NCBI GenBank assembly: GCA_018823045.1 | Contig: JAHJIX010000002.1 | Span: 846-64,845 of the forward strand | DNA from: Patescibacteria group bacterium | GTDB lineage: Bacteria > Patescibacteriota > Patescibacteriia > Magasanikbacterales > UBA922 | DNA length: 64,000 nucleotides | Direction of reading: 5' to 3' | Shown: positions 1 to 64,000 of the stretch, one piece after another | Layout: each line of letters starts with the position of its first letter | Numbering within the stretch: the stretch's first letter is position 1 | Notes under the pieces: generated by a model | What the model was told of the DNA's origin: nothing | What the model saw: only the letters and a program-made list of their open reading frames with translations | Database searches by the model: none | Made by a program: the position numbers and the translations under genes

Positions 1-62
1 GATTCAGCTTCTTTGCCAAGTAATTCTTGTATCTGTGAATAGTCCATAGAATAAAATAATAA

Positions 63-998
63 TTATAATCTGTGATGAGTTTCTAAAAAACGGATAGTTC
101 CTGTTTTAACCCGCATCACGACTGAATGCGTAATCACAGTACTACTCGTATATCGTACCCCGTTTAGCAGTGGTCCGTCAACTACGCCAGTTGCCGTAAA
201 ACTTAAATCTTTTCCTTGTGCCAAATCTTCGAGAGTCAAAATAGCATGTATATCATCAATCCCCATTGTTTTGAGTTGTTCTTCTTGTGCCTCATCTTTT
301 GGTGCTAAACGACATTGCATGTCTCCACCTAAACATTTTAACGCTACAGCAGCAAGAACAGCTTCAGCACTCGCTCCTGTGCCCATAAGAACATCTATAC
401 CACTTTCTGGAAGTGCTGTTGCAATTGCACCCGCAACGTCACCATCAGTGATTAAACGCACCCGTGCACCAGCCTCACGAATCTCTTGAATCAACAAGTC
501 ATGTCGCGCACGATCAAGCACACAAACAACCAATTCAGACACATCTTTTGTTAATGCTCGCGCAATACGCCGCAAATTTTCTTTTGGAGACATCGTTAAA
601 TCAATAACCCCTTTTGCTTTGGAACCAACCGCTATTTTATCCATATACATATCTGGCGCACGAAAGAGTGTCCCTTGTGCTCCGGTCGCTACAACCGTCA
701 TTGCATTAGGGCGACCATTCGCCACACTATCGGTACACTCAAGCGGATCGACAGCAATATCAAAAGGAACCTCTCCCTTACCGAACTGTTCTCCCACATA
801 GAGTTGTGGTGCCTGATCTTTTTCTCCTTCTCCAATAACAACCTCTCCAAAAAAATCCACATCTTGAAAACGTGCACGCATTTCATCTACTGCCGCTTTG
901 TCAGCTGCCTTTCCATCTCCTCGCCCAAGCCACTTCACTGCAGCAACAGCAGCCGCTTCTGTGACCCGAACAAACTCTAATGCTAAATTTCTATCCAT
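63..998 (-). CDS. glpX: Fructose-1,6-bisphosphatase class II (GlpX family)
   Basis: 311-aa ORF; N-terminal 'LALEFVRVTEAAAVAA...WLGRGDGKAADKAAVDEMR' and 'AVDPLECTDSVANGRPNAM' are characteristic of GlpX-type FBPase. Confidence 0.85.
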   Translation of the reverse strand: MDRNLALEFVRVTEAAAVAAVKWLGRGDGKAADKAAVDEMRARFQDVDFFGEVVIGEGEKDQAPQLYVGEQFGKGEVPFDIAVDPLECTDSVANGRPNAMTVVATGAQGTLFRAPDMYMDKIAVGSKAKGVIDLTMSPKENLRRIARALTKDVSELVVCVLDRARHDLLIQEIREAGARVRLITDGDVAGAIATALPESGIDVLMGTGASAEAVLAAVALKCLGGDMQCRLAPKDEAQEEQLKTMGIDDIHAILTLEDLAQGKDLSFTATGVVDGPLLNGVRYTSSTVITHSVVMRVKTGTIRFLETHHRL

Positions 999-1040
999 AT
1001 AAATAAAGATACTCTAAATATAATTCTAACTATATCACAC

Positions 1041-1073
1041 AAAAACACACACGCAAAGACGTGTGTGTTTTTT
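1041..1073 (-). terminator. Intrinsic terminator hairpin (acacacacg/cgtgtgtgt, loop caaaga) flanked by A-run and T-run; serves minus-strand gene 1091..1417, possibly bidirectional
   Basis: Perfect 9-bp stem followed by TTTTTT on the plus strand and preceded by AAAAA. Confidence 0.5.
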
Positions 1074-1090
1074 ATACTATATGTTTTTTA

Positions 1091-1417
1091 TTATATGTCG
1101 TCATCTTCGTCATCGCTATCTTCGTCATCATCTTCATCATCACTTTCTTCAAAATCTCCGTCATCCATAAGAGATGTTGCCATCCCCCATAATTCATCCG
1201 CATCTTCTTCTAAATCTAAATCTTCTGCATGATCAATATACCAATGGTCAAATGCTATACGTAATTCATCAACATCATTCGCATTTTCAAAAGCGTCTTC
1301 AAGCAAAGTATATTTTTCTTGATGAGTCATCATAATTGATTCTTCAATTTCTTGAAAAATCATTTCAATATGATTCAACACAGATTTTTTTGTTTTATGA
1401 AAAAGAACTTCAGACAT
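1091..1417 (-). CDS. Hypothetical small protein with poly-acidic (D/E-rich) C-terminal tail
   Basis: 108-aa ORF ending '...EESDDEDDDEDSDDEDDDI'; no recognisable catalytic motif. Confidence 0.5.
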   Translation of the reverse strand: MSEVLFHKTKKSVLNHIEMIFQEIEESIMMTHQEKYTLLEDAFENANDVDELRIAFDHWYIDHAEDLDLEEDADELWGMATSLMDDGDFEESDDEDDDEDSDDEDDDI

Positions 1418-1529
1418 ATATTTTTTAAATTTAATACAATAAATATCAGAGACTATAACATCATACAGAAAAAATTACAATACAAATGACTTGTGGAAAA
1501 CTTAATCTATCTGCTATACTACATTCACT

Positions 1530-2321
1530 ATGAAAAAAAATACTATTTCAATTATATCTTGGAACGTAAATGGCATACGTGCTGTACTTAAAAAAGGCTT
1601 TCCACAAAATATTTTAATAGAAAAACCAGACATTATTTGTCTCCAAGAAAGCAAAGCACATAAAGAACAAGTTGATATTGAATTATCCAATTATTATGCC
1701 TATTGGAATAGTGCAGAAAAAAAAGGCTATTCAGGAACAATTGTTTATTGCAAACAATCGCCACTCTCTGTACAATATGATATTGAACAAGAGCTCATTG
1801 ACCACCAAGGAAGAAAAAGTCATAACGAAGGGCGAGTTATTACTCTTGAGTTTGAAGAATTTTTTCTCGTAAATGTATATACTCCCAACTCAAAAAATGA
1901 TTTGAGTCGTTTAGCATTTCGTCAACACATTTGGGATACACATTTTTTGACATATCTCAAAAAAATTGAAAAGAAAAAACCAGTTATCTTTTGTGGGGAT
2001 TTAAATGTTGCTCACGAAGAAATTGATCTTGCCCGCCCAGAGGCAAATCATAAAAGCGCAGGATTTACAGATGAAGAACGAAAAGGATTTAGCAATATTA
2101 TGAAGGCAGGATTTATCGATACGTTTCGTTTCCTTCATCCTGAAGAAAAAAAATACTCCTGGTGGTCATATCGTGCACAAGCTCGAGAAAGAAATGTTGG
2201 CTGGCGCATTGATTATATTTGTACAAGCAAATCACTTAAAGACAGCATTAAACAAGCAAAAATTCATGATGATATTTTTGGATCAGATCACTGTCCAGTA
2301 AGCGTAAAAATTGCATTATAA
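1530..2321 (+). CDS. xth: Exodeoxyribonuclease III / AP endonuclease (Xth family)
   Basis: 'IISWNVNGIRA', 'ICLQE', 'GDLNVAHEEIDL', 'DYICTS...GSDHCPV' = ExoIII/EEP-superfamily hallmarks. Confidence 0.85.
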   Translation: MKKNTISIISWNVNGIRAVLKKGFPQNILIEKPDIICLQESKAHKEQVDIELSNYYAYWNSAEKKGYSGTIVYCKQSPLSVQYDIEQELIDHQGRKSHNEGRVITLEFEEFFLVNVYTPNSKNDLSRLAFRQHIWDTHFLTYLKKIEKKKPVIFCGDLNVAHEEIDLARPEANHKSAGFTDEERKGFSNIMKAGFIDTFRFLHPEEKKYSWWSYRAQARERNVGWRIDYICTSKSLKDSIKQAKIHDDIFGSDHCPVSVKIAL

Positions 2322-2334
2322 CAATTTAAACAAA

Positions 2335-2363
2335 AAAGAACGATACTTTCTCGTTCTTTTTTT
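2335..2363 (+). terminator. Intrinsic terminator downstream of xth
   Basis: Stem gaacga/tcgttc with loop tactttc followed by TTTTTTT. Confidence 0.5.
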
Positions 2364-2404
2364 AATATCTGTGATATTATGTACCTATTAAAAAAAGATC
2401 AAAT

Positions 2405-2512
2405 CTTGGCGGCTACCTACTTTTGCCTTACGACTATCATCGGCGCAAATGGGCTTAACTGCTGTGTTCGGGATGGAAACAGGTGTACCCCCATCGCAAG
2501 AACCACCAAGAT
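2405..2512 (-). rRNA. rrf: 5S ribosomal RNA
   Basis: Reverse complement reads ...cccgaacacagcagttaagc...gcgccgatgatagt..., matching 5S loop C/E consensus (CCGAACUCAGAAGUGAAAC, GCGCCGAUGGUAGU); termini form a long helix (gatcaaatcttggtgg / ccgccaagatttgatc). Confidence 0.8.
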
Positions 2513-2584
2513 TTGATCTTCTTTTTTAGATCACTCTTTAACAAACAATAATATTATAATTTCATTCAAAACACCACTCGGTGT

Positions 2585-5625
<3,041 letters not shown>

Positions 5626-5769
5626 CACAATGGTGTTTTGTACTTTTTTTGTTTGAAACTTACAATATTATTGAATTGTAATGGACATCGGTTCTGTCGT
5701 AATCTTTCGCTTCTTTCCAGAGTTACATCTCCCTACATATTGTAGCGTTATGCTCACTGAAAAAAATAT

Positions 5770-5795
5770 ATATAAAAAACCGCAGAAAAGCGGTA
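5770..5795 (-). terminator. Intrinsic terminator on minus strand inside the 23S leader region
   Basis: Minus strand reads accgc-ttttct-gcggt followed by TTTTTTA; about 165 nt downstream of a consensus promoter. Confidence 0.45.
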
Positions 5796-5943
5796 TACGG
5801 AGATACGGCTCACTTGGACAAATTCTTTATATGGATGTATTGTAACGAAATGCTCAAAATCATTATCGTAGACAAGCTACATTCCAGAGGTCCAAGTTGA
5901 GGACGTGGCCTGATTGAATCAGGATCTATCTGTGTTGTAATTG

Positions 5944-5972
5944 CTCGAGTATTATATACAGCTCAGAGATTT
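5944..5972 (-). promoter_or_regulatory. Sigma70-type consensus promoter (TTGACA-17-TATAAT) on minus strand upstream of 23S
   Basis: Minus strand: TTGACAtaaatctctgagctgtaTATAAT; perfect -35 and -10 with 17-bp spacer. Confidence 0.5.
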
Positions 5973-6088
5973 ATGTCAAGTACTATTCCCCCTTAATTTT
6001 TACACAGGCTGTGGATAACCATTTGTTCATAGACAGACCTCTTAAAAGAATATACACTACATACAGATATTTACATGAAAATAACCCT

Positions 6089-6559
6089 ATGAAACATATC
6101 ACCATCCTCGGCATCGGACACCTAAAAGAGTCTTACTGGAAACAAGCAGAAACAGAATACATTAAACGGCTTTCCCCCTATATAAAAATAAGCATTATAG
6201 AAAAAAAAGAAGAAATGTTTCGCTCTACGCAAGAAAGAAAAAACATTCAACAAAAAGAAGCCGAAACAATCCTTCCTTTTATCCAAAAATTTGATATGGT
6301 TATTGCACTGAGCGAAGATGGAAAACAATATGATTCTCCCCAATTTGCACAAATGCTCAAAAAAAATACAACCCATGGAGAAAAAATATTATTTATTATT
6401 GGCGGTCCACTTGGCCTTGATGATTCAATAAAGCAAGCCGTACATATATCAATTTCTCTTTCCCATCTTACTTTTCCACACCAGATGGTTCGTACCATTT
6501 TACTAGAACAACTCTACCGTGCAGAAACAATTCTTTTAGGAAAACAATATCATTACTAA
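6089..6559 (+). CDS. rlmH: 23S rRNA (pseudouridine1915-N3)-methyltransferase RlmH (SPOUT family)
   Basis: 'MKHITILGIGHLKESYW...', about 156 aa with C-terminal 'FIIGGPLGLDDS...SLSHLTFPHQMVR' typical of RlmH/YbeA; ORF-track start at 6011 is probably too far upstream. Confidence 0.8.
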   Translation: MKHITILGIGHLKESYWKQAETEYIKRLSPYIKISIIEKKEEMFRSTQERKNIQQKEAETILPFIQKFDMVIALSEDGKQYDSPQFAQMLKKNTTHGEKILFIIGGPLGLDDSIKQAVHISISLSHLTFPHQMVRTILLEQLYRAETILLGKQYHY

Positions 6560-6596
6560 CACAGATCTGCCATAAAGATGTATCAAGAGATGAAAC

Positions 6597-6866
6597 ATGT
6601 TATACTATATATATACTTCCATTAATCTTTTGACTATGGAGCCAATACAACAAAAGGGAATCGAATACTTCTTTGAAAAATATAATATTCAAGATCCTGA
6701 TAAAAAAGCAGCAATACTTCCACGAGTCACCCATATTATTTATGATTATAATATGCTCGTTGTCTCACTTGAAAAAGAGCTCGAGCATTATAAACGTGAA
6801 CAAATTATTCGTGACATTCAAGAACTCGAACAAGGTATTGATGCTATATTTCAAGATAGTTTATAA
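6597..6866 (+). CDS. Hypothetical small protein
   Basis: 89-aa ORF immediately upstream of gpmI; no recognisable motif. Confidence 0.35.
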   Translation: MLYYIYTSINLLTMEPIQQKGIEYFFEKYNIQDPDKKAAILPRVTHIIYDYNMLVVSLEKELEHYKREQIIRDIQELEQGIDAIFQDSL

Positions 6867-6875
6867 TTCTCTTTC

Positions 6876-8447
6876 ATGAACCAACGACAACGCCCGGTGG
6901 CAATGATCATCCTTGATGGTTTTGGTATTGCCCCTACAAAATCAAGCAATGCCATATCTGTTGCTCAAACCCCATTTTTTGATAGCCTTGTTACTCGCTA
7001 TCCTACTTTTTTGCTTGAAGCATCTGAATTAAATGTTGGACTACCACGTGGAGAGGTTGGCAACTCAGAAGTCGGACACACAACTATAGGCTCAGGTATT
7101 CTTGAATATCAAAGCCTTCCTCGTATCGATCGTTCTATTTCGACTGGTGCATTTTTTAAAGAGCCCGAACTGATTCGCGTTGCAGAAAAAATAAAAAAAA
7201 CTGATGGTAAATTACATCTTGTTGGCCTGATAGGAAATGGTGGTATTCATGCCTCACAAGAACATCTAGAAGCACTCATTACATTTGCCAAAAAAAATAA
7301 TATTTGGAAAAAAACATTTATCCATGCATTTTTAGATGGTCGCGACACACCAAAAAATGTTGCAACATACTTTATCGATAAACTTCTTGCCTATACTAAA
7401 GATCAACATATAGCAACAATTGGTGGTCGTTTTTACGGTATGGATAGAAATCTAAAATGGGAGAGAACCGAACAAGCATATCGTGCAATTGTTGATGGCG
7501 TTTCGGCACAAACATTTAAACATCCTATTAAAGCAATTGAATCATATTATGCAGAACATATTTATGATGAAGAAATTCCACCAACAGTTATAACAAATAT
7601 ATGGGGCAAACCACTTGCAACGGTTGAACCTGGCGATGTTATTATTTATTTTAATTTTCGGGCAGATCGTGGAAGACAGCTGACAGAAGCATTTGTTGAT
7701 ACTCAATTTCAAGCATTCCAAACAAAAGAGTTAGGAGACATTGATGTTATTACATTTACTGAATATAAAAAGGGACTTCCCGTTTCAATATTATTTCCAA
7801 CTTCTCCAATACAAAATCCAATGACAAAAGTCATTAGCGATTATAATCTCAAACAACTTCATGTTGCTGAAACAGAAAAATATGCACATATAACATTCTT
7901 TTTAAATGGAAGACATGAAACACCATTTGCAGGAGAACAACGAATTCTCGTTCCATCTCCAAATGTTCCATCATATGACCAAACACCTGAAATGTCAGCC
8001 CACGAAATGACCAGACAGATTCTTCAAGAAATCCAATCTGACAAACAAGACTTTTACGCCATCAATTATGCAAACCCAGACATGGTTGGGCACACAGGAA
8101 ATATTAGCGCGTGTGTCAAGGCAATAGAAACAGTAGATACATGCCTTGCTCAAGTGATACAAGCAATTGTTAATAAAGGAGGTATTGCATTTATCATGTC
8201 TGATCACGGAAATGCAGAAGAAATGATTAATTTATCAACAGGACAAATGGATAAAGAGCATAATATTTATCCGGTACCATTTATTATTGTTGGAGATTCT
8301 TTTCATGGCCAATCTCCTCTTGCTATTAAACAACCTGATTTATCGTATATTCCCCCTATTGGCATATTAGCAGATATAGCGCCAACTATATTAAAAACAA
8401 TGGGATTAAATATCCCCAAAGAAATGACAGGCACATCTCTTATTTAA
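6876..8447 (+). CDS. gpmI: 2,3-bisphosphoglycerate-independent phosphoglycerate mutase
   Basis: 523 aa; 'VAMIILDGFGIAP', 'NSEVGHTTIGSG', 'GRDTP', 'MSDHGNAE' metal-binding motifs of iPGM. Confidence 0.9.
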   Translation: MNQRQRPVAMIILDGFGIAPTKSSNAISVAQTPFFDSLVTRYPTFLLEASELNVGLPRGEVGNSEVGHTTIGSGILEYQSLPRIDRSISTGAFFKEPELIRVAEKIKKTDGKLHLVGLIGNGGIHASQEHLEALITFAKKNNIWKKTFIHAFLDGRDTPKNVATYFIDKLLAYTKDQHIATIGGRFYGMDRNLKWERTEQAYRAIVDGVSAQTFKHPIKAIESYYAEHIYDEEIPPTVITNIWGKPLATVEPGDVIIYFNFRADRGRQLTEAFVDTQFQAFQTKELGDIDVITFTEYKKGLPVSILFPTSPIQNPMTKVISDYNLKQLHVAETEKYAHITFFLNGRHETPFAGEQRILVPSPNVPSYDQTPEMSAHEMTRQILQEIQSDKQDFYAINYANPDMVGHTGNISACVKAIETVDTCLAQVIQAIVNKGGIAFIMSDHGNAEEMINLSTGQMDKEHNIYPVPFIIVGDSFHGQSPLAIKQPDLSYIPPIGILADIAPTILKTMGLNIPKEMTGTSLI

Positions 8448-8459
8448 AAAAGAATAATA

Positions 8460-8495
8460 AAAAACAGTACATATAAATTATGCACTGTTTTTAAA
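8460..8495. terminator. Weak bidirectional hairpin plus T-run between convergent gpmI and receiver gene
   Basis: acagt(a)ca...tg(c)actgt imperfect stem followed by TTTTT. Confidence 0.35.
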
Positions 8496-8500
8496 TTATA

Positions 8501-8884
8501 TTATTTTTTCATACCCAAACGTTCTTTTACAACAGAAACAACATCTTCAATATGCCAATCTGATTTTACCAAATAATCATGTACCCCATTTTTTAGCGCA
8601 TCCTCGACCTTAAATGAGTCACTTAAATTCGTTAAAATAATCACTGGTATTTTTTTCCCAGCAGAAGTTTTCCTCAATTGCTCTAACATAGAAATACCAT
8701 CCATTTTAGGCATAATAATATCAAGCAAAATAAGATCAGGCTTCTTTTCATGTGCCATCTCTAACCCCTGTGCTCCATCATGAGCGACCAACACAGTAAA
8801 GCCAACACTCTTAAATTTCATTTCTAATGCTTTATATAGTGTCGGCTCGTCTTCAACAATAAGAAGTGTTTTATTTTTAATCAT
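8501..8884 (-). CDS. Stand-alone response-regulator receiver domain protein (CheY-like)
   Basis: 'LLIVEDEPTLY...PDLILLDIIMPKMDG...' receiver signature (acidic pocket, phospho-acceptor D, K); no output domain; start may be 8908. Confidence 0.75.
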   Translation of the reverse strand: MIKNKTLLIVEDEPTLYKALEMKFKSVGFTVLVAHDGAQGLEMAHEKKPDLILLDIIMPKMDGISMLEQLRKTSAGKKIPVIILTNLSDSFKVEDALKNGVHDYLVKSDWHIEDVVSVVKERLGMKK

Positions 8885-8892
8885 ATAAAATA

Positions 8893-9273
8893 TTATTTTT
8901 CTAAACAAGATTGCATGTCAGTAATAATTTGATCAAGACGAAAATTAGATTTTGTGTAAAATTTTTCAACACCTAATTTTTTATATTCTTCAATTTTTTC
9001 TTCACTTGCGGTATTTGAAATAGCAAAAATAGGTAAGTGTTTAAATTCTTTATGTTTTTTCATCTGTTTAATAAACTCAAGCCCGGTATCTTTTCCTACC
9101 AAATAATGATCAAGCCATATAACATCAATATCTTCAACATCTTTTAGATGATTCATTGCTTCTTTTATGGTTCTTGAAGTAATTACTCGAAAATTACTTT
9201 TTTCTAATTTAATGCGAATAGCATTCTGTAGTGGTATTTCATCTTCAATAACCAATACTGTTTTTTCTTCCAT
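8893..9273 (-). CDS. Stand-alone response-regulator receiver domain protein (CheY-like)
   Basis: 'VLVIEDEIPLQ...IDVIWLDHYLVGKDTG...' receiver signature; 126 aa, no output domain. Confidence 0.75.
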   Translation of the reverse strand: MEEKTVLVIEDEIPLQNAIRIKLEKSNFRVITSRTIKEAMNHLKDVEDIDVIWLDHYLVGKDTGLEFIKQMKKHKEFKHLPIFAISNTASEEKIEEYKKLGVEKFYTKSNFRLDQIITDMQSCLEK

Positions 9274-9279
9274 AGACTG

Positions 9280-11664
9280 TTATGATAATGATTTAGTCCC
9301 CTCTTTTCGCTTCATTCCTTTTATAGGAATAAACACATGAAATGTAGTCCCTTTATCTTTAGCAGAAACAAAACTAATTTTTCCATTTACTTGATCGAGA
9401 ATTGATTTAATAATATATAAGCCCAAACCAGTCCCCTCAGTATCTGTTTCTCGTACATTATCTGCACGAAATAATTTACTAAATATTTTATCATGCTGTG
9501 ATTTTGGAATACCTAAACCATTGTCAGCAATAATAATTTGTACATATTTTTTATCTGCTTTAATGGTCAAACTGACTTTTCCTCCTTCTTGATTATATTT
9601 AACTGCATTTGACAATAAATTTTGAAAAATCATGTATGTCAATTTTTTATCCAAATTCATTTTTGCTAATTTTTTTGGAAATGTTGTTTCTATCTTAATT
9701 TTCTTTTGTGCTGCTTGAATTTCAATTTCTTCAAGCGCTTCTTTTGCAATATCAATTAACTGCAGTGATGTGGGCTCAATTAAAAATGTTCCTAATTCTA
9801 AACGAGAAACATTTAACAGTGAATTAACCAACTCAACCATCCTCTGATTTCCTCTATAAATTTCTTGTACATACTGACTTTGTTCAACAGTCAAATGCCC
9901 TGCATCGCCATTTAACAACATTTCGGCATACCAATTAATAGCAGAAAGTGGTGTTCTTAATTGATGAGACGCTAAAGAAACAAACTCTGTTTTTGCCTGA
10001 TCTACTAATTTTTCTTGCGTTATATCTCGCTCAATACCGACAAAAAAGATCACCTCTCCTCTATTATTTAATACAGGAGTAATACTTGCTTTTGCAATAT
10101 ACTCTTCTCCACTTTTTCTTCTATTTTTAAATGCCCCCTCAAAACTTTTTTTATTATCTTTTGCAGTTTTCCATAATTCTATATATGTTTTTTGATCCAT
10201 GTTTCCTCCCCAATTTGCTGGTGAGCCTGCTTTTTGACCCAACACCTCTTCTCGACTAAAACCAGTAATTCTTTCAACAGCATTATTTGCATACAATACA
10301 ATTCCATCTGCATCAGTGATTACAATATGATCAGAAGCTTCTTCTACTGCTAATTGAAATTTTTTTAAATCATTTGCAAGTAATACTGATTTATCTCTTT
10401 CTTCTTCAACATCTTCTAAAATATTTAAAATTGCAACTTTTTGGTCTTCTAAATCTTGTGTTTGCTCTGCTAATCTATTTGTCTGATCTACAACAACCTT
10501 ATCTATATTCTTTTTTGACTGTACAATACCCTGAACTAATACATTAAACGAATGAACTAATCGTGATAATTCAAAAATCTTACCAACTTCTTCATTAATT
10601 TTTTCTTTATAATTTCCAGCAATAACATTCTCCATTTTTTGTTCAAGAATAGTAATTGGCTTGAATAGGTGCATAAGTAAATATGACAAAATAACTCCAC
10701 TTACTAATATAGTACCAACAATCCCCAAACCAACATACACAGTCAATAGATATACTGATTCTAAAAAACTTCCATCTTCTTGGACTAACAGATATACAGG
10801 CCAATCTCCTACCTGTGCATATGCAAAAATAACATTTCCATAATTATAATCTATTTCACCAACCAAACTACTATATTCACCAAATACTTCTTGCGAAATA
10901 AACACGTCTTCTAGAGGAAAAATAGTCTGGCCAACATACCGTTTTTGTTCAACAAATTCTTTTTCTATATCTTCTAATGGAAATATACTCTTAAAGATAT
11001 TTTTTTGTTGATCAGAAGAAAAAACAACTCCCCTATCATCTATATATGAAACAACCACTGAATGTTTTTTTTCATAAGCAAAATCATGTTGAACAAGGTT
11101 TTCTTTTGTTTTTAATACAACAACTCCCTTAAAATTTCCTTGAATATCCAATATTGGCTGTGAAAAATACAGCCCTAATTCTTTACTCGTAACACCCAGT
11201 GCCATATCTAGATATCCCGTTCCTGTCTTTTGTGGAACAAGAAAATAATCACGAAATCCATAATTTTTATTTAAAAAACTTTCATCAGTTGAAGCAATCG
11301 TTTTTCCATAACTATCCATGATATACACAACCAAGTAATCTTCTGAAAACAAATAGCCTTCCAAATATGTATGTACCTCTTCTTGCGAAATAGTTCCTTT
11401 CAAAAAATCACTTATTATCTGAGATGTCGCAATATGTTGAGGAACCTCTTGCGTTTTTCTAAAAAAGGAATCTACCATTAGTGATCGATCTTCAACCGAA
11501 TGAAAAAGGGTATTCTCTTTTTCTTGAATTAACTCTGCCTTTAAGAAAAAAAATATCATCAAAAAACTCACCAGTCCTAAAATGACCGCCATGATAAGGG
11601 TATTTTCTACAACATACCACTGGAGTGTTTTTTTTCTTTTCATAGAAATACTATAACGTATCAA
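9280..11664 (-). CDS. Sensor histidine kinase (TM - periplasmic dCache-like domain - TM - HAMP - PAS - HisKA - HATPase_c)
   Basis: Two TM segments bracketing an about 270-aa extracytoplasmic domain; 'LASHQLRTPLSAI' H-box; 'DNGLGIP...GTGLGLYI' G1/G2 boxes. Confidence 0.85.
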   Translation of the reverse strand: MIRYSISMKRKKTLQWYVVENTLIMAVILGLVSFLMIFFFLKAELIQEKENTLFHSVEDRSLMVDSFFRKTQEVPQHIATSQIISDFLKGTISQEEVHTYLEGYLFSEDYLVVYIMDSYGKTIASTDESFLNKNYGFRDYFLVPQKTGTGYLDMALGVTSKELGLYFSQPILDIQGNFKGVVVLKTKENLVQHDFAYEKKHSVVVSYIDDRGVVFSSDQQKNIFKSIFPLEDIEKEFVEQKRYVGQTIFPLEDVFISQEVFGEYSSLVGEIDYNYGNVIFAYAQVGDWPVYLLVQEDGSFLESVYLLTVYVGLGIVGTILVSGVILSYLLMHLFKPITILEQKMENVIAGNYKEKINEEVGKIFELSRLVHSFNVLVQGIVQSKKNIDKVVVDQTNRLAEQTQDLEDQKVAILNILEDVEEERDKSVLLANDLKKFQLAVEEASDHIVITDADGIVLYANNAVERITGFSREEVLGQKAGSPANWGGNMDQKTYIELWKTAKDNKKSFEGAFKNRRKSGEEYIAKASITPVLNNRGEVIFFVGIERDITQEKLVDQAKTEFVSLASHQLRTPLSAINWYAEMLLNGDAGHLTVEQSQYVQEIYRGNQRMVELVNSLLNVSRLELGTFLIEPTSLQLIDIAKEALEEIEIQAAQKKIKIETTFPKKLAKMNLDKKLTYMIFQNLLSNAVKYNQEGGKVSLTIKADKKYVQIIIADNGLGIPKSQHDKIFSKLFRADNVRETDTEGTGLGLYIIKSILDQVNGKISFVSAKDKGTTFHVFIPIKGMKRKEGTKSLS

Positions 11665-11968
11665 CTAATTCTTGAATTTCTTTTCTATGTTTTTGAACCA
11701 TCTTTTGGTCACGAAATTTTTCAGCAAATACCTCTAACTTATCAAGTACTTTTTGCAAACTTTCCTTTGTTGGTTGATCAAAATCTCCACCAACTTCTTG
11801 AAATATATTTTTGACTAACTCAGTACAGTATTGTTTACTCACTTCTTTATCCCCCTCAACACCGGTGTCTGTACAATGCGCTTCTCCAAAGCATGTCACC
11901 AAAGCATCTCGCACTTTTGATGGCGTCATATGTTCTGTTTTTTCTATACCATATACTTTTTTGGTCAT
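11651..11968 (-). CDS. Hypothetical small soluble protein (Cys/His-containing) wedged between GAF-PAS gene and histidine kinase
   Basis: 105-aa ORF overlapping the kinase start by 14 nt; no recognisable motif. Confidence 0.4.
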   Translation of the reverse strand: MTKKVYGIEKTEHMTPSKVRDALVTCFGEAHCTDTGVEGDKEVSKQYCTELVKNIFQEVGGDFDQPTKESLQKVLDKLEVFAEKFRDQKMVQKHRKEIQELVDTL

Positions 11969-11969
11969 A

Positions 11970-13238
11970 TCATTTTTTCTTATAATTGAGTAGTTGTTTT
12001 GTTAAATCATCTACTTCATCTTTTAATTTTCGCATTTTTAATTCTCTTCCAATCATAAATTTATTTAACTTTTCTAAATCATTCATTTTGCCTTTTACTA
12101 TTTCTTCTTGTTTCTTTTTTTCTGTAATATCTACAAAACTTTCTATTCCACCGACAATACCCCCCTGTTCATTATATAAATAATCAACGTTTTTTTCTAT
12201 CCAGAGTAACTCACCTGTTTTCGTCTTAATAGAACATTCTTTATTAAGTATTGGCTTTATTTCTTTATCATTATATAATCCACATTTTTCTCTACATGGC
12301 CCTACAGCAAATGTTTTGCAACTTTTTCCTAATACCTCTTCTTGAGAATACCCGGTAATTTCTTCTGCATGTTTATTCCAAGACAATATATGTTGCTCTT
12401 TATCGACAGTAAAAATAGCTGTTGGTATGAAATTCACGATACTTTCAATGCGTTTATGCTCTTCAAATAATTCTTTCTTTGTTTGATCTCTTTCTAAAAT
12501 AATAGCAAACTGATGAGCCGCGGCATGCAACATAAATTCTTGATTAACATCCCAGTTTCTTGCATGACGACAGTCATCGACTCCAACAAACCCCCACCAA
12601 CTTTCTTCAATAAATATAGGAACAACAAGTATAGACTCAATTTTCTGTGGAGTAAATAATTTTTTTTCTCCTACTGAAAAATCTTTTTTATTTTTTGCAA
12701 TTGATTTTCCACTTGATAATACATTTATCCAATGCTTTAAGCCTAAATCAAGAAAAGAGACATCTTTCACATATGATGCACCTTCTTGAGAACTTACCCC
12801 TTTTGCAGTCCATTCAGCAATCTGAGATGTTATAATCTTATTATTTTTTCCAACTCCATTTTTAAATATATATACCCTACTAACGTCAATTCCCATACCC
12901 AACAAAACAAGTAGCTCTTTGATATTTTTTTTTGTTACTCCCTCTAACATAAAAATACCAAAAAATTTCACCAATTGACGAAACAGTGTCATTTCTTTTT
13001 CTTGAAGCGTTTTTTGTTCTATAATATCATTTAGTTGCTTTAATACTATGTTTATTTTTTTACTCGCAAGTGCAACCGTATTTCTTTTTTTTGTTTGAGC
13101 AAATAGAGGAAGAGCTTGATTCTTTTTTATATATGTATCTAAAGAACAGATATGCTCCGATATCTGTTCATATGTTTCTATTTCTTTTTTATTTTTAGGA
13201 ATAGAAGACTTTTTTATTGTTTTTTTTGTGACAGACAT
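11970..13238 (-). CDS. GAF-PAS signalling protein with C-terminal coiled coil (no transmitter domain)
   Basis: Central GAF-like region ('...VVPIFIEESWWGFVGVDDCRHARNWD...') followed by PAS-like ('FTVDKEQHILSWNKHAEEITGYSQEEVLGKSC...') and a K/E-rich coiled coil. Confidence 0.55.
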   Translation of the reverse strand: MSVTKKTIKKSSIPKNKKEIETYEQISEHICSLDTYIKKNQALPLFAQTKKRNTVALASKKINIVLKQLNDIIEQKTLQEKEMTLFRQLVKFFGIFMLEGVTKKNIKELLVLLGMGIDVSRVYIFKNGVGKNNKIITSQIAEWTAKGVSSQEGASYVKDVSFLDLGLKHWINVLSSGKSIAKNKKDFSVGEKKLFTPQKIESILVVPIFIEESWWGFVGVDDCRHARNWDVNQEFMLHAAAHQFAIILERDQTKKELFEEHKRIESIVNFIPTAIFTVDKEQHILSWNKHAEEITGYSQEEVLGKSCKTFAVGPCREKCGLYNDKEIKPILNKECSIKTKTGELLWIEKNVDYLYNEQGGIVGGIESFVDITEKKKQEEIVKGKMNDLEKLNKFMIGRELKMRKLKDEVDDLTKQLLNYKKK

Positions 13239-13305
13239 AACAACATACTCAAATGTTTACACACAGTAACATACACAGAATATATTATTCTGTGTATAAA
13301 TACCA

Positions 13306-13809
13306 TTAGCGAACAACACTAATTTCAGTAGTAGAGCCTTCTTCTTCACAAGAACGAATGGTAATAATACCAACAGCATCTTTTTGCAAAGTATATCCTG
13401 TTGTTGATGCACTCCATGTTCCATCACCATTTGGACTAATAGGTACTTGGCCTAAATATCCTTGAGTAACTAAACCACCCAAATCAAGACAGGCTGCTTG
13501 TGTTGGATCTGTTGTACAATAATCAATGACTGGAGCTCCTGTTGCTCCTGCGGCACAATCTCCAATTAAATAGACTTGTCCTGCAGTTGCATCTGCAATT
13601 GCAGTTAAGTATGGTCCTTGGTTATCTACCTGGTCAATTTTAATTGCATTTGCGAGTTCAGCAATGTCAGACCAACGACGTGCATCACGCGCATCTTGAA
13701 ATCGTCTTAATGGATCAAGAGCAACAAATACAACACCTGCGATAATTGCAATAATTGCAATTACAATCAATAGCTCAATGAGCGTAAACCCTTTTTTCTG
13801 CATAGGCAA
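13306..13809 (-). CDS. Type IV major pilin (prepilin; class III signal peptide)
   Basis: 'MPMQKKG|FTLIELLIVIAIIAII' with Gly(-1) and Glu(+5); 4 Cys in C-terminal half; about 50% identical to adjacent paralogue. Confidence 0.8.
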   Translation of the reverse strand: MPMQKKGFTLIELLIVIAIIAIIAGVVFVALDPLRRFQDARDARRWSDIAELANAIKIDQVDNQGPYLTAIADATAGQVYLIGDCAAGATGAPVIDYCTTDPTQAACLDLGGLVTQGYLGQVPISPNGDGTWSASTTGYTLQKDAVGIITIRSCEEEGSTTEISVVR

Positions 13810-13836
13810 AAATAAAAATAAATAAAAATAAATAAA

Positions 13837-14337
13837 CTATCTTGATAATACTATTTCGTCAGCCTGCTCTGATTCACAAGCACGAAGAAATAATGTCCCA
13901 TTATCTCTCTTTTCAATCGTATATCCAGAAAACTCGCTTGTCCATTCTTTTGCTCCCGCAGGACTCACAGGCAAAGAACCCATATACCCTTCAGTTAAAA
14001 AACCAACAAAATTTATACAAGCAGTGACTGCTGGATTTACATCACAATAATTCGTTATGTCCACTGCCGTTGCTCCATTTACACAAGTCCCAATTAAATA
14101 CACAGTACTTGTTGACATTTGCTCAATGACAGCCATATACTCACCATCGTTATCAATTTGATCTACTTTTATTGCGGTCAACATTTCTGATACTTCTTGC
14201 CAACGCACGGCATCACGTGAATGCTGAAAACGAAGTAATGGATTTAAAGCAATAAACATCGCTATCATTATAATACCAATTATTGCAATAACAATCAATA
14301 GTTCTATTAATGTAAACCCCTCTTTTTGCATATACAT
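13837..14337 (-). CDS. Type IV major pilin (prepilin; class III signal peptide), paralogue
   Basis: 'MYMQKEG|FTLIELLIVIAIIGII' with Glu(+5); conserved 'RWxxxxExxxAIKxDQxDNxG' and 'YLIGxC...GAT' blocks shared with 13306..13809. Confidence 0.8.
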   Translation of the reverse strand: MYMQKEGFTLIELLIVIAIIGIIMIAMFIALNPLLRFQHSRDAVRWQEVSEMLTAIKVDQIDNDGEYMAVIEQMSTSTVYLIGTCVNGATAVDITNYCDVNPAVTACINFVGFLTEGYMGSLPVSPAGAKEWTSEFSGYTIEKRDNGTLFLRACESEQADEIVLSR

Positions 14338-14395
14338 TTTCTAAAAATGAGAAACACCTATACTCCTATAATCATTATACTATAGTATAACACAA

Positions 14396-16174
14396 TTAAC
14401 CACCATCAACCACCTGTAATACGACTGTCATCGGGATAAAAAATTCATTATTCTTTTTAAATACCTCTCCATACTCAACAGTAGAAAATGTATATAATAA
14501 TTTCTCTGGTGGCTGTTCTTTTAAATAAATGAATACTTTTTCAAGTAACAAATCAGGATCTGATTCGTATACTAACCAAGTAAACCGTTGTGTACTACTT
14601 GTTGTTTCTACTTGTATAGGATTTTTATACACAACTTCTCCTGCAAAAATTTGATCTTCTACTAATAATTTTGAATCAGACACACTTGTTTGTGTATCAT
14701 CTACAACCAAACGTCCGGGAACACTATATGGCACAGTATCTGTGTCTAAACGTGTATGAATAGGCAATAATCCACTAAATTCTTTTTTAACAATTGTAGG
14801 TAAAAGCTGCGTATGCACTACCGATACCCTTTGACGATAATAATCTCTATACCAAAAAGCAGCAAGCAGTAACAAACCCCCGACAATCAAAACAGTTACA
14901 AGTAACCCAATTTTTCCCCAAGAACTTTCTTCTTTTATGTTGATTGTTTTTCTTTGAGATACAGTAACCTCTAAATCTTTTTCTTTTAAATCATCTAAAC
15001 GAGTAATTTCATCTTTTCCAACATCTACAGATTCTTCGTCTATGGACTCTGAAATCACTTCTAGTTTTTCATTTTTATTTTCTTTCTTTCCTTCTTTTTT
15101 AGACACAATTATTTTTGGAATATCAAACTGAAACCGACTTTCAAATAATGATGTCTTTAAAGCACGACAAGCAAGACCAATTGCTTCAATAAACAACAAT
15201 GGTGTTTGCTTTTCCATATACGGAGATGAAGCAATGCTCGTGGTCTTTTCTAATTTTTTCTCAATATATGGAGCCAAACCACTCATCCGACTAGAGTGCC
15301 CTGCAATAATGATAGTGCCCACAACACTATCGTACTGACTTTCATAATAGGCAAGTGTCTTTTTAATATCAACAATAAGCTCATCTACCTGTTTTTGTAA
15401 CGCAACACTAACCCGATCTTTTTTAACAATTCCTTTTGTTTTTTTCTTTTTTTCAACATCGGCTTTTTTTACTCGAGTAGCCATTGCTGCTTTTGCGGTA
15501 AAATAATTACCTGCAACTTGACTCGTATGGCTAAACGCAAAACCATTTTGATCAACAATATAGATATTACTCGTATATGCCCCAATATCAACAATACAAG
15601 CAGGCTCTTTGGGCATTACAGAAAAAATTCCATTAACCAGTGCCACAGCCTCACTATCAAATGCTACAATTGGAATACGTGCTTTTGTTAACACCCTATT
15701 CCATGCTTCAAATACGTGCTTTTCCATTGCTCCTACTAACACACGAATACCCAATGTTTTATGCTCTTGCAATATAGAATAACTATACAATAATGACTCC
15801 ATCGGAATAGGCATAATTGACGCAATCTCTTTTTTGATATGGCTATCTCTTTGCCTTTTCTTTACCCATGGAATTTGAATAATATGCGTATATACAATTG
15901 CACCCGGTAAACCAATAACAACATTTTTTAATTCAATTTTTTTAGGCTTTGCACGACTAGCAACCTCTTTTAATGCCTCAAGCAATGCCACCTCATCTTT
16001 TACCACCCCACGCTCAAGTACTCCTTCTGCTAATTCAACGCGACCAAAAGAAACAATTTTCATCTTCCCTGCATTTTTTTTCAATAACACAATTTCGATA
16101 TCCCTATCTTGAATATCGAGTCCAATTGCTTTTGAAGAAAAAACACCCATAAAAAAAATTATTCTTGTGTCCAA
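14396..16174 (-). CDS. pilM: Type IV pilus assembly protein PilM (actin-like ATPase) fused to a TM-anchored PilN/PilO-like C-terminal domain
   Basis: N-terminal about 350 aa PilM/FtsA-like ('IGLDIQDRDIEIVLLKK...VDIGAYTSNIYIV'), K/E-rich linker, one TM (LLVTVLIVGGLLLLAAFWY), then an about 160-aa extracytoplasmic domain. Confidence 0.75.
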   Translation of the reverse strand: MDTRIIFFMGVFSSKAIGLDIQDRDIEIVLLKKNAGKMKIVSFGRVELAEGVLERGVVKDEVALLEALKEVASRAKPKKIELKNVVIGLPGAIVYTHIIQIPWVKKRQRDSHIKKEIASIMPIPMESLLYSYSILQEHKTLGIRVLVGAMEKHVFEAWNRVLTKARIPIVAFDSEAVALVNGIFSVMPKEPACIVDIGAYTSNIYIVDQNGFAFSHTSQVAGNYFTAKAAMATRVKKADVEKKKKTKGIVKKDRVSVALQKQVDELIVDIKKTLAYYESQYDSVVGTIIIAGHSSRMSGLAPYIEKKLEKTTSIASSPYMEKQTPLLFIEAIGLACRALKTSLFESRFQFDIPKIIVSKKEGKKENKNEKLEVISESIDEESVDVGKDEITRLDDLKEKDLEVTVSQRKTINIKEESSWGKIGLLVTVLIVGGLLLLAAFWYRDYYRQRVSVVHTQLLPTIVKKEFSGLLPIHTRLDTDTVPYSVPGRLVVDDTQTSVSDSKLLVEDQIFAGEVVYKNPIQVETTSSTQRFTWLVYESDPDLLLEKVFIYLKEQPPEKLLYTFSTVEYGEVFKKNNEFFIPMTVVLQVVDGG

Positions 16175-16569
16175 GACACAATATCTATACCATTGTTGAG
16201 ATCAACTCCAACAACAAGCGTTGTATAAAAATGATCATCAATATCTGCGTTTACAGTTACCGTTTGTAAACCACCTCCATTGTCTACTACTTCTATTATA
16301 CATGAATTTACTCCATCATTCAATGTACTTCCATTATAATTACTGTCTTGTCTTAATTGTTCTAATCCTTCATGTACACAGCCTTCTGCAAATGCTAAAC
16401 TCTCTCTTCCTTGTTGCATGGTGTACCCCATTTCTAAATCATTAATACCCAAAAAAGAAGCAGAAAATGCCATAATAAGCGCAGCAGCTCCTACCACCAC
16501 AACTAAAAGAAGGGCTGCAAATCCACGATGATTAGTGCAAAGCAATTGCGGTTTGAATCGATTGATCAT
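16159..16569 (-). CDS. Putative PilX/ComGG-like minor pilin (hydrophobic N-terminus without Glu+5)
   Basis: '...NHRG|FAALLLVVVVGAAALIMAF' resembles a prepilin leader and TM but lacks E5; start uncertain; overlaps upstream gene by about 40-70 nt. Confidence 0.4.
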   Translation of the reverse strand: MINRFKPQLLCTNHRGFAALLLVVVVGAAALIMAFSASFLGINDLEMGYTMQQGRESLAFAEGCVHEGLEQLRQDSNYNGSTLNDGVNSCIIEVVDNGGGLQTVTVNADIDDHFYTTLVVGVDLNNGIDIVSWTQE

Positions 16570-17056
16570 AGATGAAATCAGGGTCAGTTGTATCGGCATA
16601 ATAATTTGTTGTTATATCAAGTTGAATACTTCCTGGCGTATTTGGAACAGCAATATGATGCAAAAGAAAAGTCTCTAATTGTACTTCAGCACTTGTGATT
16701 ACTACTGCAGGATCTGCTCCTTGTTGAATATATAATCGTCCATTATCTTGATCAAGTGAAAATACGGTTGGATCTTTTGCAACATCATTCATTTGTAAAG
16801 ATAGCACCCCCGGATCACTATCAAACACAGAAGCACCTATATTTATTCCTGAAGCTTCATGCACATGACGCGTAATCACATCAAGAGCAATTCTATTATT
16901 TGCGTGTACTTCTTGCACAACATACGTTTTTGTGCGCGAAGAAGTAACAGCTAAAATAAAAGAGATAAAGGTTACCAATACACCACTAATAATTGCAATA
17001 TACAAAATAGTTTCTACAAATGAAAATCCGCGTTTATTTTGAATGATCTTTTGCAT
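16532..17056 (-). CDS. Minor pilin / pseudopilin (prepilin-type N-terminal cleavage-methylation domain)
   Basis: 'MQKIIQNKRG|FSFVETILYIAIISGVLV' with Glu(+5). Confidence 0.7.
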   Translation of the reverse strand: MQKIIQNKRGFSFVETILYIAIISGVLVTFISFILAVTSSRTKTYVVQEVHANNRIALDVITRHVHEASGINIGASVFDSDPGVLSLQMNDVAKDPTVFSLDQDNGRLYIQQGADPAVVITSAEVQLETFLLHHIAVPNTPGSIQLDITTNYYADTTDPDFIYDQSIQTAIALH

Positions 17057-17057
17057 A

Positions 17058-20000
17058 TTATTTATAATTTACTTGGACACGCTCTAAAATAGGCGTACCC
17101 ACAGTGTCACCATGTAATATCGCTTGATATTGTATCCACCGATCCCCATTATAGACTGTTGGGACAAGCGAACCAATTGCTTCTGTATAAAATGTTCCAG
17201 CCTCATTTATACCGCTCCATGGTGCTGCTGCTAAATTTCCTTGCGTATCGGCTGTTCGAATTTGTAATTGAATAGAACATCCAATACAATTTGAAAATGA
17301 TTCTTCCCAAGTGAGTCCTTGTATTGCACGAGTATTTGCTCCCATATCATATGCAGAAGATATGTATGTTCCAGATAATGCATACGATGCAGGACCTCCT
17401 CCTCCACCAACGGGCGGAATAAACACATCGGGTCGTTCATAATCTACACGCACTTCAGAAAATTGTGGTGTATGAGTTGCATGCTCACTACTTAATACTG
17501 CACGATATTGAAAATATTGCCCATCAGTAATTGCTAAATTATATGATGGAACACCAACAACCCCAGCTTGATCAAAATATGTTCCTCCTGTCCCATCAGA
17601 ACCCGTATAGGCATCTCCAACACACAATACATCATTACAACTTCTTACTTGATATGTAATATTTAATATTCCCCGTCTATAGCGATCAAGAATCTCTTGC
17701 GCAGATAATACACGACTATATAATGCCATTTCATCAAAAGTAGCGACAACGCCATTTCCTACAACAAAATCCTCGTTATTTACTGCTATGTTTTGTGTAT
17801 ATGTCCCAGTAGCGACTTCTACACCATTAATATATAACTTTTGTTGATCAGCAACTTCATCTTTATTATAGGTTAATACAATATGATTCCACCCTGCAGA
17901 TAAAGTAGAAGAAACAACACTATCATTAATAAACGCAGATACATCAGCACTACTTAATGAAAAACCATAGGAGTTATTTTTTCCAATAGCAATATGTACA
18001 TCTCCACCACCAAAACTAAAAGTGCTCACCCACCCATGATTTACAACATCGGTATATGCCCCGAGTAAGAGACCATTTCCTAAAGACAACATATAAGGAT
18101 AGCGTCCATTACTAATAAACTGATATGAATCAACAACTGCATTTCCTATTTGTCCATTATTTTCTATTTCCACCACCTTTAAATACCCATTATTATTATT
18201 TCCGGTATAAAATACAGCATAATTATTATCACTCATATGAACCAGCGAGCTCATTATCGTATTATCGGTATCAAATTCAAGACTATCAATTTCTGCACCA
18301 ATTTGTCCATTAACATCAATCGTTACTGTCTTAATAAACCCATCACTCCCAGAACCTTGATGAGAAATAGCATATACATCTCCACTAATTGCAATAATAT
18401 CAGGATAGCGTCCTTGTGATGTATTATATTCAAACGTATCAATAATACTACCCACAATATTTCCATTATCTTCTATCTCAATTGTTTTAATAAATCCATC
18501 ACTATCTACACCACTATAGACAACCGCAAAAATATTATTTCCTACTTCTATTAAATCAGTTTCAAAACAATCAGTATTATCAAACTCGTAACGATCAATA
18601 TAATTATTTGAAATATTACCCGTAGCACTAATATCTACAGTGGCAAACCACCCATCACTACTATCTCCTCGATAAGAAATAACAAATGTATCTGCATCAA
18701 CAGCTAATACAGAAGGAGACAAACCATTTTTATTATCATATTCCAAACTATCAATTTGATTCCCAATTTGACCATTTGCCTGAATATCAAATGTCTTTAT
18801 CCAACCATCACTTCCTAGACCAGCATACACCACAGCATAAATACTTCCATTTACTTGCACAATTGTTGGTGTCGTCCCATAACTAGTATCAAATTCCTTA
18901 CTAAATAAACTGACAATATTTTGGCCACTTGCATCGACAGAAAATGTTTTCATCCACCCATCATTTCCTGGACCACGATACACAACCGCATACACATCTC
19001 CACTAATATTAATAATTTTTGGATAATATGATTGTGAAGTATCATATTCCAAACTACCAAGCAAACTTTGTTCAATCGTCAATTCACTACTACTATCAGC
19101 ACTATCTTTTATCCACATTTCAATTGTTATATCATCAGAAATATCAAGACTTGCATTATCTGCAATTGTAATGGCGTCACTCCCCCCCTCCAAACGAACT
19201 GCTGTGTCATAGCGTCCGCTTATTTCATATGATAATCCTGTGGCAACTCCATCATTTCCATTACCTGAAGTATCAAGCACATTACCACTTGCTTCATCTA
19301 AATGTAATAAAAAGATATTATTACTCATAGAAATATTTCCTTGTATATACCCTACTTCTGTAGCTCCATTATTTGGTAAAGCAATTCCGTATGGTTCGTT
19401 TGGTACCCAAGAAAAATCTTGCCATGTTGCTGTAGAAGTCACATTAAATACTTCTGAAATATATTCTCCTGTACCATTTACTAAACCTGTCGCATTAAGC
19501 AACACATTTGTTCCATTCCACTCTGTATCATTATATGTTCCTGTATTAAATTCATCTGTCGTATCATCAATAATACTTTCAGCAACCGTTGCAATATTGC
19601 CACATCCTTCTCCAATAGTCACACTGTATAACTTTGGATTAGTCATTTGGTCAATACTTTCAAATGTTGTTTGATATTGAATATACTTACTTTGTGCAAT
19701 GGTACCACTCACTGTTACAGATGGTGTTGTGAGTGTACTATTTAATAATTCAGAAAAATATGTACTATTAGTTCCATCTGGACCAATAAAATTTTCACCC
19801 GCACACAATTCATCATCACAAGAGCGAATCTGATGTGTTAAATTGGCTGCTCCACGAATATAGCGATCTGAAATTTCTTCAGCACTTAATACTCTATTAT
19901 ATATAGCAACTTCATCAAGTGTTGCTCCATCAAGAGCCCATTGACTATTACTTGAAAGAGTCAAGTCGTCAGGAATAATATCAATTGGCCCTGCAACATT

Positions 20001-22256
20001 ATAACTATTAGGGTCTTCGACACCATCTATATAAAAATGAAGTAGCCCTGCACCATAAGTAACAGCCACGTGATGCCAACGTGTGTTATCAATTGTATTT
20101 AAGCTAAAGAAATCATCACTATTCAACTGAAATACTATTTGCCCACTATTATCAATCCATACTGAATACGATTCATCATAAGCTCCCTTTGTCAAGATAT
20201 CAGGCTGTCCTGAATAATCACCATTAATCCAAAATTCGATACTCAAGGTATCAGTCAAATCAAGTGCAGCACTACTTACACAAGAAATATAATCATCAGT
20301 AAACGTATATGCACTATTATATTTTCCATTATTTGTTATTGCAGCTCCATTGTTTGTACATGAATGCCCCTGTCCTGAATCATCATCCAAATTACCATTC
20401 AAGTGCATTAATAACACATTGCCACTCATATCAATAGCACCATCTGTATAATCAATTTCAATACCCTCATCATTTGGCAATTCTTTTCCATATGGGAAAG
20501 CGCTCATCCAAGAAAATGTTTGCCAGTCTATTAATTTATTTGTATCAATAACTTGTGACGTAAATATACCACTATTATTTGTCAATCCAGTATTATCAAG
20601 CTGCAGATGATCTACACTAAACTCTGTATTAGTATAATCACCAGCATCCCATTCTGCTTGTGTATCTTCTCCAATATCCACACAGGCACACCCTACTTCT
20701 TTATACCATCCAATTTCGTTATCATCCCCCTCAGAAACAACAAAAAAGTAAGACCCCAATATACTCCCTTGATGAATCACACTTGATGCACCATCATAAT
20801 CAAATACCGTATGCTCTAGCACATTTGTCGGGTCATCAATACCAAACATGACAAACTCCTCATCCCATTTTGCTTGTGCAGAAAATATATAATCTCCAAG
20901 TACTGTTAAACGATCAAAGTTTGTTGTTCCTCCACCATAACTAAAAGTATCATCGAGTACTGGATTATCTGGATTGGAAATATCAATACTATACATATTT
21001 CCTGTCCAATTATCTGCAGAAGCAAATATATGTGTATCCTTTAACACAATATCACTTAATTTTACCCACCCAGGAAAATCAATGCCACCAACAGCACTAA
21101 TATTTGCAACATCGCTAATATCGAGCACAATAAACTCAGTATCTCCTTCTGTTGCAAGATACGCATAATCACCATCTACACTCACACCCAATATATTTTT
21201 ATCTACATCATATAATGATGCAGGATCTACTAAATCAATAGCAAGTGGATTTAAAATATTTAAGATAAAAAATTCAGCGCCTGCACCATTTTGCTCTGTC
21301 ACCACATATGCAACGTTCCCGTCAATATAGATATCATATGCATCAAGTGCCGCACCTACAATATCATATGTCGCGACTTCGGTAATTGCTCCTGGATTTG
21401 AAATATTTACCACACTTAATTCATCATTTTGTGCTTTTGCAATATAGGCATAATTTCCTGAAATAGCTATTTCATGAATCGTATTTCCAAGATCAATACT
21501 GCTTGTTTCTACCAATGTTGTCGGGGCAGTAAAACTATAAGCATGCAACATTGTGCCACGACCCACAAATATATGGGTATCTGTTGAGGCAATGGTGGTG
21601 GCATCATCAACTCCTGCCATATCAAAAGAAGCAACAGGCTCTATACAATCCCAAGGAGAATCTCCACCACCAGGCGTATACTCAAGTACAACAGCACCAT
21701 CACCATCTCCTAAAGTATTTGATACTTCAACAGCATTTAATGTTCCATCAGAAAATTCTGCCGTGGTATCCTCAATCCACTCATATGAATCCCAGTTTGT
21801 TAGATACATGACTTTTCTTACTTCATTGGTCAAACCAGGACGAATCTCCCAAGACACAAGAACTAACGCTTTTTTTGAATAAATATCAACATGATCTCCT
21901 GGGCAATTGACAATATTATTATGTACATCACGACACACATCTTCAAAAGTAATTGTTCGTGTATATTGACCAATCGTTTCACTCGTCCCCTCTCCCTGAA
22001 AACTCCACCCATCTACAGTAGTAGTTACATCACTTTGGGCATAATCAAATTCATTCCAAGCACGATCTTGAATAGCACGCACCGCAGCTAATCCTTCTTG
22101 CGCAAGTGCTTCGGCCTGCGTTTGTTCCCCTCCTTGCTCTAAACCAGCAAAGCCACCACCAGATAGTGCAATCAATGCAACAGCACTTAACGCAAAAATA
22201 GTCATTGCTAAAATGACTTCTATCAAACTTTGCCCTTTTTTAGAAAAAAATACCAT
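17058..22256 (-). CDS. Giant (1732 aa) prepilin-signal protein: putative pilus-associated adhesin with LVIVD-type beta-propeller, two LamG/ConA-like lectin modules and a 7-repeat beta-propeller
   Basis: N-terminus 'MVFFSKKG|QSLIEVILAMTIFAL' (Gly-1, Glu+5); 'GNYAYIA...NISNPG' LVIVD-like repeats; two modules with 'WHHVAVTY...LHFYIDGV' / 'WNHIVLTY...LYINGV' LamG cores each followed by 'LNxTxQxRSCxDxLCxG'; seven about 51-aa repeats 'YAVVYxGxGSDGWIKT'. Confidence 0.8.
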   Translation of the reverse strand: MVFFSKKGQSLIEVILAMTIFALSAVALIALSGGGFAGLEQGGEQTQAEALAQEGLAAVRAIQDRAWNEFDYAQSDVTTTVDGWSFQGEGTSETIGQYTRTITFEDVCRDVHNNIVNCPGDHVDIYSKKALVLVSWEIRPGLTNEVRKVMYLTNWDSYEWIEDTTAEFSDGTLNAVEVSNTLGDGDGAVVLEYTPGGGDSPWDCIEPVASFDMAGVDDATTIASTDTHIFVGRGTMLHAYSFTAPTTLVETSSIDLGNTIHEIAISGNYAYIAKAQNDELSVVNISNPGAITEVATYDIVGAALDAYDIYIDGNVAYVVTEQNGAGAEFFILNILNPLAIDLVDPASLYDVDKNILGVSVDGDYAYLATEGDTEFIVLDISDVANISAVGGIDFPGWVKLSDIVLKDTHIFASADNWTGNMYSIDISNPDNPVLDDTFSYGGGTTNFDRLTVLGDYIFSAQAKWDEEFVMFGIDDPTNVLEHTVFDYDGASSVIHQGSILGSYFFVVSEGDDNEIGWYKEVGCACVDIGEDTQAEWDAGDYTNTEFSVDHLQLDNTGLTNNSGIFTSQVIDTNKLIDWQTFSWMSAFPYGKELPNDEGIEIDYTDGAIDMSGNVLLMHLNGNLDDDSGQGHSCTNNGAAITNNGKYNSAYTFTDDYISCVSSAALDLTDTLSIEFWINGDYSGQPDILTKGAYDESYSVWIDNSGQIVFQLNSDDFFSLNTIDNTRWHHVAVTYGAGLLHFYIDGVEDPNSYNVAGPIDIIPDDLTLSSNSQWALDGATLDEVAIYNRVLSAEEISDRYIRGAANLTHQIRSCDDELCAGENFIGPDGTNSTYFSELLNSTLTTPSVTVSGTIAQSKYIQYQTTFESIDQMTNPKLYSVTIGEGCGNIATVAESIIDDTTDEFNTGTYNDTEWNGTNVLLNATGLVNGTGEYISEVFNVTSTATWQDFSWVPNEPYGIALPNNGATEVGYIQGNISMSNNIFLLHLDEASGNVLDTSGNGNDGVATGLSYEISGRYDTAVRLEGGSDAITIADNASLDISDDITIEMWIKDSADSSSELTIEQSLLGSLEYDTSQSYYPKIINISGDVYAVVYRGPGNDGWMKTFSVDASGQNIVSLFSKEFDTSYGTTPTIVQVNGSIYAVVYAGLGSDGWIKTFDIQANGQIGNQIDSLEYDNKNGLSPSVLAVDADTFVISYRGDSSDGWFATVDISATGNISNNYIDRYEFDNTDCFETDLIEVGNNIFAVVYSGVDSDGFIKTIEIEDNGNIVGSIIDTFEYNTSQGRYPDIIAISGDVYAISHQGSGSDGFIKTVTIDVNGQIGAEIDSLEFDTDNTIMSSLVHMSDNNYAVFYTGNNNNGYLKVVEIENNGQIGNAVVDSYQFISNGRYPYMLSLGNGLLLGAYTDVVNHGWVSTFSFGGGDVHIAIGKNNSYGFSLSSADVSAFINDSVVSSTLSAGWNHIVLTYNKDEVADQQKLYINGVEVATGTYTQNIAVNNEDFVVGNGVVATFDEMALYSRVLSAQEILDRYRRGILNITYQVRSCNDVLCVGDAYTGSDGTGGTYFDQAGVVGVPSYNLAITDGQYFQYRAVLSSEHATHTPQFSEVRVDYERPDVFIPPVGGGGGPASYALSGTYISSAYDMGANTRAIQGLTWEESFSNCIGCSIQLQIRTADTQGNLAAAPWSGINEAGTFYTEAIGSLVPTVYNGDRWIQYQAILHGDTVGTPILERVQVNYK

Positions 22257-22259
22257 AGA

Positions 22260-22733
22260 CTATAATGATTCAATTGCACCAAATGCATTTACTGAAACAG
22301 AAAATGTTCCTTGAATTGCATGAGTAATGATCACGGTCCCTGTATTTTGTGCGTCTCCCAATCCTTTCGTAAATACTATGTCAACATCGCCACCAGTCAA
22401 AGCAAAACCAGCTGTTGTTACTTCAAGCACTGGCTCAAATATATATGTTCTGTCATATGCAGGATCACGCAAAGCATAGCTATCTCCCTGATAAAATATA
22501 TATACATCATCTCCTGCAGGATCACGGTCAATAAATATACCATGTGACGCATCATTCACTCCTGCAACCGCTTCTTGACGTGCTTGACGCAATACAGAAA
22601 TCAACTGTGCACCAGATTCATCTAATTGTGCTCGTGTTTGAAATTGTGAATACACCGGAATTCCAGCAACAACCAAAAGAGTGCTCAAAGCAATAACCAT
22701 TAACAATTCAACTAACGTTACACCCTTTTTCAT
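22260..22733 (-). CDS. Pseudopilin (GspH/FimT-like, prepilin-type N-terminus)
   Basis: 'MKKG|VTLVELLMVIALSTLLVV' with Glu(+5); ORF-track start at 22811 would overlap pilC, internal ATG at 22733 preferred. Confidence 0.7.
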   Translation of the reverse strand: MKKGVTLVELLMVIALSTLLVVAGIPVYSQFQTRAQLDESGAQLISVLRQARQEAVAGVNDASHGIFIDRDPAGDDVYIFYQGDSYALRDPAYDRTYIFEPVLEVTTAGFALTGGDVDIVFTKGLGDAQNTGTVIITHAIQGTFSVSVNAFGAIESL

Positions 22734-22743
22734 AAAAAATAAC

Positions 22744-23838
22744 TTAGCGCTTAATACTTCCGGTAATATTATAAATTGGTGTAATAATTGAAATTGCAAG
22801 AAAAGCAACAATCATTCCGATACCAAGCAAAAGTATTGGCTCAATTGCAGTTGCTAAACTCTTTGTCGCATTATCAACTTCCACCTCATAAAATTCAGCC
22901 AAATAATTAAGTGTATCTTCTAAATTTCCTGATTCTTCTCCCACCAACACCATACGCGTTACCATTGAGGGAAACAATCTTGGATACAAACCCAAATTTT
23001 CTGCCATACTACTTCCTTTTTCTAAACGATGCAATACTTTATCAAGTGCATGTTGATAATAGTAATTTCCTAATGATTGACGAGTCACAGCAAGTGCCTC
23101 ATCAACATTTAAACCACTACGAAGCAATGTGGATAATGTTCGTGAAAATCGTGCCAAATTAACATTATGACTAATTGAGCTTAATACTGGAAGATGAAGA
23201 AGCAACCAATGACTAATTGGACGCATAAATTTTCTCCTAAACAACCAAATAACAAAGAGAACTGTTCCCGTAATGCTAAAAAATAATAAAGGTCCATGAT
23301 CGTTTACAATTTGTGAAAATTGAATGAGTAAACGAGTACTCAAAGGTAACTCCGTTTTTAATCCTTGAAATAATGGAATAATTTTCGGCAAGACTAAAAA
23401 GGACATGGTCATTGCCAAAATAAATGAAGCAATCAACACCACAATTGGATAGAGCATTGCTCCTTTTACCTTACTCACCAAATTTTTTTCTTTTTGTAAT
23501 TGCTCTGCTAAATGTTCTAAATTTTCGTCAAGTGTCCCTGATTTTTCTCCAGCATAAATTGCACTAATAAAAATACCTGGAAAAATATTATCATACCGTT
23601 GAAATGCATCTGACAATGAATTACCAGATTCAACTGATTCTCTAATCTTGATCAAAATATTTTTCATTTTTCCTTGTGCAGAATCAGCAACAATATCAAG
23701 AGACTCTACAATACTCAAACCAGACCGTTGCATAACGGCCAAATGTTTTGCGAGCAATGCTTTTTGGGTGAGACCAGTTCCACCAATAGCAATATTTTTC
23801 TTCAATACTGAAATTTTTTTCTTTTTTTTGACAGGCAT
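22744..23838 (-). CDS. pilC: Type IV pilus inner-membrane platform protein PilC (GspF family)
   Basis: Two GspF-type repeats ('LSxAFxRYDNIFPGIFISAIYAGEKSGTLDENLEHLAEQL' and 'LYPRLFPSMVTRMVLVGEESGNLEDTLNYLAEFYE') and 3 TM segments. Confidence 0.85.
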   Translation of the reverse strand: MPVKKKKKISVLKKNIAIGGTGLTQKALLAKHLAVMQRSGLSIVESLDIVADSAQGKMKNILIKIRESVESGNSLSDAFQRYDNIFPGIFISAIYAGEKSGTLDENLEHLAEQLQKEKNLVSKVKGAMLYPIVVLIASFILAMTMSFLVLPKIIPLFQGLKTELPLSTRLLIQFSQIVNDHGPLLFFSITGTVLFVIWLFRRKFMRPISHWLLLHLPVLSSISHNVNLARFSRTLSTLLRSGLNVDEALAVTRQSLGNYYYQHALDKVLHRLEKGSSMAENLGLYPRLFPSMVTRMVLVGEESGNLEDTLNYLAEFYEVEVDNATKSLATAIEPILLLGIGMIVAFLAISIITPIYNITGSIKR

Positions 23839-23906
23839 GAGGCTAAATTCAGAGATAAAACATTATGCTTTATTAGAAATACAGCACACTATTTTATTTC
23901 AAAAAA

Positions 23907-25592
23907 TTATGTTTCAGCTACACGCAAAATTTCTTCTAATGTTGTCACACCATTAAAAACCTTATCCATTCCATCTTCAAGCAAGGTAATCATTCCTTCT
24001 TTTATTGCTTGCTCTTTAATTTCATCACTTGATCCTTGATTTACAACAAAAGGCCGAATTCCTTCAGACATTTCAAGCACCTCAAAAATACCAATACGAC
24101 CATGATACCCAGTATCTCCACAAATTTTACAGCCAGCTCCTTTATATAAACGCCATTTACTTGGCGCATCATAGCCCTTACTTTTTGCAAGCCCTAATAA
24201 TTCATTTCTTCCCTTTAAAATAAGTTTATCTTCTTCGGTTAACCTATATGATGCACGACAATGTGTACAAATCTTTCGAACCAAACGCTGTGCAATAATA
24301 ATATTAATCGTTGAGGCAACCAAAAACGGCTCAACCTCCATATCGAGCAAACGTGGCAATGTTGTTGGTGCATCATTAGTATGCAAAGTAGAAAGAACCA
24401 AATGTCCTGTTAAGGCGGCATTCGTTGCAATATTTGCCGTCACTTCATCACGAATCTCTCCCACCATAATAATATCAGGATCTTGACGCACCAATGATCT
24501 TAATCCTTTTGCAAACGTTAAATCTGTTTTTGTATTTACTTGAATTTGCGTAACTCCTTCAACATTATACTCAACAGGATCTTCAATCGTTGCAATATGA
24601 ATTTTACGCTCATTTAAAATTTTCAATACTGCATATAATGTTGTGGTCTTTCCACTTCCGGTTGGTCCTGTCACTAATACCATACCATGCGGATGACGAA
24701 TTGCTCGCTTAATTTTTTCTAAATTTACAGAAGCTAAACCAATATCTGTTAAACTAAATTGTCTATTTTTTTGAGTCAACAAACGCATCACAATATTTTC
24801 CCCATGCACAGATGGTAAAATAGATACACGAACATCTACCCGTTGCTTACTAGTTGAAAATTTAAACTTTCCATCTTGTGCCGCTCGATGCTCATCAGTC
24901 CGCATTTTTGACAAAATTTTAATACGAGTCAAAATAGCATCAGAGAATTCTTTTGGTAATTCAAGCACATCATGCATTACCCCATCTATACGAAACCGAA
25001 CAACAATCTTTGTCGCATATGGCTCAACATGGATGTCTGACGCTTTATTTTCAAATCCATACTGCATCAAAATATCAACCATTTCCACCACTAATTCATC
25101 CCGAGATTCACGACTTCTTTCTTTTTCAAACACATCTAAAAGCTCTTTAAACTGCTCTTGCATGTTTGATTTATATAATGCAATAGCTTTATCAAAGTCT
25201 TCTTCTAAAATAAGATATACTTTAATCTTACCAAAACGTTTTTCTAACAACTCACGTACAGGTAAATTTGACGGATCGAGCATACCAATCTTCATTTCAT
25301 TTTTTCCTTGTGAAAAAGCAATTACACCTTGTTTTTCTGTCACTGCTTGCGGAATAGACACAATTGCTTCTGCATCAATTCTCATCGTATCAAAATCTGC
25401 AAATGGAACCTGATAATACTCTGCCAACCCCTCACCCAATACCTGCTTGTCTAAAATTCCTTCAATAAAAAAATAATCCAAAAGGGTTCCCCCATGGGAA
25501 TCTACAAACTCTTGTGCAGCAACAACATCTTTTTCATCAATATAATGCTGCTCCAACAAGATATCTTTTATCTGCGCGTCATCGATACGCAT
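23907..25592 (-). CDS. pilB: Type IV pilus assembly ATPase PilB (GspE family)
   Basis: Walker A 'VTGPTGSGKTTTLYAVL', Asp box, Walker B, His box, tetracysteine motif 'CTHC...CKIC'; N-terminal GspII-like domain. Confidence 0.9.
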   Translation of the reverse strand: MRIDDAQIKDILLEQHYIDEKDVVAAQEFVDSHGGTLLDYFFIEGILDKQVLGEGLAEYYQVPFADFDTMRIDAEAIVSIPQAVTEKQGVIAFSQGKNEMKIGMLDPSNLPVRELLEKRFGKIKVYLILEEDFDKAIALYKSNMQEQFKELLDVFEKERSRESRDELVVEMVDILMQYGFENKASDIHVEPYATKIVVRFRIDGVMHDVLELPKEFSDAILTRIKILSKMRTDEHRAAQDGKFKFSTSKQRVDVRVSILPSVHGENIVMRLLTQKNRQFSLTDIGLASVNLEKIKRAIRHPHGMVLVTGPTGSGKTTTLYAVLKILNERKIHIATIEDPVEYNVEGVTQIQVNTKTDLTFAKGLRSLVRQDPDIIMVGEIRDEVTANIATNAALTGHLVLSTLHTNDAPTTLPRLLDMEVEPFLVASTINIIIAQRLVRKICTHCRASYRLTEEDKLILKGRNELLGLAKSKGYDAPSKWRLYKGAGCKICGDTGYHGRIGIFEVLEMSEGIRPFVVNQGSSDEIKEQAIKEGMITLLEDGMDKVFNGVTTLEEILRVAET

Positions 25593-25610
25593 AACCCCTC
25601 TTTATTTTAA

Positions 25611-25982
25611 TTATTTAAGAATCTTTTCTATATGCTTAATAACATCAGATAAGGGTGTATTTGATTTAACAAAATAATCTTTTGCCCCTAATTCACGCAC
25701 CCGTTTTTCATCTTGCTCTTGACTCAAATTGGTTGAAACAATAATCGGTACTTTTATTTTTTTCTGTTTTACTTGCTCGAGCACTCCAAACCCGTCTAAT
25801 TTAGGCATCACTAAATCAAGCAATACCAAATCAATACCACCTTTTACTAAGAAATCAATCGCTTCTTGCCCATTATTTGCTACGGTAACATCATAGCCGA
25901 TATGCTGTAATTTTAACTGCAGTGCTTTTGCCATTGGTTTCTCGTCTTCTGCTACGAGAATCATTTTTTTCTTTCCTGCCAT
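25611..25982 (-). CDS. Stand-alone response-regulator receiver protein (CheY/PilH-like) immediately upstream of pilB
   Basis: 'ILVAEDEKPMAKAL...IDLVLLDLVMPKLDG...' receiver signature, 123 aa. Confidence 0.75.
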   Translation of the reverse strand: MAGKKKMILVAEDEKPMAKALQLKLQHIGYDVTVANNGQEAIDFLVKGGIDLVLLDLVMPKLDGFGVLEQVKQKKIKVPIIVSTNLSQEQDEKRVRELGAKDYFVKSNTPLSDVIKHIEKILK

Positions 25983-26051
25983 AGAGATTCAGACAATAAT
26001 AACAATATATATGTTAAATTATACCACAATTTTATATAAACAAACAAATTA

Positions 26052-26405
26052 TCATAATTCAACAACACAACTTCCTCCACTTGCTTCTTCTTTCCACTGA
26101 CGTACCATTGGATTTTTTGCAAGTAACTGAAGTACAGCCTGCCGTAAACGACCGCTTCCTATTCCATAAATTACACGACAATATCGTTCTTTTCTATTTA
26201 CATACACATACAATTCATGATCAAGCTGATCAAGTGCCTCTCCAATTTCTGAAGTACAATGTAAATCAATAGTTGCAATATCGTGATAATGACTGAGTAA
26301 CTCTAATCCAATACTATTCATAATACTACTTAGTATAATTTTTGTGATTATTTCTGTCAACGTATTTTTTATACCTGCCAAAAAAATATAATAAAAAAGA
26401 TACAA
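26052..26405 (-). CDS. Smr (small MutS-related) domain protein
   Basis: 'IDLHCTSEIGEALDQL...VIYGIGSGRLRQAVLQLL' matches Smr core (DLHG...GKG...L); true start probably internal (about 26321). Confidence 0.55.
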   Translation of the reverse strand: MYLFYYIFLAGIKNTLTEIITKIILSSIMNSIGLELLSHYHDIATIDLHCTSEIGEALDQLDHELYVYVNRKERYCRVIYGIGSGRLRQAVLQLLAKNPMVRQWKEEASGGSCVVEL

Positions 26406-26425
26406 TATGTATCTTTTTTACTCAG

Positions 26426-26506
26426 TGCCGACGGTGGGACTCGAACCCACACGCTGGAAGCACCTGCTCCTAAGGCAGGCGTGTATACCAATTTCACCAC
26501 GTCGGC
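26426..26506 (-). tRNA. tRNA-Leu (anticodon UAG), type II with long variable arm
   Basis: Minus strand: gccgacg...cctgc-cTTAGga-gcagg...long variable arm...ggttcgagtcc...cgtcggc-a; anticodon loop c-t-TAG-g-a; no encoded CCA. Confidence 0.8.
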
Positions 26507-26580
26507 ATGCTCCCCTCAAACAAGGGGAATTTTTGATGTGCATACTATATCAAATCTCTCAAAATAAATCAAGAGGATGA

Positions 26581-28482
26581 CTATACTTCAATAACCACGG
26601 GTAATACCATCGGTCGCTTTTCTGTTTGCTTAAAGAGAAATTGCCCAATTTTTTCTCGAATATTATTTCGAATTTGATTTGCATCAGCCCATGTCAAGGG
26701 GTCTGACTCTACAACAAGTGTACGCACTTTTGCTCGCACATCTTCAATAAGCTTTTTATTATCTTTGAGAAAAACAAAACCACGAGAAATAATATCAGGA
26801 TTTTGAATCAATTGTCCTGTTTTCGTATCAATAGTTACAATAACCACAACCATACCATCTTCTGCAAGCACTTGGCGATCACGAAGTACAACATGTTGCA
26901 TATCACTTACACCTAAACCATCAATAAAGACATAGTTACTTGTTGCTTTTTTATCAAGCACTTTTACTCCCTCTTTTGTCATATCAATAATTGTTCCATT
27001 ATCTGGAACGATCGTATTTCCTTCAGGAAAATTTCCATGCTCCACTACTAAGTTTTTAGCTTCTTTCAAAAAGAAATGATTTCCATATACCGGAACAAAA
27101 TAATCTGGTTTAATTTGTTCAACCATTTCTAAAATATCTTGTCGTGTTGAATGTCCACTAATATGAACATCCATCACATCTCCATGAATAACATGATCAC
27201 ATTGACGATAAATATTATCTTTTAGTCTTTGAATACTTCGTTCATTCCCTGGAATTACTGAAGAAGAAAAAATAACAGTATCATTACGACGCAAAGTAAT
27301 AAAACGATGTGTTTTATTTACGACACGCATGAGTACAGCATTTTCTTCACCTTGCGCACCAGTACAAAGTACAACGACTTTATTTTCTGGATATTTACTA
27401 ATATCTTTAATATCAATTAAAATACCACGTGGAATTTTAATATAGCCAAGTTTTTTTGCAATTTCTACATTTAACTTCATACTATACCCATCAAGCGCTA
27501 CTTTTTTATGTAATTTTGCTGCAGCATAAATCACCCATTTTACTCGCTCTACTTGAGAAGAGAATGTTCCAATAATAATACGTCCTGGGGCTTTATTCAA
27601 CAGTCCATATAAATTATTATACATTTCTTCATATGTGCCATGACGCTCTTTTGACAGAGATCCTAAACTTTCAAGCATTAGCATGCTCGGTCGTTTTACC
27701 TGTTGTAAAAAATCATACCGAACATGTGTTTTTCCCGTTTCATCACGCTCCATTGTCCAATCTCCTGGATGAATAACCGTTCCAGCATCTGTTTCAATAG
27801 CAACACCCATTGCATCCATAATTGAATGCTCCACTTGAAAAAAACTTAATAAAAACTTCCCTAAACGAACTTTGTCTTTTAAGTTTTTAACACGAATTAC
27901 TTTTAAATTTTTTGTACTTTCTTTTTTATAATCTTCTTGTTTATGCTTAATTAATGCAAGTGTTAAATCTCGCCCAATAATTGGCGGATATCCCAATTGC
28001 TCCAAAAGCACAGGAGCAGCTCCAATATGATCAAGATGACCATGACTAAAAACTACACCACGTACGCGTTTTTCTTTTCCTTTTAAGTAACTAATATTTG
28101 GAATAATATAATCAATTCCAGGCATATCTTCCTCAGGAAATTGCAACCCCATATCAAGAATAATGATGTCATTTTCATATTCAAAAATGGTCATGTTTCT
28201 CCCAACTTCTTCACAACCACCTATTGGAATAACACGAATTGTCCCTTTCTTTGAAGAGATAATATTTACTTGTTTTTTTACAAATGTTGGGTTATGTTGT
28301 GGTGTTCTATTTGGAAGTGATTTTCCCATATCAGATGGACGTGGTCGCACTGTTTTTGATCGTGTGCTTACTTTTTTATATGTCCCTATCGTTGGGGTAT
28401 GCATACCTGATTGGGAACCCTTTTTTGAAGGAGAAGCAGTATTCCTTCGACTCACTGGCTGTTTTGTTTTTAACATACACAA
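26581..28482 (-). CDS. rnj: Ribonuclease J (metallo-beta-lactamase / beta-CASP) with about 80-aa basic N-terminal extension
   Basis: 'VFSHGHLDHIGAAP' (HxHxDH motif), beta-CASP region, C-terminal domain; N-terminus rich in K/R/S/T/P. Confidence 0.85.
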   Translation of the reverse strand: MCMLKTKQPVSRRNTASPSKKGSQSGMHTPTIGTYKKVSTRSKTVRPRPSDMGKSLPNRTPQHNPTFVKKQVNIISSKKGTIRVIPIGGCEEVGRNMTIFEYENDIIILDMGLQFPEEDMPGIDYIIPNISYLKGKEKRVRGVVFSHGHLDHIGAAPVLLEQLGYPPIIGRDLTLALIKHKQEDYKKESTKNLKVIRVKNLKDKVRLGKFLLSFFQVEHSIMDAMGVAIETDAGTVIHPGDWTMERDETGKTHVRYDFLQQVKRPSMLMLESLGSLSKERHGTYEEMYNNLYGLLNKAPGRIIIGTFSSQVERVKWVIYAAAKLHKKVALDGYSMKLNVEIAKKLGYIKIPRGILIDIKDISKYPENKVVVLCTGAQGEENAVLMRVVNKTHRFITLRRNDTVIFSSSVIPGNERSIQRLKDNIYRQCDHVIHGDVMDVHISGHSTRQDILEMVEQIKPDYFVPVYGNHFFLKEAKNLVVEHGNFPEGNTIVPDNGTIIDMTKEGVKVLDKKATSNYVFIDGLGVSDMQHVVLRDRQVLAEDGMVVVIVTIDTKTGQLIQNPDIISRGFVFLKDNKKLIEDVRAKVRTLVVESDPLTWADANQIRNNIREKIGQFLFKQTEKRPMVLPVVIEV

Positions 28483-28698
28483 TAATTAACTTCTATTATA
28501 GAGCATAGAAGCTTTATCCTAAATAATAAATTATATTTCCTCCTAAATACCTTTATGCAAAGGCATGCAAAGCTTATTGATAATCTTTTTTTTCGCAACA
28601 CATTACTTTTCAAATATACGAAAATAATATATATGTCAAAAAAAAGATTATGTACGCTTTTATATAAATAAATTTATTTATATATTTTTGAGTAGATT

Positions 28699-30768
28699 TT
28701 ATGAAGATGATTCACTTTTTCCCCACTCTGATTTTGTTTTAATATACCATTGACTAACATTAATAAAGCGATCAGCAGGAACAAAAATACGAGTAACATC
28801 GACTCCGTGAAGATGATCACTCGTTGCATAACGATAAATCGGTGTATACAAAAATATTGCAGGACGCTCTTCTCTAATAGTCCGTTCAAATGTTTTATAA
28901 TTTTCTTCTCTCTTGGCACTATCATCTGTTTCTCGCGCATCTTCTAAAAGCTCATCGACTTCTCTATTCACATACTGTGATAAATTCAATCCAGGATAAT
29001 CTTTTTGAGACGAATGCCAGAATGGATACTGATCAGGATCACTGCCAATAATAATACCAAACAAAAGTACATCATATGCGCGTGTTTTTAACACATCGCG
29101 TGAAAATTGTTTTGAATCGACAAATGTTACTGTTGTTTTAATACCAAGCTCTCCCCAAAAACCAGCAACCAATTGAGCAACTTGTTGATATTCCTTAGTA
29201 TCAACAGTCACAATATCAATACATAATATATTTCCGTCTTTATCTTGACGATAAAATGTTTGAGCAGTATTAATTTCTTTTCCCAATTGCTGTTCAACTA
29301 ATTCCTCAATCTTTTTGTCTATTTCTTCTTGCTCTATAACACTTATAGTACTTGTTACCTTCTCTTCAGTAACATCATCTACTCCCATTTCTTCTGTCAT
29401 ATTATTTTCTTCAGCCGGCACTTGCTCAAATTGTTTTGCTACCTCTACACGTATTTCTTCTGCTCGCACTTTTGTGTACTCTTCCGCTGATAATCGTGGC
29501 CATGTTTCATCTAATAATGTATTTGCCTCATCACTAGAATAAGAATCTTTCTCTTTTTGATTATCATATCCCAAAAATCCTGGCAAAATTGGTCCATCAA
29601 TCACAGCACCATCACCACCGAGACTTTCTCGAAGTATACGATCTTTATCTAGTGCAATAGTTAAAGCTTTACGTACATCAAGCTCTTCGAGTGCTGCGTT
29701 GCGTTCTTGATTAAAAAATAATGCAGTATACTGTGGTAATTGTAAAGTGTGAATTTGAATATGCTTTCGTTCAACACTTGCTCTAAACTCAGCAGGAACA
29801 AAATGCAAACCATGCGCTTTTTGCTCACGAAGTGCCTGTATAGCCCCAGCTTCTGTATCATACATTCCAAAAAATTGAAAAATGAACTCTTCAATATACG
29901 GGGCTTGTAGATAGTAGCTATCAAAACGAGCTAACTCATATTGAAAAATAAATCCCGTTTCATCTTGTGCCAAACGTGCAAATTTAAACGGTCCTGTTCC
30001 AATTGGTTTAATATTATTTTTTACCAATTTAAAACGCTCCGGAGTTACTTCTCCCCAAATATGTTCTGGCAAGATACCCACAGTCAAACTAGAAAGAAAT
30101 GGTTGAAATGGTTCTTGTAATGTCAAAGAAATTGTATGGTCGTCAATCACATCAATCTTCACCCCTTGAAAACTCACCAATAATGGACTTCCTACTTGTG
30201 GATCTTGGATTTTTTCTAAGGTAAACGCAACATCATATGCAGTAAATGGCTGTTCATCATGCCATAATACATCTGATCGCAACTGAAATGTATACGTTTT
30301 TTTATCTTCACTAATCGTATAGCTTTCTGCTAAATCACCGACAAGTTCTTGCTGTTCATCATAACGCATAAGCCCAGTATAGACTAACTGTGCTACATCA
30401 CGATCAACATCATTGGTACTGGCAAATAATGGATTAACAAGTTGAAGTTCTCCAACCATTGCCTCAATGTATTGCCCACCAACAGCAGGAACTTGTATGC
30501 GATATACTGCACTGACACCCCAACCAAACCAAAGAGCCGCAATACAAACAAAAATGCCCACTATTTGTAAAGCTCTTTTTTCTTTCGCACTTAAAATTCT
30601 TCTTACATGAAGAATCTGTTTAAGTGTTGGATATGAACGGCCATGCACTCGTTTTAATACATGCAAATCATGTGCATGCACTTGTGATGAAGCCTGTTTT
30701 TTGTGTACAGTTTTATGCGTACCACGCAAGCGTGATAGCAACTGCATCATGTAGCGTCTTATGGACAC
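28699..30768 (-). CDS. ABC transporter substrate-binding protein, family 5 (peptide/nickel, OppA/DppA-like), N-terminally TM-anchored
   Basis: 689 aa; one TM ('IVGIFVCIAALWFGWGVSAVY') then SBP_bac_5-like region ('...DVLWHDEQPFTAYDVAFTLEKIQDP...'). Confidence 0.75.
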   Translation of the reverse strand: MSIRRYMMQLLSRLRGTHKTVHKKQASSQVHAHDLHVLKRVHGRSYPTLKQILHVRRILSAKEKRALQIVGIFVCIAALWFGWGVSAVYRIQVPAVGGQYIEAMVGELQLVNPLFASTNDVDRDVAQLVYTGLMRYDEQQELVGDLAESYTISEDKKTYTFQLRSDVLWHDEQPFTAYDVAFTLEKIQDPQVGSPLLVSFQGVKIDVIDDHTISLTLQEPFQPFLSSLTVGILPEHIWGEVTPERFKLVKNNIKPIGTGPFKFARLAQDETGFIFQYELARFDSYYLQAPYIEEFIFQFFGMYDTEAGAIQALREQKAHGLHFVPAEFRASVERKHIQIHTLQLPQYTALFFNQERNAALEELDVRKALTIALDKDRILRESLGGDGAVIDGPILPGFLGYDNQKEKDSYSSDEANTLLDETWPRLSAEEYTKVRAEEIRVEVAKQFEQVPAEENNMTEEMGVDDVTEEKVTSTISVIEQEEIDKKIEELVEQQLGKEINTAQTFYRQDKDGNILCIDIVTVDTKEYQQVAQLVAGFWGELGIKTTVTFVDSKQFSRDVLKTRAYDVLLFGIIIGSDPDQYPFWHSSQKDYPGLNLSQYVNREVDELLEDARETDDSAKREENYKTFERTIREERPAIFLYTPIYRYATSDHLHGVDVTRIFVPADRFINVSQWYIKTKSEWGKSESSS

Positions 30769-30800
30769 ACAATCAGAGTTATACGCTAGTGTGCGCTATA

Positions 30801-31022
30801 TTAGATGAAGAGTTGAGCAAGAGATAGTACGAAAAATACAAAAACAATCCCAATGGTCAATTTATGTAAAAATAAGTCAAGACCTCTTCGTGTCGTTACT
30901 ACCGGCCCACTACCACCACCAAACCCTGCTCCCATTCCTGCACCTTTTTGTTGTAACAAAATAACAACAATGAGTAATACAGAAACAATTGCTTGAACAA
31001 CATTCAAAATAGTACTTACCAT
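30801..31022 (-). CDS. secG: Preprotein translocase subunit SecG
   Basis: 73 aa, two TMs with 'LLQQKGAGMGAGFGGGSG' glycine-rich motif typical of SecG. Confidence 0.7.
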   Translation of the reverse strand: MVSTILNVVQAIVSVLLIVVILLQQKGAGMGAGFGGGSGPVVTTRRGLDLFLHKLTIGIVFVFFVLSLAQLFI

Positions 31023-31278
31023 ATATCAACAGGAAACGAATAAATAATATAATGACTATACATCATCTCGTAAAAAAAATCAAGAGGGAAACCAACTTTT
31101 TAGCTAAAACAAGTCATAAATCTACCTATTTTCCGTACATATACACAAAAGAACTTATTATTCAATTTCTTCTCTGTTAAAGATGAGAAAGATGGTGGAG
31201 AGTTTGGAAGACCAAAAAAGTGGCGGTAAGGCCACTTAAATGGTAGAATGAGAATGTTAAAATAACTCATCTACATAT

Positions 31279-32229
31279 ATGGTATACGAAAATTACTGGT
31301 TAGACAAGCACAAGTGTATTTTTCCCCATCATGAACGGTGGATAAAACAAGCCGACGTAGTCGGTTTGTCTGCCGAAGGCAGAAGAAGGTTAACATGGAT
31401 AATTTATGCAGAAGTACATAAAAATGTATCCAAAACATGCAGACATTTTGGTATAGCCCTTCATTATTTTACAAATGGAAAAACAGATTTAATCCTTCAG
31501 CTATATTACGTTTAGAAAATCAATCACATACACCAAAGAATGTACGGACAAGACATCAGGTTCTTCTTTGGGATCAACGAGTTATTGCGCTTCGAAAAAG
31601 GTTTATGTACTATGGTAAAATGAAGATACAAACCATATATATCCGTGAGTAACGCATAAGCCCAGTAAAGTAATCCTCAACCATATGGAGCTTTGCTCCA
31701 TATAGATACAGTAGAAATACGCCTACAAGGAGTAAAAAGGTATGTATTAACTGCAATAGATAGTTTTTCTCGCTTCGGCTTCGCCTACGCATACAAAAAC
31801 CATACATCTGCTTCTGCTAAAGATTTCTTACTCAAGTTACATGATTTCTTTGGAGAACATATGTCCATTATCCATACGGATAATGGAACAGAGTTTCACA
31901 AATACTTTAACAAAGCTGTTACACAGCTTAATCTTACTCACTACTGGAGTAGAGTAAGAAAATCTACTGATAATGCTAAAGATGAACGATTTAATAGAAC
32001 CTTTAGAGATGAATGTATGGCTCAAGGTGCCTTTAACAAAAATTTACATATATTTAATGCTAATATACTTGCTTGGGTCATTGAATATCTTACTATACGC
32101 CCTCATCAATCCCTTAATTATTTAACTCCTTTTGAATTTATTTCTCAAACAACAAAACTCTCCACTAACTGGTCATCCAGTACAGCCCTTGACAAAAAAA
32201 GGAATGATTGCTATACTAGCTCCACTTAA
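31279..32229 (+). mobile_element. Degenerate IS481-family (rve/DDE) transposase, split over three reading frames (pseudogene/IS remnant)
   Basis: Frames 31279..31515 (HTH-like), 31437..31652, 31693..32229 (integrase core 'IHTDNGTEF...RPHQSLNYLTPFEF'); direct repeat CCACTTAA(A)TG at about 31232 and 32222. Confidence 0.6.
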
Positions 32230-32254
32230 TGAATTGATAGATTGTTAACTTGAT

Positions 32255-32581
32255 ATGAAACAAGATATTCATCCAACTGTACACCCTGTTATCTTTATTG
32301 ATACATCTTGTGGTGCCGAATTTAAAACATTATCAACACGCAAGTCAAACCAGACACGTGAAATTGATGGTGTCACATATTATGAAATTTCTATCGAAAT
32401 TTCATCTGCTTCACATCCGTTTTATACTGGGAAGCAAGTACTTCTTGATGCGGCTGGTCGCCTTGACCGATTTAAAGCACGTCAAGAATCACAAGAAGAA
32501 GCAGCGACTGCTCGTCAAGGAAAAAAGGCAAAACGTGCAAAACGTGCTGCAACAAAAACACAAGAAAAAGACGCAAAATAG
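32255..32581 (+). CDS. rpmE: 50S ribosomal protein L31 (with K/A-rich C-terminal extension)
   Basis: 'MKQDIHPTVHPVIFIDTSCGAEF...HPFYTGKQ' canonical bL31. Confidence 0.85.
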   Translation: MKQDIHPTVHPVIFIDTSCGAEFKTLSTRKSNQTREIDGVTYYEISIEISSASHPFYTGKQVLLDAAGRLDRFKARQESQEEAATARQGKKAKRAKRAATKTQEKDAK

Positions 32582-32591
32582 CAATGTACAT

Positions 32592-32624
32592 AAAAAACAG
32601 GCCGCCTACTTCGGTCTGTTTTTA
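32592..32624 (+). terminator. Intrinsic terminator downstream of rpmE
   Basis: acaggccg / cggtctgt stem (one G-U) with loop cctactt followed by TTTTT. Confidence 0.5.
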
Positions 32625-32682
32625 TTTACAAACTCGTAAAACAGTGTAAATTAGATAAATCTACCTCAAAATTCCCTGTCAT

Positions 32683-33768
32683 ATGTTAGAAAAATACCAA
32701 GAACTCAAATCCACATTTATACAATATGAAGCTGATCTGCAAAATCCAGCCATTATTAGTGATCAAAAACAATTAAAAACGATCTCACAGGCATTTAATG
32801 AACTTAAACCAGTGTATGATAAAATTGTCACACTGGAAACAACTGAAACTCAGCTTGCAGAGACAATTTCTATTATTGAGAAAGAAGCGGATACAGAAAT
32901 GAAATACATGGCAGAAGAAGAAAAAAAAGAATTAGAACAAACACAAAGTATTCTAGAAAAAGATCTTGCTGAAATGACTCGACCAACAGACCCAATGGAT
33001 AAAAAAGACATTATCATTGAAATTCGTGCTGGTGCCGGTGGAGATGAAGCGGCCCTATTTGCAGGAGACCTTATGCGTATGTATATGAAATACGCTGAAT
33101 CAGAAGGTTGGAAAACAACACTACTCAGTGAACATCACATTGGTATTGGTGGGTACAAAGAAGTTATTTTTTCTATCAAAGGAAATAACACAAGCAAAGC
33201 TAGCGGGAAATACGTATACAAACACTTAAAATATGAAATGGGTGTACACCGAGTACAGCGCATTCCTGAAACAGAAAAACAAGGCCGAGTCCATACGTCA
33301 ACAGCAAGTGTTGCTATCATGCCGGAAGTAGAAGAAACAGAAATAGATATCAAACCAAATGAATTACGTATTGATACCTATTGTGCGGGCGGAAATGGCG
33401 GACAAAGTGTTAATACTACCTATTCAGCAGTACGTATTACCCATATTCCAACTGGAGTTGTTGCCCAATGTCAAGATGAAAAATCTCAAATACAAAACCG
33501 TGCAAAAGCAATGGAAGTTATTCGTGCACGAGTCTACGAAAAAATTGAAGCAGAAAAACGTGCTGCACTGGACGAAAAACGTCGTGACCAAATTGGTTCT
33601 GGAGATCGCTCTGAAAAAATCAGAACATATAATTATCCACAAGATCGTATTACAGACCACCGTATTAAAGAAAGTTGGAATAATATTCAAACAATTTTAA
33701 ATGGTGATCTAGGAGATGTAATTACAAAACTCCAGGCAGCTGATTATAAAGCACAAGACGAAGCATAA
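32683..33768 (+). CDS. prfA: Peptide chain release factor 1
   Basis: '[23 protein letters not shown]' GGQ motif; '[18 protein letters not shown]' RF1-type tripeptide region. Confidence 0.9.
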
Positions 33769-33870
33769 TAAGCGTGATCATCCTGAATGAAGTGGAACGG
33801 AATCTCCGCCAGAGGACGGACCTGTCCTTTGGCAGGGAAGGATCCACTGTTAGCATATATTGTGTAGAAT

Positions 33871-34716
33871 ATGACCATCAAAACTCTCTTAAAAAAAGCC
33901 ACCCAAACAATTGATCAGCTCGATGCTGAATTAATAGTAGCTCATGTGCTCAAACAGACACGCGAGTACGTTTTGTCGCACCCAGAAAAAAAGCTCTGTC
34001 CAAAAGAATGGATCTCTATTCACATTCTTTTTTATAAAAGAAAAAAAGGCATCCCGCTTGCCTATATCACAAAAACTAAACCATTTTTTGGTCTAGATTT
34101 TTTGGTAAATAAACATACCCTTATCCCCCGCCCAGATACAGAACTCTTAGTTGAGCAAGCCATTAAGCGATTAAAAACATTAGACAAACCAACACTTGTA
34201 GACCTCGGAACTGGATCAGGCTGCATTCCAATTGCGATTGGAAATACGATAAAAGATATCGCTATTATTGCAACAGATATTTCAAAACAAGCACTTCGTG
34301 TAGCACAAAAAAATGCACAAACACATGGGGTAGATATTGCATTTGCCCAAGGATCACTGCTTGATCCAATTTTTTCTTTACTAACAACTGAGCAAAAACC
34401 TTTGGTTATTACAGCAAACCTCCCCTATTTAACCAAACATCAATTTGATACAGAAAAAAGCATCCAGCATGAACCATACACTGCACTCGTTGCAGAAAAT
34501 CTTGGACTGGCATTGTATTATGCGCTCATTAAACAAATCAAAATCCTTCACATCCACCGCTCACCGATTACTTGTTTTATAGAAATAGATCCGGAGCAAA
34601 CTCACTATTTAGTAGAATACATTAAAGAAGAATTGCTTGACACAACGGTTCATGTTCATAAAGATCTAGCTGGATTGAATCGGTTGGTAGAAATCAGCCT
34701 TAAACTAACCATCTAG
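33871..34716 (+). CDS. prmC: Release-factor glutamine N5-methyltransferase PrmC/HemK
   Basis: 'VDLGTGSGCIPIAIG' SAM motif I and 'ITANLPY' (NPPY-type) motif; downstream of prfA. Confidence 0.8.
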   Translation: MTIKTLLKKATQTIDQLDAELIVAHVLKQTREYVLSHPEKKLCPKEWISIHILFYKRKKGIPLAYITKTKPFFGLDFLVNKHTLIPRPDTELLVEQAIKRLKTLDKPTLVDLGTGSGCIPIAIGNTIKDIAIIATDISKQALRVAQKNAQTHGVDIAFAQGSLLDPIFSLLTTEQKPLVITANLPYLTKHQFDTEKSIQHEPYTALVAENLGLALYYALIKQIKILHIHRSPITCFIEIDPEQTHYLVEYIKEELLDTTVHVHKDLAGLNRLVEISLKLTI

Positions 34717-34770
34717 ACAAAAAAGTATCACTGTGCTAAGATCTTTCCAACAACCATAGGAGACGCTCTT

Positions 34771-35412
34771 TTGCAACACAAACAGATATACCCATTCTTA
34801 AATACATCAGTTCTCATAGTTGGGATACTGATGACGGTCCTCGGATTCCCTGGACAAATCTGGAAAAATTACACCGAACAACAGTGCGGTATCCATATAC
34901 TCTTAATATTGGTACCACTCGTGATTTTCATTGCGCGAATTCCATACGCCACGGCTAAAAAAGCATTGGCCATTATTCCGCCTGATATGATTGGGATAAT
35001 ATCAATGCTTATACTACTAGACCAATTTACTTATTATGAGTATAATATTCCAACAATATTTAGTATTATTGGATTCTTTACCATGATAGGATCCGCCTAC
35101 CTACTTACAAAAAAAAAGGAAAGAGCTACAAAATTTCAACAATTTTGTAAAAACAATGAATTACTACTGGCAAAAATCACTTTAATTAGTGCACTAATAA
35201 TGACTGGAATTGCACTACCCATGCAAATCTGGAAAAATTACACCGAACAACAATGTGGTCTAAATATCATCATGATTACATTCCCCATTATTCTTTCATC
35301 ACTACGTATCCCGTATAGTATTATGAAAAAAGCATGGGCCCTCATTCCACCAGATATTCTCGGTTTAACGTGTTCTATCATTTTACTCTTCCAATTTTTC
35401 TACTACAAATAA
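34771..35412 (+). CDS. Membrane protein with two tandem PQ-loop (SemiSWEET-like) triple-helix repeats
   Basis: Internal duplication: 'GFPGQIWKNYTEQQCGIHIL...RIPYATAKKALAIIPPDMIGI' vs 'ALPMQIWKNYTEQQCGLNII...RIPYSIMKKAWALIPPDILGL'; each repeat has 3 predicted TMs. Confidence 0.5.
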   Translation: MQHKQIYPFLNTSVLIVGILMTVLGFPGQIWKNYTEQQCGIHILLILVPLVIFIARIPYATAKKALAIIPPDMIGIISMLILLDQFTYYEYNIPTIFSIIGFFTMIGSAYLLTKKKERATKFQQFCKNNELLLAKITLISALIMTGIALPMQIWKNYTEQQCGLNIIMITFPIILSSLRIPYSIMKKAWALIPPDILGLTCSIILLFQFFYYK

Positions 35413-35566
35413 ATATATCTCATTTTATAATATATAACATGAGGTTGAATATAACTATGCGATATACTTTTTTGTTTGTCGTATTTTTTATTTACTCAAA
35501 AATACATTCTTAATTGCTATTTTAACATCAATTTAGTATACTCAGCACATATAATCAAAAAATTTT

Positions 35567-36127
35567 ATGATCAATATTCCAAATAACGCAAAAAAAGTAC
35601 ATGAAGGCATTTTATTTGATGTTTACCAATGGGACCAAGAGATGTTTGATGGAACTACAGAAATATTTGAAAGATTAACAAGAAAAGCTTCTGTAGAGGT
35701 TATTGCTGAAGTTGATGGTAAAATTTTAACGATCATGCAAGAACAACCAGCTCGCAAAGGGCCATATCCATCATTTCCTGGTGGACGAATTGACGAAGGA
35801 GAAACAGCAATAGAAGCAGCGCATAGAGAATTGCGTGAAGAAACAGGATACACCGCAGAAAGTATGGAACTATGGAAAACCTACCACGGAACATCTAAAA
35901 TAACATTTGATGAATATATTTTTATTGCAAAAGGGCTCAAAAAAACAGATGAGATACAAGAAGACGCTGGTGAAAAAATAAAACTCCAATCCTTTTCTTT
36001 TGATGAAACTCTTTCATTTTGCCGTAATCCTCAATTTACCGCAGCAATGTTTCTAAAATTTGACATGTATGAAATGTTGCTAGACGAAGAAAAAAAACAA
36101 GCCTTTTATCATGCTATTTTTTCATAA
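35567..36127 (+). CDS. NUDIX hydrolase
   Basis: Nudix box 'GGRIDEGETAIEAAHRELREETGY'. Confidence 0.75.
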   Translation: MINIPNNAKKVHEGILFDVYQWDQEMFDGTTEIFERLTRKASVEVIAEVDGKILTIMQEQPARKGPYPSFPGGRIDEGETAIEAAHRELREETGYTAESMELWKTYHGTSKITFDEYIFIAKGLKKTDEIQEDAGEKIKLQSFSFDETLSFCRNPQFTAAMFLKFDMYEMLLDEEKKQAFYHAIFS

Positions 36128-36201
36128 ACATTTAGCTTATACACAGATTGCGTAAGTGCGATCATTCTTGTATCATAGATATACACTTAACCACATAATC
36201 T

Positions 36202-37050
36202 ATGACTCGACCCGAAGGACTTAACACAAAAATATTTTTAGACAGTGGCAACCCTGCTGATACAAAAGAAACCCTTGATCTTATTGGCTTTCTCGATGGG
36301 CAAACAACTAATCCAAGCCTCATTGCCAAAAATCCAGATATACAACAGCGTATTTCAGATGGCGGCAAACTCAGTGATGCTGATCTTCGTGCATTTTACA
36401 AAAAAACTATTCAAGAAATTCACACCCTTCTTCCTAAGCAATCAATATCAATTGAAGTGTATGCAGATAAAGATACTTCTATTGAAGAGATTGTTTCACA
36501 AGCAAGAGAAATGAATAGTTGGATACCAACAGCACACATAAAACTCCCTACAACTCATGCCGGATTGTCTGCTGCCGAAATTCTTTCAAAAGAACACATG
36601 AAACTTAACATGACGCTCGTATTTAGCGAAGAACAAGCGGCCGCTGTGTATGCAGCAACGACAGATGCTTTCGTCTCTCCTTTTGTTGGGCGACTTGATG
36701 ATATAGGAAAAAATGGTATGGATCTCATTAAAAACATTCAACAAATGTATGCTGAAGGAAATGGCCACGTCCAAATTCTTGTGGCAAGTATTCGAACGCT
36801 CGATCATTTTTATGCAGCCCTTTCCTTACAAGCAGACATAGCAACGGTTCCACTTCGTATTTTACAAGAATGGAAAAATGCTGGCATGCCTATTCCTGAA
36901 ACAAATAATTATTCTCCAAAATTATCTCCTATTGCATATCAAAATGTTACTTTAAATAAACCTTGGAACAATTATAACATCCATCATGATTTAACTGACG
37001 CGGGACTTGAGCGCTTTGCACAAGATTGGAATGCACTTTTACATAAATAA
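36202..37050 (+). CDS. tal: Transaldolase / fructose-6-phosphate aldolase family protein
   Basis: 'IFLDSGNPADTKE...DGQTTNPSLIAK' and Schiff-base lysine context 'HIKLPTTHAGL'. Confidence 0.8.
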   Translation: MTRPEGLNTKIFLDSGNPADTKETLDLIGFLDGQTTNPSLIAKNPDIQQRISDGGKLSDADLRAFYKKTIQEIHTLLPKQSISIEVYADKDTSIEEIVSQAREMNSWIPTAHIKLPTTHAGLSAAEILSKEHMKLNMTLVFSEEQAAAVYAATTDAFVSPFVGRLDDIGKNGMDLIKNIQQMYAEGNGHVQILVASIRTLDHFYAALSLQADIATVPLRILQEWKNAGMPIPETNNYSPKLSPIAYQNVTLNKPWNNYNIHHDLTDAGLERFAQDWNALLHK

Positions 37051-37072
37051 TCTATTTACATAAAAAAACCAT

Positions 37073-37327
37073 ATGAAAGAAATAAAAATTTATAGTACAA
37101 CATACTGCCCATACTGCCAACGTGCAAAAATGCTTCTTGATGCAGAAGGATTATCTTATACAGAAATTAATGTAGAAGAAGATGCAGAAAAACGAGCTGA
37201 ATTAGCAGAAAAATATAACTGGCAGACCGTGCCAATGATTACTATTGGTGATGAATTTATTGGTGGATTTGATGACTTAGCAAAACTACAAGCAAGCGAA
37301 GAACTCGTGAATAAAGTCAATTCTTAA
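37073..37327 (+). CDS. grxC: Glutaredoxin
   Basis: 'IKIYSTTYCPYCQRAKMLL' CPYC active site; 'TVPMITIGDEFIGGFDDL'. Confidence 0.8.
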   Translation: MKEIKIYSTTYCPYCQRAKMLLDAEGLSYTEINVEEDAEKRAELAEKYNWQTVPMITIGDEFIGGFDDLAKLQASEELVNKVNS

Positions 37328-37338
37328 ATACAATTTTT

Positions 37339-38295
37339 ATGATGCAAGATGCCATTCTCTCCATGCCAAAACAATTTGAATATACACCCCAAATTGAACA
37401 AGGAAAACAACAAACATATACCCACTACATCCTTTTAGGTATGGGTGGCTCTCACCTAGCTGCAGATATTTTGGCTGAGCTTAATCCAATACTTTCTCTA
37501 CGCATTTATAGTGATTATGGTTTACCACATATTTCTGATGAAAAAAATACCCTTATTATCGCAAGCTCATACTCTGGCAATACAGAAGAAGTACTCGAAG
37601 GAGCACAACTTGCACTCAAACAAGGCATTCCACTTGCTGTCATTTCTGTTGGTGGTGCATTAATTGATCTTGCAAAAAAATATAATTTACCATATATTCA
37701 AATGCCAGATACTGGTATTCAACCACGCAGTGCCCTTGGCTTTAGTTTACGAGCACTGATGAAATTGCTAGGAGAAGAAACATTACTCAAAGAAAGTAAT
37801 AAGCTTGCACACATGAACCCACAAGCACTTGAAGAACAGGGAAAAAAAATCGCAACAAGCTGGACAGGAAAAACTCCCGTCATATATACCTCACAAAAAA
37901 ACAAATCCATTGCTTACAACTGGAAAATTAAGATGAATGAAACAGGAAAAATTCCTGCCGTATATAACGTGTTTCCTGAAATGAATCATAATGAAATGAA
38001 TGGCTTTGATGTGTCTCCTGATCACAAAGAATTAATTGAACACTTTACTATTTGTATGATCGAAGACGAACATGATCATCCAAAAGTGCAAAAACGCATG
38101 CACATAGCAAAAAAACTCTATGAAGATCGTGGTATTCCAGTTATGACCCTCAAATTAGAAGGAGCGACACATATTGAAAAGATATTTACATCTCTTACTC
38201 TCGCGGATTGGGTGGCAGTGCACAGCGCTGCACAATATGGTCATGAAGCAGAACAGGTTCCTATGATTGAAGAGTTTAAGAGGTTAATTGGGTAA
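37339..38295 (+). CDS. Bifunctional phosphoglucose/phosphomannose isomerase (archaeal-type PGI/PMI, SIS domain)
   Basis: 'ILLGMGGSHLAADIL', 'IIASSYSGNTEE' SIS motifs; about 318 aa, the size and layout of the PGI/PMI family. Confidence 0.7.
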   Translation: MMQDAILSMPKQFEYTPQIEQGKQQTYTHYILLGMGGSHLAADILAELNPILSLRIYSDYGLPHISDEKNTLIIASSYSGNTEEVLEGAQLALKQGIPLAVISVGGALIDLAKKYNLPYIQMPDTGIQPRSALGFSLRALMKLLGEETLLKESNKLAHMNPQALEEQGKKIATSWTGKTPVIYTSQKNKSIAYNWKIKMNETGKIPAVYNVFPEMNHNEMNGFDVSPDHKELIEHFTICMIEDEHDHPKVQKRMHIAKKLYEDRGIPVMTLKLEGATHIEKIFTSLTLADWVAVHSAAQYGHEAEQVPMIEEFKRLIG

Positions 38296-38303
38296 AACCT
38301 ACC

Positions 38304-38336
38304 AAAAAGACAGCTAATCCAAGCTGTCTTTTTATT
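38304..38336 (+). terminator. Intrinsic terminator downstream of PGI/PMI gene
   Basis: agacagct / agctgtct stem, loop aatcca, followed by TTTTTA. Confidence 0.5.
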
Positions 38337-38402
38337 TCTCAATAAAAAACATTTGACAAATTTTAATACAAAAAAAATAAGGCGTCCTTGGACGCCCCAT
38401 AG

Positions 38403-38828
38403 CTACGGAAGATAAATTAAATCCCGCGCCATGTCGATCTCACCCCCACACAGAGCTATCACATGCTCTCTTAGAGCCGCAAGCATCAGTGTCATGAGTG
38501 ATAACACTTCACGCGCCCAATCATCATCTATTGATTGAAGCACTTGAAGTACTCTTACTTCTCCTTTTTTTGCTAAGAGTTCTCCGTTACTTTCTCCGAT
38601 TACCAGAGAAAACATCGCAGAAGTCCTCGCTACTACCAGTTTGTCTACTGATCCATTGATATAAAATACCCCGGACCACTGAACAAACTGGAAAAATTCA
38701 CATCCTCGTATGTACTCAGGACGAAAGTCTATCCCATCCTGAATGCAGTATTCCCAAGCATCTTGTATAAGCTTAGGAAACAAACGGTTCAGGTCTTCCA
38801 AACAATTTTCCTTTTCTTGTTTATACAT
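38403..38828 (-). CDS. Hypothetical protein (orphan)
   Basis: 141-aa ORF, no recognisable motif; divergent from 39000..40325. Confidence 0.4.
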   Translation of the reverse strand: MYKQEKENCLEDLNRLFPKLIQDAWEYCIQDGIDFRPEYIRGCEFFQFVQWSGVFYINGSVDKLVVARTSAMFSLVIGESNGELLAKKGEVRVLQVLQSIDDDWAREVLSLMTLMLAALREHVIALCGGEIDMARDLIYLP

Positions 38829-38999
38829 GAGGACTCTTATATATCACAAAACATGCCTATTGTCAAATGCTTTCATGTGAATAATTTTTAAAACTACTAT
38901 AGTCCAAATTTTTGAAATATAATCAGGAGTATCTATTCAATTTTAATCTAAATGTGCTATAGTACTTATATACTATTTTATTTAAACTCTACAAAACAT

Positions 39000-40325
39000 A
39001 TGTCATTTGAATCAAATAGAAAAAACTACCATGATCAAAAACAACCCTCATTACCTCATACACAAGAAGCCCAAGCAAGATTAGAAGATTTTTTAACCAC
39101 AAATACACAAGAACCCAAAGATAGTGATGAAAAAACCTATGAACAAGGTAGCCGCAGAAATAATATAAATGATCTTATTTGGCAACTACATCATGCATTA
39201 TCAGAAAACATACCTTCTTCTGATTTTTTCAGCCTTTTTAACAAAATAAATGGAGAAATTGCCGATCTCCCTAAATCTCCAGAAAAAAAACAATCTTTAA
39301 AATTTCTTAGAGAACTAACCTCATTACTCAAAGAAAAAAAAGACGTACCAAAAAAAAGACAAGCTACAAAACAAACACCTATTGTCACTTACAGAGAAAG
39401 AGGAACAACACCAAAACCTTTTCTTAAAGAAATCAAAACAACTGCACAAAGTGAACCTATCCCAGAAAGAGAAGAAGGGCGTCTTTTTTCTGCAATTTGG
39501 GAAAAAATACAACAAACTCAGCAAGCATCAAGATTAGATACTGCTCAATTTGACGACTTGATAAGTCCTGATGAAATAAATGATGATAAAAGCAGATTAG
39601 AACAATTTGGTTTCCAAGACAAAAATAAAGTCTATGCCACAGCATTTGAAACATATATTTTTGATATGATCAACAACCAAGATTGGCTTGGACCAGAAGT
39701 ACAGGCACTCCCTTCCAGTGAATTTGATGATCAAAAAAATGGTGTCGATATTCTATTAGAAATAAATACACCACTAGCAGAAGAACCATTACATATTTGT
39801 ATCGATCTTACGTTTGGACAAACTACACTAGAAAAAAAGATTAAACGTATTCTAAAAAGTTTAAAAGATGGCAACTTAGGAAACGTAAAATATTTCCACT
39901 CCCCTCAAACAGAAACGCGAGAAATCAACAAAGAACATATACTTCATGTCGTCGCCGGAACACAAAAAACACAATTATTTGAGTTACTTAAAGACTGGCA
40001 GACAAATACAGCTGGAGCAAACCAAAAAGAATTTAAAATATTACTTTTAGATCAAATAATGCTCCAAATAATAAAACAACGTGACTTTTTACTCAAAGCA
40101 CCGGAAGCAATATCATCACTAGACCCAAGTACACGATTAAAGATGTTAACAATTTTAGGAGAATTTTCTCGACAATTTGCACAAATACAAAATAATATCA
40201 ACAACAAAAATGGTATAAACATTCAAGATTTACCTGAGTTAAGAGCTACCAACATTTTAACAAGGCAACTTCATGAACTATTTGATATACCCCTAGAAGA
40301 TACTAATATACAATTAGCAGTTTAA
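39000..40325 (+). CDS. Hypothetical protein (K/E/Q-rich, orphan; ORF may start at 38952)
   Basis: about 440-aa ORF with low-complexity N-terminal half and a C-terminal globular region; no motif recognised. Confidence 0.45.
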   Translation: MSFESNRKNYHDQKQPSLPHTQEAQARLEDFLTTNTQEPKDSDEKTYEQGSRRNNINDLIWQLHHALSENIPSSDFFSLFNKINGEIADLPKSPEKKQSLKFLRELTSLLKEKKDVPKKRQATKQTPIVTYRERGTTPKPFLKEIKTTAQSEPIPEREEGRLFSAIWEKIQQTQQASRLDTAQFDDLISPDEINDDKSRLEQFGFQDKNKVYATAFETYIFDMINNQDWLGPEVQALPSSEFDDQKNGVDILLEINTPLAEEPLHICIDLTFGQTTLEKKIKRILKSLKDGNLGNVKYFHSPQTETREINKEHILHVVAGTQKTQLFELLKDWQTNTAGANQKEFKILLLDQIMLQIIKQRDFLLKAPEAISSLDPSTRLKMLTILGEFSRQFAQIQNNINNKNGINIQDLPELRATNILTRQLHELFDIPLEDTNIQLAV

Positions 40326-40373
40326 TCATTTTACACCTCAACGGTTACCTCAAACCCACTAAACATAGATACT

Positions 40374-40406
40374 AAAAACCCCATACTCTTTCGTATGGGG
40401 TTTTTG
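40374..40406. terminator. Bidirectional intrinsic terminator between convergent genes
   Basis: AAAAA-ccccatac-tctttc-gtatgggg-TTTTT. Confidence 0.55.
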
Positions 40407-40411
40407 TATTT

Positions 40412-41302
40412 CTATTCTTCCGCTAAATAATCATATACTTCTTGTGGAAATTCCATTCCTGCATCAATTGCCTCAATCAATACTCTCTTAGCATTTACAT
40501 CATCACCAACACCAGCATATGCACTCCCCAACCAATACCCCATATATGGATGCTGAGTAATATTTGTTGATAACAATAATGTAATTACTTCTTCAAGTTC
40601 ATCATTAAAATAATACGCAATTGCTAAATTTTGTTTACTTGTTTCTGATTTTTCTTCATCATATTCATATGCTTTTTTTGCATATTCAAGTGCTTTTACA
40701 TAATTCTCATACTGTGGAGCAATTTCTTCTAAATCAAGATATATAAGTGACAATGAATTGTTTACTTGGTCATCTTTTGGTTTTAACTTTAGTGCTTTTT
40801 CTAATTGAATGACAGCTTCATCAATATTTTTTTCAAGTGTTGCAATTTCACCTGCAATCAAATAATATTCAAAATCTCCATCATCTGTCAAAAGAAGCGC
40901 TTTTTGAAATATCGCAACAGCCTCTTCTGTTCGCCCTTCCAAATCATAAGCATAGGCAAGATTTTTCAGAAAATTTATTTTATTCTTTTTAGTAACCGCT
41001 TCATCTGCAGCTTCTTCTAATTGCACTATTGCTGTTGCGGCATTTCCTGAATCTAAACTAAGCAATGCTTCATTGTTTTTATCGATAGCACTATCGTCTA
41101 CACTGTTATAAATACCCATACCCACAATAAATACAATCACTAACATTCTAACAAGATGTTGCTTTTTCTTTAACAATTTATTTACTCCTGGTGTTGCTTC
41201 TGCGGCTTGCTCCTCTATTGTTTTTTCAGGAAATGGAACACCACAGCTGGTGCAAATATTGCTCGTTCCTTCTGATACTTTTCCACAACTAATACAACGC
41301 AT
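40412..41302 (-). CDS. Zinc-ribbon / single-TM / TPR-repeat protein
   Basis: N-terminal 'CISCGK...CTSCG' zinc ribbon, TM 'LVRMLVIVFIVGMGIY', then several TPR-like repeats ('AIFQKALLL...','AVIQLEKALKLKP...'). Confidence 0.65.
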   Translation of the reverse strand: MRCISCGKVSEGTSNICTSCGVPFPEKTIEEQAAEATPGVNKLLKKKQHLVRMLVIVFIVGMGIYNSVDDSAIDKNNEALLSLDSGNAATAIVQLEEAADEAVTKKNKINFLKNLAYAYDLEGRTEEAVAIFQKALLLTDDGDFEYYLIAGEIATLEKNIDEAVIQLEKALKLKPKDDQVNNSLSLIYLDLEEIAPQYENYVKALEYAKKAYEYDEEKSETSKQNLAIAYYFNDELEEVITLLLSTNITQHPYMGYWLGSAYAGVGDDVNAKRVLIEAIDAGMEFPQEVYDYLAEE

Positions 41303-41323
41303 ATCTTTTCTACTTACAAATAA

Positions 41324-42529
41324 TTAATACAATAACTCTCCCAATTGAGATAACACAGATACCCAAATCACACCTGGAACGATAGAAATTTCTTCTCCAG
41401 CATCATCATACCATCGTGTTTTGTCTGTTCTGTTTTCTTTTTTCCATGTTCCTTGCACATGTTTTCCATGCATAAATATATCCACATCTCCCTCACCCAA
41501 CGTTTCTACTCGCAATCGTCCAACATTGTCAATCACTTTTGCACTCACATGCTCAACGATAACAGTATTTGCAATTAAAGCCCCGCCTGTTTGGTCATAA
41601 TGTTTTCTTCCACCTTCATAACGCTCATACAGATCTTGTTCTGCATTATACATCCAAGTGGCTCTGTAAGTGTATGGTGCAAAAGCAACGGTAATTTCAT
41701 CAAGACAATTTTCTTGACAGGCTTCTGCCTCATGATCGAATTTCCAAGAATCAATCTGAGTATTCGCCTCTTCAGGTGCGTACGTTTCATACGCATCTTG
41801 CCACAATTGACTTGATGTATACACATTATGTGGGGCAGCACGATCACGACTACGCCAAAAATACCATCCACGAGAAAACTCATTCATATCAAATATACCG
41901 GTCTGCGCAATTTTTTCGAGCGCCTCCGGTGATCCACCAACATGCATATACATTGTATCTCCATATTCAGATAACCAATCAATATAATATGGACGTGCAC
42001 TACGCACTGGCCCAACTTTTACTACATCATCACTTTCTATAAATAACGCAAAAAAACGAGTAATATTTCCTTCTACGGCAGCCTCATAAACTACCCGTGC
42101 TTGAGATAGACCTGCAAGCGGTCGTGCTTCAACATGATTTTCAATCATAACACCCACAATACCTGGAGCAACAGCCTCTTCACGCTCCACACACACTCCA
42201 TCAATTAATCGCTCATAATCACAAAATATTTCTTCAAGCTCTTCTTCAATAACAAATTCTTCTTCAGCACGCTCTTGTTCTATGTGTTTTTTTGACCACA
42301 TAGACTGAGATAAAAATAACACTAAACCAAGTGCCACAAACAACACAAACCCAGCTAGTACATATACCATATGTACAGAATCGATGCCAATGGACTTTTG
42401 AAATTGCTTAATTTTTTTTGTATATTGAGAAATAGGAATCTTCATATATATAATAAAAGGATAATTAGCCTCTTTATCATAACAAAAAACAGAGCCGTTT
42501 GTCGAACTCTGTTTTTTATGAATGTTCAT
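41324..42529 (-). CDS. Hypothetical membrane-anchored extracytoplasmic protein (possibly DUF3048/YerB-like); start uncertain
   Basis: TM 'VYVLAGFVLFVALGLVLFLS' then about 320-aa domain; no catalytic motif recognised; first about 40 nt of ORF form a hairpin plus T-run, so true start may be internal (about 42445). Confidence 0.45.
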   Translation of the reverse strand: MNIHKKQSSTNGSVFCYDKEANYPFIIYMKIPISQYTKKIKQFQKSIGIDSVHMVYVLAGFVLFVALGLVLFLSQSMWSKKHIEQERAEEEFVIEEELEEIFCDYERLIDGVCVEREEAVAPGIVGVMIENHVEARPLAGLSQARVVYEAAVEGNITRFFALFIESDDVVKVGPVRSARPYYIDWLSEYGDTMYMHVGGSPEALEKIAQTGIFDMNEFSRGWYFWRSRDRAAPHNVYTSSQLWQDAYETYAPEEANTQIDSWKFDHEAEACQENCLDEITVAFAPYTYRATWMYNAEQDLYERYEGGRKHYDQTGGALIANTVIVEHVSAKVIDNVGRLRVETLGEGDVDIFMHGKHVQGTWKKENRTDKTRWYDDAGEEISIVPGVIWVSVLSQLGELLY

Positions 42530-43173
42530 TATTCTGCCGCAGCTTCTTCTTTCTTTCCTTTTTCTTCTACTTTAATATCAGCAACAGATACTGAACTTCC
42601 TTCTTCTCTTGCGTCAAGCTGTTCTTGTGTCATCGGAGCTGACACTTTAGCAACAAGTGTATCTGGCGCATCAACAAGTGTCATTCCTTCAGGAAGAACA
42701 ACATCACCTAAAGTAATACTATCATCAAATGTTGCAAGTACTGAAATATCAACAGTAATACTATCTACTAAATCTTTCGGCATTGTTTTTACTGTAATAG
42801 AATCAACACCCTTAGATAAATTACCACCTAACATTTTTTCAGCAGGAGCAACACCTTCAAGCACTAACTCAACACTCACTTCCATTGCTTCTCCCATAGT
42901 AACATGGCGAAAATCAATATGAGTAAATGTACGTTTAATTGGATCAATTTGTAAATCTTGAATCAATACAGGAGTTTTTTCTCCACCCTCGATGTCAAGT
43001 TCAATAATTGTTGACTCTCCACAATCATCAAATAATTTACTAAAAGCTACATATGGTACAGCCACTGAAAAACTTTCAATATGTGGTCCGTATACTACCG
43101 CTGGAATTTGTCCTTCTGCGCGAAGTTCTGATGAATTTCCTTCTCGTTTTTTTGCTGCTAAACTAATGCTCAT
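42529..43173 (-). CDS. rplY: 50S ribosomal protein L25 / general stress protein Ctc
   Basis: 'LRAEGQIPAVVYGP' N-terminal bL25 motif, beta-barrel C-terminal domain, acidic tail. Confidence 0.8.
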   Translation of the reverse strand: MSISLAAKKREGNSSELRAEGQIPAVVYGPHIESFSVAVPYVAFSKLFDDCGESTIIELDIEGGEKTPVLIQDLQIDPIKRTFTHIDFRHVTMGEAMEVSVELVLEGVAPAEKMLGGNLSKGVDSITVKTMPKDLVDSITVDISVLATFDDSITLGDVVLPEGMTLVDAPDTLVAKVSAPMTQEQLDAREEGSSVSVADIKVEEKGKKEEAAAE

Positions 43174-43183
43174 ATCGTATAAA

Positions 43184-43561
43184 TTACGTAAAAGAATAAA
43201 TAAATTGTTGTTGCTTGAGCAACGAATGAAATACTATAATATCATCTTGTTTAATTGCTGGCTTATGTCGCAAACGATTTACATCATCGAGATGCAAATC
43301 TGTTAACATGCCGATAGTACCAACACCCTTCTCTGAAGAAAGAATAAATGCAAGCATCGCATGGTGACATGATTGACAGGTCACATGATAAAGCTGCGCT
43401 TCTTCCCCTTCTTCTACAATACAAATATTTCCCTTATCATAGTGCTCTCCACAAAGCGGACACGTTTTTGTTAAGGAAATTTGATCGTGTGTAATATTAT
43501 TTTCAGACATAAACGTGATCAAAAGTGATGTAACGATAGCAAAAAAACAAAACAATGTCAA
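43184..43561 (-). CDS. Hypothetical TM protein with CxxC...CxxC(HH) zinc-binding motif
   Basis: 'CPLCGEHYDKGNICI...CQSCHHAM'; N-terminal TM. Confidence 0.4.
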   Translation of the reverse strand: MTLFCFFAIVTSLLITFMSENNITHDQISLTKTCPLCGEHYDKGNICIVEEGEEAQLYHVTCQSCHHAMLAFILSSEKGVGTIGMLTDLHLDDVNRLRHKPAIKQDDIIVFHSLLKQQQFIYSFT

Positions 43562-43725
43562 GAGAAAATCTCTTGGCGATGTGTACAGAAGTATATCATA
43601 GATATATAAAGAAATAAAGAAAACACATTCCTAACTATTAACGCATCTATTACACCTGAAACGCCACCTTGACAAAACTATAAAAATGTACTATAATTAG
43701 CTGTATTTACTTAATATATACTTCT

Positions 43726-44208
43726 ATGAATCGTGATGGATTATCTTATAGTATTACTATTCTTATCGTAGCAATTATTACAATATCTTCAGCATTATTA
43801 TATACAAATTACCATACTACCAAAGAAATGAATGCGCCAACGAAACAAAAAACGCTTACCTTTTATCAATCCGTTGATTGTGATCACCTCATAAAACATA
43901 GTGTTTTAGCACAAAAATCAATATCTGATGCAGAAACTATACTCGCAGAAATAGATACCCCGCTAAAGTATCAATCAATTGAGATAAAAAACAAAGTGGC
44001 ATATATTGATTGGCCAGAAGACATTTACCAACATAGTTGGATCAGCACAAGCTGTGGTAGTTATACCTTTTTAGAACCAATACAACACAGTTTAACAGAA
44101 TTAGACCATATCGATTCCATCATCCATTCAATTGATGGAAACGAAAGTGACTTTTATACATTTATGCAATTAAGCTGCCCAGATCAAGCAACTCACTGTA
44201 ATATCTAA
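43726..44208 (+). CDS. Hypothetical membrane-anchored/secreted protein
   Basis: N-terminal TM 'ITILIVAIITISSALLY'; 4 Cys; no motif recognised. Confidence 0.4.
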   Translation: MNRDGLSYSITILIVAIITISSALLYTNYHTTKEMNAPTKQKTLTFYQSVDCDHLIKHSVLAQKSISDAETILAEIDTPLKYQSIEIKNKVAYIDWPEDIYQHSWISTSCGSYTFLEPIQHSLTELDHIDSIIHSIDGNESDFYTFMQLSCPDQATHCNI

Positions 44209-44253
44209 CATAAAAATAACATCCACAGAAGATGTTATTTTTTATTTCCATGA

Positions 44254-45369
44254 TTAACACTCTTTCCCCTGATTTGACCGATATATTGCCATAGCAATAC
44301 CAATCAAAAAATAATTCATAATTAAAGAAGACCCTCCATAACTAACAAAAGGTAAAGTAACCCCCGTAACAGGAAGAAGTCCTGTTGCTCCACCAATATT
44401 TACCACCATTTGAATACCAAATACAAAGAGTACTCCCATCACCGTATAGGCTGAAAAATCATCATTAGAATCCCGAGCAATCACAACCAATCGCCACATG
44501 AGCAAATAATACATACCCAATAATAAGATAATACCTACAAATCCCAATTCTTCACCAATCACAGCAACAATAAAATCTGTTTGCGCTTCTGGTAAAAAAT
44601 GTAATTGACTTTGTGAACCAGAACCAAGCCCTCTCCCCCACCATTGTCCTGAACCCACAGCAATAAGCGATTGAGTTACATTATATCCATCTCCCAATGG
44701 ATCACGCCCTGGGTCAACAAAATTTAATACCCGTTCCTTTTGATATGTTTTAAATAAGAAAAACCACGCAAAAATAACCACAACCAAACCAATACCAATA
44801 AATCCAAAAATATAACGTTTTTTTACTCGAGAAACTAAGAGAAGCAAAAACCATACACCCAAAAGCACACTTGCAGACCCTAAATCTGGTTGGAGCATGA
44901 TAAGTCCGACATAAAAACCAGCGGCAAGCCCACTTGATAATACATATTCCCATTTATCAAAACGCCGACCTTGTTTACTCATCCACCATCCTAAAAGAAG
45001 TACTAAGGCTACTTTTGCAAATTCAGCTGGTTGAAAAGAAAACCCAGCAATACGAAACCATCCTCGGGTACCACGAATAGAAGTCCCAAAAAGTAACACC
45101 CCCATAAGTAACAGCAAACCAACCATATATAACACACGAGCAGAAGAGGCATAACGTGTTTTATGAATAACACCAGATATCCCCATAATACCAAGCCCTA
45201 GTGCCGAAGCAATCACTTGTGTTGGAAAATAAATTAACGTTTCTCCACGAGATAAATCAATACTATAAATAGCAGCAATACCAATTGCTGTTAAAATAAA
45301 TACGACAATGGCCAAAAACCAGTCATACCCAAAAATAATTGTTCTTAAACGAATCATACACGCAATCAA
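44254..45369 (-). CDS. rodA: SEDS-family peptidoglycan glycosyltransferase (RodA/FtsW)
   Basis: about 10 TMs, 'FQPAEFAKVALVLLLGWWM', 'SQSQLHFLPEAQTDFIVAVIGEELGFVG' motifs typical of FtsW/RodA. Confidence 0.85.
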   Translation of the reverse strand: MIACMIRLRTIIFGYDWFLAIVVFILTAIGIAAIYSIDLSRGETLIYFPTQVIASALGLGIMGISGVIHKTRYASSARVLYMVGLLLLMGVLLFGTSIRGTRGWFRIAGFSFQPAEFAKVALVLLLGWWMSKQGRRFDKWEYVLSSGLAAGFYVGLIMLQPDLGSASVLLGVWFLLLLVSRVKKRYIFGFIGIGLVVVIFAWFFLFKTYQKERVLNFVDPGRDPLGDGYNVTQSLIAVGSGQWWGRGLGSGSQSQLHFLPEAQTDFIVAVIGEELGFVGIILLLGMYYLLMWRLVVIARDSNDDFSAYTVMGVLFVFGIQMVVNIGGATGLLPVTGVTLPFVSYGGSSLIMNYFLIGIAMAIYRSNQGKEC

Positions 45370-45377
45370 ACCGACAA

Positions 45378-48432
<3,055 letters not shown>

Positions 48433-48446
48433 GCTAACATTGCACA

Positions 48447-48482
48447 AAAAAAAGCAATGAATAAAATTCATTGCTTTTTTAT
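48447..48482 (+). terminator. Intrinsic terminator downstream of gyrB
   Basis: agcaatgaa / ttcattgct 9-bp stem followed by TTTTTTT. Confidence 0.55.
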
Positions 48483-48582
48483 TACCTCCTTATGTATGCG
48501 ATTTCAGATATACGCACCATAACATATTTATTGATATATTTCAAGATACCCCTGTATAAAACGCATATTATCCCCTATTTAC

Positions 48583-48611
48583 TTGACAAAAATCTTTTTT
48601 TTATGTATAGT
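48583..48611 (+). promoter_or_regulatory. Consensus sigma70-type promoter TTGACA-17-TATAGT upstream of secE-nusG-rplK
   Basis: acTTGACAaaaatcttttttttatgTATAGTaagc. Confidence 0.55.
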
Positions 48612-48658
48612 AAGCATAAATATATGGCCTAGGGCCATTTTTAAATACCTCAAAAATA

Positions 48659-48846
48659 TGAAATACCTCGTGAGTTTTAAAAACTACCTTGTTGATTCTG
48701 TTCATGAAATGAAAAAAGTCACATGGCCAACAAAAACACAAACACAAAATTATACGATTTTTGTTGTTATTATGAGTGTTGGTGTTGCCCTCTTCTTTGG
48801 AATTATTGACTACGTACTCAACCTTGGACTAGAACAAATCATCTAA
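48659..48846 (+). CDS. secE: Preprotein translocase subunit SecE
   Basis: about 62 aa with 'VHEMKKVTWPTKTQT...' then single TM 'IFVVIMSVGVALFFGIIDYVL' - typical SecE; upstream ATG at 48583 lies within the promoter. Confidence 0.7.
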
Positions 48847-48893
48847 ACACAAAACAACCATAACAGCATCACTCACATAACTTTACTACACAT

Positions 48894-49439
48894 ATGGCAA
48901 AACAAAACCTGGAACTTGGACGTCGTTGGTATGTGCTCCATACCTATAGCGGCTATGAAGAAAATGTTAAAAGAAATCTTTCACAGCGTATTGATACTTT
49001 TGACATGCAAAACAAAATTTTTGGTGTTCTTGTCCCAAAAGAAAAAAAGATCAAAATCAAAAATGGAAAACGAACCGTTATTGAAGAAAAAATCTTTCCA
49101 GGATATGTACTTGTTGAAATGATTGTAACTGATGACTCATGGTATGTTGTACGAAACACACCAAATGTTACTGGATTTGTTGGATCCGGAACAACCCCTA
49201 CTCCAATTGACCAAAAGGAAGTTGATGCACTACAAAAACGAATGGGTATCGAAGATCCAACACACAAAATTGATTTTGCCCCTGAAGATAACGTTCAAAT
49301 TATTGATGGGCCATTTAAAGGATTTGAAGGAAAAATTTCTGAAGTAGATGATACACGTGGAAAAATTAAAGTACTCGTCAGTATGTTTGGTCGAGAAACT
49401 CCAATTGAACTCGATGCATTGCAAGTCAAAAAAATGTAA
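48894..49439 (+). CDS. nusG: Transcription termination/antitermination factor NusG
   Basis: 'RRWYVLHTYSGYEENV' NGN domain and KOW 'IIDGPFKGFEGKISEVD'. Confidence 0.85.
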   Translation: MAKQNLELGRRWYVLHTYSGYEENVKRNLSQRIDTFDMQNKIFGVLVPKEKKIKIKNGKRTVIEEKIFPGYVLVEMIVTDDSWYVVRNTPNVTGFVGSGTTPTPIDQKEVDALQKRMGIEDPTHKIDFAPEDNVQIIDGPFKGFEGKISEVDDTRGKIKVLVSMFGRETPIELDALQVKKM

Positions 49440-49538
49440 TATTCACTAGAATAATAAGTACGTCTCAATCAGGGTGGCTTAAAAGACAAGCGCTTCTCAC
49501 TTTGATCAGGATGTACTTAATACAGATAAACAAATACT

Positions 49539-49964
49539 ATGGCAAAAAAATTATCAACACAGATCAAATTACAAATTACAGGTGGAGCTGCAAACCCTGC
49601 ACCTCCAGTTGGACCAGCTCTTGGTCAACATGGGTTAAATATTCAAGATTTTTGTACACAATTTAATAACGCAACAGCAGACAAAAAAGGAGAAGTTGTC
49701 CCTGTTGTTATTAATGTATATGATGATCGAACATTTAGCTTTGTTACAAAAGTAGCGCCAGCAAGTGCTTTAATTAAAAAAGCAGCAGGAATTAACAAAG
49801 GATCAAGCAATCCTTTAAAAGATAAAATTGGAAAAATTACTCAAGCACAATTACAAGAAATTGCTGAGAAAAAAATGCCCGATTTAAATGCAAATGATAT
49901 CGATGCCGCAATGAAAATTATTGCAGGTACAGCAAAACAAATGGGAGTCACCATTGAAGGATAA
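49539..49964 (+). CDS. rplK: 50S ribosomal protein L11
   Basis: '[27 protein letters not shown]' canonical uL11. Confidence 0.9.
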
Positions 49965-49980
49965 TTCTCACAACAATCCA

Positions 49981-50016
49981 AAAAACCCCTCTGAAGTATA
50001 TTTGGAGGGGTTTTTT
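49981..50016 (+). terminator. Intrinsic terminator immediately downstream of rplK
   Basis: AAAAA-cccctc-(13-nt loop)-gagggg-TTTTTT. Confidence 0.55.
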
Positions 50017-50153
50017 AACGTTTTATTACTCACAACATTGGAAGCAATTCATCATTTCTGCTATACTAGTATTATCTATTCCCATGAATTATCTTTATGT
50101 CTGTCAAAGCAAAAAAATTATATTGTACTTGTTACCTCACGCTCACACCAGAG

Positions 50154-51149
50154 ATGAAAAAATATGTTCGCCAAAAACTGCGTGGACAAAAAGTACAAAT
50201 TATTGATGATGTTGTTTGTCTTGATAATCTTGATCCAAAAACAGAAGTATTAGGTGTATTTGTTGATTCATATGTAACAAAAAAAGTTATTGAATCTTTG
50301 CCAAAATTAAAACAAATTGTTACCTTTTCTACCGGATACAGTCATATTGATTTAAAAACAGCAAAAAAAAGAAAAATTCCTGTTTGTAATGTGCCTAGTT
50401 ATGGTGAACACACTGTTGCTGAATTTGCTATGGGCCTCATATTATCTCTTACCCGACAAATATTTCCCTCAGTAAAACGCATTAAAGAAGGATCATATGA
50501 CTATCATGGTTTGCGCGGGAATGATATCATGGGCAGTGACCTGCATCAAAAAACAGTTGGGATCATCGGTACAGGTAATATTGGAAAACATATCATACGC
50601 ATGTTAAAAGGATTTGATATTGAGATTATTGCCCATGATCTATTCCCAAAAAAGACACTCGCCAAAGAACTCGGCTTTAGCTATGTCACCCTTCCACAAC
50701 TCCTCAAAAAATCAGATGTTATTTCTCTTCATGTGCCCTTATTTGATAGCACCTACCACATGATCAATAAGACTGCAATTAAAAAAATGAAAAAAGGAGT
50801 ATATATTATTAATACTGCTCGCGGTGGACTGATTGATTCAGAGGCATTACTCTGGGGATTAGAAGAAGGAATCGTTGCGGGAGCAGGACTTGATGTCCTC
50901 GAGGGAGAAGATTTACTTGAAGATCCACTTAAACTTCTTTGTGAAGACTGTACCATAAAAGATACTCGTATTAGTCTTATAAATAACGTGTTAATTGATC
51001 ACCCAAAAACAATTATTACACCACATATTGCATTTAATACCACAGAAGCAGTACAAAGAATTATTGATACCAGTACTGCACAAATAAAAGCATTTAGTCG
51101 TGGAGAACAAACACTATACGATGTTACTCTTCCAAAACGCAAGAAATAA
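50154..51149 (+). CDS. D-isomer-specific 2-hydroxyacid dehydrogenase (D-lactate dehydrogenase-like), NAD-binding
   Basis: 'VGIIGTGNIGKHIIRMLKGF' Rossmann GxGxxG, 'INTARGGLID', catalytic 'ITPHIAF'; ORF may start at 50097. Confidence 0.8.
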   Translation: MKKYVRQKLRGQKVQIIDDVVCLDNLDPKTEVLGVFVDSYVTKKVIESLPKLKQIVTFSTGYSHIDLKTAKKRKIPVCNVPSYGEHTVAEFAMGLILSLTRQIFPSVKRIKEGSYDYHGLRGNDIMGSDLHQKTVGIIGTGNIGKHIIRMLKGFDIEIIAHDLFPKKTLAKELGFSYVTLPQLLKKSDVISLHVPLFDSTYHMINKTAIKKMKKGVYIINTARGGLIDSEALLWGLEEGIVAGAGLDVLEGEDLLEDPLKLLCEDCTIKDTRISLINNVLIDHPKTIITPHIAFNTTEAVQRIIDTSTAQIKAFSRGEQTLYDVTLPKRKK

Positions 51150-51153
51150 TAAT

Positions 51154-52017
51154 ATGAAACGATACGCACTCTTTTTTCTTATCGCTATTCTTCCCTTTTT
51201 TCTCTCTGGCTGTGGTGAAGAACCACTCATTCAAGAAGAAACAACACCTATCGAGAATAACGAACAATTAGTGAAGCTCACACCGGAACAAGAACTCTAT
51301 CTTGCATGTACAGAGGCAGGATATTCTGTTGCGATTCGTTTTGATTATAAAGAAAATACACAAGTTATTTATTGCGTACTTCAAGAACAGCCCGAATGGC
51401 TTTGCCCAGCAAAACAACTTATCGCAGAGCAATGTGGCGAAAAACCAGAACATCTCGATGATCAGTACCTCACGATGGTCACAGAAGATATTTTAGAAGA
51501 AAGTCCACGCTTTTGTGAACCAATTGCCACTCCTATTTGTGGAACAGATGGAAGGACCTACACCAATGCCTGTTTTGCCACTCAACAAAACATCGGTATC
51601 AGCAAAGAAGGACCGTGTACGACCCAAACGCCTATGACACCCCCAAATACCCCTCCTCCACCCATCACTTCTGGAGGAAGCGCTATTACCGCCTATGCAA
51701 TAATCCCCCCAGAAGGACCGTATACAACAGTTGTAACAGAAAGTACACAAGTACAATCGGCACCTTCATGGCTTGATATTCCAATACAAATGCTTCGTGA
51801 TGAAGATACCACATATCAAGTAGTTATCTATCGCTGTATTGTAAAAAACACAACCTATTATTACGAAGATAAAGACTCTTCATTTGGTCTTGATACACTC
51901 TACACACCAGATGGAGAAGTTATTTGCTACCCAAATAATGATTTTGACCGCTCTTGCCCACTTGATTTTAGAAATAACGATAAGCCTGGTTGTACTCCCA
52001 TTTGGAAGCGGTTTTAA
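51154..52017 (+). CDS. Lipoprotein with Kazal-type protease-inhibitor-like domain and Pro-rich linker
   Basis: Signal plus lipobox 'FFLSGC'; 'CEPIATPICGTDGRTYTNACFATQQ...GPC' fits Kazal C-x-PxCG-xDG-xTY-xNxC; 'TPMTPPNTPPPP' linker. Confidence 0.6.
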   Translation: MKRYALFFLIAILPFFLSGCGEEPLIQEETTPIENNEQLVKLTPEQELYLACTEAGYSVAIRFDYKENTQVIYCVLQEQPEWLCPAKQLIAEQCGEKPEHLDDQYLTMVTEDILEESPRFCEPIATPICGTDGRTYTNACFATQQNIGISKEGPCTTQTPMTPPNTPPPPITSGGSAITAYAIIPPEGPYTTVVTESTQVQSAPSWLDIPIQMLRDEDTTYQVVIYRCIVKNTTYYYEDKDSSFGLDTLYTPDGEVICYPNNDFDRSCPLDFRNNDKPGCTPIWKRF

Positions 52018-52023
52018 TATTAC

Positions 52024-52052
52024 TTGACAAAAAACAAATAATGAGCTAAACT
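52024..52052 (+). promoter_or_regulatory. Putative promoter TTGACA-17-TAAACT upstream of rplA
   Basis: acTTGACAaaaaacaaataatgagcTAAACTaagc. Confidence 0.45.
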
Positions 52053-52121
52053 AAGCTCATTATTCATTGTGGAACCTCTTCATCATATAAGAGGGTTTGA
52101 CCACGATAACATTTATTTCCT

Positions 52122-52799
52122 ATGGGAAAACGCATGAACGACCTTCGTACACAGGTTGATAAAACAAAAGTGTACTCACTTGAAGAAGCTATTACTTTGG
52201 TAAAAAGTACAAGCAATGTGAAATTTGATGCAACAGTAGAAATACACATGCATCTTGGAATTAATCCAAAAAAGGGTGATCAACAAATCCGTACAACAGT
52301 GGTATTGCCACACGGTACAGGAAAAATAAAAAAAATTGCAGCATTTGTTGGACCAAACGATGAAGCAACGGCAAAAAATGCTGGTGCTGATTTTGTGCTT
52401 GGAGAAGAAGATATCAAAAAAATCAAAGATACTGGTAAAGTTGATTTTGATGTTGCTGTAGCAACACCAGAAATGATGCCTAAATTAGCTCCAGCAGCAA
52501 AAATTCTTGGACCCCGCGGTTTAATGCCTAATCCAAAAACAGATACTGTTGGTACAGATTTAAACAAAATCATTGGTGACTTAAAAAAAGGAAAAGCATC
52601 ATTTAAAAATGATGATACAGCAAACATTCACCAAGCAGTAGGAAAAGTAAGCTTTACTGATGAACAATTGCAAGAAAATATTTTAGCATTTGTTGAAAAA
52701 GTAAAAAAAGCAAAACCGGTTAGTGCTAAAGGAACCTACATGCAGTCAATGTTTCTGACAAGCACAATGGGCCCAAGTATTAAAATATCTATTGTGTAA
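52122..52799 (+). CDS. rplA: 50S ribosomal protein L1
   Basis: 'KFDATVEIHMHLGINPKKGDQQIRTTVVLPHGTGK' canonical uL1. Confidence 0.9.
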   Translation: MGKRMNDLRTQVDKTKVYSLEEAITLVKSTSNVKFDATVEIHMHLGINPKKGDQQIRTTVVLPHGTGKIKKIAAFVGPNDEATAKNAGADFVLGEEDIKKIKDTGKVDFDVAVATPEMMPKLAPAAKILGPRGLMPNPKTDTVGTDLNKIIGDLKKGKASFKNDDTANIHQAVGKVSFTDEQLQENILAFVEKVKKAKPVSAKGTYMQSMFLTSTMGPSIKISIV

Positions 52800-52964
52800 A
52801 TCACAATATAAAACATTCAAAAACAATCAGCAATTATGCTGGTTGTTTTTTGGTTATTCCCACCAATCTATCGCCAAAAAAAGAGCCCCCAATACAACTT
52901 GCCCAACGAGGTCAATTTTGATACACTGCTTAAAGGAGAGTCGTCTATTTATCTAATTTCTCTT

Positions 52965-53453
52965 ATGTCAGAATCACACATCCGCCCAACATGGGATGAA
53001 TACTTTATGAATATTGCACAAATCGTTGGTACACGATCAACTTGTGATCGCGGACGCCTTGGCTGTGTTATTGTAAAAAATAAACAAATACTCGTAACGG
53101 GGTATTCAGGGGCTGCAAGCGGACTCCCCCATTGTGATGACGTAGGACACCAAATGAAAAAAGTCACTCATGAAGATGGACGCGAATCAAATCATTGTGT
53201 ACGAACAGCGCACGCTGAACAAAATGCTATTGTCCAAGCCGCAAAAGTAGGTGTCTCTATTGAAGGTGCAACACTGTATCTTGGCATGACTCCTTGTGCA
53301 ACATGCGCACGTATGATTATTAACGCAGGTATTAAACGAGTTGTGTGTGGTAAACGCTATCATGCAGGAGAAGAAAGCGAAGAAATGTTTCGCAAAACAG
53401 GGATTACTTTAGAATTTCTTAATGAAGGAACTGAACAATATGATAACCAATAA
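52965..53453 (+). CDS. comEB: dCMP deaminase (ComEB/cytidine-deoxycytidylate deaminase family)
   Basis: 'RPTWDEYFMNIA...RSTC', zinc ligands 'HAEQNAI' and 'PCATCARMI'; upstream part of the ORF-track call (52836) is probably non-coding. Confidence 0.8.
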   Translation: MSESHIRPTWDEYFMNIAQIVGTRSTCDRGRLGCVIVKNKQILVTGYSGAASGLPHCDDVGHQMKKVTHEDGRESNHCVRTAHAEQNAIVQAAKVGVSIEGATLYLGMTPCATCARMIINAGIKRVVCGKRYHAGEESEEMFRKTGITLEFLNEGTEQYDNQ

Positions 53454-54009
53454 AAAAATAATTCTTGGATTTACTGGTATGATCGCTTGTGGAAAAGGAA
53501 CAGCGGCAGCATATATGGAAGAAAAATATGGAGCAAGTACCTATCGATTTTCTACCATGCTTCGTGATGTCATGGACCGTTTTCATCTTCCACATACACG
53601 AGAAAATCTCGTTGGAATCTCTGAATACATTCGCAATACCCATGGAGAAGACACCATGGCAAAAACAATGGCAAAAGATGTAGAGCAAGATAAAACACAA
53701 ATTATTATTGTCGAAGGCATCCGTCGCATGGCTGATATTGCCTACCTGACACAACTACCAAATTTTGTCTTAGTTAACATTGAAGCAACTCCTGAACATC
53801 GCTACGAACGCATTATTAAACGAGGAGAAAATAGTGATGACAATAGTAAAACATATGAAGCCTTTTTAGCAGATCATGAGCGCCCGACAGAAATAACGAT
53901 TCCTGAAGTAATGACTCACGCAAAAGAAACAATACATAATGATGGATCACTTAAAGAACTCTACGCACAACTTGATACATTAATACAGACACATGGACAT
54001 CAAAATTAA
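53440..54009 (+). CDS. P-loop nucleotide kinase of uncertain specificity (dNMP-kinase/CoaE-like)
   Basis: Walker A 'ILGFTGMIACGKGTAAAYM' at N-terminus, about 190 aa, lid-like 'RGENSDDNSKTYEAF'; sits between dCMP deaminase and dUTPase. Confidence 0.45.
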   Translation: MITNKKIILGFTGMIACGKGTAAAYMEEKYGASTYRFSTMLRDVMDRFHLPHTRENLVGISEYIRNTHGEDTMAKTMAKDVEQDKTQIIIVEGIRRMADIAYLTQLPNFVLVNIEATPEHRYERIIKRGENSDDNSKTYEAFLADHERPTEITIPEVMTHAKETIHNDGSLKELYAQLDTLIQTHGHQN

Positions 54010-54421
54010 ACGCATGCATGAAGATGCAAAACTCCCCTACTATGCTCACCCAGGCGATGTAGGGCTCGATGTCTTTAGCAGAGAAGAAAACCACACACTA
54101 CAGCCGGGAGAAAGAAAAATATTTTTTGTTGGCTTTGCACTTGAATTTGATCCTGGATTTGCAGCCATCATAAAAGACCGCAGCTCTCTTCCTAACAATT
54201 ACGGCATACACACAATGGGTGGCGTCTATGATGCAGGATACCGTGGAGAATATAATGTGCAACTTATTAATCTGGGAACCGATGCCGTTACTATTGAAAA
54301 AGGACAAAAAATTGCACAGTTAGTCATATTTCCTGTCGCAATAGCTTCTATTCAAGAAGTTGATGAACTAGCAGATAGTCAACGCGGAGAAGGCCGGCTT
54401 GGAAGCACAGGAAAATTTTAA
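53993..54421 (+). CDS. dut: dUTP diphosphatase
   Basis: 'AHPGDVGLDVF', 'GxIDxGYRGE' ('GGVYDAGYRGEYNVQLIN'), C-terminal 'RGEGRLGSTGKF' motif V. Confidence 0.85.
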   Translation: MDIKIKRMHEDAKLPYYAHPGDVGLDVFSREENHTLQPGERKIFFVGFALEFDPGFAAIIKDRSSLPNNYGIHTMGGVYDAGYRGEYNVQLINLGTDAVTIEKGQKIAQLVIFPVAIASIQEVDELADSQRGEGRLGSTGKF

Positions 54422-54446
54422 ACTTAAATCATTTAAGACAACATAT

Positions 54447-55319
54447 ATGAAATCATATCTCGATATTGTAAACTATGTGTTTGAACATGGGACAAAAAAA
54501 GAAGATAGAACAGGAACAGGAACAACTGCAGTGGCAGGAGCAATGTTTAAACATAACATGGCTGACGGATTTCCCCTGTTAACGACAAAAAAAGTTCCCT
54601 ATCGTCTTGTCGCAAGTGAATTAGAATTTTTTATCAAAGGTATTACAGACAAAAAATGGTTAATGGATCGCAACAACCATATTTGGGATGAATGGTGTTC
54701 TACAGAAAAAGTTCCCTATGGTCACGATGCTGAAACAAAGAAAAAAATGATGGAAGAGAGAGATTTAGGTCCAATTTATGGATGGCAATGGCGTCACTTT
54801 GGTGCAGAATACAAAGGCTACGATGTTGACTATACTGGCAAAGGGTTTGACCAACTCAAACGAATGGTAAACCTACTCAAAAAAACACCTTATAGCCGCC
54901 AAAATCTAGTACTTGCATGGAGCCCTATGCATGCTGATATTGTTGTCCCCCCATTTTGTCACTACGGTTTTCAAGTCACCGTTCTTGATGGAAAACTCAA
55001 CCTCATGTGGAACCAACGTTCTGTTGATATTGCACTTGGTCTTCCATTTAATATTGCAAGTTACGCAACCATGCTCCACTTACTTGCAAAAGAAACAGGA
55101 CTAGAAGAAGGAGAACTTGTTGGATTTTTAGGGGATACCCATTTTTATAGCAATCATGAAGAAGGATTAAAAGAACAACTTTCTCGCGACCCAAATAAAT
55201 ATAAACTCCCAACACTTGAAACAGAAAATTTTACATCTATTTTTGACTGGACATACACTGATTCAAAAGTAATCGGTTACGAAAGCTATCCAAGAATTAA
55301 ATTTGATATTGCTATATAG
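54447..55319 (+). CDS. thyA: Thymidylate synthase (ThyA, folate-dependent)
   Basis: 'DRTGTGT', 'LAWSPMHADIVVPPFCHYGFQV' (active-site Cys), 'WNQRSVDIALGLPFNIASYA'. Confidence 0.9.
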   Translation: MKSYLDIVNYVFEHGTKKEDRTGTGTTAVAGAMFKHNMADGFPLLTTKKVPYRLVASELEFFIKGITDKKWLMDRNNHIWDEWCSTEKVPYGHDAETKKKMMEERDLGPIYGWQWRHFGAEYKGYDVDYTGKGFDQLKRMVNLLKKTPYSRQNLVLAWSPMHADIVVPPFCHYGFQVTVLDGKLNLMWNQRSVDIALGLPFNIASYATMLHLLAKETGLEEGELVGFLGDTHFYSNHEEGLKEQLSRDPNKYKLPTLETENFTSIFDWTYTDSKVIGYESYPRIKFDIAI

Positions 55320-55418
55320 TTTTAATGGTTTACCTACATTATGCATCTATTATGTTCACTGCGGAGGATTCTGTCAGTCTTTATAATACAATGAGTAGTC
55401 TACATTGCAAATAACCAC

Positions 55419-55506
55419 GTCATTGCGAGTGTAACGAAGCAATCCCATTGTTTGGTGCATTAAACGATAAGATTGCCGCGCTGTGCTCACGCCAGCTCGC
55501 AATGAC
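55419..55506. repeat. Nested inverted repeats in thyA-folA intergenic region (11-bp outer gtcattgcgag/ctcgcaatgac, 6-bp inner gcaatc/gattgc)
   Basis: Direct inspection of the 280-nt spacer; could form an about 90-nt stem-loop. Confidence 0.4.
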
Positions 55507-55600
55507 ATACCTACTTGTTATATTTGGACAGAATTACCCCGCAATAAGCAAATAAAATATAGAAAGAAAAAATAATTAACACACATAATACCCTTGTTAT

Positions 55601-56074
55601 ATGATAGCACTTATTGCCGCAGTAGCAGATAATCTCTGTATCGGGAAAGACAACAAACTTCCTTGGAATATTCCAGAAGATCTAGAATACTTTAAAAAAA
55701 CAACGCTTGAAAAAACAATCATGATGGGTCAAAATACTTTTGATTCTATTTTAGGATATATTGGGAAACCTTTGCCAAATAGAAAAAATGTTGTGCTCAC
55801 TTTTAATAAAGATTTTGTTCCACCCGAAGGTGTCGAAGTATTTTATTCTATTGATGAGGCACTTGCTGCACATAAAGATGAAGATATTTTCTTTGGTGGT
55901 GGCGCAAGTATTTATAAACAAGCGATTAACATTGCAGATACACTCTACATTACTCATGTTCATCAAACGGTTGATGGTGATACATTTTTCCCAGAAATAG
56001 ATTTGGCTATCTGGAAAGAAACATGGCGAGAAGATCATGATGGTTTTTCTTTTGTGATTTACAAAAAAATATAA
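55601..56074 (+). CDS. folA: Dihydrofolate reductase
   Basis: 'MIALIAAVADNLCIGKDNKLPW', 'GGGASIYKQ' typical DHFR. Confidence 0.85.
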   Translation: MIALIAAVADNLCIGKDNKLPWNIPEDLEYFKKTTLEKTIMMGQNTFDSILGYIGKPLPNRKNVVLTFNKDFVPPEGVEVFYSIDEALAAHKDEDIFFGGGASIYKQAINIADTLYITHVHQTVDGDTFFPEIDLAIWKETWREDHDGFSFVIYKKI

Positions 56075-56083
56075 CAACAGTTT

Positions 56084-56791
56084 ATGTTTATTATTATCGA
56101 TGGCATTGATGGATCAGGTAAAAGTACCGTCCTTGATACCTGGGGAAACACACTTGAATCTTTAGGAAAAAAAGTATTTCATCTAAAAAAATACTGGCAA
56201 GAACATAAAGCGCACCCAACAGCTACAGAATTAATGGACTACGATGTTATCATGTCAGCTGAACCAACGCATGCATGGATTGGAAAAGCCATTAGAGAAG
56301 AGATGATTCAAGATGGAAATGACTACAACATGCACGATATTGCAAGCGCTTACGCACTTGATCGTCTTGTACTCTACAAACGACTTATTCTCCCACTCAG
56401 AAAAGCTGGTAAACTTATTATTCAAGATAGAAGTGTCAGTACTTCTCTTTGTTACCAACCACTTGCAAGTGATAACATAACAATGGAAGAAATCGCCAAG
56501 ATTCCAGGAAATGCTTTTGCCCTTAAGCACCCTCCTGACCATTTCGTCATTGCAAATGTTTCTCCTGAAGAAGCAATGAAACGTCTATCTTTGCGTACAG
56601 AAAAAGAAGATAATGCTATTTTTGAAAAAGAACAATTTCTAAAAAAAGCACAAGCTCGTTTTTTAGATAAAACCTATCAAACATATTTCAAAAAACACGG
56701 AACACACATTCACCTATTGGATTGTAACCAAAAAATTGCTATAATGAAGGAAACAAGTATCACCCTTCTCAATCACCTGTTATTGTTATAA
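56084..56791 (+). CDS. tmk: Thymidylate kinase-like dNMP kinase
   Basis: P-loop 'IIIDGIDGSGKST', 'DRSVSTSLCYQ' (DRY/DRS-like motif), lid region. Confidence 0.8.
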   Translation: MFIIIDGIDGSGKSTVLDTWGNTLESLGKKVFHLKKYWQEHKAHPTATELMDYDVIMSAEPTHAWIGKAIREEMIQDGNDYNMHDIASAYALDRLVLYKRLILPLRKAGKLIIQDRSVSTSLCYQPLASDNITMEEIAKIPGNAFALKHPPDHFVIANVSPEEAMKRLSLRTEKEDNAIFEKEQFLKKAQARFLDKTYQTYFKKHGTHIHLLDCNQKIAIMKETSITLLNHLLLL

Positions 56792-56795
56792 GCCT

Positions 56796-57554
56796 ATGCT
56801 CTTATCACTCAACCATCTCATAACCCGCACACTAGAAATCTTAAAGCAAGAAAAAAAGATATTTTTTATCTATACAATTATTCTTACAGCAATTACTTTT
56901 CTGTCAAAAATAATTTTTCTGCTATTGGCAAATAACACCCCTTCTTTGTTGTTCTTATTAATAGCCGCTATTGCAGCAGTACTTAGCACTTCAGCGGTTA
57001 TCATGCTCATAAAACAAAGTGATGATCTACTCAACAAAACAGCCAAACCAATACAAACGTATACAGCCTATATTTTACCTGTTCTTCTTCCTGTTTTAGT
57101 GATTACATTTCTCATCAACATCGTACGAACATTTGCATTTAACGTCTTTCTTATTCAAGGTATTATTTTTAATACGAGCCTCATTCAACTTGGCGGAGCT
57201 ATTATTTTTATTATTGCAGCAATAATCTTTGGTATTTGGTTTGCTTTTATTCGCCAAGCAATGATTCTTGATAAGCGCTCCATTATTCAATCATTTGTAT
57301 ATAGTAAATCACTCAGCAAAGGCAGATGGCTCCCTGTATTTGGTCGTATTGCACTCATGCTTATCATCGTACTTGTCGCACAAAATATTTTTGAAACCAT
57401 CGTCAATGGCATATATTCTTTCTTCCCATACATTTCTTCAAACATACTATACACATTCCTCTCACTCCCAAAAATATTTGTACAAGCACTTACAGGTGTC
57501 TTTATCGTTATTTATTTCAATATCCTTTATCGCCACCTACAAAAACAACCCTAA
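56796..57554 (+). CDS. Hypothetical polytopic membrane protein
   Basis: 252 aa, about 6 predicted TMs; no motif recognised. Confidence 0.5.
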   Translation: MLLSLNHLITRTLEILKQEKKIFFIYTIILTAITFLSKIIFLLLANNTPSLLFLLIAAIAAVLSTSAVIMLIKQSDDLLNKTAKPIQTYTAYILPVLLPVLVITFLINIVRTFAFNVFLIQGIIFNTSLIQLGGAIIFIIAAIIFGIWFAFIRQAMILDKRSIIQSFVYSKSLSKGRWLPVFGRIALMLIIVLVAQNIFETIVNGIYSFFPYISSNILYTFLSLPKIFVQALTGVFIVIYFNILYRHLQKQP

Positions 57555-57649
57555 CAATATATCACTATTTTTTCGAAAAGACCTCATACAGAGGCCTTTT
57601 CTTTTCTCTATTTCCATGCTACAATCCTAAAAAGAATAACCGAAAATTT

Positions 57650-59200
57650 ATGACTAAATACGTCCCCATTATTGGCATGGAAATCCATGTAGAATTAAAG
57701 ACAAAAAGCAAAATGTTTTGTTCATGCATGAATAATCCTGATGAACCACAGCCAAACACCAACATCTGCCCTATTTGTACCGGGCAACCAGGAACTCTTC
57801 CAGTGCCAAACAAACAAGCCATCGCTTGGACCGTCCTTATTGGAAAGGCTCTTGGTTGTGATATACGAGAAAAGTCCAAATTTGATCGAAAACATTATTT
57901 TTACCCAGATTTACCAAAAGGCTACCAAATTTCTCAATTCGATGAACCAATTGCTGAACATGGTGAACTTGATCTTCATTTTATATTAGAAGAAAATCAT
58001 CGCGAACAAGCACGTATTGGTATTACTCGTGCACATTTAGAAGAAGACACCGCAAAACTGCTTCATGATACGGATGGAAGCACCTTGGTGGATTTTAACC
58101 GTAGTAGCACTCCCCTTGTTGAGATTGTATCTGACCCAGATATTCAAAGTGCAGCTGAAGCAAAACTTTATTGCCAAGAACTTCAACGTATTTTCCGCTA
58201 TCTTGATGTGAGTGATGCAGATATGGAAAAAGGCCACATGCGCTGTGAAGCAAATATTTCAGTTCAGCGTGAAGGCAGTTTTGATATTGTAGACGGGATA
58301 GTAAAAGCACGACCTGGTTTTATATTAAACAACAAAGTAGAACTCAAAAATTTAAACTCATTTAAAGCAATTGAGCGTGGCATTTTATTTGAAATTAAAC
58401 GCCAAAGTGCACTCATTGATAATGAAGAAACATGGGAACAAGAAACACGTGGTTGGGATGAAAAAAAGAATGAAACTGTCCTCCAACGTCGTAAAGAAAA
58501 TGCCGCAGATTACCGCTATTTTCCTGAACCAGATATTCCCCCATTTCACCCAGTTATACTTGCCGAAGATGTGCGTGTAGGTGAATTACCACAAGCAAGA
58601 CGAAAACGATTTCATGAAGAATATGGATTTTCATACGCTGACTCTCTCCTGCTTACAGAAGATACAACTTGGGCGAATTTTGCAGAACGCACCATGACAG
58701 AACTCATCGATTGGCTTCACTCACTCCCAGAGGTAAAAGGAGACAGTGACAATATCCGCGAAGAAAAGAAGCAAAAAATTGCTCGTCTTGCTGGTGGATG
58801 GCTCACGAGTAAACTCATGGGACAATTACATGAACGAAAGCAATTAATAAAAGATATGGCGCTCAGTGCAGAAAACTTTGCAGAGCTCATTGCGCTCGTC
58901 TATACCAATAAAGTCAATTCAACCAACGCACAAAAATTACTGGGAGACATGTTAGATGCAGGAGTCGATATTGATCCAAGTCACATTATGGAAGAAAAAG
59001 GCTATGGACAAGTAAGTGATGCAAGTGCACTTGAAAAAATTATTGATGAAGTGATTATCAACTATCCAAAGCAGGTAGAAGCATTTAAATCAGGCAAAGA
59101 CCCGATTATTAAATTTCTTATCGGTATGGCAATGAAAGCCACCGAAGGAACGGCAAACCCACAAGTACTTGAAAATATACTTCGAAAAAAACTGTCATAA
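57650..59200 (+). CDS. gatB: Asp-tRNA(Asn)/Glu-tRNA(Gln) amidotransferase subunit B
   Basis: 'VIGMEIHVELKTKSKMFC', 'YQISQFDEP', 'DRKHYFYPDLPKGYQISQ' canonical GatB. Confidence 0.9.
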   Translation: MTKYVPIIGMEIHVELKTKSKMFCSCMNNPDEPQPNTNICPICTGQPGTLPVPNKQAIAWTVLIGKALGCDIREKSKFDRKHYFYPDLPKGYQISQFDEPIAEHGELDLHFILEENHREQARIGITRAHLEEDTAKLLHDTDGSTLVDFNRSSTPLVEIVSDPDIQSAAEAKLYCQELQRIFRYLDVSDADMEKGHMRCEANISVQREGSFDIVDGIVKARPGFILNNKVELKNLNSFKAIERGILFEIKRQSALIDNEETWEQETRGWDEKKNETVLQRRKENAADYRYFPEPDIPPFHPVILAEDVRVGELPQARRKRFHEEYGFSYADSLLLTEDTTWANFAERTMTELIDWLHSLPEVKGDSDNIREEKKQKIARLAGGWLTSKLMGQLHERKQLIKDMALSAENFAELIALVYTNKVNSTNAQKLLGDMLDAGVDIDPSHIMEEKGYGQVSDASALEKIIDEVIINYPKQVEAFKSGKDPIIKFLIGMAMKATEGTANPQVLENILRKKLS

Positions 59201-59210
59201 TATACAAATA

Positions 59211-59243
59211 AAAACAGCCCCACCTATTGGAGCTGTTTTTTTG
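59211..59243. terminator. Bidirectional hairpin plus T-run between convergent gatB and 59245..59892
   Basis: acagc(c)cc / gg(a)gctgt imperfect stem, A-run upstream, TTTTTTT downstream. Confidence 0.45.
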
Positions 59244-59244
59244 T

Positions 59245-59892
59245 TTATAAATTGCCCACAAGTTTTGTAAAATCTTTCATATCTTCTCGAGAAATTTTCC
59301 CTGCTTTGAAATCATTATATACTTTTGTCTTTAAATCTCTTTTCTCTGAGTAACTAAATGATGACCCGGTCGTTTTGTGCTGAGCGCGCTCACCAACTAA
59401 ATTTTCAAAGTATGTCTTGTCTTTTCCAGATAAATTACCATATGAACTTCGATACTTCCGTAAATGTCGCCCCAATTGTTTATGAAAACCAGTCACACCA
59501 CTCTTGGTAAATCCAGAACCAGTTTTAACTTCCAATTTATATCGCCCTTCTTTACTTCCAGATTCTTTTGCATGTCTCTGTTGCTGCAAACGCTGCATGT
59601 ATGCATAACGTAAATCATCTCGCTCTTCATCAGACATCTCACCGGTAGCACTATGAAATTTATCGACCCCTTTACGTGAAATAGAAGTCGCTGCCCCTGA
59701 CTGACTATTTCGAAACACAGAAGTTGTTGCCTCTTCTCGCGCTTTTCCCATACGACTAATAGAAGAAATCGGCCCCCCCTCTTTTTCTTTCCCAACATGG
59801 TAAATAGAAGAAGCCGATGTTCTATTGACTCCCCCATTTACTGAAGAAGATGGCTTACTTGGAGTTGAGTTTGAAAATAAATTTAACGCCAT
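59245..59892 (-). CDS. Hypothetical low-complexity (S/G/K-rich) protein
   Basis: 215-aa ORF, predicted disordered; no motif recognised. Confidence 0.4.
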   Translation of the reverse strand: MALNLFSNSTPSKPSSSVNGGVNRTSASSIYHVGKEKEGGPISSISRMGKAREEATTSVFRNSQSGAATSISRKGVDKFHSATGEMSDEERDDLRYAYMQRLQQQRHAKESGSKEGRYKLEVKTGSGFTKSGVTGFHKQLGRHLRKYRSSYGNLSGKDKTYFENLVGERAQHKTTGSSFSYSEKRDLKTKVYNDFKAGKISREDMKDFTKLVGNL

Positions 59893-59956
59893 ATATTTTT
59901 ATATATAAAAAACTGATGATAAGTATACTGTATCATAAATCCTCAGTAAAATATAG

Positions 59957-60910
59957 CTACTTGATTTCTAAAAATGCTTTCATCTTTTGTTCTGCCTCTT
60001 CATATGTTTTACACCAAACCACCCGCTTATCTCGATTAAACCACGTCATTTGTCTTTTTGCATAACGACGAGTATCACGCTTCAATAATTCAACTGACTC
60101 TTCAACTGAACGAGTTCCTTCTAAATATGCTCGAAATTGACGATAGCCAATACCACTCATACTTGGCAAATCCCAACTATATTTTTGTTTGAGTAACCCA
60201 TTAATTTCTTCAAGCAACCCCGCATCAAGCATTTTATCGACGCGTGTATTAATACGACTATGCAATACACTTCTTTCTGCGTCGACACCAATTTGTAAAA
60301 AATCATATAATGGCTCACCTTGTTTTTTTTGCTGTGAAAAAGGCTCCCCCGTTAAAATACACACTTCAAGTGCGCGAATAACACGCCTTTTATTTCTTCC
60401 ATCAATTGTTTTTACAGCAACTGGATCCATTTTTTGTAAAAGCCCAAGTAATTCTTCTTCTGGTTTTTCTTCTAAAGATTTCCGTAATTTATTATTTGGT
60501 TCTACACGTGGAATATTAAAATTATCTACTAAAGAAGAGACATATAGGCCGGTTCCTCCGACAATCATGGGAATACGCCCATGTTTAAACGATAATTTAA
60601 TATATTTCAGCGCTCGATCTCGAAACTCCGCTACAGTAAAACGCTTCCCTGGATCTAAAAAATCAATTAAATGATGAGGCACACCTTCTACATGGTATGT
60701 TCGTCTTAACCCCTTCCAACTTGCACCCCACTCCCAAATACCCTCTGCTTTTGCTGTTCCAATTGACATCTTCTTATACACCTGTCTTGAATCTGCTGAA
60801 ATAATTTCTCCTTTATATTTTTTTGCAAAACGCAAACTCCAGTCTGTTTTTCCAGATGCGGTTGGCCCAACAAGGACAATCACTTTTTGTAAATTTTTTG
60901 TTGTATTCAT
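59957..60910 (-). CDS. miaA: tRNA dimethylallyltransferase
   Basis: P-loop 'VLVGPTASGKTDWSLRFA', 'IISADSRQVYKKMSIGTAK'. Confidence 0.85.
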   Translation of the reverse strand: MNTTKNLQKVIVLVGPTASGKTDWSLRFAKKYKGEIISADSRQVYKKMSIGTAKAEGIWEWGASWKGLRRTYHVEGVPHHLIDFLDPGKRFTVAEFRDRALKYIKLSFKHGRIPMIVGGTGLYVSSLVDNFNIPRVEPNNKLRKSLEEKPEEELLGLLQKMDPVAVKTIDGRNKRRVIRALEVCILTGEPFSQQKKQGEPLYDFLQIGVDAERSVLHSRINTRVDKMLDAGLLEEINGLLKQKYSWDLPSMSGIGYRQFRAYLEGTRSVEESVELLKRDTRRYAKRQMTWFNRDKRVVWCKTYEEAEQKMKAFLEIK

Positions 60911-60964
60911 ATGTATAACCTCCAAGAGTCCATATGTAAATTAAGTATAGCACATTTTTTCGTG

Positions 60965-62290
60965 CTAAACAGCTTCTCCCCAAAGCATCCATGCCCCTGC
61001 CTTATATATCTTTACAGAAACGACAGTTCCAAGTAATGATTTATCTCCTTTAAAATCAACACGCTTCATTTCACGAGAATTTCCTCCGCAACGCCCATCT
61101 TTACACGTATCTACCAGCACAGAAACAACTTTGCCAACATAATATTGATTTTTTTCTTCTGTTCGCTCCCCCATATAATCTTGCATCACCCACCAACGCC
61201 GCTTTTTTTCTTCTTTACTGACATCATCTTCAAATTTATCATCAGCAATAGTGCCTGAGCGAGTAGAATACTGTGCATTATATGAAATATCAAAATCACA
61301 CTGTTTATACAAATCAAACGTTTCTTCAAATTGTGCTTCTGTCTCTCCACAAAATCCAACAATAATATCTGTTCCAATGGCAATATTGGGTTTCTTTTTG
61401 CGAATTTTTTCTATAATCGCCAAAAAGAACTCACGGTCATGTTTCCGATTCATGCGCGCAAGTATTTCTGTATTGCCAGATTGCACAGGTAAATGCAAAA
61501 AGTTTAATTGCTTCGGCAACGTTAACGCATCAATCACTTCATCATCCATGTATGACGGATGTGGTGCTGTATAATGCACACGATCTAAACCCTCTATCTG
61601 ATTCATTTCCCAAAGCAATTTGGCAAAATCATTTTTTATATATGGATTCTCAGAAGAAAACGCATCGGGATCTGGCGCAATATAATGATTCACAATTTGC
61701 CCAAGTAATGTCACCTCTAAACAGCCCTGAGAGACGAGATCTTGAATTTCAGCTAATATATCAGCTACTGGACGATTAAGCTCTCTCCCACGCGCATACG
61801 GCACCACACAATACGTGCAAAACTGGTTACACCCTGTCTGAATCGTCACAAAAGACTGCACCGCCTTATCAATGGTCGGGCGAAGTGCAAGATAATCTTT
61901 TGCCAAATCTTCCATTGGACGCAAATCTGGATTTAATTCACTCAAACGCTGTGGTAAATAAATCATTTCATGTGTTGGAAAATATAAATCAACGTCATGC
62001 AAACGATCGCGCAAAATGCCTTTTGCATCTCTCCCAGGGAGACAGCCAGTAATCCCAATAATAAGATTGGGATTTTGTTTTTTTAATTTTTTAAAATTAC
62101 GAGTCAAACCACTCACTCGATCTTCAGCAGCTTGTCTCACACTACAAGTGTTAATCATAATAACGTCCGCCTGCTCAATTAAAGCAGTGACTTCCATATT
62201 CATTCCCTTTAAAATTGTTGCCATACGCTCTGAATCATTTTTATTCATTTGGCAACCAAGCGTAATAATATGATAAAAATATTTTGACAT
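60965..62290 (-). CDS. miaB: tRNA-i6A37 methylthiotransferase (radical SAM, MiaB family)
   Basis: N-terminal 'ITLGCQMNKNDSE' (UPF0004 Cys), radical-SAM 'CNQFCTYCVVPYARG', TRAM C-terminus. Confidence 0.85.
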   Translation of the reverse strand: MSKYFYHIITLGCQMNKNDSERMATILKGMNMEVTALIEQADVIMINTCSVRQAAEDRVSGLTRNFKKLKKQNPNLIIGITGCLPGRDAKGILRDRLHDVDLYFPTHEMIYLPQRLSELNPDLRPMEDLAKDYLALRPTIDKAVQSFVTIQTGCNQFCTYCVVPYARGRELNRPVADILAEIQDLVSQGCLEVTLLGQIVNHYIAPDPDAFSSENPYIKNDFAKLLWEMNQIEGLDRVHYTAPHPSYMDDEVIDALTLPKQLNFLHLPVQSGNTEILARMNRKHDREFFLAIIEKIRKKKPNIAIGTDIIVGFCGETEAQFEETFDLYKQCDFDISYNAQYSTRSGTIADDKFEDDVSKEEKKRRWWVMQDYMGERTEEKNQYYVGKVVSVLVDTCKDGRCGGNSREMKRVDFKGDKSLLGTVVSVKIYKAGAWMLWGEAV

Positions 62291-62442
62291 GTTTTTTGCT
62301 TATTTTACCTAATATATAGTAAAACTACTCGACCGAAAGTATACTACGGATATGCCCTCTCGTCAATATACTCCATATTTTCATGACAAAGCATGCCAAA
62401 CATGCTATAGTATAGTCAAAATATTCTCTTAATTATATACCT

Positions 62443-62937
62443 ATGTCTTGTATACATAACCAGCACCAACAATGGGGTGACATTCTCGCTAAATGTAGTA
62501 CAAAAGTGTATTTTAAACATGAAGGACCACCCGCATATATTCCACCAACAGAAACCTCACCAAAAGATGATGGAAAAATTACTGAATTGAGTGAGGTAGA
62601 TATGGAAGATGTTGTTGAAATACCTCCCATGCCCCATGAAAGACCGCAAACCACTTTTGACGAAGGTCTCGCACAAACAGAAGCAGAAGAAGTCCGCATC
62701 GCTGCAGCAGAAAAGCAAGAATGGGCAGATAAAATTGCCGCAGCTAAAATAAGAGAATCTATTTCAGCATCGAGCGGACGAAGAAATCTTGCAGCTCGTT
62801 CAGGACAAACTGAACGAAGACCACGAAAATCAGTAGGACTAAGCCCACAAACAGAGCAACCCTACGCACAGATCACTAATCAACCCAAACCAAAAGGATT
62901 GTTTGGACGATTAAAAGGACTATTTCGAGGAAAATAA
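62443..62937 (+). CDS. Hypothetical basic/low-complexity protein
   Basis: 164-aa ORF preceded by aTGACA-16-TATAGT promoter-like sequence; no motif recognised. Confidence 0.4.
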   Translation: MSCIHNQHQQWGDILAKCSTKVYFKHEGPPAYIPPTETSPKDDGKITELSEVDMEDVVEIPPMPHERPQTTFDEGLAQTEAEEVRIAAAEKQEWADKIAAAKIRESISASSGRRNLAARSGQTERRPRKSVGLSPQTEQPYAQITNQPKPKGLFGRLKGLFRGK

Positions 62938-63104
62938 TGCTATATTCACAATAGATATCCACACATATGTTCTATTTTATTTGACGAACACTTCTTTTTT
63001 GTACTAGAATAAATAGATTTAGTAGGAGGTATATAATACAGTGTGTATCTTCTCAAAAATCACCTGTAACTGACAACTTACACCCAAAAAAAGGAAAGCA
63101 AACC

Positions 63105-63761
63105 ATGATCCCCATCATCTGGACGATCTTAAATGCGACCATCCTCCCCAAAGGAACATCAATCCCCTTTGGACAGCAACTCCTCACTCCTGGAAAAGAA
63201 TACCTGCAGTTCTTGAACACTGCAGCTCCATTCATTTTGTCTGGAGCAACAACAACCAGAATCACAGGAATTCTGCAAATCGAACCGTCATTCATGATTA
63301 TTCATGATAATTATCTGATTTCTAGAGATACGGGACAATCTGCTATTTCTATCACCCATCTCCTTGATTTGTTATCGGTGGACTTTATATACAGCCCACC
63401 AAATACATCAACAGAACACCCTTTTTTCTTTTTTGGAGAAGAAGGAGAAGAAAACGTGCAAACATTTTTGTTAAAAAATGTTTGCTTCACAAAAACAGCC
63501 TATTTTTGGGCTCCGGAGATTAACCCAATTCGCACTATTTCGTGCGTATTGCCGCCAAAAACCCCAGAACCTCGTTCATTCGGGAACTATATCTGGGTAA
63601 ATCAAAAAACACCAACCACACAAGGATTCATTATATATACTCTTATTATGTATAATGAATCTGGAGTGAGTTTCTCTGGCGGACGAGCTATATATAACCA
63701 CCAAGGGCAAATACGCTTGTATCTCCCTAAACCAACACACCAGTTACAGACGAGGAGCTAA
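63105..63761 (+). CDS. Hypothetical protein
   Basis: 218-aa ORF, no motif recognised. Confidence 0.4.
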   Translation: MIPIIWTILNATILPKGTSIPFGQQLLTPGKEYLQFLNTAAPFILSGATTTRITGILQIEPSFMIIHDNYLISRDTGQSAISITHLLDLLSVDFIYSPPNTSTEHPFFFFGEEGEENVQTFLLKNVCFTKTAYFWAPEINPIRTISCVLPPKTPEPRSFGNYIWVNQKTPTTQGFIIYTLIMYNESGVSFSGGRAIYNHQGQIRLYLPKPTHQLQTRS

Positions 63762-63955
63762 AGGCATATTCTTTAAAAAGACTATGCCTTTTAAAAACCC
63801 ACCTAAATGGGATTGCATATATTTTTATGTATGACAACCCCTTTTATTTGTGCTATAATAATTATACTAAATATTGGTCATACTAAACAAGACCTTTTGA
63901 AATACAATAAACATATTTAATTAGCTAACTACTGCAAAAAAACAACACAAAGCAC

Positions 63956-63984
63956 TTGACAAAACCACTTTTTTGTGCTATAGT
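63956..63984 (+). promoter_or_regulatory. Consensus sigma70-type promoter TTGACA-17-TATAGT at window end (downstream gene outside window)
   Basis: cTTGACAaaaccacttttttgtgcTATAGTacat. Confidence 0.5.
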
Positions 63985-64000
63985 ACATTGTTACAAACAC

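Follow-up and report, generated by a model that had tools for sequence, protein, structure and literature searches.

Two-component genes embedded in a type IV pilus cluster of a Patescibacteria genome

The window analysed here is a 64-kb stretch of DNA from a Patescibacteria MAG (an uncultured ultrasmall CPR bacterium). At positions 8501-25982, it carries a monoderm-type type IV pilus cluster with an embedded dedicated two-component module. We propose, at about even confidence, that this classical two-component system controls the pilus post-translationally, with the receiver REC1 as the output arm on the extension motor; REC1 probably acts on PilB, as judged from gene adjacency and conservation. 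Directly observed are the genes themselves, the canonical phospho-residues, and a linkage that is conserved, in permuted orders, among CPR phyla; the phosphotransfer routes, the contact between REC1 and PilB, and the direction of the effect are inferred.

Layout of the pilus cluster

Fifteen minus-strand genes were identified by ORF listing and Pfam/NCBIfam scans, which reproduced the gene order claimed for this region by the sequence-only reading. Its count of 16 genes was corrected to 15, in agreement with the NCBI numbering (MBU0661170-184). In the direction of transcription, REC1, PilB, and PilC are followed by four minor pilins, PilM-TM, two major pilins, and the signalling genes:

25611-25982, minus strand: REC1, stand-alone receiver, 123 aa (Pfam Response_reg, E 1e-22), immediately upstream of PilB
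23907-25592, minus strand: PilB-type pilus extension ATPase, 561 aa (Pfam T2SSE, E 1.6e-126, and MshEN)
22744-23838, minus strand: PilC platform protein, 364 aa (Pfam T2SSF twice, E 5.6e-59; NCBIfam GspF/PilC)
22260-22733, minus strand: GspH/FimU-like minor pilin, 157 aa from MKKG↓VTLVE (N_methyl/TadF; NCBIfam GspH/ComGD-like N-terminus)
17058-22256, minus strand: modular minor pilin, 1732 aa, prepilin N-terminus KG↓QSLIE (Pfam N_methyl, LVIVD, Laminin_G_3 twice)
16532-17056, minus strand: minor pilin, 174 aa, RG↓FSFVE (class III signal peptide; weak N_methyl match)
16159-16599, minus strand: 146-aa PilX/GspK-like minor pilin without Glu5 (N-terminus RG↓FAALLL, hydrophobic and prepilin-like)
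14396-16174, minus strand: PilM (residues 1-320) with a TM helix and an ectodomain of ~150 aa, 592 aa in all (PilM_2, E 1.3e-22; TIGR01175 pilM)
13837-14337, minus strand: major pilin candidate 1, 166 aa, EG↓FTLIELL (Pfam N_methyl, E 3.5e-8)
13306-13809, minus strand: major pilin candidate 2, 167 aa, KG↓FTLIELL (Pfam N_methyl, E 8.8e-10)
11970-13238, minus strand: output-less cytoplasmic GAF-PAS sensor, 422 aa (Pfam PAS_9, E 1.6e-13; GAF, E 3.2e-5)
11651-11968, minus strand: small 4-helix protein of an uncharacterised conserved family, 105 aa (AF2 pLDDT 79.5, four helices)
9280-11664, minus strand: membrane sensor histidine kinase, TM-dCache-TM-HAMP-PAS-HisKA(H567)-HATPase_c (Pfam dCache_1, PAS, HisKA, HATPase_c)
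8893-9273, minus strand: REC2, stand-alone receiver, 126 aa (Pfam Response_reg, E 1.4e-13), following the kinase
8501-8908, minus strand: REC3, stand-alone receiver, 127-135 aa (Pfam Response_reg, E 4.2e-26)

The intergenic gaps in this order are 18, 68, 10, 3, 1, -68, -16, 58, 27, 67, 1, 7, 6, and 8 nt, and the REC1 and kinase genes lie 14 kb apart, so that the kinase is a candidate rather than an established cognate partner of REC1. Upstream of the cluster, the genes for Smr, tRNA-Leu, and RNase J and an SBP gene continue the minus-strand run to 30768, and 29/32 2-kb windows (all but 3) show negative GC skew. Co-directionality alone is weak evidence for an operon.

N_methyl matches and/or class III signal peptide motifs (G↓F/V-x-x-x-E) were found in six cluster genes; the class III signal peptide of the GspH/FimU-like pilin was read from the sequence. 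The two major pilin candidates are paralogues (phmmer E ~3e-53). Among the minor pilins, the 146-aa PilX/GspK-like protein gave no match in the Pfam scan, and its gene position is kept in relatives. The 174-aa pilin has a homologue in the equivalent position in relatives (phmmer E<=1e-5), and a large pilin-like gene likewise occupies the equivalent position to that of the 1732-aa pilin. The latter, with its LVIVD repeats and two lectin-like LamG domains, is a putative tip adhesin. In the modular type IV pilins of Streptococcus sanguinis (PilB-vWA and PilC-lectin), a pilin module with a class III signal peptide is fused to adhesion domains, which in this group include the concanavalin-A-like lectin PF13385, and CPR examples have been noted (PMC8179133). 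Compared with these, the 1732-aa pilin is far larger and combines LVIVD repeats with two LamG domains.

PilB scored 527 bits against the NCBIfam model for type IV-A PilB (TIGR02538), under the equivalog cut-off of 676. The protein initially read as "PilM-N" retained its PilM half (PilM_2, TIGR01175); its C-terminal TM and ectodomain, at most a putative PilN half, gave no match to PilN/PilO, and the AF2 model of the C-terminal half (pLDDT 50) was unusable. The cluster has no secretin. The absence of pilD and pilT from the cluster was confirmed and applies to the whole window: no second PilB/PilT homologue was detected in the 64 kb, and no Peptidase_A24 motif or Pfam match was detected among its multi-TM ORFs. 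A PilD gene may lie elsewhere in the genome, outside the window. Secretin is also absent from the pili of Saccharibacteria, which belong to the same broad lineage, whereas TM7x locus 1 includes PilT, PilD, and PilN/O, none of which was detected in the present cluster. No kinase or receiver at published Saccharibacteria pilus loci was mentioned in the pilus papers searched.

The signalling proteins and known pilus regulators

With the start assigned by NCBI (11643), the histidine kinase is 787 aa long. Its HisKA and HATPase_c domains were matched at E 3.2e-17 and 6.1e-27 (Pfam), and HAMP is visible in the sequence and in orthologues, which carry PF02743 and PF00672. A 33-sequence alignment of kinase orthologues shows no variation at H567, N682/686, or the G boxes. 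The view that a classical kinase with an extracytoplasmic dCache domain is used in place of CheA held up: the kinase is of the HisKA type with dCache_1, and neither the cluster nor the rest of the 64 kb yielded a CheA-type kinase (Hpt and P3-P5), MCP, or CheW.

Directly before the kinase lie the genes for the GAF-PAS sensor and the 105-aa protein. The C-terminal helix motif of the GAF-PAS sensor (MIGRELKM..LK.EV) is common to output-less sensors upstream of the histidine kinase in ~11 related loci. The AF2 model of the 105-aa protein had no significant fold match. It had been taken for a small orphan, but its family has 209 cluster representatives at E<=1e-3, and its homologues adjoin output-less HAMP-PAS and dCache-HAMP sensors. 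The idea that an external ligand gates the pilus stands for one input only, as the module also has the cytoplasmic GAF-PAS co-sensor and relatives swap dCache for CHASE4.

All three receivers are single-domain proteins of 123-135 aa with no output domain, as first read, and Pfam detected no AAA+, HTH, DNA-, or RNA-binding domains in them. Each keeps the acidic pocket, phospho-Asp, T/S, aromatic switch, and Lys (in REC1, E12/D13, D56, T84, Y103, and K106). Among 139 related receivers, D56 is present in 137, T/S84 in all 139, and K106 in 136. REC3 is a close paralogue of REC1 (phmmer E 1.4e-24). In an NJ tree, the receivers form orthogroups that match gene position: REC2 belongs to one that always directly follows the kinase (within a block of 19 consecutive "after-HK" receivers), and REC1 to one that precedes PilB. 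Identity across CPR is 55-76% for REC1, 34-51% for the kinase, and, over the best aligned segment, 38-65% for PilB; the higher value of REC1 fits a multi-partner hub. Kinship with PilG/PilH was not supported: the best PDB and NCBIfam matches are OmpR-family receiver domains (PhoP and YycF among the nearest solved relatives) and the stand-alone RR468, and no PilG/PilH model was matched. The receivers probably lie outside the PilG/PilH/CheY family.

As in Pseudomonas Pil-Chp (PilJ-ChpA-PilI, PilG, PilH), stand-alone receivers are linked with a type IV pilus (PMC11656802), and the receivers outnumber the kinase, for which a division into output and sink has been proposed (PMC11656802; PMC11973254, discussion). 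Pil-Chp senses pilus dynamics (PMC11656802). Unlike Pil-Chp, the present cluster has a classical HisKA dCache kinase, with no CheA, MCP, or CheW in the window, and OmpR-family/RR468-like rather than CheY/PilG-like receivers; it comes from a monoderm-type CPR bacterium and has no nearby PilT. The module is not a Chp system.

As in PilS-PilR of Pseudomonas, Geobacter, and Myxococcus, kinase and response regulator genes lie beside the major pilin gene. PilS-PilR is a transcriptional pilus-linked kinase system, in which PilS is a six-TM sensor of membrane PilA and PilR, with its AAA+ and HTH domains, binds enhancers as a sigma-54 activator-type protein. The regulators in the window are, by contrast, all bare receivers without AAA+ or HTH, and the kinase has two TM helices and dCache.

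Output-less receivers that bind PilB have been described in Xanthomonas. The single-domain regulator EmvR binds PilB, represses its ATPase, and binds the classical kinase ColS; the authors detected no ColS-to-EmvR phosphotransfer (PMC11973254). The REC-REC protein DrdR binds and stimulates both PilB and PilT (PMC13507683). The same mechanism is proposed here for REC1 on the grounds of adjacency and conservation. EmvR and DrdR are orphan genes, located apart from pilus genes, whereas the receivers and kinase of the window are built into the pilus cluster; ColS has a DNA-binding partner, ColR, and the present cluster has none. According to a preprint, Synechocystis response regulators of the PATAN-REC type (PixE/PixG family) bind PilB1 and steer pilus activity (bioRxiv 10.1101/2021.06.11.447907). 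A PATAN domain sets them apart from the present receivers, which have no extra domain, and their input comes from CheA-like kinases.

Linkage of pilus and signalling genes across CPR

The check set by the sequence-only reading, whether related genomes retain the linkage, came out in its favour: in many CPR lineages, a module of a histidine kinase and stand-alone receivers adjoins PilB-PilC-minor pilins-pilin in the same orientation. In the kinase-seeded scan, PilB was within 10 kb in 15/80 loci, always co-directional and contiguous, and contigs L001, L005, and P0011 agree with this linkage. Two permuted orders, REC1-PilB...pilin-HK-REC2-REC3 (arrangement A, with the kinase gene immediately after the major pilin genes) and HK-REC2-REC1-PilB, were found in Saccharibacteria, Magasanikbacteria, WWE3, Levybacteria, and Peribacteria, and both keep HK-REC2 and REC1-PilB adjacent. 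All 11 PilB-adjacent receivers of this set are REC1-type, and 11/13 PilB genes have one.

A metagenome scan seeded with PilB, and so free of bias towards the kinase, gave a stand-alone receiver directly upstream in 14/65 loci (22%) and none in 51/65 (78%); a histidine kinase was present in 12/75 loci. Over the related loci as a whole, PilT was adjacent in 0/28 receiver-linked clusters versus 8/53 clusters without a receiver. In REC1-seeded look-ups, PilB was the next gene in 2/3 contexts. One locus found in this way (L170) has the whole architecture around a CHASE4 kinase; the sensor domain thus varies within an otherwise constant layout. In another (L172), a REC1-type trio adjoins heliorhodopsin and not PilB. 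Many kinase paralogues with 1-4 receivers have no pilus genes nearby (L002, L003, L010, L017, L018, L033). Together with the receiver-less PilB loci and L172, they indicate that the module is not exclusively pilus-dedicated. The linkage is frequent without being universal.

The adjacency could also lack functional coupling, if the commonest type of two-component module came to lie beside pilus genes by chance in tiny, strand-biased CPR genomes. The co-directional run to 30768, the nearly continuous negative GC skew, the pilus-free kinase paralogues, and the 78% of PilB-seeded loci without a receiver would fit this. We consider it very unlikely, as the linkage occurs in five or more CPR lineages and in two permutations with HK-REC2 and REC1-PilB preserved, survives the sensor exchange in L170, and is far above a rough chance expectation of ~2-6% (assuming 1-Mb genomes with 1-3 pilB copies).

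Candidate transcription signals, proposed route of control, and significance

Four signals were located around and within the cluster:

26018-26026, minus strand: extended -10 promoter-like element TGGTATAAT, read from the sequence, in the 69-nt gap upstream of REC1
14374-14392, minus strand: two overlapping -10-like elements, TGTTATACT and TAGTATAAT, read from the sequence, within the 58 nt that precede the first pilin gene
13271-13297, minus strand: hairpin with an 11-bp stem and no U-tract, directly 3' of the second pilin gene
8460-8492, minus strand: intrinsic terminator (14-bp stem and U-run; terminator scan), ending the cluster and facing the convergent pgm

The terminator region (8440-8505) had an MFE of -16.2 kcal/mol (z -5.9, 0/200 shuffles equally stable), and this single strong terminator of the cluster occurs only after REC3. 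The 72-nt gap with the post-pilin hairpin (13239-13310) had an MFE of -22.6 kcal/mol (z -3.7 versus shuffles), and the hairpin, which separates the pilus genes from the signalling genes, may attenuate transcription or stabilise the RNA. At the equivalent site, hairpins or a full terminator were seen in L001, L007, and L047, with a promoter accompanying the full terminator in some relatives, and the gap is just 2-20 nt in L011, L024, L026, and L111. The tight gaps (-68 to +68 nt) and the lone strong terminator after REC3 count in favour of the preferred reading given below. In view of the extended -10, the -10-like elements before the pilins, and the hairpin, one 17.5-kb transcript is unlikely to account for everything. 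The hairpin and the possible internal promoters suggest that transcription is partly separate, which counts against that reading.

These elements bear on a different route, in which the module controls pilus gene expression. Phosphorylated receivers would act on RNA polymerase, a sigma/anti-sigma pair, an RNA-binding factor, or translation, for example by altering read-through of the post-pilin hairpin. The promoter-like elements before the pilins and the hairpin after them would serve as regulatory points, and the pilus-linked PilS-PilR is transcriptional; a CPR perspective also holds translation-level regulation to be important (PMC11665869). This route is judged unlikely, since the three receivers have no DNA- or RNA-binding domain, a partner transcription factor is absent from the cluster and its relatives, and a general switch leaves the conserved REC1-pilB adjacency unexplained.

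In the preferred reading, post-translational control of the motor, the kinase (dCache, HAMP, cytoplasmic PAS) would autophosphorylate on H567, probably assisted by the GAF-PAS sensor and the small 4-helix protein, and phosphate would pass to the stand-alone receivers. REC2, the constant kinase neighbour, is the likely primary partner, and REC3 may be a second acceptor, either a sink or a second output. As the receivers have no DNA-binding or enzymatic output, protein-protein action is the default. REC1, which travels with pilB, would then be the output arm through contact with PilB, or with PilM/PilC, and would act as an on/off switch for pilus assembly and, with it, for exposure of the giant lectin-domain tip pilin.

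Information might also flow the other way, with the pilus or the membrane pilin pool as the input. The kinase would monitor pilins or pilus-mediated contact with a host or surface, and the receivers would relay to other functions, e.g., attachment or a swarmer-to-mother-cell transition. There are precedents in PilS, sensing membrane PilA, and in Pil-Chp; the kinase gene immediately follows the major pilin genes in arrangement A, and L172 indicates that the receivers can work with other inputs or outputs. This is nevertheless quite unlikely in our judgement: the large dCache ectodomain and two TM helices differ from the six-TM pilin-sensing PilS, the CHASE4 swap argues for variable external cues, and the constant neighbour of REC1 is the motor ATPase.

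Few systems have been shown to be indispensable for attachment to the host, for motility, and even for viability in cultivated Patescibacteria, and type IV pili are among them. In Saccharibacteria (TM7x, TM7i, Southlakia), host attachment and twitching depend on these pili, which are essential in S. epibionticum (PMC11623550, PMC9894109, PMC11665869). A 2024 perspective described the mechanisms switching motile and host-attached states as completely unknown (PMC11665869), and no description of a kinase/receiver-linked pilus cluster was found in the CPR pilus literature searched. The pilus-embedded kinase and receivers are a concrete, testable candidate for such control in CPR, for which specific residues (H567 in the kinase and D56 in REC1) and a proposed target (PilB) can be given. 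By analogy with EmvR and DrdR, the module would extend the recently recognised principle of a bare receiver binding the pilus motor from orphan genes of Proteobacteria to an operon-encoded form in a very distant monoderm-type lineage. The recurrence of the linkage across CPR makes the module a good candidate for the decision to deploy attachment pili in host-dependent bacteria.

More tentatively, and at clearly less than even confidence, the module may represent a widespread CheA-independent pilus switch of Patescibacteria, in which a kinase with a swappable sensor (dCache, CHASE4) and docked output-less co-sensors would phosphorylate a fixed trio of bare receivers, with the highly conserved REC1 binding PilB directly. 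If so, it would be the long-sought host/environment sensor that times the extension of adhesive, lectin-tipped pili in epibiotic CPR, and would tell the cells when to go from the free or motile state to the attached one.

Gene content and transcription signals of the cluster

The minus-strand ORFs within 8501-25982 number 15, consistent with the NCBI protein numbering (MBU0661170-184, 15 genes). The gene order and strand of the sequence-only reading stand, and its count of 16 genes was corrected to 15. The window is part of a metagenome-assembled Patescibacteria (CPR) genome. Genes were assigned by Pfam and NCBIfam profile scans, and exact NCBI matches, to proteins of a "Patescibacteria group bacterium", were obtained for PilB (MBU0661183), the 105-aa protein (MBU0661173), and phosphoglycerate mutase (MBU0661169).

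Genes of the pilus and signalling cluster, all on the minus strand, in transcription order
Gene 1, 25611-25982, minus: REC1, stand-alone receiver, 123 aa (Pfam/NCBIfam)
Gene 2, 23907-25592, minus: PilB, extension ATPase (T2SSE, E 1.6e-126, with MshEN N-domain)
Gene 3, minus: PilC, two T2SSF repeats
Gene 4, minus: GspH-like minor pilin (Pfam/NCBIfam)
Gene 5, minus: 1732-aa protein, prepilin N-terminus (KG/QSLIE), LVIVD repeats, two Laminin_G_3 domains (lectin-like)
Gene 6, minus: 174-aa minor pilin (RG/FSFVE)
Gene 7, minus: 146-aa PilX/GspK-like protein without Glu5
Gene 8, minus: PilM, a TM helix, and a ~150-aa ectodomain, fused
Genes 9-10, minus: two paralogous pilins (G/FTLIELL)
Gene 11, minus: GAF-PAS protein without output domain
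Gene 12, 11651-11968, minus: 105-aa protein
Gene 13, 9280-11664, minus: sensor kinase, 787/794 aa (TM, dCache, TM, HAMP, PAS, HisKA, HATPase_c)
Gene 14, 8893-9273, minus: REC2, stand-alone receiver, 126 aa
Gene 15, 8501-8908, minus: REC3, stand-alone receiver, 127-135 aa

The intergenic gaps in gene order were 18, 68, 10, 3, 1, -68, -16, 58, 27, 67, 1, 7, 6, and 8 nt. The pilus machinery is unremarkable for CPR, with a type IV pilus cluster of the monoderm type, and CPR pili are already well known (PMC6744442, PMC11623550, PMC9894109). In the proposed PilM-N fusion, the PilM half was retained; a PilN/PilO identity of the C-terminal half found no support (no Pfam match at E ≤ 5, AF2 model unusable). 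As to possible c-di-GMP control through the MshEN domain of PilB, a reading by eye showed N-terminal motifs without the conserved R and G. CheA, CheW, MCP, PilT, and PilD were found nowhere in the 64-kb window, so the lack of CheA, pilD, and pilT noted earlier for the cluster extends to the whole stretch. All three response regulators are single-domain, as first described, with no output domain on any of them.

Elsewhere in the window, the 5S rRNA (2404-2510, minus) and a 23S rRNA (2588-5616, minus) that exceeds the Rfam model by ~100 nt were located. SSU rRNA had no Rfam match anywhere in the 64-kb window; the 16S gene is thus not next to them, and the operon appears to be of the unlinked kind. 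A predicted lipoprotein-like ORF of 305 aa (51100-52017, plus) has a match to the Kazal-type serine protease inhibitor domain (E 2e-7), an uncommon domain among bacteria.

Transcription signals of the cluster
26018-26026: extended -10 TGGTATAAT, 5' of REC1, promoter-like, predicted from sequence
14374-14392: two predicted -10-like elements, 5' of the first pilin
13271-13297: hairpin after the second pilin, 11-bp stem, no U-tract (72-nt fold, MFE -22.6 kcal/mol, z -3.7)
8460-8492: intrinsic terminator directly 3' of REC3, 14-bp stem and U-run, the only strong one (66-nt fold, MFE -16.2 kcal/mol, z -5.9)

At the post-pilin junction, relatives have gaps of 2-20 nt (loci L011, L024, L026, and L111), hairpins (L001 and L007), or a full terminator and promoter (L047). 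A sigma-70 consensus scan was uninformative (96 sites vs 93 expected), terminator-like matches within coding regions had weak stems and were regarded as chance, and the intergenic gaps yielded no riboswitch or other known RNA family at E ≤ 1, including a c-di-GMP riboswitch before the pilins. REC1 is directly preceded by a small Smr-domain protein (117 aa) and a tRNA-Leu (26052-26506, minus), which follow RNase J and share the strand of REC1, so the co-directional run extends past the pilus cluster. Since this run reaches 30768 and only 3 of the 32 2-kb windows lack a negative GC skew, co-directionality alone is weak operon evidence. Based on the terminator, the -10-like elements, the hairpin, and the junctions in relatives, the cluster is best regarded as one co-directional unit, not necessarily an obligate single 17.5-kb transcript, with probable internal regulation near the strongly expressed pilin genes.

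Linkage of signalling and pilus genes in related genomes

Full-length CPR orthologues of the kinase are many (34-51% identity) and have the same domain order in a 33-sequence alignment. For the kinase-seeded scan, one genome per GTDB species was taken, resulting in 80 CPR loci, which were annotated by phmmer with the 15 window proteins. PilB was located ≤10 kb from the kinase in 15 of them, every time co-directional with the kinase and in one contiguous cluster; for a random gene, 2-6% would be expected by chance (~1-Mb genomes, 1-3 pilB; estimated roughly rather than computed as a control). The lineages with this linkage were Saccharibacteria, Magasanikbacteria, WWE3, Levybacteria, and Peribacteria, and two arrangements were observed.

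Arrangement A (window type), REC1-PilB-PilC-minor pilins-(PilM)-pilin-[sensor]-HK-REC2(-REC3): L007, L009, L011, L014, L016, L024, L026, L047
Arrangement B (permuted), HK-REC2-REC1-PilB-PilC-...-pilin: L005, L031, L035, L049, L050, L052, L056

Among individual contexts, L001 (kinase 49% identical) has a giant pilin, minor pilins, PilM, pilin, GAF, a 438-aa protein, HK, and REC; L005 has sensors, HK, two REC, PilB, PilC, minor pilins, and pilin; L004 has pilins, sensors, HK, and REC; and contig P0011 has REC, PilB, two small ORFs, HK, and three REC. In L002 and L003, the kinase is accompanied by 2-4 receivers and no pilus genes.

The PilB-seeded set consisted of metagenomic loci, unbiased as to kinase. 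In the loci that cover ≥500 nt ahead of a complete PilB (n = 65), a stand-alone receiver was directly upstream of PilB in 14 (22%), and in 10 of 36 among the 42 closest PilBs. A kinase of ≥300 aa was within the locus in at least 12 of 75 PilB-seeded loci, a minimum figure given the many short contigs. Variants included PilB-(small HK)-REC-PilC and REC-pilin-pilin-PilB. REC1 homologues, all of ~120-130 aa, show a striking 55-76% identity, and PilB was the next gene in two of the three REC1-seeded contexts. One of these two (L170, 112-18125) follows arrangement A as REC1-PilB-PilC-five small proteins-HK-REC, with a CHASE4 kinase replacing dCache; a 3295-aa ORF without Pfam match precedes this architecture. 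The third context (L172, 10001-12080) has REC1-type (58% identical), REC2-type, and 95-aa receivers directly followed by heliorhodopsin, with no PilB nearby; this receiver trio appears coupled to the light-sensing protein.

Across three independent seeds (kinase, PilB, and REC1), many related genomes keep the signalling genes linked to the pilus genes, which the sequence-only reading had set as its test. The linkage recurs often and across lineages, and it survives both rearrangement and a change of sensor domain. Not every relative has it, and the receiver/kinase module is also found apart from pili. Coincidental adjacency of module and pilus genes is a rival explanation, and the permuted, multi-phylum conservation speaks against it. 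An adjacent PilT was present in 0 of 28 receiver-linked clusters vs 8 of 53 without receiver (L001-L165), a weak trend that points to the receiver-linked clusters as a subtype lacking the retraction ATPase.

Receivers, co-sensors, and the 105-aa family

A neighbour-joining tree was built of 142 stand-alone receivers, three from the window and 139 from related loci. The tree groups receivers by position: REC2 is within a block of 19, all directly after a kinase, the neighbours of REC1 are mostly receivers directly upstream of PilB, and REC3 is placed with second-position receivers. Of the 139 receivers from related loci, 137 retain the phospho-acceptor Asp, all 139 the T/S, and 136 the Lys, and the acidic pocket and aromatic switch residue are nearly invariant in every positional class. 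Because the phospho-residues are kept, the receivers are read from their residues as working, not as pseudo-receivers. Their closest relatives by sequence are OmpR-family receiver domains (PhoP, YycF) and the stand-alone RR468 of Thermotoga; PilG, PilH, and CheY were not the closest in this comparison. REC2 also scores above the Pfam gathering threshold of cREC_REC (PF20274; 31.9 bits vs 27), as do post-kinase orthologues elsewhere, and this match probably reflects merely a divergent receiver subfamily.

The 105-aa protein, first labelled a small orphan, has a family. A word-indexed search matched only the protein itself, and an exhaustive search gave 209 cluster representatives at E ≤ 1e-3, unannotated, of ~100-125 aa, and without Pfam match. 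Members were found translationally coupled to output-less HAMP-PAS or dCache-HAMP sensors.

Members of the 105-aa family
Window, 11651-11968, minus
L166, 658-975
L167, 381-698
L168, 336-680

The AF2 model of the 105-aa protein is a four-helix bundle (pLDDT 79.5). The Hpt phosphorelay intermediate reading is unsupported, because helix 2 has no HxxKG-type histidine and no PDB fold match was significant (best E 0.9). The family profile had no match in 165 kinase- or PilB-seeded loci, and the family is thus not core to the pilus-kinase architecture.

The output-less sensors just upstream of kinases (PAS, GAF-PAS, dCache-HAMP) all share a C-terminal helix motif, M[IV]GRE[LM][KR]M..LK.E[IV], located 11-22 residues before the stop in 16 of 18 motif-bearing ORFs. 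In the kinase, HAMP and PAS are separated by a conserved helix, LNILEDVEEE. The sensor motif may be a docking helix/coiled coil or a remnant of split kinases.

Sites of the C-terminal helix motif
Window, 11970-12060, C-terminus of the GAF-PAS protein
L001, 7784-8683
L003, 6442-7683
L004, 6803-8341 and 8778-10004
L006, 9462-10010
L009, 8175-9473
L011, 7486-9021
L046, L072, L089, and L091
L168, 655-1959

Proposed control of the pilus and comparison with known systems

Post-translational control is the most economical model, because the receivers have no output domain and REC1 stays beside the extension ATPase gene through rearrangements. We infer the mechanism from the observed linkage, residues, and domains. 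The kinase would integrate an extracytoplasmic cue (dCache) with cytoplasmic cues (its own PAS and the GAF-PAS co-sensor) and pass phosphate to the receivers. Phosphorylated REC1 would act on PilB, or on its partners PilM/PilC, and pilus assembly would be permitted or blocked; REC2 and REC3 may serve as primary partner and sink or second output. Alternatively, the module could control pilus expression via a further partner, but no nucleic-acid-binding domain is present anywhere in it, and the REC1-pilB pairing would be left unexplained. The pilus or pilin pool could also be the kinase input, as in PilS, but the kinase architecture and the swappable ectodomains speak against this. The pilus itself is probably adhesive, its largest minor pilin being modular with lectin-like domains; modular lectin pilins are documented in Streptococcus sanguinis (LamG-type lectin pilin) and have been noted in CPR before (PMC8179133).

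The system is not Pil-Chp, since CheA, MCP, and CheW were looked for and are absent from the window, and not PilS-PilR, since there is no sigma-54 regulator. PilG/PilH, to which the cluster was first likened, have the same receiver-to-pilus logic downstream of CheA-type kinases (PMC11656802), and so do cyanobacterial PATAN-REC regulators. By analogy, the closest in working would be two Xanthomonas regulators with a "bare receiver to PilB" route, direct experimental precedents for the proposed mechanism. The single-domain EmvR binds PilB and represses its ATPase, and also binds the classical kinase ColS, with phosphotransfer undetected by the authors (PMC11973254); the REC-REC protein DrdR binds and stimulates PilB and PilT (PMC13507683). 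Unlike in those systems, the kinase, co-sensors, and three receivers are here encoded within the pilus cluster.

No receiver or kinase tied to CPR pilus loci was found in CPR pilus papers, a CPR protein-family survey, the Southlakia genetics paper, a 2024 CPR perspective, or a 2024 PilB-cofactor review, although absence from the literature searched does not prove that none has been described. How Patescibacteria control the change from motile to attached cells has been called completely unknown (PMC11665869). The finding is of interest because epibiotic life relies centrally, and even essentially, on pili.

Follow-up and report, generated by a model that had tools for sequence, protein, structure and literature searches.

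In a 64,000-nucleotide stretch of Patescibacteria DNA (hereafter, the window), our analysis points to a 1732-aa protein that is probably a modular minor pilin of the Patescibacteria type IV pilus, one that would display its many additional domains at the pilus tip and adhere to glycans. The whole gene occupies positions 17058-22256 on the minus strand and forms an open reading frame with an ATG start. The first-pass annotation had proposed this 1732-aa frame, and it was borne out by an identical NCBI entry, [quoted passage not shown]. Further, three contigs from independent sources encode a protein identical to it, and a frame that stays open over 5.2 kb, where the DNA has 34-37% G+C, rules out a chance origin. 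The base composition of the gene is the same as that of its flanks, and no DNA repeats were found inside it. The mature form is predicted to comprise ~1724 aa, with a computed mass of 186 kDa, a pI of 4.05, and a Lys plus Arg content of 3.5%.

The giant gene sits in a type IV pilus operon

The gene order of the locus is PilB, PilC, H-like pilin, giant pilin, J-like pilin, K-like pilin, PilM, and major pilins, which places the giant gene at the second position of an H-I-J-K-like minor-pilin set that follows pilB and pilC. Specifically, the PilB extension ATPase (23907-25592, minus strand) was identified by T2SSE (E 1.6e-126) together with MshEN, and the PilC platform protein (22744-23838, minus strand) by T2SSF (E 5.6e-59). 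Between PilC and the giant lies a 157-aa H-like minor pilin (22260-22733, minus strand) that begins MKKG/VTLVE and matches TIGR02532 at 19.7 against a cut-off of 16.3, with XpsH, GspH, and ComGD matches all below threshold; its ATG is the likely start, as the TTG start listed at 22811 would overlap pilC. On the other side of the giant, a 174-aa minor pilin in the J slot (16532-17056, minus strand; KRG/FSFVE) shows a weak ComGF match, and the K slot holds a minor pilin of ~135-146 aa, recognized from its sequence (16159-16599, minus strand; HRG/FAALL), which resembles capping K subunits in having no Glu at +5. There follow a 592-aa PilM with a long membrane/extracellular extension (14396-16174, minus strand; Pfam PilM_2, E 1.3e-22) and two tandem major-pilin paralogues of 167 and 166 aa with a G/FTLIE motif (13306-14337, minus strand; N_methyl, E 9e-10 and 3.5e-8), which coincide with the DNA repeats D2 and D4.

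The first reading of this DNA had put the giant gene in the slot of a tip or minor pilin, and its neighborhood agrees: the upstream gene codes for an H-like pilin and the two downstream genes for small minor pilins, and the genes of PilB, PilC, PilM, and the major pilins surround these. Three other Patescibacteria loci (L001-L003) exhibited an identical gene order, in which the corresponding slot is taken by a giant of 954-2009 aa and the K-slot position by a gene equal in size to the K-slot gene of the window. In the window and in these three loci alike, the minor-pilin genes are tightly spaced, either overlapping or separated by 1-3 nt. Neither a prepilin peptidase (peptidase A24) candidate nor a second, PilT-type ATPase was picked up when the window was crudely scanned for motifs.

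An N-terminus and head of the pilin type

The protein begins with the leader peptide MVFFSKKG (aa 1-8, ending at Gly-1; 22233-22256, minus strand), identified from the sequence and the alignment of family heads, and continues with QSLIEVILAMTIFAL, the two together forming residues 1-23. The leader is short and basic, with Gly at -1, and the residues after it, QSLIEVILAMTIFALSAVALIAL, bring Glu at +5 and then a hydrophobic stretch, as in class III signals. From this sequence, a prepilin peptidase cut is predicted before Q9. The +1 residue is Gln, where Phe or Met is usual. Among the aligned family heads, Gly-1 is conserved in 22 of 26 and Glu+5 in 23 of 26. Pfam N_methyl on the full protein falls slightly below its cut-off (20.1 versus 21.2 bits), and TIGR02532 scores 13.4 on the full protein and 16.9 on the head alone, against a cut-off of 16.3.

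The pilin head itself (aa 9-156; 21789-22232, minus strand) was delimited by an AlphaFold2 model, weak profile matches, and homologous heads. In the model, an alpha-1 helix (residues 11-63) and an antiparallel beta-sheet (residues 76-153) make up a pilin fold, with a pLDDT mostly of 84-93 that drops to 56-64 over residues 61-90, and a conserved pair of cysteines, Cys108 and Cys118, lies within the head. Hence, the prepilin-type N-terminus put forward in the first-pass annotation stands, given a Gly-1/Glu+5 signature that is family-wide, a modeled pilin fold, and a type IV pilus operon around the gene.

The type of minor pilin is suggested by profile matches to ComGE, GspI, XpsI, and PilV that are weak but mutually consistent. 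On the giant, GspI reaches E 1.6e-4 and 22 bits against a cut-off of 44, and PilV 19.8 against 52; among the 26 family heads, sub-cut-off matches were obtained to ComGE in 23, to GspI in 21, and to PilV in 16. A search of PDB sequences with the head profile returned nothing meaningful and no GspI. The head may thus be that of an I-type minor pilin, an assignment drawn from sub-threshold matches together with gene order. I-type subunits are small (~100-140 aa) and non-modular, and the giant has 1732 aa. As known I subunits are small, the giant would be an unusual I-type carrier.

Two propellers, and two LamG domains set in beta-sandwiches

The first cargo domain after the head is an LVIVD-type seven-blade beta-propeller (aa 200-522; 20691-21659, minus strand), as the first-pass annotation had read it. 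Pfam LVIVD (PF08309) matches at E 5.7e-14 and 51.6 bits, above a cut-off of 20.2, AlphaFold2 models the region as a seven-blade propeller with pLDDT >90, and Foldseek finds it to resemble seven-blade WD40-like propellers (E 6e-11). Cys204 and Cys523/525 bracket the propeller, and the motifs NYAYIA and ISNPG occur within it at residues 268 and 285. All of the strings quoted from this protein in the first reading, those below included, were found in its sequence.

The two regions that follow are composite. Module 1 (aa 523-882; 19611-20690, minus strand) is a beta-sandwich with a LamG insert, and a composite-module profile covers it entirely (E 3.5e-82). Its LamG-1, or concanavalin A-like, domain (aa ~589-801; 19854-20492, minus strand) was located by Laminin_G_3 (PF13385), which matches the protein in three stretches, the best at aa 654-796 (E 2.4e-35, 122.4 bits versus a cut-off of 27.6), and by the profile of the C-terminal tail domain, which splits around it, with profile positions 7-35 falling on aa 560-588 and positions 39-112 on aa 802-881. 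A PDB sequence search with module 1 gave nothing meaningful. Module 2 (aa 891-1608; 17433-19586, minus strand) was recognized by the same module profile in two parts, positions 3-220 on aa 891-1099 (E 4.7e-45) and positions 203-383 on aa 1433-1608 (E 1e-38), and the tail-domain profile splits over it as well (aa 926-955 and aa 1532-1607). Judged from these profile coordinates, one LamG copy is complete and the other is interrupted by a propeller, and module 2 is nested at three levels, with a sandwich that contains a LamG that contains a propeller.

The characteristic LamG strings lie at residues 727 (WHHVAVTY) and 741 (FYIDGV) in the first copy and at residues 1455 (WNHIVLTY) and 1473 (LYINGV) in the second, and the two copies of the Cys motif at residues 806 (LTHQIRSCDDELCAG) and 1533 (ITYQVRSCNDVLCVG). 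The duplication claimed in the first reading is real, but the Cys motif, which it had taken for an appendix of each LamG core, belongs to a strand and loop of the sandwich that hosts the LamG. The LamG cores are detected by Pfam but not confidently folded by AlphaFold2 (pLDDT 30-70 with an 11-row alignment), so that the two domains are assigned from Pfam rather than from structure; the sandwich parts were likewise modeled at low confidence. The model of this region was built from the 11-row alignment, as deeper alignments were misaligned. MAFFT drew the C-terminal halves of the sandwich-plus-LamG modules onto the tail domain once tail fragments were included, an error in keeping with the homology that profiles reveal between tail and module sandwiches. 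It also pulled LamG-only rows into the propeller region.

The propeller inside LamG-2 (aa 1064-1414; 18015-19067, minus strand) was defined by AlphaFold2, Foldseek, and an alignment of its blades. Seven repeats of ~51 aa could be aligned, with the repeat string YAVVYAGLGSDGWIKTFDI at residue 1140, and the model comprises seven blades of four strands, 28 in all, with pLDDT >90. The seven-blade fold foreseen in the first reading is thus retained, but the propeller is nested in LamG-2 and does not lie between two complete LamG modules. Its best fold matches in the PDB by Foldseek are the Photorhabdus lectins PLL, PHL, and PLL2-5 and the Chromobacterium lectin CV39L (E 2.5e-12 and a target-normalized TM of 0.76 against PLL-type lectins); sugar-binding lectins of this PLL/PHL/CV39L group take ranks 1-21 and make up 27 of the best 28 matches. 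Identity in these fold alignments is only 13-16%, and phmmer with the repeat propeller against PDB sequences returned no lectin, which sets the likeness to PLL at the level of fold. According to the model, then, the second propeller is PLL-lectin-like in fold, with sugar binding as a prediction.

A conserved tail and exchangeable cargo

The protein ends in a C-terminal beta-sandwich, the tail (aa 1622-1732; 17061-17393, minus strand), which was defined by alignment, profile, and AlphaFold2 and is preceded by a GGGGG linker. The tail alignment (A3) holds 27 sequences at a mean column identity of 52%, and its profile matches the giant’s own tail at E 6.8e-41. The AlphaFold2 model of the tail is all-beta, with pLDDT 50-72, and the profile had no match among PDB sequences. 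An exhaustive search with the tail domain retrieved 3455 cluster representatives. At the other end of the cargo, just after the head, a first segment (aa 160-197, WIEDTTAEFSDGT...GDGAVVLE; 21666-21779, minus strand) shares homology with the strands that open the sandwich modules. Minimal relatives, among which P0113 and L037 have 313-318 aa, have this segment joined directly to the tail domain, and in an AlphaFold2 model built without the tail, residues 156-198 were predicted to be disordered.

The giant belongs to a large family, with at least 126 non-identical relatives of 303-2414 aa that have both the pilin head and the C-terminal sandwich in common with it; in species-representative genomes, the smallest relatives have about 140 aa and the largest 2414 aa. 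Across those 126 head-plus-tail relatives, cargo is carried at one insertion site in 13 combinations, and the domain combination of the giant occurs in no other of them. The expectation that modules would shuffle between related genomes was accordingly supported, as relatives keep head and tail and exchange cargo at a single site. The head of the giant is 52-61% identical to most homologous heads. LVIVD-bearing heads are 28-52% identical to it, and most heads with other cargo 54-61%; on these sequence comparisons, cargo type is not tracked by head identity across the family. Most relatives lack any Pfam match. A diversity-generating retroelement or a recent DNA duplication behind the variability was considered and, for this window, rejected, since the window contains no template/variable repeat pairs and the gene no DNA repeats.

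We tentatively suggest, at less than even confidence, that the family may serve as a scaffold for “cargo display” at a fixed site, with whole adhesin cassettes of 0 to ~2100 aa swapped in one loop. Under such a scheme, a single beta-sandwich would follow the head, its first strands formed by aa 160-197 and the rest by aa 1622-1732, and the same insertion logic would recur within the cargo itself, where the sandwich would hold a LamG and the LamG a propeller.

Proposed function and competing explanations

The giant pilin most likely serves to attach the tip of the pilus to sugars of a host cell or surface. In the route that we propose, the 8-residue leader would be removed by a prepilin peptidase encoded elsewhere, and the head, together with the three other minor pilins, would assemble a priming complex on the PilC platform. 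PilB would then polymerize the two major pilins beneath this complex, carrying it to the distal tip, a position that would provide space for ~170 kDa of extra domains, and in a monoderm-type envelope there would be no secretin for the giant to cross. Once displayed, the two LamG domains and the PLL-like propeller, possibly with the LVIVD propeller too, could bind glycans multivalently on the host or substrate, and pilus dynamics would then draw the cell into contact, with the recognition target set by the exchangeable cargo. No ligand is known for LVIVD propellers or for the tail sandwich.

Alternatively, the pilin-like N-terminus could be a mere membrane anchor, or confine the protein to a priming complex or short pseudopilus, making the giant an adhesin or sensor of the cell body. 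A 186-kDa acidic cargo is very bulky, the disordered residues 156-198 would suit a tether, and no retraction ATPase emerged from the crude motif scan of the window; in TM7x, moreover, filaments are extruded without PilX2, and neither PilX1 nor PilX2 has a predicted PilD signal (PMC11623550). We nonetheless regard such a role as unlikely, given that Gly-1 and Glu+5 are conserved in the family and that the gene keeps a strictly conserved place among the minor pilins, in tight coupling with its neighbors. Glu5 is important in pilin-pilin contacts within filaments, and its conservation thus counts against a protein that never leaves the cell body. Minor-pilin HIJK complexes have, in addition, been observed at tips (PMC9934059).

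A tip-displayed giant might also serve mainly to capture nutrients, polysaccharides, or DNA, or to degrade polysaccharides enzymatically, feeding an auxotroph. DNA uptake has been proposed for CPR type IV pili (PMC5220378), the competence pilin ComGE is the weak match that recurs most often among the heads (23 of 26), and glucanases belong to the ConA-like superfamily according to the Pfam description. However, PF13385 is a non-catalytic LamG family, profile searches of the giant matched no glycoside hydrolase family, which leaves no support for reading the ConA-like domains as glucanases, and it is lectins, not enzymes, that come closest to the propeller fold. A pI of 4.05 with 3.5% Lys plus Arg is likewise a poor fit to DNA binding, and we consider a feeding role distinctly improbable. 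To the notion that the gene is a chimera made in assembly, or a product of fusion or decay that yields no functional protein, we give almost no credence, even though the source is a metagenome-assembled genome and most relatives lack Pfam matches: the frame is intact, the identical protein recurs on the three independent contigs, head and tail are conserved at both ends as in the 126 relatives, and the composition is like that of the flanks, with no DNA repeats to drive mis-assembly.

Relation to known systems and significance

Adhesion at the tip by a modular minor pilin, the reading that we favor, has clear precedents, and the suggestion in the first-pass annotation that this architecture is “probably undescribed” was overstated, given the modular LVIVD and LamG pilins of CPR catalogued in 2021 (PMC8179133) and the lectin-like minor pilins of TM7x (PMC11623550). 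Raynaud et al. (2021) surveyed modular pilins, those of CPR included, and listed LamG (PF13385) pilins with a Ca. Magasanikbacteria example, as well as a Ca. Falkowbacteria pilin that reaches 860 aa and contains 12 LVIVD motifs (PMC8179133). Like these, the giant has a class III signal, a small pilin module, and cargo domains that are not specific to pili, here Laminin_G_3 and LVIVD with two modeled propellers, and within this described class it stands out as unusually large. It is twice as large as the survey’s “most extreme” case, and its homologues reach 2414 aa; it has several cargo domains nested at three levels, in contrast to one domain, and its cargo is bracketed by a conserved tail rather than simply appended. 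As most relatives lack a Pfam signature, an InterPro-based survey would miss them.

In Streptococcus sanguinis, PilB (a pilin with a vWA module) and PilC are tip-located modular pilins (PMC8179133, PMC9934059), and PilC combines a pilin module with an Ig-like module and a glycan-binding ConA-like lectin module (Shahin et al. 2023, PMC9934059). The giant resembles PilC as a monoderm-type minor pilin with a ConA/LamG-type module and a proposed tip location. The I-like PilA of S. sanguinis is a plain subunit, whereas the I-slot pilin here, so placed by gene order, carries cargo.

Another close parallel comes from Nanosynbacter lyticus TM7x (Saccharibacteria), whose type IV pilus is, like that of the giant, a Patescibacteria pilus, and whose minor pilins were mutated and linked to host binding in 2024 (PMC11623550). 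Normal host binding depends on PilX2, whose propeller is PLL-like, and this binding can be blocked with rhamnose (PMC11623550). PilX2 joins a pilin head to a heptabladed PLL/CV39L-like propeller and PilX1 to a jelly-roll domain resembling L-type lectins, and the PDB lectin family that tops the fold search with the giant’s propeller, including CV39L (6GXS), is also cited for TM7x (PMC11623550). Compared by published description, PilX1 and PilX2 are bimodular, while the giant combines both domain kinds and adds an LVIVD propeller. Further, no PilD signal is predicted for PilX1 or PilX2 (PMC11623550), whereas the giant’s family keeps Gly-1 and Glu+5, and the tail domain is absent from the Saccharimonadales loci that the analysis covered (L071 and L072). 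Outside Patescibacteria, PilY1/PilC of diderm type IVa pili, a large modular propeller adhesin on the minor-pilin tip complex, is a functional analogue. PilY1 is a non-pilin with its own C-terminal propeller family, in contrast to the giant with its own pilin head, and membership of the giant in PilY1 was rejected, as Pfam and NCBIfam gave no match to a PilY1-type domain. The PLL-family lectins share with the giant’s propeller seven blades of four strands each, ~350 aa, and ~50-aa repeats, but they are free and soluble, whereas the propeller here is an insert in the LamG domain of a pilin.

This is no new kind of machine, as it is already established in principle that modular pilins act as tip adhesins, and a 2024 perspective named tip-located minor pilins as candidates for Patescibacteria host recognition (PMC11665869). 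What our results add is that, outside Saccharibacteria, one conserved minor-pilin slot holds huge lectin-rich cargo that varies by lineage. The head-plus-tail sequence rule could be used to find candidate host-range determinants in metagenomes, and the giant pilin supplies defined domains for glycan-binding work. If the family does act as a fixed-site scaffold, it would be to the pilus tip of Patescibacteria what exchangeable receptor-binding modules are to phage tail fibers, and the cargo combination would predict the host or substrate to which an uncultured episymbiont attaches.

A giant modular pilin in a conserved type IV pilus operon

Our analysis shows that the 1732-aa protein encoded at 17058-22256 (minus strand) combines a pilin head carrying a class III signal with lectin-type and propeller cargo, that its gene occupies a minor-pilin slot, and that its head, its tail and the site of cargo insertion between them are conserved. 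The ORF (5199 nt, ATG start) has the same G+C content as its flanks (34-37%), and public data hold an exact match on three contigs ('hypothetical protein KKG22_03295 [Patescibacteria group bacterium]'); all of the sequence strings quoted in the first-pass annotation were found in the protein. That the giant is an artefact seems to us scarcely credible. The mature protein would be 186 kDa with a pI of 4.05, of which the acidic cargo accounts for ~170 kDa. No DNA-level repeats were found within the gene, so its protein repeats are old. The Pfam search proposed earlier matched Laminin_G_3 (E 2.4e-35, three stretches) and LVIVD (E 5.7e-14), with N_methyl slightly below its cut-off (20.1 versus 21.2 bits).

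The pilus operon genes are closely packed and all lie on the minus strand. A receiver-only response regulator (25611-25982) stands first, directly upstream of pilB, and is followed by PilB (23907-25592; T2SSE, E 1.6e-126, with an MshEN domain), PilC (22744-23838) and an H-like minor pilin (most likely 22260-22733; MKKG|VTLVE). The giant comes next, and then a 174-aa pilin (KRG|FSFVE), a 146-aa pilin-like protein (HRG|FAALL) that lacks Glu+5, as capping K subunits also do, a PilM fusion (14396-16174) and, last, two tandem major pilins (13837-14337 and 13306-13809). Gene order was identical at all three homologue loci looked up in other assemblies (L001-L003, from one Ca. Magasanikbacteria MAG and two JGI metagenomes), where the same slot is filled by giants of 2009, 1221 or 954 aa. 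The minor-pilin position claimed for the gene is thereby upheld, both in the window and at these syntenic loci.

Several features of the neighboring genes were also observed. The mechanical ORF of the H-like pilin (22260-22811, minus strand) has a TTG start and a 68-nt overlap with pilC, while starting from an internal ATG yields a 157-aa protein with a canonical prepilin N-terminus, a length that fits the 143-166 aa of related loci. The major-pilin paralogues (13306-14337, minus strand; 167 and 166 aa) retain DNA-level similarity (repeat families D2 and D4, 528-nt spacing), and such genes number one to three in related loci. The extension fused to PilM is ~270 aa long and has a transmembrane segment and an extracellular portion; in the L001 and L002 counterparts this region bears an SH3_3 domain. 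Signaling genes flank the operon on both sides (8893-13238 and 25611-25982, minus strand). Those downstream encode a receiver-only response regulator, a dCache-PAS histidine kinase and a GAF-PAS protein. L001-L003 also have one to four receiver genes ahead of pilB, and the association looks conserved.

Elsewhere in the window are a 23S rRNA gene (2588-5616, minus strand; 3029 nt versus a 2925-position model) and a 5S rRNA gene (2404-2510, minus strand). No 16S rRNA gene was found across the 64 kb and ORFs directly adjoin the 5' side of the 23S gene, so the 16S gene appears unlinked. An 82-nt direct repeat (34826-35276, plus strand; 72% identity, 369-nt spacing) within ORF 34771-35412 suggests an internal duplication in the predicted 213-aa protein.

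The pilin head

The earlier reading of the N-terminus as prepilin-type is sustained. MVFFSKKG|QSLIE runs into a ~22-residue hydrophobic stretch, and across 26 aligned family heads Gly-1 occurs in 22 and Glu+5 in 23, with the Cys108/Cys118 pair conserved. An AlphaFold2 model of residues 1-575 (31-row alignment) packs a helix (11-63) against a sheet (76-153), with pLDDT mostly 84-93 and 56-64 in residues 61-90; the predicted fold is the pilin 'lollipop'. TIGR02532 scored above its cut-off when the head was searched alone. Further, the 26 heads gave weak but consistent NCBIfam matches below curated cut-offs (ComGE in 23, GspI in 21, XpsI in 17, PilV in 16), which, with gene order, tentatively point to the giant as a candidate for the I slot of an H-I-J-K set.

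Nested cargo

The proposed LVIVD-type propeller was recovered as a seven-bladed model (residues 200-522, pLDDT above 90), for which fold matches were generic WD40-like propellers. It is bounded by Cys204 and Cys523/525, and equivalent Cys residues bound the propellers of the homologues P0002 and P0012.

We searched the remaining cargo with a profile drawn from four other proteins in which the 'sandwich+LamG' modules are contiguous. Module 1 matched unbroken (residues 523-882, E 3.5e-82), while module 2 matched in two pieces (aa 891-1099 by positions 3-220, aa 1433-1608 by positions 203-383). The gap is occupied by seven repeats of ~51 aa (aa 1064-1414), and thus the second propeller, which the first-pass annotation had correctly recognized as seven-bladed but had placed between the two modules, sits inside LamG-2. 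The repeats fold as 7 x 4 strands (AlphaFold2, pLDDT above 90). The PDB fold matches to the model containing them were sugar-binding seven-bladed lectins at ranks 1-21 and in 27 of the best 28 (PLL, PHL and PLL2-5 of Photorhabdus, CV39L of Chromobacterium; E 2.5e-12, TM 0.76, 13-16% identity); no sequence-level match of the propeller to PLL/PHL/CV39L lectins was found. The LamG and sandwich parts of this second model (11-row alignment) have pLDDT of 30-70, and it is Pfam and profile matches that support them.

The profile of the C-terminal tail domain is likewise split over each module (positions 7-35 at aa 560-588 and 39-112 at aa 802-881 in module 1; positions 6-35 at aa 926-955 and 42-115 at aa 1532-1607 in module 2). 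Hence the RSCxDxLC motif, present as reported, does not follow LamG as a separate element but is a strand and loop of the beta-sandwich that hosts the LamG insert. In the uninterrupted terminal copy, Cys1657/1660 lie on that same loop.

A single insertion site and a shared tail

In approximately 30 of 42 homologues, shared sequence is confined to the head (52-61% identity for most) and the final ~110 residues (34-48%), and their middles are mutually unrelated. Minimal members (P0113 and P0161, 318 aa; L024, 330 aa; L037, 313 aa) consist of the head and one unbroken ~145-aa sandwich; in L037, a first segment of the giant's type ('DF.SG...VEV...GDGAVQIE') is fused straight to the tail. A 317-position profile of five minimal members, run against all fetched sequences, split into head and tail matches in 128 proteins, with the head match ending at positions 200-219 in 89 and the tail match beginning at positions 190-209 in 109. 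The intervening insert spans 0-2104 aa (median 729). We suggest that the first segment may combine with the tail into a single split-sandwich domain, in agreement with the disorder of residues 156-198 in the AlphaFold2 model, from which the tail was absent.

Five cargo classes occur in 13 combinations among 126 non-identical members: 'GEIYYQLS' domains (57 proteins), BNR-like repeats (31), PLL-like blades (23), sandwich+LamG modules (18) and LVIVD propellers (8). Most members had no Pfam match, and the giant's LVIVD, PLL-propeller and LamG combination is unique among them. Head similarity does not track cargo type, which fits an exchange of cargo between lineages; the module shuffling anticipated earlier is supported by this mismatch and by the 13 combinations.

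An exhaustive tail-domain profile search returned 3455 cluster representatives at E <=1e-3 (240 at E <=1e-30). Among the best 144 new proteins, 72 carry the family head N-terminally and the tail at the extreme C-terminus; others are giant surface proteins with a Sec signal in which the domain recurs internally 3-7 times, and it is therefore not restricted to pilins. No Pfam or PDB sequence match was found for this type of beta-sandwich. The multi-copy Sec-signal proteins (among P0044-P0187, e.g., P0045, P0049, P0055 and P0152) are 1400-5969 aa long; a 'FNQTDWSGG' motif directly follows the signal peptide in many of them, and also lies behind the pilin head in most family members.

Scanning species-representative genomes with the head profile revealed 80 loci in Magasanikbacteria, Falkowbacteria, Paceibacteria, Peregrinibacteria, Gracilibacteria, Shapirobacteria, Saccharimonadales and many other CPR lineages, with ORFs of ~140 to 2414 aa, 28 of which end in the tail domain. 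Several contigs are titled in public records as 'uncultured Gammaproteobacteria bacterium' (L006, L007, L009, L011, L014 and others) or 'Vicinamibacterales' (L026) despite clear Patescibacteria-type pilus operons, and are probably mislabelled or mis-binned MAGs.

Novelty and proposed function

Modular pilins as such are known. A 2021 survey described >1200 proteins in 264 architectures, among them LamG (PF13385) pilins and one Ca. Magasanikbacteria example; the case it ranked as most extreme was an 860-aa pilin of Ca. Falkowbacteria carrying 12 LVIVD motifs (PMC8179133). Lectin-like minor pilins have been described in Saccharibacteria (PMC11623550). The earlier suggestion that the architecture is probably undescribed was overstated as to its kind; as to its specifics, in the literature searched, we found no such size (1732 aa here, relatives up to 2414 aa), three-level nested insertion, conserved tail or fixed insertion site common to >100 relatives.

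Established knowledge of minor-pilin tip complexes and of monoderm modular pilins (PMC9934059, PMC8179133) suggests a mechanism. Once its leader is cleaved off, the giant's head would nucleate on PilC together with H-, J- and K-like pilins, and PilB would polymerize major pilins beneath this complex, bringing it and its cargo to the tip. A cell-body anchor, or a role in priming only, would make different use of the same head and slot, and we regard either as improbable; a nutrient, DNA or enzymatic role for the cargo seems slightly less probable still. At the tip, the lectin-type domains may bind surface glycans multivalently. For such glycan adhesion, the closest precedent from experiment is PilX2 of TM7x, a pilin with a PLL-like propeller: deletion of pilX2 halved host binding, which is also blocked by rhamnose (PMC11623550).
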